This document shows, piece after piece, positions 1 to 37,809 of a stretch of DNA of 37,809 nucleotides. The stretch lies in IMG/VR virus record IMGVR_UViG_3300036760_000193, positions 155,395 through 193,203 of that record; one strand, written 5' to 3'. The notes under the pieces are model-generated. The model saw nothing but the letters and a program-made list of their open reading frames with translations, searched no databases and was not told the origin of the DNA. The translations under genes and the position numbers were made by a program. Positions within the stretch are counted from its first letter, which is position 1. Every line of letters begins with the position of its first letter. The DNA comes from a virus (taxonomy: Duplodnaviria > Heunggongvirae > Uroviricota > Caudoviricetes).

Positions 1-2781
1 TCTCAACCCACTATTTGAATAAAGAGTTGTATTACCACCATAAATTATCTCTAAAGCATTATCATCATTCGATGAACCAAAAAAGAAACCATGTGTATCT
101 TGAAGAAATTCTAAAGTTTTTCCATCTGCTCCCCATAATCTATTTGTAGAAGCATAATTATCTACAAGAACTTTTGCAGTTCCATCAATTGCTACAGCAA
201 CACCACCTGCTGATATACCAAACCCAGTTCCTGTCCAATATAAACCATCTCCTGTGTGACCTGTAAAAGAAATACTTGGTGCAGCGGCAGAACCAACTGG
301 GTGAAAAGCTTCGTTTGAAAATGTTGCTTGCATATTAATATTTGTGTAATTATTTCCAGCAACAAAGTTAACACCAGCATTACCACCATTGGTTATAAAT
401 ACATCACCAACTTGAAAACCATTTCCACCATCCCCAAAGCCTATACCACCACCATTATTATAAATTGAAGGCGAACTTTGAGCGGTATTTGGTGTAACAA
501 TAACTATCGCGGCACCACCGGCACCAGCAAAAACAGTATTCGTAGCGGTAATGTTATTATTGGCTGTGAAATCGTTTGATGCTATAACAGTATCAGCGAC
601 CAAATTCAATGGACTCAAAGATTCAATAGTTAAGTTTGCTCCACGGATTCTTGTGCCAGTAACTACGGAGCTTGCGGCGTCATATCCATAACTAATTTGC
701 CCATCTCCACCCAAAGTACGTGCTGTAGTATAAACAGCATGGAAGCCGTCTTCTACTCCATTCTGCATAACTACATGGAATGTTCTGTCTGTATCTGTTC
801 CTTGAGATGAATTTGTTAAATAAGAAGAACCATCTTCTTCAAGTTCAAAAGAAGGTTCATAATTGACTGTCGCATTCGCGTTTATTGTGAAGTCTCCTGG
901 AACATTGAAAACCGCTTGTCCAAAACTATTTGATTGAATATAAAATGCTCCACCACCATCGGTAGCTGCTTTTATCCAGCTATTATCAGAATTTCCAAGA
1001 ATTAATTTATTGTTTGTACTTATTTTGAAATTATTTGTAACTGAAACATCTGTTCCATCAGTCGTTAGTGTATCAGTGTCATCAACAGCATCACCTGTAG
1101 TTGGATAGTAAGTGAATCTTCCACCTACACCCCCGTTAACTGTTCCTGAACCACCGGCTGTTGAAAATTGTGTCCAATCAACATCATCAGTTCCTAAAAC
1201 AATATCTCCGTCATGAACAACAACCCACCCCGTTCCTTCTTGAGAACCCGCTTCAACGTATGTGAAATTTCCACCAGATACTTCATTAGACGGTGTTCCG
1301 TCCATATCAGCGGAACGTGTCCATGATCCAGAATGTGCATTATAAATACCATTCTCTTTAGGATCAGACTGATCTTTTACAAGAACTCTGTCTCCATCTA
1401 CTGTAAGAATTGTATCAATTGTTAAGAAACCACCAGTTCCTAAATCTATATTGACTGTCGATGCTACACGAACTGATTGTTTTGGATCAAGACCGGCGGC
1501 AACACTATCAACATACATCTTTGTAGCTGCGTCTTGATCTGTGGTTGGATCGGCCATAGATGTAATCTTGTTACCACCCATGTCGATTGTTGAAGAACCT
1601 TGAAGAGCTATGCCAGTAGAATTGATATGAACAATATCAGTTCCACCACTTGAAAAGTTTGTTGCACCATTTGCAAAGAAAATACCTGTGTTTGCCCCAC
1701 CTGCATTAGAATTTAATACAGTTGCTCCAGCAGAACCTCCCGTATCAAATGTTAATGCTCCACCATTGTATATAGTAGCCCCACCAGTATAAAAGTCCAT
1801 TACTAATGAACCACTTACTGTGATCGCTAAGTCTCCAAGCGCACCAACAAGACCCGTGGTTGGATCACTTGTGAAAGTATAAGAAGGAAGAGAATTAGTA
1901 CCGTCAGAATTATAGATTCTGTGCGTACTTTGCAGTGTAAGTCCTGTAGAATCTACTCTTGAAATTTCTACGTCATGAACCCGCATACCAATCCAGTTAC
2001 CAGCAGATGGATCACCTGAGAATCCCGTTGCAGAATCACCAAGAGTATATGAAGCATTATTCGGGCCTGTACCATCAGCAAAGATATAATGGGCTGGCTC
2101 TAGTTCAATACCTTGTGTAGGAATACTAAATACAGCAGCACCTGCTACAGCTACGCCAATTGTATTTCCACCAACTCGATAAATACCCATTGTTGGGTCA
2201 CTTGAGAATGAATACGAAGGTAGAAGGGCTGTACCATCTTGATTCAAAATTTTACTTGAAACATTTACTGAATCAGCAACAAGATACAAAGGGCTTAAAG
2301 ACTCAACGGTAAGATTTGTACCACGTATTCTAGAACCAGTACGGGATGAACCGTCAGCATCGTAACCAAATTGTAACCAATTATCTCCAGAACCATCGAA
2401 TCTTACAGTACCGTGGTATCCAGCATCGAATCCATCATCGAATTTAACATTTATAAAACGATCTCCAGCAGTGCCTTGACCACTATCATTTCTAAGCCAC
2501 ATTTGTCCCGTTTTATACATTTCAATAGCGGGGCTAAATGAGCCAGTTCCTACAGGGTCTCCAACATTAGAATATAAATCAAACTCTCCACTAGATACTA
2601 ATTGAAAGGTTGGATCAGTTTGATTAGAAAGGTATGTTTGTCCAACTGTTAATGTATTACTAGAATCAAACTTGAAGAAAGCTTGCCCATATCCAGGTGC
2701 AGCGTTTCCTAAAATAAGTTTTTTATCATTAGTTAAAGTAAGATCAGTTGTTATTGGTGTATTTGATGGAATGTAGGACAT
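1..2781 (-). CDS. Fibre-like virion structural protein, partial (3' end beyond left edge); absent from the ORF track
   Basis: ATG at 2779-2781 with GAGGT RBS (MSYIPSNTPITTDLTL...); frame open wherever I translated it, including the last codons at base 1. G/S/T/D-rich, with repeated DG..xPSxSFxxDxxxG(I/L) motifs and a 'KITSMADPTTDQDAATKMYVD...DGDRVLVKDQSDPKENGIY...WTRSAD' segment typical of phage fibres. Confidence 0.8.
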   Translation of the reverse strand, partial: MSYIPSNTPITTDLTLTNDKKLILGNAAPGYGQAFFKFDSSNTLTVGQTYLSNQTDPTFQLVSSGEFDLYSNVGDPVGTGSFSPAIEMYKTGQMWLRNDSGQGTAGDRFINVKFDDGFDAGYHGTVRFDGSGDNWLQFGYDADGSSRTGSRIRGTNLTVESLSPLYLVADSVNVSSKILNQDGTALLPSYSFSSDPTMGIYRVGGNTIGVAVAGAAVFSIPTQGIELEPAHYIFADGTGPNNASYTLGDSATGFSGDPSAGNWIGMRVHDVEISRVDSTGLTLQSTHRIYNSDGTNSLPSYTFTSDPTTGLVGALGDLAITVSGSLVMDFYTGGATIYNGGALTFDTGGSAGATVLNSNAGGANTGIFFANGATNFSSGGTDIVHINSTGIALQGSSTIDMGGNKITSMADPTTDQDAATKMYVDSVAAGLDPKQSVRVASTVNIDLGTGGFLTIDTILTVDGDRVLVKDQSDPKENGIYNAHSGSWTRSADMDGTPSNEVSGGNFTYVEAGSQEGTGWVVVHDGDIVLGTDDVDWTQFSTAGGSGTVNGGVGGRFTYYPTTGDAVDDTDTLTTDGTDVSVTNNFKISTNNKLILGNSDNSWIKAATDGGGAFYIQSNSFGQAVFNVPGDFTINANATVNYEPSFELEEDGSSYLTNSSQGTDTDRTFHVVMQNGVEDGFHAVYTTARTLGGDGQISYGYDAASSVVTGTRIRGANLTIESLSPLNLVADTVIASNDFTANNNITATNTVFAGAGGAAIVIVTPNTAQSSPSIYNNGGGIGFGDGGNGFQVGDVFITNGGNAGVNFVAGNNYTNINMQATFSNEAFHPVGSAAAPSISFTGHTGDGLYWTGTGFGISAGGVAVAIDGTAKVLVDNYASTNRLWGADGKTLEFLQDTHGFFFGSSNDDNALEIIYGGNTTLYSNSGLR

Positions 2782-2795
2782 TTTTAATTACCTCG

Positions 2796-4250
2796 TTAGA
2801 TGATGAACCAATTTGATCCGTCACAAAGAATCATGAGAGCTTCATATTGTGTTGTCAAAATGTATGTTGGTTGACCGTCAATTGTTTCACTTGCATTTGG
2901 GTCAATTGTGACTGTGTTTGCAGAACCATCTGTCTTTTTGATAACATAAACACGCCCATTAACACTTGCAGCGGCTGGTAGAGTCACTGTAATCGCTGCA
3001 TTTGAGGTGTCTGATAAAATTGCGAATCTATCTGCTAAAGAATAAGGTGAGTCTGCATCTGTAATTGAAGAAACTGCTGTTTCAATAGCACCTTCAAGAT
3101 GTATTCTAGAAGATGTGAAGGATGCTACTTGGCTCCCTGATATAGAAATATCAAGTTCACTTCCACCAATTGCATATATTCCAGTTCCAGAATTACTACT
3201 AAATGAATAGCTTGGAACACCCGCATTGCCATCTGGGGCTAAAAGGGGAAAAGAGGCGGCTCCAACATTGTCGTCAACATATTGTTTTGTAGCGGCATCT
3301 TGTGGATTTGTTGGATCAGTTACATTATTAATAGAGTGGCTACTCATATTTAATGGAGTACCAACGTTTAAGGTGCCAAATCCATTGGGAAGAATATTTA
3401 CATCGTTTCCTTCTGGATTAATTACTAATGGGGAATTTTGCCAAGATTGTATATAACCATTGGTAGCATCTGCACCAATAGTTATTAACTCCAAACCGCT
3501 ATCATCCTCTATAGCTAACGCATAAGATGCTGTACTGGCTGGGGAAGCATTAATATTTTGTTTGATGATAACTCTACTACCATTGTAGGTAAAATTATCT
3601 GAACCTGTAAATCCACCCGATCCATCACTTATTTGGACATCATTGGTGGAACCGCTTGATGACCCACCACTAGCGGCAAAATACAGATTTCCTGATCCAT
3701 CATCATGTAAAGAATCCCCAGGTGCTCCATTAACAGATGGTAATGTCAAAATGACATTATTCGATAATGCTGGAACAAATATAATTGCTGAATATGAATC
3801 TCCACCACTATAAAGTCTTAATCCAGTTCCTTGACGCAGTTCCAAACATTGAGTGTCATCACGAAGCCTCATTAATGTATTGGTACTATCACCTTTGATA
3901 ACAAAAGACATTAATCCAGTACCATCTTTATAAATACCAGTCCCAGGTTCACTTGAAAATGCAATAGATGGGTCGCTTGCTGAACCATCTGGAATTAAGA
4001 AAGGAAAACTTACGCCGCCTCCACCTCCGCCACTGCTGGCATGTAATTCGGAATCTGGTGCTGATTGAATTATTAATATAGACCCTCTAGCAGCTAATCC
4101 GGTAAGTTCTTCTTGTAATTGTAGCAGTTCGTCGTCTGTAACAAGGTCATACAAATCTACAGTTACTGCTGGCAGTAAGTCGATTTGTGTGTGAGTTAAT
4201 TTGAACGGCAAAGCTAAATTATTTTGAACTTTACGAATAATTGTTGCCAT
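2796..4250 (-). CDS. Fibre-like structural protein (head fibre/whisker/collar type)
   Basis: AAGGAG RBS; DGSASDPSIAFSSEPGTGIY and DGNAGVPSYSFSSNSGTGIY repeats, 'INNVTDPTNPQDAATKQYVD' motif, C-terminal 'ITVTLPAA...GRVYVIKKTD...DGSNWFII' fibre-type domain. Confidence 0.7.
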   Translation of the reverse strand: MATIIRKVQNNLALPFKLTHTQIDLLPAVTVDLYDLVTDDELLQLQEELTGLAARGSILIIQSAPDSELHASSGGGGGGVSFPFLIPDGSASDPSIAFSSEPGTGIYKDGTGLMSFVIKGDSTNTLMRLRDDTQCLELRQGTGLRLYSGGDSYSAIIFVPALSNNVILTLPSVNGAPGDSLHDDGSGNLYFAASGGSSSGSTNDVQISDGSGGFTGSDNFTYNGSRVIIKQNINASPASTASYALAIEDDSGLELITIGADATNGYIQSWQNSPLVINPEGNDVNILPNGFGTLNVGTPLNMSSHSINNVTDPTNPQDAATKQYVDDNVGAASFPLLAPDGNAGVPSYSFSSNSGTGIYAIGGSELDISISGSQVASFTSSRIHLEGAIETAVSSITDADSPYSLADRFAILSDTSNAAITVTLPAAASVNGRVYVIKKTDGSANTVTIDPNASETIDGQPTYILTTQYEALMILCDGSNWFII

Positions 4251-4262
4251 AGAGAGGTCTCC

Positions 4263-4328
4263 TTAAAAAAGAAAACTACTTAGGGAATGGTGTGAGAGAT
4301 TTTGTCTCCCACACCACTCCAAAGTAGA
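4263..4328 (-). terminator. Rho-independent terminator after the major capsid gene
   Basis: - strand CTACTTTGGAGTGGTGTGGGAGA-CAAAA-TCTCTCACACCATTCCCTAAGTAG followed by TTTTCTTTTTT; two stem mismatches are G-U pairs only on the - strand. Confidence 0.85.
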
Positions 4329-4342
4329 TTCAACCTAATGAA

Positions 4343-5311
4343 TTAGGTGATTGAGATTTTTACGATACCCTTAGCGTAACGGATAACGAATCCAACGTCT
4401 TCCCAGATGGCGAAAATGTCTGCCATTTGGTTAACATCTTTCATTGTCTCAACGCTAACGTCGGTACGTACTGCAAGCACACCAAGGTATGCAGCAGGAG
4501 CCAACACATAAACGCTGGTGGAAGGAACAATTACGGACTCTAGAACATCAGTGCCCCAAATGTTTCCGACTTTACCGGCTTTCAGTGCTGCTTCTTGGAA
4601 GTTAGGTGCGAAAATACCTGCACCACCACCAGTTCCCGCAGGCCCTGTGTTAAACAGCATGAGGTCTTTTGTTCTAAGCGGATTCAAATAAATCTTTGAA
4701 GCCGTCAAGAGCTTAGACCGCAGTGTTACGATAGACTCTACCAAAACTTCTTGGCTCAAGCGGGTTGCGCTTGTCAATAAGGTAGGGTTATTGGTCGCAG
4801 CGGTTGTACCAGCAAGTGATGCTACTGGTGTTTGCCCTGTTAGACCAGAGGCGAAGTCAATAAGACTAAAGCCTCTCGTATCCTCTTGAAGCATGATGGA
4901 AGCTTTAGCTCTTTCCTGGGTACGGTTAAGAATATCGTACTTGCGGAAGTTGCTTTCGTTCCAACGGATCAAGGGACGTGTTGCAATAGGTGAGGTTTCT
5001 ACACGAATACGGTCTGCTGTGACTACCAATTCCTGTGGAAGACCGTTGACAGCGATGCTGGCTGCTGGCACATCGACATCTGCGTCGAATACGGCTTCTT
5101 CACCCAATGCGAGTTTGTAAGTTTGGAACAGTTGACGAATTCTGCCTTCGTACAAAAGGTCACGTTTCAGAGGTGATAGCATCTGTTGCGCGATCTTCTG
5201 CATTCCGCCAGGGGATTGCATCAATCTGGTCAACTTTTGTTCTACCTGAGCCGCCGTGAGACCACGGGCGTAAATGTCGTCAGGTGAACCTGTTTTTAGT
5301 TGCTCATTCAT
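4343..5311 (-). CDS. Major capsid protein (HK97 fold, encapsulin-like type)
   Basis: 322 aa; order protease/scaffold - decoration - this gene - terminator; AAGGAG RBS; 'PLKRDLLYEGRIRQL', 'QERAKASIMLQEDTRGFSLID' backbone helix and C-terminal 'WEDVGFVIRYAKGIVKI' fit HK97-fold capsids. Confidence 0.85.
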   Translation of the reverse strand: MNEQLKTGSPDDIYARGLTAAQVEQKLTRLMQSPGGMQKIAQQMLSPLKRDLLYEGRIRQLFQTYKLALGEEAVFDADVDVPAASIAVNGLPQELVVTADRIRVETSPIATRPLIRWNESNFRKYDILNRTQERAKASIMLQEDTRGFSLIDFASGLTGQTPVASLAGTTAATNNPTLLTSATRLSQEVLVESIVTLRSKLLTASKIYLNPLRTKDLMLFNTGPAGTGGGAGIFAPNFQEAALKAGKVGNIWGTDVLESVIVPSTSVYVLAPAAYLGVLAVRTDVSVETMKDVNQMADIFAIWEDVGFVIRYAKGIVKISIT

Positions 5312-5381
5312 TGAAGATAATTCTCCTTAATTAAATTCTAGTCACAAAAATTTTGCGATCTAGTGTACTGCTAATTCAATC

Positions 5382-5855
5382 TTATAGATCGAATTTTACT
5401 CGAAGACGAGTAACTGGGGAGCCTTCAAAATCGAGAACTACTCCGATTTTTTGGCGAGGTCCAGTACCGACAGAGGTGACTTTTCCGTTTTCTTTCGCAT
5501 AAACTGGGCGATTTAGAACGTATGTGTCAGCCGCTTCATAAGGTGCTCCACGTCCGTCATCAAACAGTTCCAAGATGGAACCGGTTGTGAAGGCACTTAC
5601 GAGACCACCACGGGCGAAGTTCGTGTAATCGAATCCTTCTCCTGCGGTTTGTCCTGACATAGGTGCAATCGGAGGCTGCGCTGTTGATTCTGCCGCAATT
5701 CCGAAAGGCAAGTCTAGCCAAGAACCGTCATCATAAGGTTTAACTGTGGTGGCTGTTGCCAAGACCAAAGGCTGTCCTGCGATAATCGCAGTTACGCCCG
5801 TGGCTGGTTTCAAACCCTCAGTACGGTTGTTTTCACGTATAACTCTTACTGCCAT
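5382..5855 (-). CDS. Head decoration/cement protein
   Basis: 157 aa immediately upstream of the MCP; 'IIAGQPLVL...GIAAE...VYAKENGKVT...IGVV' pattern of beta-tulip-type cement proteins; AAGGAG RBS. Confidence 0.65.
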   Translation of the reverse strand: MAVRVIRENNRTEGLKPATGVTAIIAGQPLVLATATTVKPYDDGSWLDLPFGIAAESTAQPPIAPMSGQTAGEGFDYTNFARGGLVSAFTTGSILELFDDGRGAPYEAADTYVLNRPVYAKENGKVTSVGTGPRQKIGVVLDFEGSPVTRLRVKFDL

Positions 5856-6038
5856 AGTATTAATCTCCTTACTAATAATTAGTAGAGTTTTTGCTACTTC
5901 TCGTCTCTTCGTCTTCGTACACTAGGGAACTTGGCACTACTGTTGACAAGCCCCATAAATTTCTTCGCTTTTAACTTTTATCTTAAATCATTTACTGCCT
6001 TCTGCAATTTCTTGTTGCAGAATTTTTTTGATAAAATC

Positions 6039-7667
6039 TTACTTAAGTCCGCCGCCATTACCCATAGAATTGAAGATGTCATCTACTTCATGGTCTTCAC
6101 TAGCTGTGTAATTAAGATGAAGAGGATTTGCAAGTCTGCTGCTTGCCTCTTTTCTAATTTTTACATTCTTAACACCATCTTCAAATGACTTGAGAGAAAT
6201 GTCATCCATAGCTAGAAGCGTCTTCACTTGCTTATTTACAGCTTTCTTCAAGGCTGCTTCTCTTGCATCAAGCAAGGTAGAACCACCCTTTATAAATACT
6301 TCAATTTCTGATTGCTCTATGTTAACCATATCTTTTTGTAACATCAAAGCAACTACTGTCTTGCAATGCTCTGTTCGTGCTTGCAACAGAGAACTAAATT
6401 TTTTGGCGTTGATTTCAGCTTCTTGAGCTTTCAATGCGGCTTCTTTCTTGTCAAGCTCTTCGGCTTTCTTCGTGATGGCAGCTTTTTCATGAGAAGCATA
6501 GGCTTCTTCTTTGCTAACTTCAGCTGGTTTTTCTTCAACTGGTGTTGGGCCTTCCATCTTAGGCTCTTCTGCTGCTGGAGCTTCTGGAGTTGCAGGAGCC
6601 ATTTCATCTTTCTTCTCAGATACACCAAGAATAGATTGAAGTAGTTTCATAACAGAAGGTACGTCGAGGCCAAAACCGTCTGGCATACGCTTCGCTTCCG
6701 TTCCTGCTGCGTCTGTGACAACGATTTCTTGAGTCTTAGGGTCTTTCTTCGCCGTCATACCTTCAGCAATTACAATTCCATCGTCCAATTTGTCAAATGC
6801 ACTCTTAGGAGCTTCCATTGGAGCTTCACCTGGTTTAGCAGGTGGGATTGGAGCATCTTCTGGCTTTTGATCTACTGGAACTTCCTCTACCTTCATACCT
6901 GGCTCTTCAACTGCTGGTTCTGCGCCGGGGAAATCTGCTTTTTTCTCAACAGCTGCTTCTTTCTTCTCAGATTCTGGCTTAGATGACTCTAAATGTGCGC
7001 CGACTTCTGTTTCATCAGCCTTGTGAAGGGCGTCCTGAGTTTTATCAGCTGCTTTGTCTTCTTTTGTCTCTTTACCAGGTTTCACGAAAGAACCTTCTGG
7101 CTTAGAAACGGTTGTTTCTGTTTTAAGGTGTTTCTCTTTCTCAGCGACTTTGAATCCAAGGCCGAGAATTTCTGCTGTTTTTGCAAAACCGACTTTCTTA
7201 AATGTTTCTACGAGTTTATCACCATAGGAAGCACTTGCTGTCCAGGAACGATACTTTTCATCCGCCAACTGGTCTTCATCCCACAAGTTTTCAACAGAAG
7301 CTTTAAGAATTTGTTTGTCACCTTGATACAATGCCCAAGATGATTTCTTAAAATCTTCATTTTTGGTGAATTCTGCACGGACATCTGTAGAAGCTGCTTT
7401 TTCTACTCCGCCCTTAGAGACTTTTTCGATCTCTTTCTTCACAGCGGTACTAAATACTTTGCCCAAAGGAGAGTTTTTTACTGCTGCGATAGCTTTGTCC
7501 AAAATTGTTTCATCAGTTTTCACTGGTTCTACTTTAACAGGAACTTCTGCTGTTTTTTCTAACTTTTTTTCCATCCATTTTGCAAATTCAATATACTCTA
7601 GAGCATTAAGCTTAGAAAGAGCCGATGGATTGGAATTTTCCGCTGTTGGCGTTACTTTGTCAGACAT
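6039..7667 (-). CDS. Putative nested in-frame scaffolding protein (MSDKVTPT...)
   Basis: Perfect AAGGAGG followed by AAAGTAAA-ATG (7665-7667), in frame, right after the protease domain. Confidence 0.6.
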   Translation of the reverse strand: MSDKVTPTAENSNPSALSKLNALEYIEFAKWMEKKLEKTAEVPVKVEPVKTDETILDKAIAAVKNSPLGKVFSTAVKKEIEKVSKGGVEKAASTDVRAEFTKNEDFKKSSWALYQGDKQILKASVENLWDEDQLADEKYRSWTASASYGDKLVETFKKVGFAKTAEILGLGFKVAEKEKHLKTETTVSKPEGSFVKPGKETKEDKAADKTQDALHKADETEVGAHLESSKPESEKKEAAVEKKADFPGAEPAVEEPGMKVEEVPVDQKPEDAPIPPAKPGEAPMEAPKSAFDKLDDGIVIAEGMTAKKDPKTQEIVVTDAAGTEAKRMPDGFGLDVPSVMKLLQSILGVSEKKDEMAPATPEAPAAEEPKMEGPTPVEEKPAEVSKEEAYASHEKAAITKKAEELDKKEAALKAQEAEINAKKFSSLLQARTEHCKTVVALMLQKDMVNIEQSEIEVFIKGGSTLLDAREAALKKAVNKQVKTLLAMDDISLKSFEDGVKNVKIRKEASSRLANPLHLNYTASEDHEVDDIFNSMGNGGGLK

Positions 7668-8516
7668 TTTACTTTCCTCCTTGGGAACAGTGCAGCCACA
7701 AAAATCTGCTTGTATTTTTTTCTTTGTTTCATCGTCCAAGCTTGCCAAGATCGTTTTCAGGTGTGACTGTTCTGTAGCGTCTAGAGAAGCATTTTTGCTG
7801 ATTTTGTTTTTCAAATTTGAGGCTATGATACCTTTAATGAACGCACTAGCATCTGCGGGTACATTAACAATTGAAAGTTCATTAAATACTAAGCCACTAT
7901 TAATAGAAAACGCCAAAGTGTCTGCACCCTTTTGAATTCCATACTCTGGAATGTCCACCTCTGCAATGTGTTTCTTCAAAATGCCAGATGGCTCAAGGTG
8001 AGCGCACTTTTGGTCATCATCTGTATGAATGACTGTACCACAAACCGAACACATAGAGGACTCGCAAGAGCATCCCATCGAAACAGTATTAAGTTCGCCC
8101 GTCTCAACCTTCCGGGAGATTTCTGGGTGGAGCTTTCTGTCTATCTTTGCTAAGCACTCTATGTAATATTCACCTGTCTCTGGGTCTTCAACAGGATAAG
8201 CGTCTAAAATTTTTCCAATACTCTTAACTGGATGATCTGATTCATGGTTCAAAAATAAATTACGGCCAGCAAACGTCGAATAAGAAGCTTCAAGTTCTCT
8301 ACGTGGAAAGTAATCTCCGTTCCCATTGGGATTCGGGACACCTTTCTCTGCACCCTGATCTCCTGCTGAAATAGCTCTAGCTCTAAAATACAAAAATTCT
8401 GCATTGCGCGGTTCAATGACTTTTTGTTCTGCCTGTGGTTTCTCGACAACGATATCTTCGAGTGTTACACCCGCAGCCGCGATCTTCACCAATGATCCAA
8501 TTTTATGTAGTGCCAT
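6039..8516 (-). CDS. Prohead maturation protease fused to scaffold/core region
   Basis: Start moved to ATG 8514-8516 (GAGGT RBS; MALHKIGS). N-domain has NGNGDYF, LFLNH (putative catalytic His), SIGKILD, VSMGC (putative catalytic Ser), a Cys/His insert and ELSIVNVPAD, as in HK97/herpes-fold prohead proteases; long E/K/P/A-rich C-terminal part. Confidence 0.8.
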   Translation of the reverse strand: MALHKIGSLVKIAAAGVTLEDIVVEKPQAEQKVIEPRNAEFLYFRARAISAGDQGAEKGVPNPNGNGDYFPRRELEASYSTFAGRNLFLNHESDHPVKSIGKILDAYPVEDPETGEYYIECLAKIDRKLHPEISRKVETGELNTVSMGCSCESSMCSVCGTVIHTDDDQKCAHLEPSGILKKHIAEVDIPEYGIQKGADTLAFSINSGLVFNELSIVNVPADASAFIKGIIASNLKNKISKNASLDATEQSHLKTILASLDDETKKKIQADFCGCTVPKEESKMSDKVTPTAENSNPSALSKLNALEYIEFAKWMEKKLEKTAEVPVKVEPVKTDETILDKAIAAVKNSPLGKVFSTAVKKEIEKVSKGGVEKAASTDVRAEFTKNEDFKKSSWALYQGDKQILKASVENLWDEDQLADEKYRSWTASASYGDKLVETFKKVGFAKTAEILGLGFKVAEKEKHLKTETTVSKPEGSFVKPGKETKEDKAADKTQDALHKADETEVGAHLESSKPESEKKEAAVEKKADFPGAEPAVEEPGMKVEEVPVDQKPEDAPIPPAKPGEAPMEAPKSAFDKLDDGIVIAEGMTAKKDPKTQEIVVTDAAGTEAKRMPDGFGLDVPSVMKLLQSILGVSEKKDEMAPATPEAPAAEEPKMEGPTPVEEKPAEVSKEEAYASHEKAAITKKAEELDKKEAALKAQEAEINAKKFSSLLQARTEHCKTVVALMLQKDMVNIEQSEIEVFIKGGSTLLDAREAALKKAVNKQVKTLLAMDDISLKSFEDGVKNVKIRKEASSRLANPLHLNYTASEDHEVDDIFNSMGNGGGLK

Positions 8517-8517
8517 T

Positions 8518-8937
8518 TTATACCTCTTGTACGTTTCCAAAACTATCAACTTGAAGATTTGGAAGGCCGTCTCCCATAACAACTACACTACAATTGTTAT
8601 CTCCTGGGTGTGATCTCTCAAATATCGGTGCGTCATGTACTAACCCAGATAAAAAATCTTCCAAAGTCCATTGTTGGTTATTCAACTCTACGCATACACT
8701 ATGATTCGACATTCCAGAATTCCATTGAACTGTCTGATACCCGTCATGTAGCAAATTTTCAAGTGTGGGTCTAGACAAGTCCTGTCGGTTATTACCGATA
8801 GCTTCTTTTTTAATGTCAAACCGAGCTTCTTTCTCTGAGGTGATCTTGTTCTTTACTACCTCATCAACCCAGGTTGCAAAATTATTCGTGTTTTTCTCCA
8901 AGCTCATATCCGTAGGACTCCAATATTTTTGACCCAT
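8518..8937 (-). CDS. Minimal MuF/SPP1 gp7-like head morphogenesis protein
   Basis: Between portal and protease; 'W...CVELNNQ...F...HPGDNNC' resembles the MuF C-terminal C...HPxC motif. Start may be the ATG at 8907. Confidence 0.5.
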   Translation of the reverse strand: MGQKYWSPTDMSLEKNTNNFATWVDEVVKNKITSEKEARFDIKKEAIGNNRQDLSRPTLENLLHDGYQTVQWNSGMSNHSVCVELNNQQWTLEDFLSGLVHDAPIFERSHPGDNNCSVVVMGDGLPNLQVDSFGNVQEV

Positions 8938-9151
8938 ATTCTGCGGTCTTATAAAATTCGTCCTTTATGGTACGAGAAAACTGAGTCAACTGACGATCTG
9001 TCATCGGAGAAATTCTAGCTTCATCTAAAGCCTTCCCAATGCACCGTTGAATCAAAAATTTGATAAATAAGTCCATGTAAATCTTTTTCTCACCATTTGC
9101 TTCGTAAGCATAGGACTGTTCTTCTTCTTTATGTACTGGTTTGTCGTTCAT
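8882..9151 (-). CDS. Hypothetical protein
   Basis: AAGGAG RBS; first gene downstream of the motif copy at 9206. Confidence 0.65.
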   Translation of the reverse strand: MNDKPVHKEEEQSYAYEANGEKKIYMDLFIKFLIQRCIGKALDEARISPMTDRQLTQFSRTIKDEFYKTAEYGSKILESYGYELGEKHE

Positions 9152-9205
9152 TTTCTGCTCCTTGTCTTTTCTTTTGTACAGGCGTAATTGTAAGGCAACA
9201 TGCCT

Positions 9206-9236
9206 GTATATAACTATTCGAAAATATTATACTTTT
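9206..9236 (-). promoter_or_regulatory. Conserved 31-bp dyad motif, copy 1 (putative late promoter/operator)
   Basis: - strand AAAAGTATAATATTTTCGAATAGTTATATAC; near-identical copies at 18808, 35184 and 36755. Confidence 0.7.
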
Positions 9237-9475
9237 AGGCTGTTTTGGACTGTGACGCCGCTGCTATTCAAAAGATTTATAACTTGTGCGATATCTTCAG
9301 GATTATAATTAACAATCCCGATGGATTTTACCGCTTCGTGAAGTTGATCTTTTGTGATTGAGGGCTGCTTCCACGTTTCTTTGATCTTTTGTACAATCAA
9401 GTTTGGGTCAAATGACAGAGCACCCATCTTAACCAACTTAATTTTCTCTGGGGAACCTACTTTATTTAAGGCCAT
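9227..9475 (-). CDS. Hypothetical protein (MALNKVGS...)
   Basis: AGGAG RBS before ATG 9473-9475, just after the portal stop; the longer track ORF overlaps the portal. Confidence 0.65.
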   Translation of the reverse strand: MALNKVGSPEKIKLVKMGALSFDPNLIVQKIKETWKQPSITKDQLHEAVKSIGIVNYNPEDIAQVINLLNSSGVTVQNSLKV

Positions 9476-9479
9476 ATAA

Positions 9480-11126
9480 TTATTCTCCTGGTACTGCTGG
9501 TGCTGTAGGGGCTTCCCCTCCTGGGGCACCGCCTGGTGTTGCTTCTCCTGCTCCAGGTTGTCCTGGTTCGCCTGGTTCTTGTGGCATAGGCGGTAAATCA
9601 CCCACACTCATTTCACCACCACCTGGAAGCTTACCACCACCTCCACCGCCTCCACCACCGCCACGGCTAGGTTTGCTGATGCTCTTAGGGAGTCTACCGT
9701 CTTTTGATCCTTTATCGAATATCGTACCACGTTCATCTTCAAGATTCTTAAGTTCCTCATCATAATTGATATTAGGGAACTTAGAAAGAAGCGTTTTTGT
9801 AGAAAGCAAGCCCTTCTCCCAAAAAGCAATGAATCTCTCTTTCTCATCATGCTCTTCTTCGATGTCCAAAGACTTGTTCCAAGAGATGGTAGGAAGGATC
9901 AACTTCTTTTTACCATTATCTGTGGTGTAAAAATTATTCTTTTTGGCAATAGGTCTGAAATACTTATTTATCATCCAGTTCTCGAACCTGTCACGAATGA
10001 CTTTGTATACCATCATTAATTTGTGCAAGGCCATTGTCTTCACATTACTAAATGAAGGCCCTTCACCCAATATGATGTTCTTGTTAACACCCAAACCTAC
10101 CAATAGTTGGTCATGGATGTATTCATACTCATTGTTGATTGGAAACTGCTTACCAAGAGTGCTCAGAGCTTCGTACTTAACAATATCTGGGTACACAATT
10201 GTAAATGGAGGCTGCTGCAATGCCTGGTTAACCATTGATCGAAACTCTTCCAAATCCGCATCTGTCGGATTAATGTTATTGGCAGGGTCTCCGATTTTCC
10301 ACAATTCTACTGGAAATACATAACGCTGAGCAAATGCAGACTGCGCCAAACGAATCCAGTCCTGATAAATTAAAACTTTGAAAAGACATTGAATAGGACT
10401 TGTGCCTCTTGTAGCTGACGGATCAGTCGTGTTGGCGATAATAGAAGCGTGTTCTTCGCTGATAGGAATGTTCTTTCCATTCACTACGGCATCATACGCC
10501 TGGGGAGCTTCTTTCTTCAAACGCTCAATACGAGTTTGATCTTCGTCTTTGGTACTTTTGACAAGCTGTTTAAGCTCTTCATTGGGGACAAGTTCCATAG
10601 TCATCTTACCCTCGAACATGTCATACTGGATTTCTACATATTCTGGTTCAAGAAGAACGAATTTCTCCCAACGATATAGACCGTCTTCGCCTTTTGTCAT
10701 GTTACCAAAGGGAATGGCCTCTCCGAACTTCTGATAGCTTAAGCTGGCCTTTAATAGGAAGTCAAACAAGTCAAAATTCTCATTGAAAGACATTTCTTTG
10801 TAAAACTCTGTGATAGATTCATCATCTGTGCTGATTTCAAACTTAGAAAATGGATACAGGGAGTGCATTATAATAATTTGCTGGACATATGGCTCCAGGT
10901 TGAAGAATATACGCGCCCACTTCAAAATTTCTTGTCTAGATTTTGGAAGTAGCCATGATTCTGTCGTTAATTCTGGTGAATAGAAAAATGAAGACGTAGT
11001 TTGGACGTTTGTTGTCGCCGTCTTTTGCATTCCTCCACTATATGACCCGAATGAAAACGTTGACCCCGTTGTGGTCTTACCGCTTTTCTTTACAAGTCCA
11101 CCTGATTTTGCTTTACCTTTTGCCAT
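9480..11126 (-). CDS. Portal protein
   Basis: 548 aa downstream of terminase; 'RIFFNLEPYVQQII', 'FGEAIPF', 'RGTSPIQC', 'LLVGLGVNKNII' portal-like motifs; Gly/Pro-rich C-terminal tail. Confidence 0.8.
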   Translation of the reverse strand: MAKGKAKSGGLVKKSGKTTTGSTFSFGSYSGGMQKTATTNVQTTSSFFYSPELTTESWLLPKSRQEILKWARIFFNLEPYVQQIIIMHSLYPFSKFEISTDDESITEFYKEMSFNENFDLFDFLLKASLSYQKFGEAIPFGNMTKGEDGLYRWEKFVLLEPEYVEIQYDMFEGKMTMELVPNEELKQLVKSTKDEDQTRIERLKKEAPQAYDAVVNGKNIPISEEHASIIANTTDPSATRGTSPIQCLFKVLIYQDWIRLAQSAFAQRYVFPVELWKIGDPANNINPTDADLEEFRSMVNQALQQPPFTIVYPDIVKYEALSTLGKQFPINNEYEYIHDQLLVGLGVNKNIILGEGPSFSNVKTMALHKLMMVYKVIRDRFENWMINKYFRPIAKKNNFYTTDNGKKKLILPTISWNKSLDIEEEHDEKERFIAFWEKGLLSTKTLLSKFPNINYDEELKNLEDERGTIFDKGSKDGRLPKSISKPSRGGGGGGGGGGKLPGGGEMSVGDLPPMPQEPGEPGQPGAGEATPGGAPGGEAPTAPAVPGE

Positions 11127-11128
11127 TG

Positions 11129-11416
11129 TTATTCTCCTCTATTCTCTTTCTGTTCTTTTTCTTCTAATACTTTCGCCTCTTCTAATTCATCTGCTTCTTG
11201 CTGTTCAGTTTGCTGTTGTACCTCTATCTGTATGCCTTTATCAACACTATTAATGCCTTTCTTTAGGCAATTAATTGAGGCAACAAGATATTCCTGCGCC
11301 TGTAATAAATCATTTTTATTGTACTTCGAAAATTTACCACGTACAGATTCAAACACATCGCTGACTGCGATGAGATTGTGAACAACTTCTTTTAATGTTC
11401 TGTATTCGCGGCTCAT
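11129..11416 (-). CDS. Hypothetical helical protein between terminase and portal
   Basis: ATGA overlap with terminase stop; acidic tail. Confidence 0.6.
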   Translation of the reverse strand: MSREYRTLKEVVHNLIAVSDVFESVRGKFSKYNKNDLLQAQEYLVASINCLKKGINSVDKGIQIEVQQQTEQQEADELEEAKVLEEKEQKENRGE

Positions 11417-13029
11417 TTCAAGTACCTATTGTCTTCTTTTTTGTTGCTCATGATACGACTTTGAGCACTGATCCCACTACTAATCTTAGGAGTTGGGATT
11501 TTGTATGTAGATGCCATTGCTGCTGGGAATGAATTACTTTTATCCATAGCCCATACTGCCAAAACATCAGCAGAACAATGGTCATCATGTAAATCTGATG
11601 GGGCTTTAATCTTATCGTTAATACCCCCACCGCCAGCTATATGACGTTCGATGTTACACCACTCATTGTATGACTTCTTAAAAACTTTATTTTTGTCTAT
11701 CGTGTCCAAAGATGGGAATAAAACGCGACCCTCATCCAATTCATGCTTGAACTCGTCAAACATGGCATTTTTATAATTCTTCTTAGATTCGCTCTCTTGT
11801 CTACCAAACATGATTCCCTCAATTGGGATTCTTTCTGCTTTGAAAAACGGAATAATAGCTTGAGCCACGTTACTGTGGTCAGCGATACCAAATACACAAG
11901 GAAAATCTCCAGTTATAGGATGAATGATCTTTTTAATTTCTTCCCACTGTGTAACTATATCCCCTTGCCACTCAAAACAAGCTACTTTCTCTTTAACATT
12001 ATCACCACGCTTACGCCAAATAGATAATGCTGTAAAGTCTAAATCTTTCTTCTTAGGCTGCAATGATCCTGGGGCGGTATCCAGACCAAAAAAGTAATGT
12101 TCTTTTAATTCAGGACGCGCATGTTTCAAAATACTATGTGTCCCACTTATTAACATCGCTTGCTGACGTTCGTTCAAGTCCAAGTCGATATCAGACACCC
12201 ACTCCATTGCGAACTGTGTCTTGTATTCAAAATCTGAGTATTCTCCTTCATAATGAAGGTCTGGACGATCTGGAAACAATACTTGCTTCGTATTCAATGA
12301 CAATTTACGAACGATATGATCGGGATAGTCAATTCCATTGTAACGGAACGAACCACTTGTCTTCAGAATATCGCACTCAAGCCAATTACGCTTCAGAACA
12401 GTGTAGTCTCTGCTGGCTACACAGCTTTTCCAAAAATTGTTTTTAGCAGCAGGTATACCGATTTTAATAGTTTTTGCCATCGCAAAACTACCTAACATTG
12501 GGTTGATGTGCTGATTAACTACAGCGTCTTCAATTCTATGACACTCGTCTAAGACGATGACATGAAAATGCCAACCTTCTTTCTTGGTGGTTGGAGCCGC
12601 TGACATCGCTAAAATTTCTGATCCATTATTAAAAATTAACCGAGACTTCACAGAGTCTTTCCAATTGATCTTTGAGTGCATTACTGTACCAGGCTTAATA
12701 ATGTTCTTTCTGATTTCCTCAATAATACGTATGGCCTGGTCTGCTCTGGGGGCGAATACTCCAATCTTGATTCCGCGCTGTCTAACACACAACTTTGAAA
12801 GGGCAATACCTACTGCAAAGGTTTTACCTGCACCACGGGCTTGCATTACAGCTAAATTTTTTATTTGGGGGTTTAGGACGGCGTTTACAATTTCAATCTG
12901 ATTATCATATAAATCTATGCTCAGATTTTCGTAAATCCAACGAGCAGAATTGCTTGCTGATCTTAGAAGTTTTGTGGCCTTCGTACTTAATGTTTCTACA
13001 CTATCAAGTGTTTTTTTCCGAAATATCAT
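11413..13029 (-). CDS. terL: Terminase large subunit
   Basis: Q motif (LYDNQ), Walker A QARGAGKT, Walker B VIVLDE, RNase H-like nuclease motifs FGLD and HDDHCSAD. Confidence 0.9.
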   Translation of the reverse strand: MIFRKKTLDSVETLSTKATKLLRSASNSARWIYENLSIDLYDNQIEIVNAVLNPQIKNLAVMQARGAGKTFAVGIALSKLCVRQRGIKIGVFAPRADQAIRIIEEIRKNIIKPGTVMHSKINWKDSVKSRLIFNNGSEILAMSAAPTTKKEGWHFHVIVLDECHRIEDAVVNQHINPMLGSFAMAKTIKIGIPAAKNNFWKSCVASRDYTVLKRNWLECDILKTSGSFRYNGIDYPDHIVRKLSLNTKQVLFPDRPDLHYEGEYSDFEYKTQFAMEWVSDIDLDLNERQQAMLISGTHSILKHARPELKEHYFFGLDTAPGSLQPKKKDLDFTALSIWRKRGDNVKEKVACFEWQGDIVTQWEEIKKIIHPITGDFPCVFGIADHSNVAQAIIPFFKAERIPIEGIMFGRQESESKKNYKNAMFDEFKHELDEGRVLFPSLDTIDKNKVFKKSYNEWCNIERHIAGGGGINDKIKAPSDLHDDHCSADVLAVWAMDKSNSFPAAMASTYKIPTPKISSGISAQSRIMSNKKEDNRYLK

Positions 13030-13192
13030 GTTGTCCTTCGCTCGTCTCTTCTCTTACTAATTTGTAAAAGCCACAAGACTTGCACTCAAATATCTTCCAC
13101 GATTTAGTTACACCCGCTACGCCAGCTACTGGCCCAGAAGTGACACCCGTTAAAAGGTTGAAGTCCTGTTCTTCACATTTCTCGCAATACAT
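13004..13192 (-). CDS. Small zinc-ribbon protein
   Basis: MYCEKC...FECKSCG; start at the ATG at 13190-13192 avoids overlap with the upstream gene. Confidence 0.55.
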   Translation of the reverse strand: MYCEKCEEQDFNLLTGVTSGPVAGVAGVTKSWKIFECKSCGFYKLVREETSEGQHDISEKNT

Positions 13193-13197
13193 GAAAC

Positions 13198-13404
13198 TTA
13201 TACTTGTTTTGTTTGGCCGTTTTCTGGTTGTTCTGGCAAACAAAGTTCACCATTAGATAGACATTCACGAACTTTACGAGACTTCTTTTTGATTTCTTCC
13301 TTATGTTCCTCAATAGTCTTGTAATCATCATGAAATGTATCTTTTGGCAGCATCCCATTCTTCTTAAACATTTTTGCTTCCTCCGTCACTTCCCCCGTTC
13401 CCAT
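13198..13404 (-). CDS. Hypothetical protein
   Basis: Fills the gap in the operon; charged, helical; start uncertain. Confidence 0.45.
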   Translation of the reverse strand: MGTGEVTEEAKMFKKNGMLPKDTFHDDYKTIEEHKEEIKKKSRKVRECLSNGELCLPEQPENGQTKQV

Positions 13405-13645
13405 TCTTGCGACCGAGAGTCGCTAACAATATTTCTAGCGTTTTATCCACATCGTTTGCTAGTTCGTAATAAACTTTTTGCATGTTCTGATTTTCTTGAA
13501 TACGTTTCTCTTGTACTTCTTTATAATCTTTAAGTACCTGAGAATAGTTTCTGTATAACAGCCAGCATCCAACCAAGAGAATTATTCCAGCTGGGCCTAA
13601 AATTGCTATTAACTGTGGATTCAGTAAGAGATTTACAATATCCAT
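13364..13645 (-). CDS. Single-TM membrane protein, holin-like
   Basis: Hydrophobic helix LIAILGPAGIILLVGCWLLY followed by a charged coiled coil. Confidence 0.5.
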   Translation of the reverse strand: MDIVNLLLNPQLIAILGPAGIILLVGCWLLYRNYSQVLKDYKEVQEKRIQENQNMQKVYYELANDVDKTLEILLATLGRKNGNGGSDGGSKNV

Positions 13646-16600
13646 TTACTGCGCCAGTTGTGGAGATTGTTCGGAACCTGTGGCTCCTGTAAGTGCTTGA
13701 TAAGCGGCATTTACATTCTCCAACATATAATTGATTATGTCCATCATGTCAGCCCGTTTGTCAAAACGTGACAGTTGTTGACTTTGTGCTTTAGGGAAAG
13801 GAATGATCTGACGCTTCTCAACTGGTTTTGCATGGGCTTGTGCGCCATTCAAAGCATTTTCTAAATACTTAGTGATCTCAGGGAATTTCTCAATTGCAGC
13901 CTTCAGCTTCTCTGTTGCCGTCCATTTAATCTCTTCCTTACCTTGTTCTTTAACATAGGCAAGGAGTGTGCTATCGACTTCAACGACTTTGGCATTCAAG
14001 GTCTCAAGAGCAGAATATAATTTTTGTATGCCCACTTGATATTGCTCTGTTAATGCTTGTTCACCACCTTGTTCTTTGACTTTACGAGCATCATCTACGG
14101 CCTTTTTCATAATCTCATCAGCAGCAGTTTTGAGCATTTGAATCTTTATCTCAGTATCTTTAACTTGATTGTATAAATTATTTACAATGTCAGGAGCCAA
14201 AACAGGAGTTTCTTCTCTCAAACCTTCGGGGGCTTTCTTCCAAGGTTTGGTCATCTCTGGGCCTTTAATTTCTGGCTCTACGGCAGGTTTAGGATCAGCT
14301 GGAGATACAGTTTGTTTAGGAACCTTATCACCAGGAGCAGCTTCCTTTTCCTTACCATATTTAGAACAATTGGGGCATTTGTTATCGGGATGCAATGGAA
14401 GGTCTTTACGACCACATTGGGTGCAAGGAACATTTTCATCTTTTGGATCAAAGCCATAAGGATTCTTAGAAGCTGCTTCTTTATCTTCTACACTTTCGTT
14501 ATCAAACGCCCAATGGCAAGAGTCACATTTATTTAATTTATGGCCGAAAGCGGGAGTGACATTTGTACTACCACAATGTGGGCATTTAAGTTTAGCAGGA
14601 GCCGCTTCTTTCAAAGACGATGCCATATTCTCTTTTTCTTCATTTGCTCTTTCTTGTGCATTAGAAAGAATACTATAAAGTTGTTTATAGTCTACATCTA
14701 TGCTCACGCCACTTACATTTTGAATTTGATAATCACTGTACCCCTTCTCTTCCAACATTTCAGTGACACGTTTAGCAAGTGCACCTGTAATGTTCTTCTC
14801 ATCCAAGCTGGGGTTTTCTAAAATTTTACGTATTACTGGATCAGATTCTAATTCATCAGTATTAAGCCATGCTCGAACCCACGCATTTGCATCAGCTTTG
14901 GATTCTGCTTCTTTTGTAAGTTCCGCATCAACACCTTTAATCTCAGCCATGATAGATCGCAACTCTGCTTGGGCACTTCTAGCTTTTTCTTGTTCGCGTT
15001 TTCTTTTACGGTCAGCAGCAAACTTTACAAGGCGTCTAAATTCCGAAGCACGTTTAATATCACGCATAGGAACATCTTTGATGTCCCCATTAACATCTAC
15101 AAAACCAAATTCATCTCCACCAGACGAGAATTTTCCAACTAAAGTACCTTCATACCCACCTTCTCCACTCTGATAGTCTTTCATGACATAAACTTTAGCA
15201 TCTGGGCCAGGAACAATTTCATCTTCCTGTACCTGCATAATATCACCTGGGTCTGGCGAAGCAGCTGGGTCGTCCTTCATGTCATCTGACATGTTCGTTT
15301 CGTCAGGTAGAAAATCAAAATCTTTTCCCATCTCAGGACGAGATTTGGGGATAGTTTCAAGAGGTTCTTCTGCCACTTTCTGTATTTCTACACTTTGGGT
15401 AGCAATCTCACCTAATGCCATATCATGTTTTTCTATTTCATGTTCCAATGGTGGTTCAACAGCCGGGGGTTTTGTTTGATCGTCTACTTCTTTGACCAAT
15501 TTATCATGGGTCTCAGGAGAAACTAAATCTGCTGGGGGTTTTGGTGCTGAGGGGGCAGCTGGAGCCGCTGGGTCTTTAACTGGAGGTTGCCCAGGAGTTT
15601 GACCAGGTACTCCACCGTGTTCTGCTTCACGAAGAGCATCAATGTATGCAGCAACACTATCTTTATCATATTGTAATTCTTTGGTAAAATAGTTCTTAAT
15701 TTCTTCCCAGGTACGCCCCTTCGTTCTAAAAGCATCAATAAGTTCATCATCAGTTTCGTCAAATGTGGATGCTACTTTACGTTCAAGAGCACTTTTAACT
15801 TGGTCTTTAACTTCTCTCTCTATACGTTTTGTTAAACTCTTTGATTCTTTGGCCTTATTTTTCTCGTAATCCTCATATGACAAAGATGATGGAGCCAAAC
15901 CATCTTCTGGTTGATCTTCACCAAGTCCTTCTCCAAGACCTTCCCCTGGCATTTTGTTCTTATCCATTGGAGGAAGATCGTCTTTGAAATCACCAAGTTG
16001 CTTACCACCAGGTTGATTTTTCTTGTTCATTTCCTGGTATTTCTGTAGCTCTTCTGGCGTTTCAAAAAATAAATTTTGCATAACTACTTTGGCAACTTTA
16101 CCCAAAGAAGACTTCTTCTGTTGCGCCTTCCACGAAGCCCATTCTTTGATCCACTGATTCAGTGTTTTTTCGTCAATATTAAATCCCATACCTTCTTCAT
16201 TAGCAACGTACATGAGATGATTCATAATATCGTCTTGGTCAGCAATATATCCCATACGAGAATTTTCTTCTTCGTATTGGCTAAGAACTTGGTCAATCCA
16301 TTCAGGGCTACCAACATCTTTAGATGTGTCGTCGATATCATCCAATTCATCTGCTTTGACTTTCTTAGAGGCATTTGTATTTGTAATTGGAGCGGGGCTA
16401 CCGTCAACAAGTTCATCGGTATAAATAGAATAACGTTTTAGGAGAGAACGAACAAGAGAAGCAGCGGATTCCATTTTCTCTGTTCTGGTAAGGTCAGCAG
16501 CCTCTTGTAGGTCGGACTTCATTGACCCATACAAGTTTTGGGCTTGCATTTCATCTTGAAATTGTTTTTCGTAAACTTTGTTCTTAGAATCAGTCCAAAA

Positions 16601-16756
16601 TAAAGAAACCACAGATGTAGACGACTGATCTGTGGATGGGGTGTAAGCAAGACTGATTGAACGTACATTACTTCCTACTGCTGTAGGGTCAACGACGTTA
16701 AATCTTTCCATCACTGGCTGTTCAGAAGCAAATAAATTACGTAAAAATTCGTACAT
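13646..16756 (-). CDS. Large modular acidic protein with K-x-A linkers (putative internal head protein)
   Basis: 1036 aa; small domains, two Zn ribbons and a C-terminal coiled coil separated by SLGKVA, LERKVA, IQKVA, LVKFA, LTKEA, SSLKEA, DKEA, EKEA, FDKRA. Confidence 0.7.
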   Translation of the reverse strand: MYEFLRNLFASEQPVMERFNVVDPTAVGSNVRSISLAYTPSTDQSSTSVVSLFWTDSKNKVYEKQFQDEMQAQNLYGSMKSDLQEAADLTRTEKMESAASLVRSLLKRYSIYTDELVDGSPAPITNTNASKKVKADELDDIDDTSKDVGSPEWIDQVLSQYEEENSRMGYIADQDDIMNHLMYVANEEGMGFNIDEKTLNQWIKEWASWKAQQKKSSLGKVAKVVMQNLFFETPEELQKYQEMNKKNQPGGKQLGDFKDDLPPMDKNKMPGEGLGEGLGEDQPEDGLAPSSLSYEDYEKNKAKESKSLTKRIEREVKDQVKSALERKVASTFDETDDELIDAFRTKGRTWEEIKNYFTKELQYDKDSVAAYIDALREAEHGGVPGQTPGQPPVKDPAAPAAPSAPKPPADLVSPETHDKLVKEVDDQTKPPAVEPPLEHEIEKHDMALGEIATQSVEIQKVAEEPLETIPKSRPEMGKDFDFLPDETNMSDDMKDDPAASPDPGDIMQVQEDEIVPGPDAKVYVMKDYQSGEGGYEGTLVGKFSSGGDEFGFVDVNGDIKDVPMRDIKRASEFRRLVKFAADRKRKREQEKARSAQAELRSIMAEIKGVDAELTKEAESKADANAWVRAWLNTDELESDPVIRKILENPSLDEKNITGALAKRVTEMLEEKGYSDYQIQNVSGVSIDVDYKQLYSILSNAQERANEEKENMASSLKEAAPAKLKCPHCGSTNVTPAFGHKLNKCDSCHWAFDNESVEDKEAASKNPYGFDPKDENVPCTQCGRKDLPLHPDNKCPNCSKYGKEKEAAPGDKVPKQTVSPADPKPAVEPEIKGPEMTKPWKKAPEGLREETPVLAPDIVNNLYNQVKDTEIKIQMLKTAADEIMKKAVDDARKVKEQGGEQALTEQYQVGIQKLYSALETLNAKVVEVDSTLLAYVKEQGKEEIKWTATEKLKAAIEKFPEITKYLENALNGAQAHAKPVEKRQIIPFPKAQSQQLSRFDKRADMMDIINYMLENVNAAYQALTGATGSEQSPQLAQ

Positions 16757-16759
16757 TGG

Positions 16760-16966
16760 TTAATCCTCTCCTATAGTCTTTAGGCGGTCATCGTGGCAAC
16801 GAGTGCAAGTGGAATGATTTTTTAATTGGTATCTTCGTTTACCGTTTACTTTCCCAATAAAATCCCAAATTTGTCCATGTTCCTTAAAAGTATGATTGCA
16901 CATTGGGTGAACATTTAGATGGAGAGCATTTTTCACTCTATCCATCAAACCGGACAAAGAAATCAT
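16760..16966 (-). CDS. Small Cys/His protein
   Basis: CNH...CTRC; tightly packed between neighbours. Confidence 0.5.
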   Translation of the reverse strand: MISLSGLMDRVKNALHLNVHPMCNHTFKEHGQIWDFIGKVNGKRRYQLKNHSTCTRCHDDRLKTIGED

Positions 16967-16971
16967 GGCTG

Positions 16972-18396
16972 TTACGCCTTTACTTCATGCTCTGGTTGTT
17001 TCTCTGTTGGGGCGACTTTTGTAAAAGTCCAAACGCTTCCACTGTTAGCTTCCTTGCTAAGATTATTTTGATCTTTAGAAGTTAGCTGCCAATGAAATCC
17101 ATCAGCATATACTTTTTCGCCAATTTCCATATCTTCGGGAATGCCATAGGAGGCTAGAGTGTGTTTATCAATGTTTAGAACATCAACAGGGCCGATGAAT
17201 TGAACGCCGCCGACTTCTCCAGCAGTTTTTGTAATTTTTTCTTCTTCAAATGCTGCTGTAGTTTCATTCTCTTTCCAAAGTTCAGCTTCATCAATATCTT
17301 GAATACGATCCAAGGTTTCTTGTGTGATTGATTCTGCAATTTTGCTTTGTAGGTCAGCTGTTTCGGAAACCAATTTAGCGATGACTTCTTTCTTTGGAAG
17401 TGAATAAGAGAAATCACGAACTGGAACTGAGAAAGTTACAACCTTCTCACCAACTTCGTCGATAAGAGAGGCAGTCACTTTGAAAGAAGCTGCATCAGAA
17501 TTGTCAACGGAAAGGACTTTGACATCATTGTATCTTAGATTGCGAAGATGCGCGACAACTTCATTGGCAAGTTTTGTTGACAATCTGTCGATCTCTGCTT
17601 GAGTTTTTTGGCTCTCAAACTCTTCGGCTTGGCGGTAGGAATCTGCTTGATGACCTAAAAAGAGATTACCCTCTTCTACGGCCTCAACTGGCTCTTCAAG
17701 AGCAGCGGTCTTCGTCACTGTTTCTTTATTGAAATCAGCAGCAGTGATGATGCTCTCTACTTGAATGGATTGAATAGATGGTTCCGAAAATGACCCAGCG
17801 TAGCTAAGTTCATAGTGGTTTTCTAGAATGGAATTCTTAATTTGATTCTCAAGGGTTTCTTTGAAGAAAGCTTCTTTGTCTTTCAAAGATTCGTATTCTG
17901 CCTTGCTGATAACACCAAGCTCTCTTCCAGAATCTAATGCAGGATGGTAGACCTTCAAATAGTCAGAACCGTCATCATGAAGAAGGAACTGGCTTAGGTC
18001 GGCTTGAACTGGAAATGCTTGTACAAGGTCAATAGTCTCATCGGCTGTAGTTTTAATTTCAGCTGAATCAACTAAACTCTTTAATTCTGTGTCATCAATC
18101 AATTCTACAGTGTTTGCTTTGACAGGAAGAGAAATCGAAATAGTCTTATTCCCTACATTTGCGTTAACTGTGATTGATCCATCGAAAACAATGTCAGAAG
18201 TGGAAGCACCTGCTACCTGCGTCAGAGTTGTCTCTGTGGCAGAGGCGATCTTACCATTCCCATACAATGTGAAAAATCGTGTAAGTAATTTGTTTTCGCT
18301 ATCCCGAACAAGTTTTTCTTTGGCCTCATCAATTCGAGCCGCTTCTAGTTCAGTGGATTGGCGATATGTGTCCGGAATCCTGTAAATTTCATTCAT
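16972..18396 (-). CDS. Acidic protein with internal duplication and two K-T-A linkers
   Basis: AGGAG RBS; VTKTAA and ITKTAG divide it into three parts. Confidence 0.7.
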   Translation of the reverse strand: MNEIYRIPDTYRQSTELEAARIDEAKEKLVRDSENKLLTRFFTLYGNGKIASATETTLTQVAGASTSDIVFDGSITVNANVGNKTISISLPVKANTVELIDDTELKSLVDSAEIKTTADETIDLVQAFPVQADLSQFLLHDDGSDYLKVYHPALDSGRELGVISKAEYESLKDKEAFFKETLENQIKNSILENHYELSYAGSFSEPSIQSIQVESIITAADFNKETVTKTAALEEPVEAVEEGNLFLGHQADSYRQAEEFESQKTQAEIDRLSTKLANEVVAHLRNLRYNDVKVLSVDNSDAASFKVTASLIDEVGEKVVTFSVPVRDFSYSLPKKEVIAKLVSETADLQSKIAESITQETLDRIQDIDEAELWKENETTAAFEEEKITKTAGEVGGVQFIGPVDVLNIDKHTLASYGIPEDMEIGEKVYADGFHWQLTSKDQNNLSKEANSGSVWTFTKVAPTEKQPEHEVKA

Positions 18397-18407
18397 TTTG
18401 TGTTCTC

Positions 18408-18803
18408 CTATATAGCCTGATGGCCTTTTAAGTATTCTTGTGCTTTCAATTTGAAACGCTCAAAAATCCCAAGATGTGTGTTGCAAGTACCACACAGTAA
18501 ACTCCTAACAACTCCTGTTTCATGATTGTGGTCTACTGATAGCCTTCGCACAGTATCTTTCTGATTTATTCCGCAAATTGCACAACACCCATTTTGTTTA
18601 TCAAACAAATAAAGGTACTCTTCAAAAGAAATTTGGTATCGCGCTTTAATATTGCGCTTGTAGTGCGCCAACTGTCCCTTAAGAGTGGTATTATATTCCC
18701 TCTGACAACGTTTTATGTTTTGTCTTCCAGTGTCAGACTTCCTATATTCTTTCATGTAAACTGCTCTTTCTTCTTTTGTCATCATAATTGTATGTCTAGA
18801 CAT
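18408..18803 (-). CDS. Endonuclease VII-family (His-Me finger) free-standing homing endonuclease
   Basis: QNGCCAICG...LSVDHNHETGVVRSLLCGTCNTHLG. Confidence 0.85.
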   Translation of the reverse strand: MSRHTIMMTKEERAVYMKEYRKSDTGRQNIKRCQREYNTTLKGQLAHYKRNIKARYQISFEEYLYLFDKQNGCCAICGINQKDTVRRLSVDHNHETGVVRSLLCGTCNTHLGIFERFKLKAQEYLKGHQAI

Positions 18804-18807
18804 AACC

Positions 18808-18838
18808 GTATATAAACATTCGAAAATATTATACTTTT
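18808..18838 (-). promoter_or_regulatory. Conserved 31-bp dyad motif, copy 2
   Basis: - strand AAAAGTATAATATTTTCGAATGTTTATATAC, identical to the copy at 35184-35214. Confidence 0.7.
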
Positions 18839-18867
18839 AACGCATTCTGAATGCTTATTTATAATTT

Positions 18868-21800
18868 TCAGTCAGACCTTGGTTGCCCAAAGAACCACGT
18901 CACTTCGTAACTTCCGATTGGCGGGGTCTGTGTAGGCTCCAGAAGGTCTAAGTTAATCTTCTGCTTTCTCTCTGTATCTTCAGGCTTAGGGTAATCCGTT
19001 GTTGACCTATTCCAGTCATGGTAAACGTTTCCACCGCTACCATCACCACCAGGCAGGTCTTCTGCGTGTTGCTCGTCGTAAATTTGCTCCATTTCGTCGT
19101 CAGTATAGGTATTTGACAGGTTTCCAGCGTATTTATAAGTATTTATAATTTTATCTTGACTAGCTGACATCCTCTGTAATGCCAATTCAAGTAGGTCTCG
19201 AACTTTTTGGTAGTCTTTCAACTCCCCACCAATTGGGTCTGCAATGTCCAAATCCCCCATTAAAAACGTTTTTCCTTGAGCTTGTGGGAATAAATCCATT
19301 AAGTCCTCTACTTGCCAGGTCTCCATTACAAAAATTATATCTGCCTGGGCTACATCCGCTTCTGTCACCTGTGTAGATGTGTGAAGCTGATAAGGTATAT
19401 TTTTCTCTTTCAAAACCTGTTCTACAAATGGAGCCGTCTTACCCCCACTTGGAACGTATAGCCCACGCGAAACCACATTCAAATCAGGACGAATGCTACG
19501 TAAAATGTTTTCTGCCATAGGGCTACGGCAAGTGTTGCCAGAACATACAATAAGAACGTTCTTCACTGTCCCCACCGCAACTTTAGTTACATCTCGTTTA
19601 GATAGGCCAGCTGCCATAGCAGGTTCTTCATCCCGCCAATGTTGCTTGTGAACCCTGATGTAGTCCATAACTAATTTTCGGACAGGAGTAGACGCCCTTT
19701 GAAGTAGATAATTCAGAGAATTTTTCTGGGCTTTCATATCCAATAGTTTTTTGAACCACTGATGCCATTCCTCAAATTTATCCAAAAGCTTTCCTGTATT
19801 GTGTCCTAAATCATGGAAATGGTCTATCAATACAACAAGTTTCTGCAAATCTGTTGTATTTTGCATTTCATGGATTGTTCTGGCAACCTCCGCCCATAAT
19901 GGTCCACCATACTGATGCTTCCACGGAGCGAACTTAAAAATTTTATAAAAATCAAAAGCAGAATATTCACTAAAATTATCTGGAGCTTCATACCACGCCC
20001 CACCAGCACCACCGACATATCTACCTTCACCAGCATGTTTCTGTAATCTAATCTTGCGACGAGATTCAAACTGAAATTGTAATTGCTTCTTCTGATTCTC
20101 TTGAAAATCTTTGTCTATGTCTAGCCCCTGTTCATAAGAAACTAGATTGTGACCATTATGTTCTCCGTCTTCAAGCGTATCAGCTGCATCCAAAGACCCA
20201 AGCGCGTCATCTTGGATTATCTTTGGAACAACAAATTTATGGTCGTCTGTACAATAAAATGCTTCTTCTTTTAGAGCCTTAGCCAAAACATCATCGTAAC
20301 ATGAGTCACAATATGTACTTTCATTAAAAGAATACGCACTGTCATCATCCAATCCTTCACTACAATTCTCACAAGAATAAGGGTATTCATATTCATCTTC
20401 TCTATCAGGATCGCCAGAATAATTTCCCGAATATCCAGAATCATGATATTCGTAATATGGCTTTAATTCCTCTGGAAAGTCATCTTCTGGTATTCCCTTA
20501 ACCCATTGTGTAGTTTCTGCTTCATCTTTTAATTCAAACATCCCACGACGAATATATTCTTCACGCAAAGATAGAACGATATTTTGAAAAATCCTAAATC
20601 CATCATAATGTTCTGGGTCAACATTTTTTCCAGAAATTTCTTCTGGTGGTAGTAGGGACATCAAATAAAAATCAACTACATCTTGTTGCTCTACAGCTTC
20701 TTTTTGTAAACTACCACGTCGATTAAAAGTCCTGCGTACTTCTTGTTGTAAGGATTTGAACGGCCACATTACTTCAGCATAGTTATCACTTAAGTCCGCA
20801 ACTATAATAGGTTGACCATCTTCCATGAAAGTTGCTAAAGTATTGTCTATATAGGAAGGAAGATTCTTAATACTGGCAACTTCTACGCCCACCATGCCTC
20901 TTGCGCGAGAAGTGTCACCAATTCTAGCCCAGCCCTTTTCTAACATTTCACGGGCTACATCAAAATAATCTCTCTTTTTGGCATCAACAATTCCATATTG
21001 TTTTTGCAATAAGGGGGCGTTTCTCAAAACCCACTCACCATGAGTTCTAGCTCCACCTTCTCTGGCATTATATGCTTTTCCATCAGGGGCTACCCAGAAT
21101 CCAAATTGAGAAAATGCACGTTTAGAAAGAGGCATTTCAGCCTTGCCTTCTTCCATTAACATCTCATTTACTTCGTCTTCATTGCTGTAGTTCGGGCCGG
21201 TAGGCTTCTTCATGAACTTCCAAGGATATCTCGAATTCAAATTCTCATCATTGGTTCCCCATTCAAATGTGGTTGGCAAAGGCTTGAAAGGTTCCAAATC
21301 TTGGCTTTTGGATGATAAAGGCAACCCAACTGACTCTGGTTTTTGGTCTACTGGTTGTGGCGGTTCTGAAATAGGAATATCATTCTGTGGTTTATTCTTT
21401 TGTTCTAGGTCTTGCATAAATCTATTAACTTCGCGCTGCAAAGACTTGAATGGGTATTTTACAGTAGCCCAATCATTCTGATATACGTCTTCCACATGAA
21501 TCATTGATCCATCTGTAGCAAATGACGCAAGAACATCTTCCACAATCGACGGAATGTTATGAATATCTAATGTTCTAATACCTACCTGAGAACCATGATA
21601 ATCACCAATACGAGTCCAACCTCGTTCTATTAAAATAGAATTGATGTCGAATGATTCCTCACTAGATAAATCTTTTGGGAGACTAATTTTATACTTCTGC
21701 CGTAACATGGTTCTATTGTTCTCAATCCATTCAGCATGAGTAATATCTTTGCCTGTTTCTTTACCACGAACTTCATAAACTTGTTTATCTGGGGCAATCC

Positions 21801-24800
21801 ACCAGGCATGAGCACTGAAAGCAGTTGTTTCAAAATTAGCATGTTTAGAAAGACCTAGAGTCGCTACTTGTTTCTGTCGTAATGGGTGCAGAAATTCATT
21901 AACAGCCTGTTGTAAAGAAGGAAATGGATCGGTGACAACTATAAATACAGAAGTTAAATCTTCAACTCCAATCTGATGTGGGTCTTCATTTGGATCAAAA
22001 AATTTGTCAATTATATTGTCAGCAACTGAGGGTAAATTATGTAGGTCTTTTACCTCAATACAAAATTGAAATCCACCCATATCATTAGTGACTCTGACCC
22101 ACCCAGCTTCTAACATACCAGGAATTATATTCCAAGCATCTTGCAGTAATAAATGACTGTCATATATATCAACAAATTTTGCAAGACGTGGGTCTTTGGA
22201 GTGTGTCTGAATCCAACCTGGATGTGTCTCACCCTTTAATGGTATAAACTCACCATCTGGGGCTACCCAGTATTTTTGATCTAACATAGCTTGTTTAGAC
22301 TGAACTTCCCCAGTTCCACCTGTGGGAATCTCTTGAAAATTCTTCAAATCAAAAATAGAAATCTGATTGTGCTTTTTACCAAGTTCTATAGCTTTCTCAC
22401 GATCTGAGATCGTTAAAGAGATGTCCAAATAGTATTTGCCGCCATTATTCCAAATTCCAAGACTATTATCTGGACTTTGTAATAAATCAGCTTTACTCTG
22501 AATATAATTATTCAAATCTTGAATGGTTGGTTCGTGATCTAAAACAACTGAATGCTCTGGGTATATAGAAACAGCATAGTTTTCAGTCCCAGATAAATTG
22601 CCCTTTGAAAAATTCCATGTGGCACCGCCAGTTTCTCTAACCAACTTAATAATATCTGGTAATACGTCAGCATGTTTCAATAACACTGCAACACGCTGTT
22701 CCCGCTGTTTAGGCTTATTATCTAAACGATGGCGCAACTCATACACTATCTTCTCTTGGATATTTCCAATTGGATCGTCAACCAAGGCATTATTTCCGCT
22801 GTAATCATTAAACCATACACCTTTCTGAATGTTAGGATCAAAGAACTGTTCAACAAAAGGTTCCACAGAAGCTGGCATTTTATTAATATCCCAAACTGTT
22901 ACCATAAATTGTACACTACTATCACCAATTGTAACTCTTGCCCAGCCCTGCTCTTCAATCATATAATCATAAGCTTGATCTAGTAGATACTCACCATCTG
23001 GTGTACCTTCTGTTTCGTATAGTTTATCAAAACCCAGATCATGCCAATTATTTCTTATCCAATCAATATGAATACCATGTACTTTGAAATATTCTCCCTG
23101 GGGAGAAATCCAATACTTAAAATCAAGAGCTTCTTTATTAAGAGACGCAGCCATAGGCGTTTGGCGTTGTATCATTTTCTTTCTTTGTAATTCCTTATTA
23201 ACCGCTCTCTGTAATCCAGAATGCCAATTTGTAACTTCAACCCATGTTCCGTCAGCATCTTCCAAAGTTACAGGAGTATCCGCCCCCATTGTTGATAAAA
23301 GATGCGATTCGATAAAATCTGGTATGTCTTTAAGACTTAAAAGATGAACTCCAAGTTTACGATGATCGTCAGAAATACGTATCCATCCATGTTCAATTAA
23401 TTGAGAAGTCGGATTTTCGTCTTCATACAAGTCGATATTGTATTGATCGTGTAGCATAGTTTCATTGGTCTTTGCCCAATCATCATGAGTTACACCTTCC
23501 CAATTAGAGTAACTGAAATTACCAAAATTATAAAATTTCCCATTTGGGTCGAGCCAACCACGGGCAGCACTGGCCGTCTTTTCTGTTGATGCAGTTTTAT
23601 CTTCTTTGAAGAAATCTAAAATCTTCTGCCATATACCCTTGCGTGGTTTGTCAGCATGTTCTCCGCCTTCCCAAGTCTCTTCATCAGATACTGTGTCTGG
23701 GTCCAATGGTATTTCTACATCACTATCACCTTGCCAAGGATTATCAGGAGCTTGAACAATAGACGGCATGAAAGCAGCAGCTTTTTCTTCTGGTGCGTAA
23801 AGGTCTCTCAGTATTTGTCGTTTAATGTCTTTGGTTGGTATATGAACAGGACGTTCTCGTCCGCCTCTATCCATTATTGTAACATAACCATAACCTACTT
23901 TATCATTCAAATATTGGTTTAACCAATCAGGTATCATTTCTACATCCCACACCAATACTTTTGGTGGTGAAGATTGATCGTCTATAGCTATGTAACCTTT
24001 ATTCAAATATTCTTCATAGGCTTCTTGAGTTAATTCAAATTGGCCTGGATCAACAACATGTGGGGCGTCTCCTGGAGTAAACCAATGAAGTTTAGCTTTC
24101 TTTTCCATGAAATAAGCTACTATATTGACAGAAGAGGTCTTGTTTTTCATCTCTTCTCTGTCTCTCTTCATCCAATATTCATGTTCTGCGGCTCTATTCC
24201 AATAGTCTTCTGTGAGATTAATTACCTGATCTAGCTTCGTAAAAATACCCGTATTATCAGAGTATGAATAATCATGACCCATAGATCGAACTATTTCAGC
24301 GTGTTCAGCGGCAAAGGCATCCCATAAATAAATGTTCCCATTAACATCCATATAATAACGCACAGAAGGCTCTTCGCTTTCATTAAAACAAAGTTCTGCT
24401 TCATCCAATGTCGGATTTTTGTAAACTTTTACAATTTTACCATGTCGTGGTACTTCAATAAGTGTAGCGGCCTTTCGTCTCTTATCAGTCTTGGAGTATC
24501 TGGCGTCTTCAAATTTATTTGCCATATCTCTTGCTACTTCAACAGTTTCTAAAAATCCAGAATTTGAATTTGCACGTCCAAAATTCAGCCCCAAATATGA
24601 AGCAGCAGCATGATGTGTAAAGGAACTGGCGTTCCATATATATAAATCTCCATTATCTGTAGCTCCCCAACGAAGTTCCATATACGATGAATGAGTTAAT
24701 AGTTCTTCGGCATCATCCGCAGTGGGATTCTTTGTAATAGCTCCCCAGTTATTTATCGGTATGACTTGATCTGACGCCTCTTTCTTATTTCCACCACCAA

Positions 24801-26949
24801 GAGTGATAAAAACAGGATCGCCGTCTTTGGGAGAGAATTTAACGGTGTCAAGTTCAAGTTCCAGACCGTCTAATATGTCCACACCAGCGTACTCTTTTCC
24901 AAGTCCGCTTTCCACGTATGCAACTGTGCAATGGGGATGATAGTCTGGTTGTTGATCTTCGTTATCTAATTCCGAAAGTTTCTTGTGAAGCCTATCAATA
25001 TCTTCACTGTCTACCTCAATAAAAATGGCGTCCATATCGTTCTCAAAAACCTTAGTCTTCTTGAACTTTACTCTTACAGGCTTTTCATCTTTTAGAATCT
25101 TCTCTACATCTTTTGAATCATTAGTAAGGAGGCCGAATAGAACGGTGATGTGTGATTCCAACTCTCTACCATATCTCTTTGTGTCATCATCATACAAATT
25201 CTCATTTGGTATGTTCTCTACGCTCCATTCCACGATCTTTTGGGCTATGTCTTTTGGTAAAACAAAGTGGGTAGAGGAATAATCGTACTCAACGTTGTGC
25301 TGCGCTGTTTTGGCTACCATACGTTGACGAACAATAGCTTGATTAACGGCGTTCTGCAAATTTGGAAAGGGGGAAGAAATTTCTACAGTTCCTACATTGT
25401 CTTCGACTTCAATATTTCCTCCCTTATAATTACTTGCTATAAAATCGTCTATATATTCTGGAATTTGTTTCTTATTAGAAAGTTCTATGTTGAATGAACT
25501 TGCATCTTCGTAGGAATCTCCAATACGTACCCAACCAGCGGCTATTAACTCGTAAAGTGACTTCTCTACATTTCTACGTGCCCAACCATCGTGTGTTTCT
25601 CCGTCATCTAATGGAATTACTTTACCTCTGGTGTCTATCCAAACACGAACATCACCGATAGAGGCTTTCTTTTTGGTTTTAGAATGTCCTATTGTGTCAA
25701 CAACATCTTTCCAATCCGTAAATACAATGTTACGGTCGTCAATGTAATATTCTGCGATAGGTTTGCCAATAAAAATTTCATCATACGGAATGTCATGTTT
25801 CTTCATGAATTCTCGTATTTCGTCTGCACCTTCTGGAGTATTTGCTCTGCCACTGTAAATTATAATATTCCAGCCTTCAGATTTCAGTTTATCAAAAGCC
25901 TCTTTGACTCCAGGCATTGGGTCTGATATTTCTCGATCTGGCGTATTCTCAGCAATGGTCTTATCAAAGTCGATCATCAACTTATTGTGATGATTGTCTT
26001 CCAAACCAGCTTTCTTAACAGGCTCTGTTACAATTTCTTTGATCTCAGGAATGACATCTTCTGTTACTTCAATGGTTTCCTCTGTCACTTCCAATAAATC
26101 TTTAAGCTGTGTAATGATGTAGAAATACCCAAACCGTTGAAGATACTTAAATTTAATCTCATCTTCAGACGTGGCATCGAACTCCTTTGTGTGCCGGATC
26201 TGAACCATCTTTGTTTTTATATCAATGAGTTCTTGGATTTCAGTCTCTATGTGTTCAAGTTTGGCATCTAACTTTTCTTTGAACAATTTCTTCGCTTTTG
26301 AATCCCAAGCCTTGATTGTCTCTTGAAGTTCTTCCACTTTAGAAATTTGACGTTTGATGTCTCCAAGGCTGATATCCAATTCTCCAGCCAACTTAGCGGC
26401 ATCTTCAACAAATTTAGGTTTGGACTCCTCGATGTCAAAATCCATACTAATTTTAACAGGGTCTTTTATCCACTTGTCCTCCTGTACGTCGTATATGCCA
26501 ACGCGAGTAGTATCATCGGATGATTTGGGAGTTACAAAATAGAATTCAGCGGGGTGTTTGGTTCCTGGTAAAACAAAAGATGGGTCACTGAAGAATTCCT
26601 TTCTTAGACCGTCTAAGAAATCTTCAGCTTCTTTGGCAGATGCTCCAGCTTTTTCTGATTCTATGAACTTAGGAAAGTCCACATATATATGAATATCACA
26701 ATCCGAGGCGGATGTATATTGGTAGGTTGTTAAACTTCCAACGATATGAATGGATTTATACCAATCTTCAAAATGCTTAAGACCAGCGTTTTCGAGGTTT
26801 TGATTTAGGCGGGATAGGATAGCTTCTTTGTGTTTGGGCAGAAGCTGTCCATCACTGTCCCAGACATTAGGGTCAAGGCCAGGGTGTGGATAATCGAGTA
26901 TTGATGAAAATTTATGAAACACATTGTTGGTTCTTGTTGAAATATTCAT
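18868..26949 (-). CDS. 2693-aa multidomain putative polyprotein (NTase, HAD, 2H/Acb1-like, SAM-lyase-like, LMW phosphatase, repeated unknown domains)
   Basis: Single open frame; catalytic motifs GS..SDCDIH, DFDKT, HIT/HCT, CSGNTCRS; K-x-A at each module boundary. Confidence 0.85.
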   Translation of the reverse strand: MNISTRTNNVFHKFSSILDYPHPGLDPNVWDSDGQLLPKHKEAILSRLNQNLENAGLKHFEDWYKSIHIVGSLTTYQYTSASDCDIHIYVDFPKFIESEKAGASAKEAEDFLDGLRKEFFSDPSFVLPGTKHPAEFYFVTPKSSDDTTRVGIYDVQEDKWIKDPVKISMDFDIEESKPKFVEDAAKLAGELDISLGDIKRQISKVEELQETIKAWDSKAKKLFKEKLDAKLEHIETEIQELIDIKTKMVQIRHTKEFDATSEDEIKFKYLQRFGYFYIITQLKDLLEVTEETIEVTEDVIPEIKEIVTEPVKKAGLEDNHHNKLMIDFDKTIAENTPDREISDPMPGVKEAFDKLKSEGWNIIIYSGRANTPEGADEIREFMKKHDIPYDEIFIGKPIAEYYIDDRNIVFTDWKDVVDTIGHSKTKKKASIGDVRVWIDTRGKVIPLDDGETHDGWARRNVEKSLYELIAAGWVRIGDSYEDASSFNIELSNKKQIPEYIDDFIASNYKGGNIEVEDNVGTVEISSPFPNLQNAVNQAIVRQRMVAKTAQHNVEYDYSSTHFVLPKDIAQKIVEWSVENIPNENLYDDDTKRYGRELESHITVLFGLLTNDSKDVEKILKDEKPVRVKFKKTKVFENDMDAIFIEVDSEDIDRLHKKLSELDNEDQQPDYHPHCTVAYVESGLGKEYAGVDILDGLELELDTVKFSPKDGDPVFITLGGGNKKEASDQVIPINNWGAITKNPTADDAEELLTHSSYMELRWGATDNGDLYIWNASSFTHHAAASYLGLNFGRANSNSGFLETVEVARDMANKFEDARYSKTDKRRKAATLIEVPRHGKIVKVYKNPTLDEAELCFNESEEPSVRYYMDVNGNIYLWDAFAAEHAEIVRSMGHDYSYSDNTGIFTKLDQVINLTEDYWNRAAEHEYWMKRDREEMKNKTSSVNIVAYFMEKKAKLHWFTPGDAPHVVDPGQFELTQEAYEEYLNKGYIAIDDQSSPPKVLVWDVEMIPDWLNQYLNDKVGYGYVTIMDRGGRERPVHIPTKDIKRQILRDLYAPEEKAAAFMPSIVQAPDNPWQGDSDVEIPLDPDTVSDEETWEGGEHADKPRKGIWQKILDFFKEDKTASTEKTASAARGWLDPNGKFYNFGNFSYSNWEGVTHDDWAKTNETMLHDQYNIDLYEDENPTSQLIEHGWIRISDDHRKLGVHLLSLKDIPDFIESHLLSTMGADTPVTLEDADGTWVEVTNWHSGLQRAVNKELQRKKMIQRQTPMAASLNKEALDFKYWISPQGEYFKVHGIHIDWIRNNWHDLGFDKLYETEGTPDGEYLLDQAYDYMIEEQGWARVTIGDSSVQFMVTVWDINKMPASVEPFVEQFFDPNIQKGVWFNDYSGNNALVDDPIGNIQEKIVYELRHRLDNKPKQREQRVAVLLKHADVLPDIIKLVRETGGATWNFSKGNLSGTENYAVSIYPEHSVVLDHEPTIQDLNNYIQSKADLLQSPDNSLGIWNNGGKYYLDISLTISDREKAIELGKKHNQISIFDLKNFQEIPTGGTGEVQSKQAMLDQKYWVAPDGEFIPLKGETHPGWIQTHSKDPRLAKFVDIYDSHLLLQDAWNIIPGMLEAGWVRVTNDMGGFQFCIEVKDLHNLPSVADNIIDKFFDPNEDPHQIGVEDLTSVFIVVTDPFPSLQQAVNEFLHPLRQKQVATLGLSKHANFETTAFSAHAWWIAPDKQVYEVRGKETGKDITHAEWIENNRTMLRQKYKISLPKDLSSEESFDINSILIERGWTRIGDYHGSQVGIRTLDIHNIPSIVEDVLASFATDGSMIHVEDVYQNDWATVKYPFKSLQREVNRFMQDLEQKNKPQNDIPISEPPQPVDQKPESVGLPLSSKSQDLEPFKPLPTTFEWGTNDENLNSRYPWKFMKKPTGPNYSNEDEVNEMLMEEGKAEMPLSKRAFSQFGFWVAPDGKAYNAREGGARTHGEWVLRNAPLLQKQYGIVDAKKRDYFDVAREMLEKGWARIGDTSRARGMVGVEVASIKNLPSYIDNTLATFMEDGQPIIVADLSDNYAEVMWPFKSLQQEVRRTFNRRGSLQKEAVEQQDVVDFYLMSLLPPEEISGKNVDPEHYDGFRIFQNIVLSLREEYIRRGMFELKDEAETTQWVKGIPEDDFPEELKPYYEYHDSGYSGNYSGDPDREDEYEYPYSCENCSEGLDDDSAYSFNESTYCDSCYDDVLAKALKEEAFYCTDDHKFVVPKIIQDDALGSLDAADTLEDGEHNGHNLVSYEQGLDIDKDFQENQKKQLQFQFESRRKIRLQKHAGEGRYVGGAGGAWYEAPDNFSEYSAFDFYKIFKFAPWKHQYGGPLWAEVARTIHEMQNTTDLQKLVVLIDHFHDLGHNTGKLLDKFEEWHQWFKKLLDMKAQKNSLNYLLQRASTPVRKLVMDYIRVHKQHWRDEEPAMAAGLSKRDVTKVAVGTVKNVLIVCSGNTCRSPMAENILRSIRPDLNVVSRGLYVPSGGKTAPFVEQVLKEKNIPYQLHTSTQVTEADVAQADIIFVMETWQVEDLMDLFPQAQGKTFLMGDLDIADPIGGELKDYQKVRDLLELALQRMSASQDKIINTYKYAGNLSNTYTDDEMEQIYDEQHAEDLPGGDGSGGNVYHDWNRSTTDYPKPEDTERKQKINLDLLEPTQTPPIGSYEVTWFFGQPRSD
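19135..19575 (-). other. Domain: low-molecular-weight phosphatase (YwlE/PtpA fold)
   Basis: VLIVCSGNTCRSPMAE P-loop, ADIIFVM, DIADPIGG. Confidence 0.9.
22297..22668 (-). other. Domain: possible SAM lyase (T3 SAMase-like)
   Basis: GIW...YLDIS...AIELGKKHNQISIFDL resembles the G-aromatic...acidic...A..LG...Q pattern of phage SAM lyases; recalled similarity only. Confidence 0.4.
24784..25302 (-). other. Domain: 2H phosphoesterase, Acb1/T4 gp57B-like
   Basis: Two HxT motifs: ESHITVLFG (H at 25150-25152) and YHPHCTVAY (H at 24931-24933), about 170 aa. Confidence 0.8.
25672..26007 (-). other. Domain: capless HAD-family phosphatase
   Basis: IDFDKT (motif I), IIIYSGR (II), GKP (III), YIDD (IV). Confidence 0.85.
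26017..26905 (-). other. Domain: Pol-beta-superfamily nucleotidyltransferase plus helical bundle
   Basis: IVGSLTTYQYTSASDCDIHI (hGS...DxD), third acidic residue in PAEFY, followed by a coiled coil. Confidence 0.75.
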
Positions 26950-27379
26950 GCGCCTTTTGATTGAACCCCTTATCTTCTAAAATTCCCAGGCGGACATTAC
27001 AACGATAACATAACAATCCACGTACTGCCCCTGTTTGGTGGTTGTGATCCACGGCTAAAGAACTTTTAAGTTTTGATTGGGGCGTTCTACAAATAGAACA
27101 TTTTCCCTGCTGACTCTTATAAAAACGCTTGTAATCTTCTATTGTAAATACAGACCCGTCTAAATTTCTAATGCCTTGAATTTTCCACGCCGCTTTACGT
27201 GCGGTTTCTCTATGTTTTTTAAGATTCTTCTTTTTGCATTTGTAAACAGATTCCTGAAGTTTTTCAGGATTTTCTTTACCCCATTTATGGCTGTGTTCTC
27301 GTCTGCATTCTTTACAAACTTTGTAAGAATCTCTACCTACTACAAATGTGTCATGTTTACGTTTACAGAATTGTTTCAT
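26912..27379 (-). CDS. Endonuclease VII-family free-standing homing endonuclease
   Basis: N-terminal CKRKH...CKEC; QQGKCSIC...LAVDHNHQTGAVRGLLCYRCNVRLG. Confidence 0.85.
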   Translation of the reverse strand: MKQFCKRKHDTFVVGRDSYKVCKECRREHSHKWGKENPEKLQESVYKCKKKNLKKHRETARKAAWKIQGIRNLDGSVFTIEDYKRFYKSQQGKCSICRTPQSKLKSSLAVDHNHQTGAVRGLLCYRCNVRLGILEDKGFNQKAHEYFNKNQQCVS

Positions 27380-27380
27380 T

Positions 27381-28091
27381 TTACTTCAAGTCTTTCAAGA
27401 AGAACCTAACGGCGTCTAAACTCTGCGCGATATTCAAATGCGTCACACCGAATCCTACAATGAATCCGGCAGTAGCAATACCAACTAGCTTACCATCATC
27501 ATCAAATACCGTGCTTCCTGAATTGCCTGGAAGAACACCACAATCCAACAAAATATGATCTCCGTCTATTTTCGCAATGACTCCCTCTGAATAGGTGTCT
27601 TCAATGCCCAATGGACTTCCAATAATATGAATCTTTTGCCCTCTTTTAATCTCCTTAGCCAGGACAAAGTGCTGTGTATTAGAACGGTCGATATGAATGA
27701 CAGCCATATCATGTGCAACAGATACACTACTTACAATAGCAGCATAGTGCTGTTTATCAAAGGTTTCTACTTCAATAGAGTCTATGTCTCTAGTGCAGTG
27801 CTTAGCGGTCAAAATGTCTCCATGATCGTTGATAAAGGCACCAGAACAAACGTAATGGACTTCCCTCGATCCGTTAAAAATAGCTTTCTTCTTTTTAGAA
27901 GCTTCTGGATAATCTGGGATTTCTACTAATCGCGTGATATGAAGTTCTACGATTTTTTGTTCTACTGGAATAATCACGGGGGCTACTACAACAACAGGTG
28001 CTGGTTTTGCAACTTTCTTAGCTGCAAAAACCGTCGGTATCGAATTCATAATCAAGGCAGTGCAAAATAAAAGGGTCAAAAGTCTCTTCAT
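27381..28091 (-). CDS. Trypsin-like serine protease with signal peptide (no PDZ)
   Basis: MKRLLTLLFCTALIMNSIPTVFA signal; CSGAFI, LTAKHC (His), HDMAVI (Asp), PGNSGS (Ser); GGAG RBS. Confidence 0.85.
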   Translation of the reverse strand: MKRLLTLLFCTALIMNSIPTVFAAKKVAKPAPVVVVAPVIIPVEQKIVELHITRLVEIPDYPEASKKKKAIFNGSREVHYVCSGAFINDHGDILTAKHCTRDIDSIEVETFDKQHYAAIVSSVSVAHDMAVIHIDRSNTQHFVLAKEIKRGQKIHIIGSPLGIEDTYSEGVIAKIDGDHILLDCGVLPGNSGSTVFDDDGKLVGIATAGFIVGFGVTHLNIAQSLDAVRFFLKDLK

Positions 28092-28110
28092 TGTATTAAT
28101 CTCCAGTCAG

Positions 28111-28332
28111 TTAAATTGATCTATCGTATATTTTTAATTCACTCTCTGCAACCTTACGAACTTCATCATAAGATTTACACTTGGGGCATTGCGTTAAGTA
28201 ATAGGACTGACCATCTTTCGCTACAATGGTTACTACAAAGTAATTGGTCTTGGAACATCTCTGACATTCAACTAACCGTGCGGTATGTTTCTCCATTGTA
28301 AGTGTACTCCCGATATTTGTCATTTTGCCCAT
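28111..28332 (-). CDS. Small zinc-ribbon protein
   Basis: CQRC...CPKC. Confidence 0.6.
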   Translation of the reverse strand: MGKMTNIGSTLTMEKHTARLVECQRCSKTNYFVVTIVAKDGQSYYLTQCPKCKSYDEVRKVAESELKIYDRSI

Positions 28333-28661
28333 TTACCTTTCGCCAAAATCTGCGTGATTATGGCGATATTGGCGATATCTTCACACTCCTTTTCTACACT
28401 TCCAAACTTCGGGTCTTTTACATTCTTTGTGAACGTTCCCGTCCACGGATTCCAGCCGAGTAGGTTCAAAATACGAATGACCTTTTCAAACATTCTAAGA
28501 CTGAGACCTAAAGGCCCCATTGCTCTGACGTTATTTACTCCATACTCACGTCCTTTGTCCAAGAAAAGCTTGTAAAGGCCATCTAAAATTGTTCTGAACT
28601 CTTTACACTGCTGGGGGTATTCTATTTCATAGACATGCTTCTTCTTTACCTGTCTCTTCAT
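28320..28661 (-). CDS. Nucleotide-modification-associated domain 1 (DUF1599-like, all-alpha NTP pyrophosphatase-related)
   Basis: KGREYG..N...G..GL..RMFEK..R..NL...SV...EDIAN pattern. Confidence 0.65.
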   Translation of the reverse strand: MKRQVKKKHVYEIEYPQQCKEFRTILDGLYKLFLDKGREYGVNNVRAMGPLGLSLRMFEKVIRILNLLGWNPWTGTFTKNVKDPKFGSVEKECEDIANIAIITQILAKGKWAK

Positions 28662-28669
28662 AAACCACC

Positions 28670-29059
28670 TTATTGTGATGCGTTTCGTTTTCTTAACATC
28701 TCGCTTAATTCGTGTTGTGCAACTGGATCATAGATTCCCAAAAATTTCTGACATGTTCCGCAGAAAATAGAAAATCTTGCGCCTGTAAATGAAACTGAGC
28801 CGTCTTGATTATGTTTATATTCAATAGGCTGCTTCATCAATTGCTCATCTTTTTTCACTTCTCTACAAGTCGCGCATCTAATCCCATCGAATCTGGGGGA
28901 AACTGATGTATCTATAACTACGTCAGTAACAGGTACAGCGACAGGGGCTGGTGGAGCTTCTCTTTTTTCTGTATTTGATTCCCCTGCTTTGTCGATTGCT
29001 TCTCCATCTTTCCGCGATTCTGCAATAGAATCTCCGGCTCTCAATGTTTCATCAGACAT
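28670..29059 (-). CDS. Zinc-finger protein
   Basis: AGGAG RBS before the ATG at 29057-29059; CATC...CGTC. Confidence 0.6.
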   Translation of the reverse strand: MSDETLRAGDSIAESRKDGEAIDKAGESNTEKREAPPAPVAVPVTDVVIDTSVSPRFDGIRCATCREVKKDEQLMKQPIEYKHNQDGSVSFTGARFSIFCGTCQKFLGIYDPVAQHELSEMLRKRNASQ

Positions 29060-29121
29060 ACATATCTCCTCGTTTCTTAATGACACTCTCTATATTATAC
29101 GAAAATGCCAATGCTAAATAA

Positions 29122-29517
29122 TTATATTTTTTGAATATACTTGGCGACTAATCCAGTCAAAAAATCCTGAACATAATCAACAATCAAAGTAGCCTTCGCG
29201 TCTGGATCAACTTTACGTCTCAAGAAAGTAGCAATATCATCTTCGTAGTTGTCAAGCTTTGAAACTTCTGCCAATAGTTTGTCTTTGACAGAACTTAGAA
29301 TCCAGCTACTTCCCCATTTTGCGGAAAACGCCTTATTAACGATCTCAGTCAATTTCTCCTGAACAAAGTCAACAACCTGTTTCGATCTTGCATCTGGGTC
29401 TAATTCTTTGCGAATCAAATCCGCCAAAACGGGTTCATATTGATCCATCTTTTGAATTTCTACAGCAGCGGCGATTTGAACTTTGCCAAGCAACCAGGCT
29501 TTTATTTTATTCCACAT
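29122..29517 (-). CDS. Helical protein made of two tandem ~62-aa repeats
   Basis: AAGGAG RBS; repeat W.L..V...E..K.D.YE...A...R...DPDA...VD.VQ..LT..V.K occurs twice. Confidence 0.7.
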   Translation of the reverse strand: MWNKIKAWLLGKVQIAAAVEIQKMDQYEPVLADLIRKELDPDARSKQVVDFVQEKLTEIVNKAFSAKWGSSWILSSVKDKLLAEVSKLDNYEDDIATFLRRKVDPDAKATLIVDYVQDFLTGLVAKYIQKI

Positions 29518-29531
29518 GACTTATCTCCTTC

Positions 29532-30191
29532 CTACCTTAAGTAGGTATTTGTAACTTCTAATAAAATTGTAGGGGAAATTGTAACTCCCACTTTTTTCAT
29601 TTCAGCCACGGCGTAATCTAATGCCCGATTCTGAGGATGCCCATTCGTTATAGCTTCATAGTAATGTGCCACAGCAGAATTGTATTCTGCACCATACTGT
29701 GCAGCAACTTGATTCATTTGCTCTTGACTCAATGGGTTGTCGTAAGCTCTTTTATCAAGTCGTGACAAGCCAAACTCAGATGTCACAAGGTCTTCATCTG
29801 ATGGATCATCTTCGCGGCCTTTTGGAAGCCATTGGACAGAAGGGAAATCCCCCTTTGGGTCTTTACCTAAATCTACTGGACTATCAAAAAATCCAAAATC
29901 TGAGGTTTTCTCATTGCTAACAACCTTTCCATATTCCTGAACGATATCATCAAAAGAAATGGCTGAGCCATTATCTAATTCTATCATTTTCAAGCGCATA
30001 TCTATGTGAGCGGGTTTTCCTAAAACGGTTGGATTTTCAAGAAAGTATTTTACAGCATCATTTAAGGAGATGCCCTTAGACTTACTTTCTTTAGCGGCAG
30101 GATCGTACCACATACCTTTTGGGGGTGCCCCGATTGGTTGTGCTTTTTCTTGACCAGGCCACTTATCGTCAAACCTAGAAAGCCTATCCAC
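29532..30191 (-). CDS. Hypothetical protein with an LDKRA linker
   Basis: GTG start in operon; C-terminal helical module follows SRLDKRA. Confidence 0.6.
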   Translation of the reverse strand: MDRLSRFDDKWPGQEKAQPIGAPPKGMWYDPAAKESKSKGISLNDAVKYFLENPTVLGKPAHIDMRLKMIELDNGSAISFDDIVQEYGKVVSNEKTSDFGFFDSPVDLGKDPKGDFPSVQWLPKGREDDPSDEDLVTSEFGLSRLDKRAYDNPLSQEQMNQVAAQYGAEYNSAVAHYYEAITNGHPQNRALDYAVAEMKKVGVTISPTILLEVTNTYLR

Positions 30192-30196
30192 AGGAG

Positions 30197-32980
30197 TTAG
30201 TAGGTAAACTGAGTGTCAGCTACCATGTCCCATGTATTTGAATCTATATTGAACATCCACTTCATGCCTTGTGGCAGAGTAACGCTAGGTTTCGGAGGCA
30301 GCGCAGCTTCGGTTTCCACAGTCTCAGGAGCCACATCAGCAGCTTGAGTTTGTGTCTGCAATACCTCTTTAGTTTGAGTCATTTTCGTTCTCATCTGTTC
30401 TACATGATCTGTAAGATCATCGGCTTGGATGCGAAGTCCTTTCTCTTTTGCGAACTTCAAAAACTTTTTATAGCAATCTGGGCAGTCTTTAGCTAAATCA
30501 TTCAAAACTTTAACACTTTTAATGCGAACAATTTTATCCGTTTTGGACAAAGGCATAAGAGATGCTTCATGATCCTTTTTTTCTTTCTTACGCTTGCAAT
30601 CACGGCAAAGAACCTCTTCACTATATGTCATTGGAACTACGGCCCCACATTCTTTGCATTTTTGATCTAAATGAGGTTTACGGTCTGCGACGATCTCGAA
30701 ATCGAACCTGTCGAAGGATGTCCAACCAGTAACGCTCTTCATTTCCAAAGAAGCAAATTTAGCTTCTTTGCGTTTAACATCAATACTTACAATTTTAACT
30801 TTGTGTCCCTTCTTCAGAACAGAAAGATTTGTTTTCAGCGTTGCTCTTACAAGATCACGGTTTCCAAGCTCATTAAATACAATTTGTTCAATCTCAGGTT
30901 GAGATAGTTCATGATCTTTCATTGTAATTGCCATAATCTGTTGCCCTTGGTCATCAAAAATAACCCAAGCATCAGGAACACCAGGTTTACCGCTAGTTCT
31001 TTTAGCTGTCCACTTACGATTGGCAATATTCAGTTCCATTGTTCCTGTTGGCTCAGCTGCATTCAGAGAAACATCTTCGTCACGCTTTGGAGCTACTGCC
31101 ATACCAGGACGGTCTCCACCATATCCCATTCCGTCACCTTCTGCTCTTTTCTCTTTTTGTGATATTTTAGGACGGTATGGTTCAGTCCAAGTTGATTTGT
31201 TTTTTTCTTGGTCAATTAATTCGTGCATAAGTTCTGGGTCAACAACTGGTGGAGCTTCCTTAAGTGATTTGTTATAAGATTTCTCCCATTGCTTAAAAGG
31301 GACACCTACTGGAGCAAATTTTGTGCCTTCCTCCCCTGTGAGACCATATTGATAGGCTCTTCCATCATAAGTGAATTGTAAGTCTGTTTTTGGATCACCG
31401 TATTTATCAATGTATTGTTCAAGTAAATAATGCGTATATGTATCAAATAAATCTGCGTTTTTATCTAAAGAACTTTTATGGTGCTTAAAATATTCAACTT
31501 GTCGAAGTCTTTTGACAGCTTTTTCTTTGCTATCATAAGGCCCTCCAAGATTTTTTCCCTCTTCTGAAAGTACATGCCATCCGTCCTTTTCATGGACTAC
31601 ACGGCCTTCAACTTTCAAGGAAGCTTCTTTTTCTTCTACAATAGACCAACCACTTTTCATGGCACGATCCCAAGATAAATCTTGAATACGATGAAGTTTC
31701 ATAAGCATCTCATTATAGGATGCTCCTTCACCACGGACTTCTCCATTGTATTTAAGAACAAACTTGCCACGCTTCAAAAAAGCTCTCTTCACGAAATTTG
31801 TGCATTTGCATTCGTCACATTTTGTTTTACCATCATCTGTTTCATGGTCGAATTTCATGTGTCCACAAGAGCACTTCTCGTAAGAAATTTCCCTTGAAGC
31901 TTCGGCTTCTTTATCATTGTGCATAAAGGGCTGCATTAAATATTTGTCAGTTTTACATTTAGGACATTCTGTGATATCTTCGTCATAAACCCCGTAGCAA
32001 TTATTGCAACGAACTTTATCAGTGACTTCCTTGGCAGCACGTTTTCTTAGATCAGAACCTTTATAGGCTCCAAATCCATGATCTGCTGCCAGCTTTCCAG
32101 TATCCCAATGAACATAGGCCATATCTTTATCTGCGTCATAACGCATGACACGACCATATGATCCAGCAGTACCATAAACAGGTTCTACAAGATCATCAAG
32201 AGCAAACTTACTCACATCTGCATGTTTGTCCGTTGTTGCTTCTGGTTTTATTTCAGTTTCTTTAGGAGTTGCTTTTTGGCCTTCCGCATAGTAGTCCCAA
32301 GGTGTTTGCTGATTAACCGCAAACTCTTTGTTAAAACACGCTTTAAGTTTTTCACGATCTTCTTCATTTTGTACCCTCTCTATTGCTCTCTTGAATTTAA
32401 CAATGGTGTCATACTGTGGGTCGTCGGCCATAATCAAATAATCGAGCATTTTCATGTATAAGGCTGATGCAATCATTGAATCAAATTCTGGGTCTTTTGT
32501 TAAATCCATTTTATCCAGTTTTTCTTCTGGTTTAGGCACTTCAACTTTTTTCTCAGGTTCTGGTGTAGGGGCTGGGGTTACTTCTGGTGCTGCTTCAGCG
32601 GTAACTGCTGGAGCTTCAACAGATGCGTCAACTGGAGTAGCTGCAACGGCAGCAGGATCAATAACTTGTTGGTCAACTGGCAAAGGAATAGCAGAAAGCA
32701 TACCACCAGGGGCGGCTTCTACTGGAACAGTTTCTGGTTTTGCTTCTTCAGAAACAACAGTCTGTGTGGCAAGTTCTTTTTCTCTATTTTGTTTCTCAAT
32801 AGAACGTTGTTTCTTTTTCTCCTGCATATCAGCATAACGAACTTCTAAATCTTTAAGACTATCAATAGCTGATTTTAACTCAGATGGATTAACTTTGCTC
32901 ATGTCGAGACTATCAATACGCTTACGAAGTGTATGAATTTGAGTGTAGAGACCCGCCTCTTTTTGAATGGTTGCGTTCAT
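30197..32980 (-). CDS. Large modular protein with K-x-A linkers (putative internal head protein)
   Basis: AAGGAG RBS; IQKEA, DKHA, SKFA, LRKRA, DKEA, FVKRA, EKEASLK, SSLDKNA, EKRA separate SH3-like, Zn-ribbon and other small modules. Confidence 0.7.
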   Translation of the reverse strand: MNATIQKEAGLYTQIHTLRKRIDSLDMSKVNPSELKSAIDSLKDLEVRYADMQEKKKQRSIEKQNREKELATQTVVSEEAKPETVPVEAAPGGMLSAIPLPVDQQVIDPAAVAATPVDASVEAPAVTAEAAPEVTPAPTPEPEKKVEVPKPEEKLDKMDLTKDPEFDSMIASALYMKMLDYLIMADDPQYDTIVKFKRAIERVQNEEDREKLKACFNKEFAVNQQTPWDYYAEGQKATPKETEIKPEATTDKHADVSKFALDDLVEPVYGTAGSYGRVMRYDADKDMAYVHWDTGKLAADHGFGAYKGSDLRKRAAKEVTDKVRCNNCYGVYDEDITECPKCKTDKYLMQPFMHNDKEAEASREISYEKCSCGHMKFDHETDDGKTKCDECKCTNFVKRAFLKRGKFVLKYNGEVRGEGASYNEMLMKLHRIQDLSWDRAMKSGWSIVEEKEASLKVEGRVVHEKDGWHVLSEEGKNLGGPYDSKEKAVKRLRQVEYFKHHKSSLDKNADLFDTYTHYLLEQYIDKYGDPKTDLQFTYDGRAYQYGLTGEEGTKFAPVGVPFKQWEKSYNKSLKEAPPVVDPELMHELIDQEKNKSTWTEPYRPKISQKEKRAEGDGMGYGGDRPGMAVAPKRDEDVSLNAAEPTGTMELNIANRKWTAKRTSGKPGVPDAWVIFDDQGQQIMAITMKDHELSQPEIEQIVFNELGNRDLVRATLKTNLSVLKKGHKVKIVSIDVKRKEAKFASLEMKSVTGWTSFDRFDFEIVADRKPHLDQKCKECGAVVPMTYSEEVLCRDCKRKKEKKDHEASLMPLSKTDKIVRIKSVKVLNDLAKDCPDCYKKFLKFAKEKGLRIQADDLTDHVEQMRTKMTQTKEVLQTQTQAADVAPETVETEAALPPKPSVTLPQGMKWMFNIDSNTWDMVADTQFTY

Positions 32981-32992
32981 GTGGGCTGCTCC

Positions 32993-34972
32993 TTATTTCG
33001 CGTCTTGAGAATTGATGCCGAGTTCTTTTTCTTTCTCTTTGGAAATTTTCTCAGTAGCAACAGGTGCTACTCTAGCGATGATTTCTTCCCCACGGTCATT
33101 TTTAACGACTTTCCACGGAGATTCTATTTCTGCAACTTTTTTCAAAACTTCTTTCTTGGAAGCATGTGGTTGGATTTCCCCCATCGAAGCTTCTGGTTCA
33201 GCTGGAGCTTCTTCTACTTCTGATGTTTCAGCTGGAATATCTTCTTCAAAATGTCCACCTACTTCATACCAATCAACACTACGCATAGAATTGGAAATGA
33301 GATCAGCATACATTGATGCTCCAAGATCAGGTTGAGATTCCTCTACTAATTGTTTGATTTTCTCACCAAGGTCTCCAGCACCTTTAGAAGACTTTGCCAA
33401 TTCAATAACAGTGCGATACATACCCTCATCATTATCTAACCACAAAGCTACGATCCACGTTTCATAATTTTTCCATCCCTGATAACCATGTTCTTCTTGT
33501 GGAAGGGTAACAGGTGCTGGGGTTGCTGGCGGTGCAGCTTCTTTTTCTTCTACTTGTGGGGGTTTAGGAGCAGGTTTGCCGTGTAATGGATCGTTCTCTC
33601 TGACATCATCCATCAATTCATCAGCAGTTTTCAAAGAGGCTTCTTTTGGTTCCTCTTTTTTGTCTTCTTTCTTAAGGTCTTTTACTTCTTCCTTCTCATG
33701 CTCAGGAGTTTCACCAGGTTCAGAATGAGGTACATCAAGTTTGTCTAAGAGTTTATCTTCTGGAGAATCTTCTACAACTGTTGGGACACCAGGCATTGGA
33801 GCGGCCATAGGATCAACGACGGGAACGGTTGGAGCCATCTCTTCAAATTTCTTATCAATAGTGTCTTTGATAAGCTTATCAACTTTTTTCTCAATAATTT
33901 CAACGGGAGATGCAGCTTTTACTTTCAAAGAAGCTTCTTTATCTTTCTTACCATGACCGCATGTAACGCATGTAATGCTACCGTCTTCATGTTTACGAGC
34001 AGTTTTACTATCACAAGTTGGGCACTTAACAAATTCTGTTTTAGATGCTTCTTTACCCACTTGGCCTTTTTCTTCCTCTTTACCTACGCCTTCCATCTGT
34101 TCAAGTTTTTCTTTATCCGTTGTGGCATCAAATTTGGTCTTAGATTCCCAAGCCATTTTGCCTTCTTTCCACTCACTATAAAGGTCTTTCTCAGCAGCAT
34201 GTTTTACTTCTGAATCTTCTAATTCTTTGAATGATTTCTTCCAATCTACAAGTGTATGATTCCCAAGAAACTTAACAAGCTTTTTCTCAGCAGCATCACG
34301 ACCAGAGGCAACGGATTTCATTGCATCTTCTTTGTATTCATTGTGGCTAAGTGTGGCTACACCTTTTTCAATGCACTCATACTCAGCAATCATTTCAGCT
34401 AGGTTGTAATCGGAAAGACCTTTCACTTTAATTTCATAGTCTTTCTCAATTGTTTCTTCGCGTGTATCGCCCTTCTCATAAGCAGCGATTTTTTTGACAC
34501 CTGGTTGTTTCTTAGAAGCATCCCAATCTGGACGATCTGTTCCACGTTGTTCAGGTACTTCTTCAGGAGCTTCATTTTCAATATCTTTCAAAATTGTTCC
34601 TTGTTCGTCAAGATAACCTTGGTCGATAAGAGATTTTGCTGCACGACCATAACTACCTTGCAGTGACCACGCATGTCCGTTTTTAATAAGTTCACTAAAA
34701 AGTTTTAGAATTTCTTCATTTCCAAGATCACCTTGTTCAAAAGCCATGATTGCACCGACTTCATCAAATGGTTCTGCAACTCCACTCATTTGCTCTTCCG
34801 CAGCTTGTTTTGCAGCAGCTTCTTTAGCGAGAGCAACTTCATCAATCTCCATCACGTCTTTAACCCAATCGTTGGACTGAACCTTACGTTCCCACTCTTT
34901 TTCCTGGTTTGTTAATTCGGCTTCTTTCGAAATGCCGTCTTTATCTGAAAACATGTCATGTATCCAATTCAT
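32993..34972 (-). CDS. Modular acidic protein with K-x-A linkers (putative internal head protein)
   Basis: AAGGAG RBS; ISKEA, KKIA, VKHA, GKEA, KEASLKVKA, KEASLKTA, EKEA, LKKVA. Confidence 0.7.
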   Translation of the reverse strand: MNWIHDMFSDKDGISKEAELTNQEKEWERKVQSNDWVKDVMEIDEVALAKEAAAKQAAEEQMSGVAEPFDEVGAIMAFEQGDLGNEEILKLFSELIKNGHAWSLQGSYGRAAKSLIDQGYLDEQGTILKDIENEAPEEVPEQRGTDRPDWDASKKQPGVKKIAAYEKGDTREETIEKDYEIKVKGLSDYNLAEMIAEYECIEKGVATLSHNEYKEDAMKSVASGRDAAEKKLVKFLGNHTLVDWKKSFKELEDSEVKHAAEKDLYSEWKEGKMAWESKTKFDATTDKEKLEQMEGVGKEEEKGQVGKEASKTEFVKCPTCDSKTARKHEDGSITCVTCGHGKKDKEASLKVKAASPVEIIEKKVDKLIKDTIDKKFEEMAPTVPVVDPMAAPMPGVPTVVEDSPEDKLLDKLDVPHSEPGETPEHEKEEVKDLKKEDKKEEPKEASLKTADELMDDVRENDPLHGKPAPKPPQVEEKEAAPPATPAPVTLPQEEHGYQGWKNYETWIVALWLDNDEGMYRTVIELAKSSKGAGDLGEKIKQLVEESQPDLGASMYADLISNSMRSVDWYEVGGHFEEDIPAETSEVEEAPAEPEASMGEIQPHASKKEVLKKVAEIESPWKVVKNDRGEEIIARVAPVATEKISKEKEKELGINSQDAK

Positions 34973-34983
34973 TGTTGTTCTCC

Positions 34984-35160
34984 TTAGTAAGATTCATCAT
35001 CCGGTGTTTCATCGGTTAAATTGTTTTCAAGCTCAGACTTCAATTGTTTCTTAGCCTGTGCTCGATTATATTTACTTTGATCTTTGTGAACTTTTGTAGC
35101 GGGGTCTAAATCCCCCCATGACTTACGGATTTTCACTTTATCTTTATCGTGTTTACTCAT
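34984..35160 (-). CDS. 58-aa protein, basic N-terminus and acidic tail (below track cut-off)
   Basis: MSKHDKDKVKIRKSWGDLDPATKVHKDQSKYNRAQAKKQLKSELENNLTDETPDDESY; fills the gap between motif copy 3 and the next RBS. Confidence 0.6.
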   Translation of the reverse strand: MSKHDKDKVKIRKSWGDLDPATKVHKDQSKYNRAQAKKQLKSELENNLTDETPDDESY

Positions 35161-35183
35161 AATAGTACCGTCTTGACATAGGT

Positions 35184-35214
35184 GTATATAAACATTCGAA
35201 AATATTATACTTTT
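35184..35214 (-). promoter_or_regulatory. Conserved 31-bp dyad motif, copy 3
   Basis: Identical to 18808-18838; intergenic. Confidence 0.7.
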
Positions 35215-35234
35215 GAAGGGTTATTGTAACTGTG

Positions 35235-35594
35235 TTACGGAGTTGGTTTGGGTGGGTTTTCTTCTTTGGGGGCACTTGATTCAAATGAGTTAGCCTCTAA
35301 CTGATCTGCAATATCTTTGTCTTCAACGGCATGGTTCATTCCACAGCCTTGACATGTTTTTATAATTTCTTCTCTGGTTATCTCACGACCAAGCTTTTCC
35401 GAAAATTTCTTCTCAATTCCGGGCTTCAGCGCGTCGATCAAACAGCACTCTGCACAAATGGGATTGTTCTCAAAAATGGGGCACTTCCAATAAGAGACAT
35501 GGGTATGGGGGTTTGGGCACTCACATAAACAACAAGTGTGCCCAATGCTGTTTTTGTCAATATCGTAGAATTGATCGGATGTATCTGCCATCAT
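35235..35594 (-). CDS. Cys-rich zinc-binding protein
   Basis: CCLCEC, CP, CAECC, CQGC. Confidence 0.65.
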   Translation of the reverse strand: MMADTSDQFYDIDKNSIGHTCCLCECPNPHTHVSYWKCPIFENNPICAECCLIDALKPGIEKKFSEKLGREITREEIIKTCQGCGMNHAVEDKDIADQLEANSFESSAPKEENPPKPTP

Positions 35595-35692
35595 TCCTTC
35601 TCGAAATACTTACAATTAAGACAGTACCATACGCCATCGGCGTAGATCATGTCTGCGTTATCGCATGGGCAAATACGCACAGGATCAAGCAT
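35591..35692 (-). CDS. 33-aa zinc-ribbon peptide (below track cut-off)
   Basis: MLDPVRICPCDNADMIYADGVWYCLNCKYFEKE; start and stop overlap the flanking genes. Confidence 0.5.
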   Translation of the reverse strand: MLDPVRICPCDNADMIYADGVWYCLNCKYFEKE

Positions 35693-36107
35693 TTTTGCCA
35701 TTTTTCTTAATATAATTGGGAAGAGGAGCATATTTGTTCAATCCGTTTTCACCAGTCAGTGACCTGTCAAAGTATTTATAATAGGAAGGGTCGCCATCAC
35801 GGGCGATTTGTTCTTCTCGAAGACAGGAATCTCCAAGCGGAGTTATAATATAATCGTACTGTGTCCAATCTGGCCCAACCCAAATGCCATCTTTGCGTTG
35901 TTCACCTTGCGCTAACATCGCCTTGACATTTTTATTCTCGACACGACGAACAAGACCTGCTTCTAAAGATTTCTTAAAAACATCCCGTTCAAAAACTGTT
36001 TGGTGCAGCTTTAGGAACTGGACACCCAAAAAAATAACCTCGAACCAGTTGTGAGGTCTTCCGTCTCCGAATACTTGTAGAAACTTAAACCTTTGGATTC
36101 GATTCAT
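35685..36107 (-). CDS. Hypothetical protein, possible winged helix
   Basis: 'LEAGLVRR...YIITPLG' wing-like pattern. Confidence 0.5.
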   Translation of the reverse strand: MNRIQRFKFLQVFGDGRPHNWFEVIFLGVQFLKLHQTVFERDVFKKSLEAGLVRRVENKNVKAMLAQGEQRKDGIWVGPDWTQYDYIITPLGDSCLREEQIARDGDPSYYKYFDRSLTGENGLNKYAPLPNYIKKNGKNA

Positions 36108-36414
36108 CGTAAACTCTTTCTAAATAAGCTTCCTCGAAAAAGTTCTGTGCATTAGTTACCTCAACGCCTTTGTCTACTTTTCCTGTTGCAGCGTTTTTAC
36201 GTGCGAAACGGACTTCTACCTTCTCAAAAAATACTTGATAGGAATATACAGCCTTGTTGTTCAAACCAAAACCAACACGTTGAGCAGCCGTAACTCGCCC
36301 TACCAAGCCATTAAAGTCGAATGATTGTGACGACTGCATGACTGGTACAGGGTAATTTGTGACCCTCACTTTGGTTCCAATTGGAAAAGCTGATCCGCCA
36401 ACTAAGTTGTTCAT
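36085..36414 (-). CDS. Hypothetical SH3/KOW-like beta protein
   Basis: AAGGAG RBS; FPIGTKVRV...GLVGRV...YQVFF...FFEEAYLE. Confidence 0.6.
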   Translation of the reverse strand: MNNLVGGSAFPIGTKVRVTNYPVPVMQSSQSFDFNGLVGRVTAAQRVGFGLNNKAVYSYQVFFEKVEVRFARKNAATGKVDKGVEVTNAQNFFEEAYLERVYDESNPKV

Positions 36415-36481
36415 ATCATCTCTCCTTCTCTTTTCTCTATGACCACACGAACACCAATGGTGTAGGCATGGGGTGCAACTA

Positions 36482-36757
36482 TTATTCTATCCCTATACTG
36501 CCGGGTAATGGAAGACAGGCTTGTACCTTATCAGGTGCCTTTCGATCTTCTGGTTTTTGTGGCTGCGGCTTTTGTTTATCCTTTCTGGGGATAAGCCGGA
36601 GCCAAATTCTTGCTTCATCAGCTATCTGAAATGTCGTCATTTTTCCTAGACACTTGTCGCAGGGGAACTTGGTATCTTTCTGGTTTTTACGCTTAAAGAA
36701 CCCACCTGGGTCTAAAACCAGCCAATGACATTTATAACAAACTGACGTTGCGCTCAT
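36482..36757 (-). CDS. Small zinc-ribbon protein
   Basis: CYKC...CDKC; the ATG is the end of motif copy 4. Confidence 0.55.
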   Translation of the reverse strand: MSATSVCYKCHWLVLDPGGFFKRKNQKDTKFPCDKCLGKMTTFQIADEARIWLRLIPRKDKQKPQPQKPEDRKAPDKVQACLPLPGSIGIE

Positions 36758-36781
36758 ATAAATATTCGAAAATATTATACC
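36755..36781 (-). promoter_or_regulatory. Conserved dyad motif, copy 4 (27-bp core)
   Basis: - strand GGTATAATATTTTCGAATATTTATATG. Confidence 0.65.
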
Positions 36782-37071
36782 TATTCGGCTTTGGTCTCTT
36801 CAACCTTGGCAACTTCAGCGGGGGTGGGAGTCGCCAGCTTCTCTGCTTCTGCTTTGGCGGTTTCTGCATCCTTCGCGTTCACTTCACGGATTTTTTCGCT
36901 CAAAGCTTCTTTGAACTCCGTTTCAGTGATAATGCCCTTTTTGAAGAGAAGGCTTTTCAACGTTTCATCGAATAATGCTTCACCAGAGAATCCCAGCTGC
37001 ATGTGATATGCAATGGCGTTGATTGCCCTTTTGTATTCATCCAACTGTGCTATGATTGTTGCGTCTCTCAT
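36781..37071 (-). CDS. Hypothetical helical protein
   Basis: AAGGAG RBS; 'LLFKKGIITETEF' SHOCT-like motif. Confidence 0.65.
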   Translation of the reverse strand: MRDATIIAQLDEYKRAINAIAYHMQLGFSGEALFDETLKSLLFKKGIITETEFKEALSEKIREVNAKDAETAKAEAEKLATPTPAEVAKVEETKAE

Positions 37072-37081
37072 GTCGAACTCC

Positions 37082-37594
37082 TTACTTTGATTTAATACTT
37101 CTGTACGAATCTATGACCATCTTTCCAGCCAGGTGATCCAATTCATGCTGTATGATCCTGGCATCCAGGTCTGTCATCTCAAATACGCTTTTGTCACCTT
37201 TCAAATTCTGAAACTGTACCACCACTTTCTGATATCTCTTGGTAGGCGGATACACACCTGGCGCACTCAAACACCCTTCATATAATTTGATCCGTTCTTT
37301 GGACTTGTGAATTATAATTGGATTTATAAGTGCCATCTGGCGGGTGCCTTTTTCCAGGCTCACCACGCAGAACTGTTTATTTATACCTACCTGGTTGGCC
37401 GAGAGGCCAACACCCCGATTTATACGCATTGTAGCGATCATTTTCCCTGCAAGCTCCATAAGGGAGTCATCTATAACCGTTACTGGTTCACAGGTGGTCT
37501 GTAAGACTTTATCGGTGTACAGGCGTATGTACAGCTTGTCTGATGGGGCGATTATTTGAGACGTTTGGGCGTCTTGGCTGGTCTGGTCTTCCAT
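37082..37594 (-). CDS. def: Peptide deformylase
   Basis: All three motifs: GVGLSANQVG, EGCLS, QHELDH. Start placed at MEDQ (ATG 37592-37594). Confidence 0.92.
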   Translation of the reverse strand: MEDQTSQDAQTSQIIAPSDKLYIRLYTDKVLQTTCEPVTVIDDSLMELAGKMIATMRINRGVGLSANQVGINKQFCVVSLEKGTRQMALINPIIIHKSKERIKLYEGCLSAPGVYPPTKRYQKVVVQFQNLKGDKSVFEMTDLDARIIQHELDHLAGKMVIDSYRSIKSK

Positions 37595-37809
37595 AATTTG
37601 TTTTCCCGTTATTATAATGCTGTTTTTTATCATCCCACACACCCTTTTTCTTGTATGTATGGGCATCCTTCTCTTTCTTCTGGTTGAGGCGGTAGTAAAA
37701 TTTCTGGCGTTGAAGGTAACGCTTACGGCCAGGAGATTGAAAGGACTGGCGTTCCTTAAGCTCATTCATGAGACCTTCCTTCATGATGATTTTCTTGAAT
37801 TGCGATAGT
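37509..37809 (-). CDS. rpsU: Ribosomal protein bS21 homologue with C-terminal extension, partial (5' end beyond right edge)
   Basis: Frame open to the edge: LSQFKKIIMKEGLMNELKERQSFQSPGRKRY, matching the bS21 pattern L..FK+....G...E.+.R..(F/Y)..P...R. Confidence 0.75.
   Translation of the reverse strand, partial: LSQFKKIIMKEGLMNELKERQSFQSPGRKRYLQRQKFYYRLNQKKEKDAHTYKKKGVWDDKKQHYNNGKTNYGRPDQPRRPNVSNNRPIRQAVHTPVHR

Follow-up and report, generated by a model that had tools for sequence, protein, structure and literature searches.

In herpesviruses, the release and maturation sites of the assemblin UL26/UL26.5 have the form (V/L/I)-x-A|S. A protease of the same fold, gp21 of bacteriophage T4, works with gp22, gp23, IPI-III and Alt in a system in which leaders are removed at a motif and internal proteins accompany the DNA on delivery. 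In the giant phages SPN3US (gp245), phiKZ (gp175) and 201phi2-1 one protease with the assemblin/gp21 fold acts on many head and ejection substrates as well as on itself; for gp245, 14 A-x-E sites, preferably followed by Ser at P1', are cut in nine head proteins, and the enzyme also cleaves itself (PMC10052503, PMC5694885).

Here we describe a candidate system of this kind in an uncultured 193-kb phage from a sediment metagenome. The window, i.e. the whole stretch of DNA that was analysed, comprises 37,809 nucleotides; coordinates refer to this window and all features given with coordinates lie on the minus strand. An earlier note had proposed that a K-x-A linker shared by the protease-scaffold protein and several neighbouring proteins is the processing code of the head protease.

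Over-representation of K-x-A in the head-gene cluster

In seven head-cluster proteins with a pooled length of 6,855 aa, K-x-A was observed 102 times against 53.3 ± 6.8 expected (z = 7.2). The expectation was obtained with shuffles confined to 20-aa blocks, which preserve local composition. Chance accounts for roughly half of these copies, so a given K-x-A need not be a site. The reversed and shifted patterns A-x-K, KA and AK, each also with an expectation of about 53, occurred 40, 41 and 38 times. K-x-x-A showed a marginal excess (66 vs about 53, z of about 2) and K-x-E was depleted relative to local shuffles. Among about 2,000 gapped dipeptides K-x-A ranked first. It was the only enriched X-x-A pattern, V/L/I-x-A being at or below expectation, and by far the most enriched K-x-X pattern, followed by K-x-V (z = 3.0). 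Enrichment was also found for K-x-A-[SA] (33 vs 7.7 expected), [LIVM]-x-K-x-A (38 vs 11) and KEA (26 vs 6).

The remaining proteome showed no K-x-A excess (196 copies, about 220 expected). The candidate proteins were initially chosen by eye, and the same set was recovered by a genome-wide scan, also proposed earlier: when 267 ORFs were ranked by Poisson p-value, the large head-cluster proteins took six of the eight lowest positions. The single-protein values of these giants were modest (7e-4 to 2e-2) and the strength lies only in the pooled signal. No excess was seen in the terminase (3 vs 3.9), the fibres (0-1 vs 0.7-2) or the deformylase (0 vs 1.1), in line with the earlier note, which had denied them a linker pattern. 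It had said the same of the portal, which is correct for the overall count (3 vs 2.4) but overlooks one plausible N-terminal site.

Protease-scaffold protein

The prohead protease-scaffold fusion gene is located at 6039..8516, with a likely ATG start at 8516 (MALHKIG...). The mechanical ORF extends to a TTG at 8582 and encodes 847 aa, compared to 825 aa for the called protein. All 89 metagenomic homologues have an N-terminus of the form M-A/x-L-x-K-x-G. The protein contains 19 copies of K-x-A where composition predicts 11.4. The pentapeptides quoted in the earlier note were all present in the 847-aa ORF (6039-8582), namely LVKIA at residue 31, ISKNA at 261, LEKTA at 341, VEKAA at 393, VEKKA at 545, ITKKA at 703 and IRKEA at 809, or, for IKKEA, in ORF 8518-8937.

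The protease domain occupies 7824..8426 (ORF residues about 53-253), and residues 85-248 match the PHROG head maturation protease family (4e-16). An AF2 model of the called protein had a pLDDT above 90 across residues 31-230. The top 46 matches of a Foldseek search of the PDB were herpesvirus assemblins and T4 gp21, the latter including entry 5JBL, with probabilities mostly of 0.9-1.0 and marginal scores (E 7e-4 to 5e-2, TM 0.2-0.55). As modeled, the domain has the assemblin/gp21 fold of the clan SH prohead serine proteases. Seven residues were invariant in 25 homologues: H91, S146, C149, C156, C159, C171 and H173. S146 is 55 residues from H91 and H173 is 27 residues further. H91, S146 and H173 form a putative catalytic triad; H173 may instead be a metal ligand alongside the four invariant cysteines. 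The gene order portal, small genes, protease-scaffold, 157-aa protein, MCP is found here and in seven related contigs.

A candidate self-release site, the K-N-A of ISKNA|SL (7788..7796), directly follows the protease domain. It lies within a disordered segment (233-245) past the last strand of the AF2 model. Of 17 homologues 94% keep it, as do relatives with as little as about 50% identity. A candidate site for removal of the protease's N-terminal leader, the K-I-A of LVKIA|AA (8478..8486), lies within the disordered N-terminus of the same model. Most relatives retain the leader K-x-A, in some cases as a K-T-A three residues away. In the most distant clade of proteases the leader site reads R-x-[AG]-S, and the scaffolds of that clade have neither the post-protease site nor a K-x-A excess. 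Twin candidate sites KEA|A and KKA|D in the scaffold (6936..6962) are kept in 82% and 88% of homologues within an indel-rich Pro/Glu/Lys linker. The K-K-A of ITKKA|EE (6462..6470) is invariant in 18 sequences; this region is helical and the conservation could be structural rather than related to cleavage. About 35 residues ahead of the C-terminal IF-SMG tail the K-E-A of IRKEA|SS (6144..6152) is present in the nearest relatives, with K-x-[AS]-S variants in other homologues. In the families of the protease-scaffold and of a 659-aa protein discussed below, K-x-A tops all residue pairs for retention beyond the conservation of its flanks. Co-variation between protease residues and the motif, a further idea of the earlier note, did not emerge in clean form, and the substitution D222W does not track the motif.

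Small head proteins, portal and major capsid protein

The small MuF-like protein (ORF 8518-8937) has a single K-x-A site, the K-E-A of IKKEA|IG (8800..8808). Its orthologues carry K-E-A, L-L-A or I-E-A at this position, followed by a conserved GN-RQD. In the portal, the K-T-A of MQKTA|TT (11016..11024) is a candidate N-terminal leader site; [ML]-x-K-x-[AG] occurs in 6 of 7 portal orthologues in a hypervariable N-terminus directly before the conserved portal core. The MQKIA of the MCP has well-conserved or helical surroundings, so its conservation may be structural.

Giant modular proteins

Judged by gene position and analogy, about 6,000 aa encoded in this cluster would be capsid-internal cargo. 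Four of the five ORFs that the earlier note had listed as cargo have a K-x-A excess, those encoding the 1036-, 474-, 927- and 659-aa proteins described here. The fifth, a 219-aa ORF at 29532..30191, contains 2 copies against 1.3 expected and had no family match, leaving its membership unsupported.

The 1036-aa modular protein (13646..16756) has 16 copies of K-x-A against 9.1 expected, with copies at module borders at 16091-16099, 15371-15379, 14906-14914, 14603-14611, 14474-14482 and 14339-14347. Its leader ends NLFA|SEQP, family N-termini being [LI]-x-A|SEQP, and in relatives K-x-A bounds inserted modules. In the 474-aa protein (16972..18396; 8 vs 3.1), the sites ITKTA|G (17221-17229) and FTKVA|P (17011-17019) are both kept in all three orthologues. 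The largest product is a 2693-aa multi-enzyme protein (18868..26949; 24 vs 11.4) with HAD/SIS-like, 2H phosphoesterase and LMW phosphatase domains and repeated W-x-x-P-x-G modules. Its Pfam/PHROG domain edges (321-429, 595-683 and 2463-2594) are adjoined by K-x-A at 312, 427, 547, 723, 2456 and 2606, and each of its six diverged repeat modules starts 4-14 residues past a K-x-A.

The 927-aa modular protein (30197..32980; 17 vs 8.5) carries the sites IQKEA|GL at its N-terminus (32954-32962), KEASLK (31613-31630) and LDKNA|D (31454-31462). The N-terminal K-x-A|G-L-x-T-Q-I is kept in about 30 homologues. A mini-domain of about 50 aa (31463..31621) with KEA and KNA at its ends resembles DUF2188, the Pfam match being sub-threshold, and is 60-82% identical across about 45 proteins that have diverged elsewhere. 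It is flanked upstream by [K/V/L/M]-x-[A/G/S]|S-L and downstream by K-K-A|[DE] or V-x-A|[DE].

In the 659-aa modular protein (32993..34972; 16 vs 7.4) the sites ISKEA|E (34919-34927), VKKIA|A (34484-34492), GQVGKEA|S (34046-34054) and LKKVA|E (33131-33139) are kept in 70-100% of 10 homologues, with flanks that are 39-61% identical. These four sites are located at borders between low-pLDDT linkers and folded modules. The conserved GQVGKEA|S lies in a hypervariable linker and is followed by unrelated zinc-ribbon inserts across homologues; conserved K-x-A copies occur in disordered linkers around swappable zinc-ribbon and DUF2188-like inserts. Two further sites are copies of KEASLK (33923-33940 and 33629-33646) which, with the one in the 927-aa protein, confirm the threefold recurrence reported earlier. 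Since the three copies differ by synonymous codons they are not DNA repeats, and selection acts on the protein rather than the DNA.

Of four families, three have homology break points concentrated near K-x-A (P = 0.0025 for the 1036-aa protein, 0.03 for the 927-aa protein and 0.02 for the third); in the 659-aa family the association was not significant (P = 0.32). In 49 related cargo proteins K-x-A occurred 625 times against 338 expected (z = 17.5, top of 400 patterns), with the qualification that counts across homologues are not independent of one another.

Probable site specificity and proposed processing

These findings are best accounted for by a shared motif that the head protease reads, an interpretation which they partly support. 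Specific over-representation, preferential conservation, position in linkers and the assemblin/gp21 fold, known members of which rely on shared motifs of just this sort, together indicate that the motif marks several proteins. We consider it fairly likely that the phage's own prohead protease recognizes K-x-A and cuts after Ala. The scissile bond, the cutting itself, the identity of the cutting enzyme and the presence of its substrates inside the capsid are what we infer. Lys would then occupy P3 and Ala P1, with Glu, Thr or Arg favored at P2 and Ser or Ala at P1'. In the cargo protein families N-terminal leaders end in a conserved K-x-A|G or [LI]-x-A|S, and relatives have Leu, Ile or Val (also Met) at positions orthologous to Lys. 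These replacements make a wider rule probable, (K/L/I/V)-x-A followed by a small residue as in assemblins, in place of strict K-x-A; some genuine sites in this phage probably have Leu, Ile or Val where others have Lys. The shared code of the earlier note stands insofar as one motif marks the protease-scaffold and its giant neighbors, but probably not as a strict K-x-A.

In the proposed scheme the protease-scaffold and the large neighboring proteins would be incorporated into the procapsid. The protease would release itself at ISKNA|S and its short N-terminal leader would be cut off. The long scaffold would be fragmented at the conserved linker sites so that the pieces can exit or rearrange. 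Cargo proteins would lose their short N-terminal leaders, multi-module chains would be split into domains, and the freed enzymes (2H phosphoesterase, phosphatases) would travel along with the DNA.

Alternative explanations

That K-x-A is a by-product of disordered or coiled-coil regions rich in Lys, Ala and Glu, the objection raised in the earlier note itself, is very improbable. The proteins are indeed rich in K (7-13%), E and A, and chance alone would give about 52 of the 102 copies. The z of 7.2 nevertheless survives shuffling within 20-aa blocks, while A-x-K, KA and AK do not exceed their expectation and the other proteins of the phage lack the excess, so the composition explanation fails; it is also at odds with K-x-A being the best-retained residue pair among homologues. 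A non-proteolytic role, whether in docking to the scaffold or the interior of the capsid, in capping helices at domain starts or as a joint kept by module shuffling, is unlikely but deserves more weight. Several conserved copies begin helices or conserved modules (VKKIA-AYEKGD, LKKVA-EIESPW), and modules have clearly been shuffled from protein to protein. Against such a role, the motif closes very short N-terminal leaders, occurs in long disordered linkers remote from folds, and follows immediately on the protease domain, the place of self-release in assemblin-type enzymes. The varied codons exclude a recombination joint at the DNA level, and a 2,693-aa multi-enzyme chain is hard to account for without processing.

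If the motif is a cleavage site, it could be read by another enzyme, either a host protease or the trypsin-fold S1 peptidase encoded at 27381..28091 (Pfam Trypsin_2, 2e-20), which would cut after Lys. The gene for the S1 peptidase is conserved in this lineage, with a position between those for the portal and the prohead protease in distant relatives, the conserved Lys would suit a trypsin-type pocket, and two K-x-A copies follow the enzyme's own hydrophobic N-terminus. This N-terminus, however, resembles a Sec signal peptide and orthologues have lipoboxes (L-Q-A-C, L-P-A-C), features that make export of the S1 peptidase probable and would keep it away from procapsids in the cytoplasm. An Ala strictly placed two residues past Lys and followed by Ser or Ala fits an assemblin-type A|S site rather than a cut after Lys, as does the replacement of Lys by Leu, Ile or Val in relatives. 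We regard another enzyme as slightly less probable still than a non-proteolytic role, and retain the prohead protease as the preferred reader of the motif.

Implications

If K-x-A is where the protease cuts, it becomes possible to predict the mature products of about 6,000 residues of orphan phage protein, roughly 40-50 modules, several of them enzymes resembling counter-defense or RNA-repair activities. The phage would then have a head protease with a herpesvirus-like A|S site instead of the Glu-specific sites of T4 and phiKZ-like phages, which bears on the evolution of specificity in an ancient protease family. A (K/L/I/V)-x-A|small-residue code may even be a general delivery grammar in the large-phage clade of uncultured 180-210-kb sediment and soil phages and phage G, a proposition to which we give slightly less than an even chance. 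Any module between two sites in a head-module gene would in that case be loaded, freed and delivered, sequence would reveal the full set of effectors delivered by the capsid (2H phosphoesterase, phosphatases, DUF2188-like and zinc-ribbon modules), and evolution would move modules from protein to protein as cassettes, their flanking sites included.

Comparison with known systems

Like the herpesvirus UL26 protein, the protein described here is a protease-scaffold fusion with a candidate release site just after the protease domain; if the cut follows Ala, P1 and P1' would be Ala and Ser in both. The herpesvirus P3 residue is aliphatic whereas the presumed P3 is Lys here, although orthologous sites in relatives of this phage use Leu, Ile or Val. 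Herpesviruses have two sites in one protein, whereas here the candidates number in the dozens and are spread over six or more proteins, and at 10-13% identity the two proteases have no detectable sequence relationship.

Polyvalent proteins of phages and conjugative elements, reportedly described by Iyer et al. in 2017, are likewise very long, with unrelated enzymatic modules in series, and are delivered into the recipient cell. The modules here differ in being set apart by a recurrent motif that also occurs in the capsid protease-scaffold, an indication of processing within the capsid.

The nearest cultured relative is Bacillus (Lysinibacillus) phage G, with 28% identity in the MCP. Its genome is much larger (498 kb) and its 300-aa protease gp19 is separate from the scaffold, unlike the fusion found here. 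In the unselected head module gp7-gp21 of phage G, K-x-A is again the top pattern (38 vs 19 expected; K-x-A-[SA] 14 vs 2.7); the portal has sites at both ends, and the protease has them at its N-terminus and beyond the protease domain. The same excess in a cultured phage makes the prediction directly testable by virion proteomics.

The T4 motif is L/I-x-E with Glu at P1, supplemented by a capsid-targeting sequence, while here the presumed P1 residue is Ala and no T4-type targeting sequence was recognizable in the proteins of this phage. T4 cargo proteins are single-domain, compared to the polyprotein-like chains of this phage. With the giant-phage systems the candidate shares a three-residue motif and Ser favored at what would here be P1', and their propeptides are likewise multi-site (PMC10052503, PMC5694885). 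The giant-phage proteases cut after Glu (A/S/G-x-E), whereas here Lys-x-Ala is conserved with Ala probably at P1, a 580-aa scaffold is fused to the protease, and the substrates are long chains of swappable modules. Our verdict is that the candidate described here is a head-protease motif system of the T4/phiKZ type that differs in its motif.

Genomic context of the head module

The window spans the final 37.8 kb of one 193,203-bp contig and has nearly all of its genes on the minus strand; the contig is a phage genome recovered from a sediment metagenome. Its head module encodes the large terminase (11413-13029), the portal (9480-11126), a head-maturation protease domain with ~580 further residues (6039-8582, the protease-scaffold), a 157-aa protein and the major capsid protein (MCP, 4343-5311). 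Upstream are five large proteins to which no family could be assigned, together with a 2693-aa protein (18868-26949) that matches HAD/SIS-like, 2H-phosphoesterase and low-molecular-weight phosphatase families. The window also encodes a trypsin-fold peptidase and a peptide deformylase. Seven related contigs that we fetched keep the synteny. Even the nearest cultured relatives are distant, with 28% identity to the MCP of phage G and 28% to the protease of cluster C mycobacteriophages. The head module had no megablast match among cultured phages, and the protease found no relative when viral_contigs was scanned by pattern. A search of sequencing runs found the sequence in one DNA data set, a sediment metagenome from which it probably derives, and in no RNA data set.

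The 2693-aa gene lies between two endonuclease VII-family genes (18408-18803 and 26912-27379). Elsewhere in the head module, related contigs have GIY-YIG and endonuclease VII genes, and in one of them (L009, 5674-8604) the portal carries a LAGLIDADG insertion; homing endonucleases seem frequent in these head modules. The portal C-terminus (9480-9700) has a Gly run, GGGGGGGGG, and behind it a Pro/Glu/Gly-rich tail that differs in length and sequence between relatives.

Over-representation of K-x-A in the head cluster

The earlier note proposed that a Lys-x-Ala linker is shared by the head-cluster proteins. Every pentapeptide that it quoted is present, and the hexamer KEASLK does occur three times (31613-31630, 33629-33646 and 33923-33940). 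In the seven proteins that it named or implied (6,855 aa pooled), K-x-A was found 102 times against 52 expected from composition, which ranks it first of ~2,000 gapped dipeptides (z = 6.9). Shuffling within 20-residue blocks, which keeps local composition, gave an expectation of 53.3 ± 6.8 (z = 7.2). Counts of the reversed and shifted forms A-x-K (40), KA (41), AK (38) and K-x-x-A (66) were at or below expectation or marginally above it, and K-x-E was depleted. The remaining 260 ORFs of the genome contain 196 copies where ~220 are expected. In a Poisson ranking of all 267 ORFs, the six large head-cluster proteins fell within the top eight; taken one by one, their significance is modest. ORF 29532-30191, which the earlier note listed among the carriers, shows no excess (2 versus 1.3). 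With an excess of ~50 sites, about half of the copies are due to chance.

The motif has a defined context. Lys is the only residue enriched before x-A, and after K-x Ala is by far the most enriched, with Val second (z = 3.0). Glu, Thr, Arg and His are favoured at the middle position, where Asp is never present. Ser or Ala directly follows K-x-A in 33 cases (7.7 expected), and Leu, Ile, Val or Met stands two residues ahead of the Lys in 38 (11 expected).

Retention of K-x-A sites in relatives

Metagenomic homologues were found for the protease-scaffold (89), the 659-aa protein (32993-34972; 22), the 927-aa protein (30197-32980; 50) and the 1036-aa protein (13646-16756; 95). In alignments of 18 protease-scaffold and 11 659-aa family sequences, K-x-A ranked first of all residue pairs for retention beyond that predicted from the flanks. 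Composition bias, which the earlier note had raised against its own reading, is excluded as an explanation by this retention together with the local shuffles, and the shared pattern is real. Codons at the K-x-A sites are as variable as those elsewhere in the genes; selection therefore acts at the peptide level.

In the protease-scaffold (presumed cuts marked by arrows), ISKNA↓S, immediately C-terminal to the protease domain, is retained in 94% of sequences; the figures for KEA↓A and KKA↓D, which share an indel-rich linker, are 82% and 88%, with AKTA↓E at 82% and ITKKA↓E at 100%. In the 659-aa family, the N-terminal leader M-x-N-W-I-F-D-x-F...K-E-A is retained in 70%, VKKIA↓AY in 100%, LKKVA↓EIESPW in 90%, and GQVGKEA↓S, after which wholly unrelated inserts follow, mostly zinc ribbons, in 100%. 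The MQKIA of the MCP, a possible further cleavage site, is also conserved, as is the whole MCP; phage G has V-A-L-A there.

Across 49 related cargo proteins K-x-A occurred 625 times against 338 expected (z = 17.5, first of 400 patterns), although these counts are non-independent. The unselected phage G head module, gp7 to gp21, gave 38 versus 19, again the rank-1 pattern, with sites at the N-terminus of the protease, following the protease domain and at each end of the portal. The K-x-A excess is, as judged from these sequences, lineage-wide. Within this module (L008, NC_023719.1, 7298-40131), the extended form K-x-A-[SA] is in excess in the protease gp19 (8 versus 2.4), in gp21 (7 versus 2.8) and at both portal ends. 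The most distant protease clade lacks the post-protease site, and its scaffold is not enriched in K-x-A; this joint loss is a hint of co-variation and not a test of it.

Placement of sites relative to folded modules

The AF2 model of the protease domain is confident for residues 31-230, and the N-terminal K-I-A and post-domain K-N-A lie in its disordered flanks. For the 659-aa protein, the model places the four best-conserved sites at transitions between low-confidence linkers and folded modules, and 11 of the 16 K-x-A copies are in or beside such linkers. Internal ends of BLAST alignments to homologues, compared with circular shifts, lay within 6 residues of K-x-A more often than expected for the 1036-aa (P = 0.0025), 927-aa (P = 0.03) and protease-scaffold (P = 0.02) proteins; for the 659-aa family the association was not significant. 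Edges of recognisable enzyme domains in the 2693-aa protein adjoin K-x-A, and this protein contains six diverged modules, each opening 4-14 residues after K-x-A. These modules were recognised solely by their shared W-x-x-P-x-G starts, and BLASTP self-comparison of the protein, even at lax thresholds, detected no repeats.

Inserted modules bring their own K-x-A sites. Members of the 1036-aa family without a 90-residue insert have one S-L-x-K-E-A, a relative with the insert (L003) has K-x-A on each side of it, and the phage studied here has kept only the C-terminal of the two. Small CxxC...CxxC/H zinc-ribbon modules lie between K-x-A sites in three proteins (33950-34040, 14340-14600 and within 30197-32980), and among homologues they are exchanged for unrelated zinc ribbons.

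A DUF2188-like mini-domain of ~50 aa (31463-31621, residues 454-506 of the 927-aa protein; RVVH-x-KDGWHVLSE-x-GKNLGGPY...RLRQVEYFKH) is 60-82% identical in ~45 large, otherwise diverged proteins of related phages, where it is internal, N-terminal or C-terminal. Its conservation far exceeds that of the proteins carrying it, and it may therefore have a conserved binding partner. In most relatives it is preceded by [V/K/L/M]-x-[A/G/S]↓S-L and followed by K-K-A↓[DE] or [V/A]-x-A↓[DE]. N-termini of the 927-aa family read M-x(1-5)-K-x-A↓G-L-x-T-Q-I, at times with Ile or Leu in place of Lys, and those of the 1036-aa family ...[LI]-x-A↓S-E-Q-P. From these flanks and N-termini the underlying rule is probably (K/L/I/V)-x-A before a small residue, with Lys as the preferred P3 residue in this phage. 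Such a rule matches the consensus of herpesvirus assemblins, widened by Lys at P3.

The candidate proteases

The family of the protease domain was recognised solely by fold search. The best structural matches were herpesvirus assemblins (KSHV, EBV, PRV, HCMV, HSV and VZV), followed by T4 gp21; the scores were marginal and the match list was homogeneous. A profile built on the protease-scaffold had no meaningful match among PDB sequences. His91 and Ser146 are the same in all of 25 homologues. Immediately after the putative catalytic Ser146 comes an invariant Cys/His cluster (C149, C156, C159, C171 and H173; window 7900-8150), suggesting that a metal site has been inserted into the assemblin fold. 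The mechanically called ORF opens at a TTG at 8582; all homologues start at an ATG 22 codons later (MALHKIG), which also abolishes the overlap with ORF 8518-8937, whose own start is probably ~10-16 codons later than listed.

Co-variation between a pocket residue and the motif, a check proposed in the earlier note, was not borne out for Asp222 (VPAD versus VPAW): it was rejected as the Lys-binding residue because two Trp homologues retain ISK-x-A-S-L. A complex predicted between the protease domain and the linker GQVGKEAS from the 659-aa protein scored 0.10, which counts neither for nor against binding.

Less probably, K-x-A could be read by another protease, or be a linear motif with a non-proteolytic function. 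The trypsin-fold S1 peptidase (27381-28091) begins with what resembles a signal peptide, and lipoprotein lipoboxes occur in its orthologues; it is thus probably exported and a poor candidate for a procapsid-internal enzyme. In two relatives (L005, 7069-7767; L006, 5959-6660) its orthologues lie between the portal and prohead protease genes, which keeps a probably exported phage protease in the head module. About twenty tail/fibre-type proteins (106075-159644 of the whole genome, window up to 4250) have extremely little Lys (1.7-3.5%), Arg (1.2-4.3%) and Glu and are Asp-rich; Lys makes up 7-13% of the head-internal candidates. Avoidance of Lys and Arg on the virion surface might be related to proteases of the trypsin type, among them the one that the phage itself probably exports.

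Proposed mechanism and comparison with known systems

For processing by the head protease, we infer all steps beyond the motif being functional. The protease-scaffold and the large proteins would co-assemble in the procapsid, where the protease would release itself at ISKNA↓S, trim leaders, cut the scaffold into fragments and separate cargo modules. The freed modules would then leave along with the DNA. Cultured phage G offers an experimental system for this K-x-A code; the 2025 phage G paper contains no cleavage sites.

A head-protease motif is a kind of system that is already known. Within the literature searched, its Lys-x-Ala version seems not to have been described, nor does fusion of the protease to so long and segmented a scaffold or modular cargo on this scale. 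The proposed mechanism runs parallel to that of T4 gp21 and the giant-phage proteases, for which mass spectrometry has revealed a common motif, cleavage of the protease by itself and several cuts inside propeptides (PMC10052503, PMC5694885).

What the first reader, a model, noticed from the sequence alone, without database searches (positions are those of the whole stretch)
20704..25662. Seven diverged copies of an unrecognised ~120-140 aa domain (repeat A) inside the polyprotein
Seen: consensus W(I/V)xPxG..y......H..W..........l...GWxR(I/V)......(I/L)P..(I/V)......V..PF..LQ..V at about 25312-25662, 23137-23571, 22678-23127, 21847-22287, 21400-21837 and 20704-21114, plus a degenerate copy at 23785-24093 (WFTPG...GYIAI...IPDW). 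Invariant His, Trp and Arg in the six full copies suggest a ligand or nucleotide pocket. Inference: paralogue expansion next to an Acb1-like enzyme fits an arms-race effector, for example a signal-nucleotide sponge or inhibitor with diversified specificities. I cannot name the family.
Basis: partly seen in the sequence, partly recalled or inferred. Interest (0 to 1): 0.75.

Follow-up and report, generated by a model that had tools for sequence, protein, structure and literature searches.

The report
Unnamed repeated domain in phage cargo polyprotein
A 2,693-residue protein of an uncultured 193-kb sediment phage carries six intact copies and one short copy of a protein domain that has no name, no database family and no recognisable fold; the copies are probably cut apart in the phage head and delivered into the host, but what they do there is unknown.

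Summary
Pairwise BLASTP E-values reach 1e-30. Leave-one-out profiles score 49-108 bits, against at most 14 for shuffled copies.

The domain matches nothing in Pfam, PHROGs, NCBIfam or PDB sequences. A confident AlphaFold model (pLDDT 93) has no fold match (best Z 4.3). It is nonetheless a real family. A profile finds 273 representative proteins, all metagenomic. Most are giant phage "polyvalent" proteins with 2-11 copies, alongside 2H/Acb1-like, LMW-phosphatase, ART and SAM-lyase domains.

Over 166 instances His28 is invariant, and W7, P10, G12, W31, G67, W68 and R70 are 93-99% conserved. All of these lie in an N-terminal ~65-aa sub-module that also occurs alone.

Every copy is bounded by K-x-A. 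The same motif sits near the N-termini of the major capsid and portal proteins and litters the protease/scaffold protein. Release by the head protease is therefore likely, but inferred.

The paralogues are old: none of the 166 instances has its nearest relative in the same protein. This is not a recent local expansion.

Function is unproven. My best guess is a virion-delivered binding module. The sponge, enzyme and structural readings remain open. The scan had noted K-x-A-type junctions in polyvalent proteins of other genomes, but not this domain.

The parts
18868..26949 (-). 2693-aa polyvalent cargo polyprotein that holds all copies of repeat A. It also holds an NTase-like domain, a HAD-like domain, a 2H phosphoesterase, repeat B x2, a phrog_17808 module, a low-molecular-weight phosphatase and a conserved C-terminal tail.
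   Evidence: ORF and translation. Pfam and PHROGs. Homologous giants of 1000-2650 aa.
25312..25656 (-). Repeat A copy 1 (aa 432-546), between the HAD-like and 2H domains. It is bounded by KKA (aa 427-429) and KTA (aa 547-549).
   Evidence: HMM i-E 1.2e-35. Junctions.
23785..24093 (-). Short His-less copy (aa 953-1055). It keeps the W-x-x-P-G hairpin and the C-terminal sub-module but lacks the H..W helices and the Arg. It is bounded by KKA (aa 950-952) and KAA (aa 1056-1058).
   Evidence: Family-HMM i-E 3.5e-6 over aa 974-1050. A conserved subtype in P0007, P0009, P0024 and P0003.
23167..23571 (-). Repeat A copy 2 (aa 1127-1261), preceded by a doubled KTA junction (aa 1118-1120 and 1124-1126).
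   Evidence: HMM i-E 3.4e-49. Junctions.
22681..23127 (-). Repeat A copy 3 (aa 1275-1423), bounded by KEA (aa 1272-1274) and KHA (aa 1425-1427).
   Evidence: HMM i-E 1.4e-46. Junctions.
21856..22287 (-). Repeat A copy 4 (aa 1555-1698), bounded by KQA (aa 1552-1554) and KHA (aa 1702-1704).
   Evidence: HMM i-E 3.6e-54. Junctions.
21397..21819 (-). Repeat A copy 5 (aa 1711-1851). This is the copy that was modelled.
   Evidence: HMM i-E 2.6e-56. AlphaFold models: pLDDT 87.7 and 93.0.
20704..21114 (-). Repeat A copy 6 (aa 1946-2082), bounded by KRA (aa 1943-1945) and KEA (aa 2083-2085). It is the only basic copy (pI 8.9).
   Evidence: HMM i-E 1.5e-51. Junctions. pI.
24910..25167 (-). 2H phosphoesterase core (aa 595-680) with two H-x-T motifs, directly after copy 1.
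   Evidence: Pfam 2_5_RNA_ligase2 E 3.4e-11. Acb1 E 9e-4, below its cut-off.
6039..8582 (-). 847-aa protein with a head-maturation-protease domain (aa 63-277) and a long tail holding most of the protein's 19 K-x-A motifs. It is the candidate processing protease plus scaffold.
   Evidence: phrog_18299 E 4.1e-16 and phrog_2774 E 8.7e-23. K-x-A list.
4343..5311 (-). Major head protein, with G-G-M-Q-K-I-A at aa 35-41.
   Evidence: phrog_2522 E 7.5e-35. Motif.
9480..11126 (-). Portal protein, with G-G-M-Q-K-T-A at aa 31-37.
   Evidence: phrog_16240 E 8.4e-39. Motif.

Best explanation
Repeat A is a genuine and so far unnamed phage protein domain. It has a strongly conserved N-terminal sub-module of about 65 aa: a beta-hairpin W-[IV]-x-P-x-G-K-x-[YF], then helices starting T-H-x-x-W, then a strand G-W-x-R-[IV]. 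A more variable C-terminal half has the order strand-strand-helix, strand-strand-helix.

In this phage, six intact paralogues and one conserved His-less short form are strung into a 2693-aa 'polyvalent' protein encoded just upstream of the terminase, portal, protease and capsid genes.

Most likely course of events:
1. The polyprotein is loaded into the prohead (inferred).
2. The head-maturation protease cuts it at the K-x-A junctions that bracket every module, giving separate 12-18 kDa, mostly acidic proteins (inferred).
3. These enter the host with the DNA (inferred).
4. There each module acts as a non-catalytic binding unit. The conserved His28/Arg70/Trp cluster forms the constant part of the site, and the length-variable loops next to it (positions 19-26 and 44-55) give each old paralogue its own target, which could be a host protein or a small ligand (inferred).

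Shown here: the domain, the size of its family, its conservation pattern, the age of its paralogues and its junction motif. Packaging, cleavage and binding are inference.
For: The domain is real and forms a family:
- Repeat statistics.
- A profile finds 273 proteins at E<=1e-3 among 1.84 billion representatives.
- Of the best 150, 91 have at least 2 copies, 24 have at least 4, and 60 are at least 1000 aa long.

It belongs to the polyvalent-protein class:
- Co-occurring domains are 2H/Acb1, LMWPc, NTP_transf_2, ART-PolyVal, SAM lyase and GNAT.
- Synteny giant gene -> ~470 aa -> ~1000-1200 aa is kept in L009, L010 and L011, and runs on to terminase and portal in L011.

Conservation:
- H28 is 100% conserved; W7 98%, P10 99%, G12 95%, W31 95%, G67 93%, W68 99%, R70 99% over 166 instances.
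- His is also invariant in 109 instances that have only the N-module.
- Insertions and deletions concentrate at profile positions 19-26 and 44-55.

The junctions look like protease sites:
- K-x-A sits at all 11 boundaries of the seven copies, and also between unrelated modules.
- Across the family, 179 of 312 instances have K-x-A within 20 aa upstream of W7, against 11.5% of random windows. The modal spacing is 6 aa, seen in 77 cases.
- G-G-M-Q-K-[IT]-A lies at aa 35-41 of the capsid protein and aa 31-37 of the portal. There are 19 K-x-A motifs in the protease/scaffold protein.
- The giant ORF is the most K-x-A-enriched of the 229 ORFs I called in the genome. Six of the nine most enriched ORFs are the large neighbouring head-module ORFs.

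The modules can work as separate proteins:
- Contig L008 encodes three of them as consecutive separate genes.
- The solo protein P0053 carries N-K-Q-A six residues before the Y-W and S-K-H-A after the domain.

The paralogues are old and are kept:
- None of 166 instances has its nearest neighbour in the same protein.
- Module order is shuffled between homologues.

Other points:
- Most modules are acidic, median pI 5.0, which argues against generic nucleic-acid binding.
- Published precedent for packaged and processed multi-domain effectors: PMC5512222. For protease-processed ejection proteins in giant phages: PMC7411985 and PMC5694885.
Against: - There is no experimental or structural evidence of any ligand or partner.
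- I could not inspect model coordinates, so no pocket has been shown. W7, W31, W68, H28 and R70 may simply be the core of a very small domain.
- A His-less, Arg-less short subtype is conserved in at least four proteins. Not every member therefore needs that site.
- Multiplicity does not exclude catalysis. ART domains occur up to 12 times in one polyvalent protein (PMC5512222).
- No virion proteomics exists for this uncultured phage, so cleavage at K-x-A and packaging are unproven.
- The homologous portal in L011 lacks the N-terminal K-x-A.
- The K-x-A enrichment per ORF is only about two-fold.
Confidence: 0.4

Rival explanations
1. Signal-nucleotide sponge. Each released module sequesters a host immune messenger such as a cyclic oligonucleotide or an ADPR derivative. 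The Trp residues stack on the bases and His/Arg hold the phosphates. Many copies per polyprotein raise the stoichiometric capacity of a protein that is delivered in limited numbers.
For: - The invariant His and Arg and the three Trp residues are residue types typical of nucleotide sites.
- The domain co-occurs with 2H/Acb1-like phosphodiesterases in 19 of 30 and 4 of 31 scanned relatives.
- High copy number, up to 11 per protein.
Against: - No similarity by sequence or fold to any solved protein, known sponges included. Absence from a hit list is not exclusion.
- To my knowledge, the known sponges (Tad1, Tad2, Acb2) bind at oligomer interfaces. No oligomer evidence was obtained here.
- A conserved His-less subtype exists.
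- If all copies bound one ligand, long-term retention of 25-35% identical paralogue lineages would be unexplained.
Confidence: 0.15
2. Structural head-internal protein. The modules are bulk 'bolus' or inner-body-like proteins, or packing or ejection aids, that occupy the capsid interior. They would have no specific host target.
For: - The gene lies in the head-morphogenesis block.
- Repeat A makes up about a third of this polyprotein and more than half of P0002.
- Giant phages such as SPN3US carry a >40 MDa mass of protease-processed ejection proteins (PMC7411985, PMC5694885).
- The His-less subtype is retained.
Against: - An absolutely invariant His and a 99% conserved Arg over about 275 very diverged instances are more than bulk filler should need.
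- No sequence relation to any cultured phage's head proteins.
- The modules are interleaved with enzymes of obvious effector type.
Confidence: 0.2
3. Enzyme with a new fold. His28 acts as the catalytic base or nucleophile and Arg70 stabilises a phosphate or carboxylate, for example in a phosphotransfer or hydrolytic reaction on a host molecule. The paralogues would differ in substrate.
For: - His is 100% and Arg 99% conserved. Semi-conserved polar residues are N35 (73%), D85 (64%), D111 (65%), Q128 (84%) and N132 (70%).
- Catalytic domains can be highly multiplied in polyvalent proteins: 12 ART copies in one protein (PMC5512222).
- Several LPD domains were judged potentially enzymatic on similar grounds.
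Against: - There is only one invariant polar pair and no recognisable catalytic motif.
- The remaining invariant residues are Trp, Gly and Pro, which are typical fold determinants.
- There is no fold relation to any enzyme.
- The His-less subtype is conserved.
Confidence: 0.12
4. Uncleaved in-cis module. K-x-A is only a linker habit. The giant protein stays whole and repeat A serves as a spacer or docking domain that positions the enzyme domains.
For: - Cleavage has not been shown.
- Some plasmid polyvalent proteins are transferred full length (PMC5512222).
- The K-x-A enrichment per ORF is modest.
Against: - The same modules exist as separate small genes (L008) and as a solo gene with flanking K-x-A motifs.
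- The motif recurs at the N-termini of the capsid and portal proteins and densely in the scaffold-like tail of the protease protein.
- The spacing of K-x-A to W7 is sharply fixed at 6 aa across the family.
Confidence: 0.08

Closest known systems
Polyvalent proteins of phages and conjugative elements, and their uncharacterised 'LPD' domains (Iyer, Burroughs, Anand, de Souza, Aravind 2017; PMC5512222)
   Same: - A giant phage protein that combines unrelated enzyme domains (NTase-like, HAD-like, 2H, LMW phosphatase).
- It is encoded beside the packaging and head genes.
- Relatives carry ART-PolyVal, Acb1-like, SAM-lyase and GNAT domains.
- Repeat A behaves like an LPD: it has no known function, occurs mostly in such proteins, and is occasionally found solo.
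   Different: - Repeat A matches none of the LPD models in Pfam. The LPDs that are not in Pfam could not be checked.
- No zincin-like processing peptidase or MuF/portal fusion was found in this protein. The junction motif points instead to the head-maturation protease.
- One non-enzymatic domain at 2-11 copies dominates the protein's mass.
Protease-processed ejection, inner-body or internal proteins of large phages: the SPN3US/phiKZ E proteins (PMC7411985, PMC5694885, PMC10052503), and T4 IPI-III/Alt (from my own knowledge)
   Same: - Head-module genes.
- Paralogous families.
- A short consensus cleavage motif shared with the capsid, portal and scaffold proteins.
- Presumed delivery with the DNA.
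   Different: - No sequence similarity to any cultured phage.
- The motif here is K-x-A rather than the x-x-E type I recall for T4 and phiKZ (own knowledge).
- The paralogues are fused in one polyprotein rather than encoded as separate genes.
- No proteomic evidence is available.
Anti-CRISPR AcrVA3 (PDB 9kja; PMC13001698), the best structural match of the N-terminal sub-module
   Same: A small mixed alpha/beta phage protein. VIA-align gives Z 4.3, rmsd 3.0 A, with 60 of 69 residues aligned to model residues 2-73. AcrIIA15 CTD also appears, at Z 3.0.
   Different: - The Z-score is far below the 7-8 that the tool gives as the usual best score for models without a clear Foldseek match.
- Sequence identity is 15% and there is no sequence hit.
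- AcrVA3 works through a basic DNA-binding patch, whereas repeat A modules are acidic (pI about 5).
- This is a lead only, not a relationship.
Phage immune-signal sponges Tad1, Tad2 and Acb2 (from my own knowledge)
   Same: Small phage proteins with no enzymatic motif. The conserved aromatic and basic residues are compatible with nucleotide binding. They sit in a genomic or functional neighbourhood with signal-degrading enzymes.
   Different: - No sequence or fold similarity was detected.
- Oligomeric state is unknown.
- No ligand has been tested.
Pfam DUF3297 (PF11730), function unknown
   Same: Three of 109 instances with only the N-module give sub-threshold matches. The best is E 3e-5; P0096 as a whole protein scored 25.4 bits against a cut-off of 27. 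The matches cover the helices and the G-W-x-R strand.
   Different: - None of this protein's own copies matches.
- All scores are below the curated cut-off.
- DUF3297 has no known function either, so a relationship would explain nothing.

Membership tests
Polyvalent proteins (Iyer et al. 2017) | Several domains with disparate biochemical activities in one polypeptide of a phage or plasmid | tested here: met
   LMWPc E 3.7e-23, 2_5_RNA_ligase2 E 3.4e-11, a HAD-like domain (phrog_1238, E 4e-18) and an NTase-like N-terminus (phrog_36119), all in one 2693-aa ORF. Relatives carry ART-PolyVal.
Polyvalent proteins (Iyer et al. 2017) | Encoded with the virion or packaging genes | tested here: met
   The gene lies two genes upstream of the large terminase, then portal, protease and capsid. 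Homologous loci keep the downstream ~470-aa and ~1000-1200-aa genes; L011 also shows terminase and portal.
Polyvalent proteins (Iyer et al. 2017) | Packaged in the virion and delivered with the DNA | not testable with these tools
   The phage is uncultured and comes from a sediment metagenome. No proteome is available.
Pfam LPD families (large polyvalent-protein-associated domains) | Significant match of repeat A to an LPD profile | tested here: inconclusive
   No LPD model matches at E<=1. Not all of the 40 LPDs of the 2017 paper are in Pfam, and its supplementary alignments were not available to me.
Immune-signal sponges (Tad1, Tad2, Acb2) | Sequence or fold similarity to a known sponge | tested here: inconclusive
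   No such family or chain appears in the Pfam, PDB-sequence, Foldseek or VIA-align output. Absence from these lists does not exclude a relationship.
Immune-signal sponges (Tad1, Tad2, Acb2) | Binds a cyclic or ADPR-derived signalling nucleotide | not testable with these tools
   This needs ITC, DSF or a co-crystal structure.
AcrVA3-like fold | Clear structural superposition, plus the basic DNA-binding patch used by AcrVA3 | tested here: not met
   Z 4.3, rmsd 3.0 A, 60 aa aligned, which is below any reliable level. The modules are acidic, with median pI 5.0, whereas AcrVA3 uses an Arg/Lys patch (PMC13001698).
Pfam DUF3297 (PF11730) | Score at or above the gathering cut-off (27 bits) | tested here: not met
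   The only whole-protein score reported is 25.4 bits, in a distant relative (P0096). Three of 109 N-modules match at E<=0.1. None of this protein's copies matches.
Known structural repeats (Ig-like/Big, FN3, collagen-like, beta-helix) | Profile match, or an all-beta repeat fold | tested here: not met
   No Pfam or PHROG match. The model is a mixed alpha/beta domain with five helices and six strands.
phiKZ/SPN3US-type ejection or inner-body proteins | Sequence homology to those proteins | tested here: not met
   tblastn of aa 1127-2082 against 50,697 phage records hit only the non-repeat module between copies 3 and 4, in two Rhodococcus phages.

The most novel reading that the evidence does not exclude
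Repeat A founds a new family, with a new fold, of virion-delivered counter-defence binders. Each old paralogue lineage neutralises a different host immune protein or messenger. A single polyprotein with 6-11 modules, cut at K-x-A in the capsid, would then deliver a ready-made multi-specific inhibitor set before any phage gene is expressed.
Probability: 0.2. Interest if true: 0.8.

Novelty: new variant of a known kind. Interest (0 to 1): 0.55.

Why it matters
Polyvalent phage proteins are thought to be pre-made toolkits injected with the DNA. Most attention has gone to their enzymes.

Here the largest share of such a protein, and of many relatives, is one unnamed domain with a confident model that resembles no solved fold. 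It has an absolutely conserved His. It is kept as many old paralogue lineages that are shuffled between phages.

If it proves to be a binder or sponge, it would add a new structural class of anti-defence proteins and a set of natural, modular specificities. If it proves structural, it would define a new kind of head-internal protein.

Either way, the family (273 representative clusters, none annotated) deserves a profile in the domain databases. The K-x-A junctions give a simple rule for cutting these giants into units that can be expressed.

Tried and rejected
- **Family libraries.** Pfam, PHROGs and NCBIfam scans of the whole protein and of each copy found no family for repeat A.
- **PDB sequence searches.** Profiles of 7, 149 and 109 sequences found nothing below E 0.02. 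The 0.023 hit to the PepSY-like chain 3due covers only 35 residues and was not pursued.
- **Fold searches with two models.** Foldseek against PDB gave best E 0.054 and 0.064. VIA-align against 48,161 chains gave best Z 4.2 and 4.3 (villin/gelsolin-like domains, Stay-Green, AcrVA3). The ESM Atlas by shape gave TM at most 0.40 by query. BFVD gave one hit at E 2.8e-4 but TM 0.24 (an uncharacterised Atu_ph07 protein) and one at probability 0.99, TM 0.48, with no name. None names a fold.
- **Cultured phage genomes.** A profile search of the Bacillus phage G and Agrobacterium phage Atu_ph07 genomes found no match.
- **ESM Atlas by sequence features.** Scores were at most 0.83 (YunG-like leads), which is inside the range of shuffled sequences. 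There was no usable hit for P0096.
- **Other collections.** tblastn against plasmids found nothing. A near-length protein search for solo forms found nothing. The longer-length search returned only unnamed metagenomic proteins.
- **Related loci.** The single-protein scan of viral contigs found no relative.
- **Homodimer test.** The prediction for one module returned no verdict. It is not used as evidence either way.
- **RNA.** No RNA holder is listed for the stretch.
- **PD-(D/E)xK nuclease or cytidine-deaminase-like fold.** Foldseek and Atlas hinted at these at TM 0.2-0.4. I rejected them because none of the defining catalytic motifs is conserved.
- **HNH-like beta-beta-alpha reading of the N-module.** I rejected it. 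There are no metal ligands, and AcrVA3's published resemblance to I-HmuI concerns the DNA-binding part of I-HmuI (PMC13001698).
- **WW, WGR and GW domains.** I considered these from the motif pattern alone. I rejected them because there is no profile match and the secondary structure differs.
- **Trypsin-like protease as the processing enzyme.** The protease gene near the giant gene (27381-28091) has an N-terminal signal-like sequence. Its homologue in L011 has a lipoprotein-type start. An envelope location is therefore more likely.
- **Homology of repeat B to repeat A.** hhalign gives only a 23-column local match (E 0.0032, probability 10%), so this is unresolved.
Full report
**Setting**

The window is the right end (155395-193203) of a complete 193,203-bp virus record with direct terminal repeats. 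The record was assembled from a sediment metagenome. All large genes lie on the minus strand.

In the direction of transcription the order is:
- a peptide deformylase;
- several large ORFs of unknown function;
- a trypsin-like protein;
- an endonuclease-VII-like gene;
- the 2693-aa ORF (18868-26949);
- a second endonuclease-VII-like gene;
- ORFs of 474 and 1036 aa;
- the large terminase, which is 28% identical to that of Bacillus phage G;
- the portal;
- an 847-aa protein with a head-maturation-protease domain;
- the major head protein;
- fibre-like proteins.

**The observation**

- Pairwise BLASTP E-values among the six run from 1.8e-30 to 2e-3.
- A profile finds all six at i-E 1e-35 to 3e-56 and finds nothing else in the window or the genome.
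- Leave-one-out profiles score the omitted copy at 49-108 bits, against at most 14 bits for 500 shuffles.
- Ten positions are invariant in the six copies: W7, H28, W31, G67, W68, R70, D73, P90, D111 and Q128.

**The short copy**

The short copy (aa 953-1055) is significant only over its C-terminal half (i-E 3.5e-6). It lacks the His/Trp helices and the Arg. The same short, His-less form occurs at about 45% identity in three other giant proteins (and at 34% in P0003), and those three share the same '...LYAPE.(K/M)AA' end. It is therefore a conserved subtype, not a decaying copy.

**Is the domain known?**

It is not.
- Pfam, PHROGs and NCBIfam give nothing for any copy.
- Profiles of 7, 149 and 109 sequences find no solved chain below E 0.02.
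- AlphaFold gives a confident model: pLDDT 87.7 from six sequences and 93.0 (pTM 0.87) from 149.
- The order of elements is beta-hairpin, three helices, hairpin, helix, hairpin, helix.
- Foldseek finds nothing in the PDB (best E 0.05-0.06).
- An exhaustive VIA-align pass over 48,161 chains peaks at Z 4.2 and 4.3. The tool states that models without a clear Foldseek match typically reach Z 7-8.
- The top row, anti-CRISPR AcrVA3, covers only the N-terminal 70 residues. AcrVA3 works through a basic DNA-binding patch (PMC13001698), whereas these modules are acidic. I treat it as a lead only.
- BFVD and the ESM Atlas give only uncharacterised or low-TM rows.

**The family**

A profile of the six copies, scored against 1.84 billion representative proteins, finds 273 proteins at E<=1e-3, 110 at E<=1e-10 and 36 at E<=1e-30. 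Among the best 150:
- 91 carry at least two copies;
- 24 carry at least four copies, and the maximum is 11 matched stretches;
- 60 are at least 1000 aa long;
- 15 are under 250 aa.

The named sources are all metagenomes, and the only name given is 'hypothetical protein'. No plasmid or cultured phage carries the domain.

The relatives share the N-terminal architecture NTase-like, HAD-like, repeat A, 2H. Together they carry 2H/Acb1, LMW phosphatase, NTP_transf_2, ART-PolyVal, SAM lyase and GNAT domains. This is the 'polyvalent protein' class of Iyer et al. 2017 (PMC5512222). Repeat A behaves like one of that paper's uncharacterised LPD domains, but it matches none of the LPD models in Pfam.

**Anatomy and conservation**

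Over 166 full instances the conservation is: H28 100%, W7 98%, P10 99%, G12 95%, W31 95%, G67 93%, W68 99%, R70 99%, P90 92% and Q128 84%. All but the last two lie in the first 70 residues.

That N-terminal part also occurs alone. It forms tandem units in more distant proteins and makes up the 135-aa protein P0096, which is two such units. Across 109 of these instances His is again invariant.

Length variation concentrates in two loops, at positions 19-26 and 44-55, on either side of the His.

From helix and strand periodicity, H28, W31 and N35 share one face of the first helix, and W68 and R70 share one face of the following strand. The conserved cluster is therefore probably one site or one mini-core. 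This is inference, because I could not read model coordinates.

**Age of the copies**

In a maximum-likelihood tree of the 166 instances, each of the six copies is sister to a copy in another protein, with support 0.74-0.999. No instance anywhere has its nearest neighbour in the same protein.

Module order differs between homologues. The copy-3 type lies downstream of the copy-4 type in P0008. The array is therefore a set of old paralogue lineages that are shuffled as cassettes. It is not a recent local expansion.

**Junctions and likely processing**

K-x-A stands at all eleven boundaries of the seven copies, and also between unrelated modules.

Across the family:
- 57% of instances (179 of 312) have K-x-A within 20 residues upstream of W7, against 11.5% of random windows.
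- The spacing has a sharp mode of six residues, seen in 77 cases.
- 66% have K-x-A at the domain end.

In this phage:
- G-G-M-Q-K-I-A lies at residues 35-41 of the major head protein, and G-G-M-Q-K-T-A at 31-37 of the portal.
- The 847-aa protein, a protease domain with a long tail, holds 19 K-x-A motifs.
- The giant ORF is the most K-x-A-enriched of the 229 ORFs I called in the genome: 24 observed against 11.4 expected. Six of the nine most enriched ORFs are the large neighbouring head-module ORFs.

A solo homologue (P0053) carries N-K-Q-A six residues before its Y-W and S-K-H-A after the domain. One contig encodes three modules as consecutive separate genes.

The simplest reading is that K-x-A is the head-maturation protease site and that the modules are freed as 12-18 kDa proteins. 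This follows the published pattern of processed ejection proteins in large phages (PMC7411985, PMC5694885, PMC10052503). It is inference: no proteome exists, and the L011 portal lacks the N-terminal site.

The trypsin-like gene near the giant gene has a signal-like N-terminus. Its L011 homologue has a lipoprotein-type start. It is therefore probably not the capsid protease.

Earlier notes of this scan had proposed the K-x-A delimiters in this protein (e1-5611217). They had also reported similar K-[TS]-K-A and I/L-S-K-R-A junctions in polyvalent proteins of other genomes (e1-3269163, e1-5369586). I tested only the first of these.

**Function**

Nothing tested here reveals it. The arguments run as follows.
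- For a binding module: most invariant residues are fold-type (Trp, Gly, Pro), with a single invariant polar pair; variable loops flank that pair; the paralogue lineages are old and retained; the modules are acidic; and the company is effector-type enzymes.
- Against relying on multiplicity: ART enzymes reach 12 copies in one polyvalent protein.
- Against relying on the His: a His-less subtype is conserved.

My odds are:
- virion-delivered binding module with an undetermined target: about 0.4;
- structural head-internal protein: 0.2;
- nucleotide sponge: 0.15;
- enzyme: 0.12;
- uncleaved in-cis spacer: 0.08.

**Verdict**

This is a real, sizeable and unannotated domain family with no recognisable fold, inside a known class of phage proteins. 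The sponge/inhibitor idea remains open.

Noticed in passing
window 5189-5209 (major head protein aa 35-41) and 11016-11036 (portal aa 31-37): Two unrelated structural proteins share the heptapeptide G-G-M-Q-K-[IT]-A about 35-40 residues from their N-termini. It looks like a common propeptide cleavage site of the K-x-A type.
   Followed up: partly
window 26912-27379 and 18408-18803 (minus strand): Two endonuclease-VII-like genes flank the giant ORF. The upstream one overlaps the giant ORF's start by 38 nt. No gene of matching size occupies those positions in the homologous loci L009-L011, which suggests free-standing mobile endonuclease insertions.
   Followed up: no
window 27381-28091 (minus strand); L011:9077-9982: A trypsin-like peptidase (Trypsin_2, E 2e-20) with a signal-like N-terminus lies just upstream of the giant gene. 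Its L011 homologue has a lipoprotein-type start and directly abuts the giant gene. L009 and L010 instead have a Peptidase_M50 gene a few genes upstream.
   Followed up: partly
window 24094-24774 (aa 726-952, repeat B x2): Repeat B is itself a family. Iterative search finds 55 domains in 42 of the 150 repeat-A proteins. It shares a hairpin-Gly-x-x-Tyr...His motif with repeat A, but hhalign gives only a 23-column local match (E 0.0032, probability 10%).
   Followed up: partly
window 18871-19125 (aa 2609-2693): The C-terminal ~85-residue tail after the last K-x-A (K-Y-A) shows conserved positions in the consensus of the 30-giant alignment. It could be a capsid-targeting or portal-docking element.
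   Followed up: no
window 13646-16756, 16972-18396, 30197-32980, 32993-34972 (minus strand): Four more large ORFs of unknown function around the giant gene rank among the most K-x-A-enriched in the genome (8-17 motifs each, about twice the number expected). They may be further cargo polyproteins.
   Followed up: partly
L008:1516-3224: A 3.4-kb metagenomic contig encodes three consecutive separate genes of 156-190 aa, each a diverged repeat-A module with Leu in place of W31. This is a 'split' form of the array.
   Followed up: partly
window 22297-22668 (aa 1428-1551): The module between copies 3 and 4 (phrog_17808) is the only part of the repeat region with relatives in cultured phages: Rhodococcus phages Madraxi and Jflix2, 32-37% identity, annotated as hypothetical proteins.
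   Followed up: no
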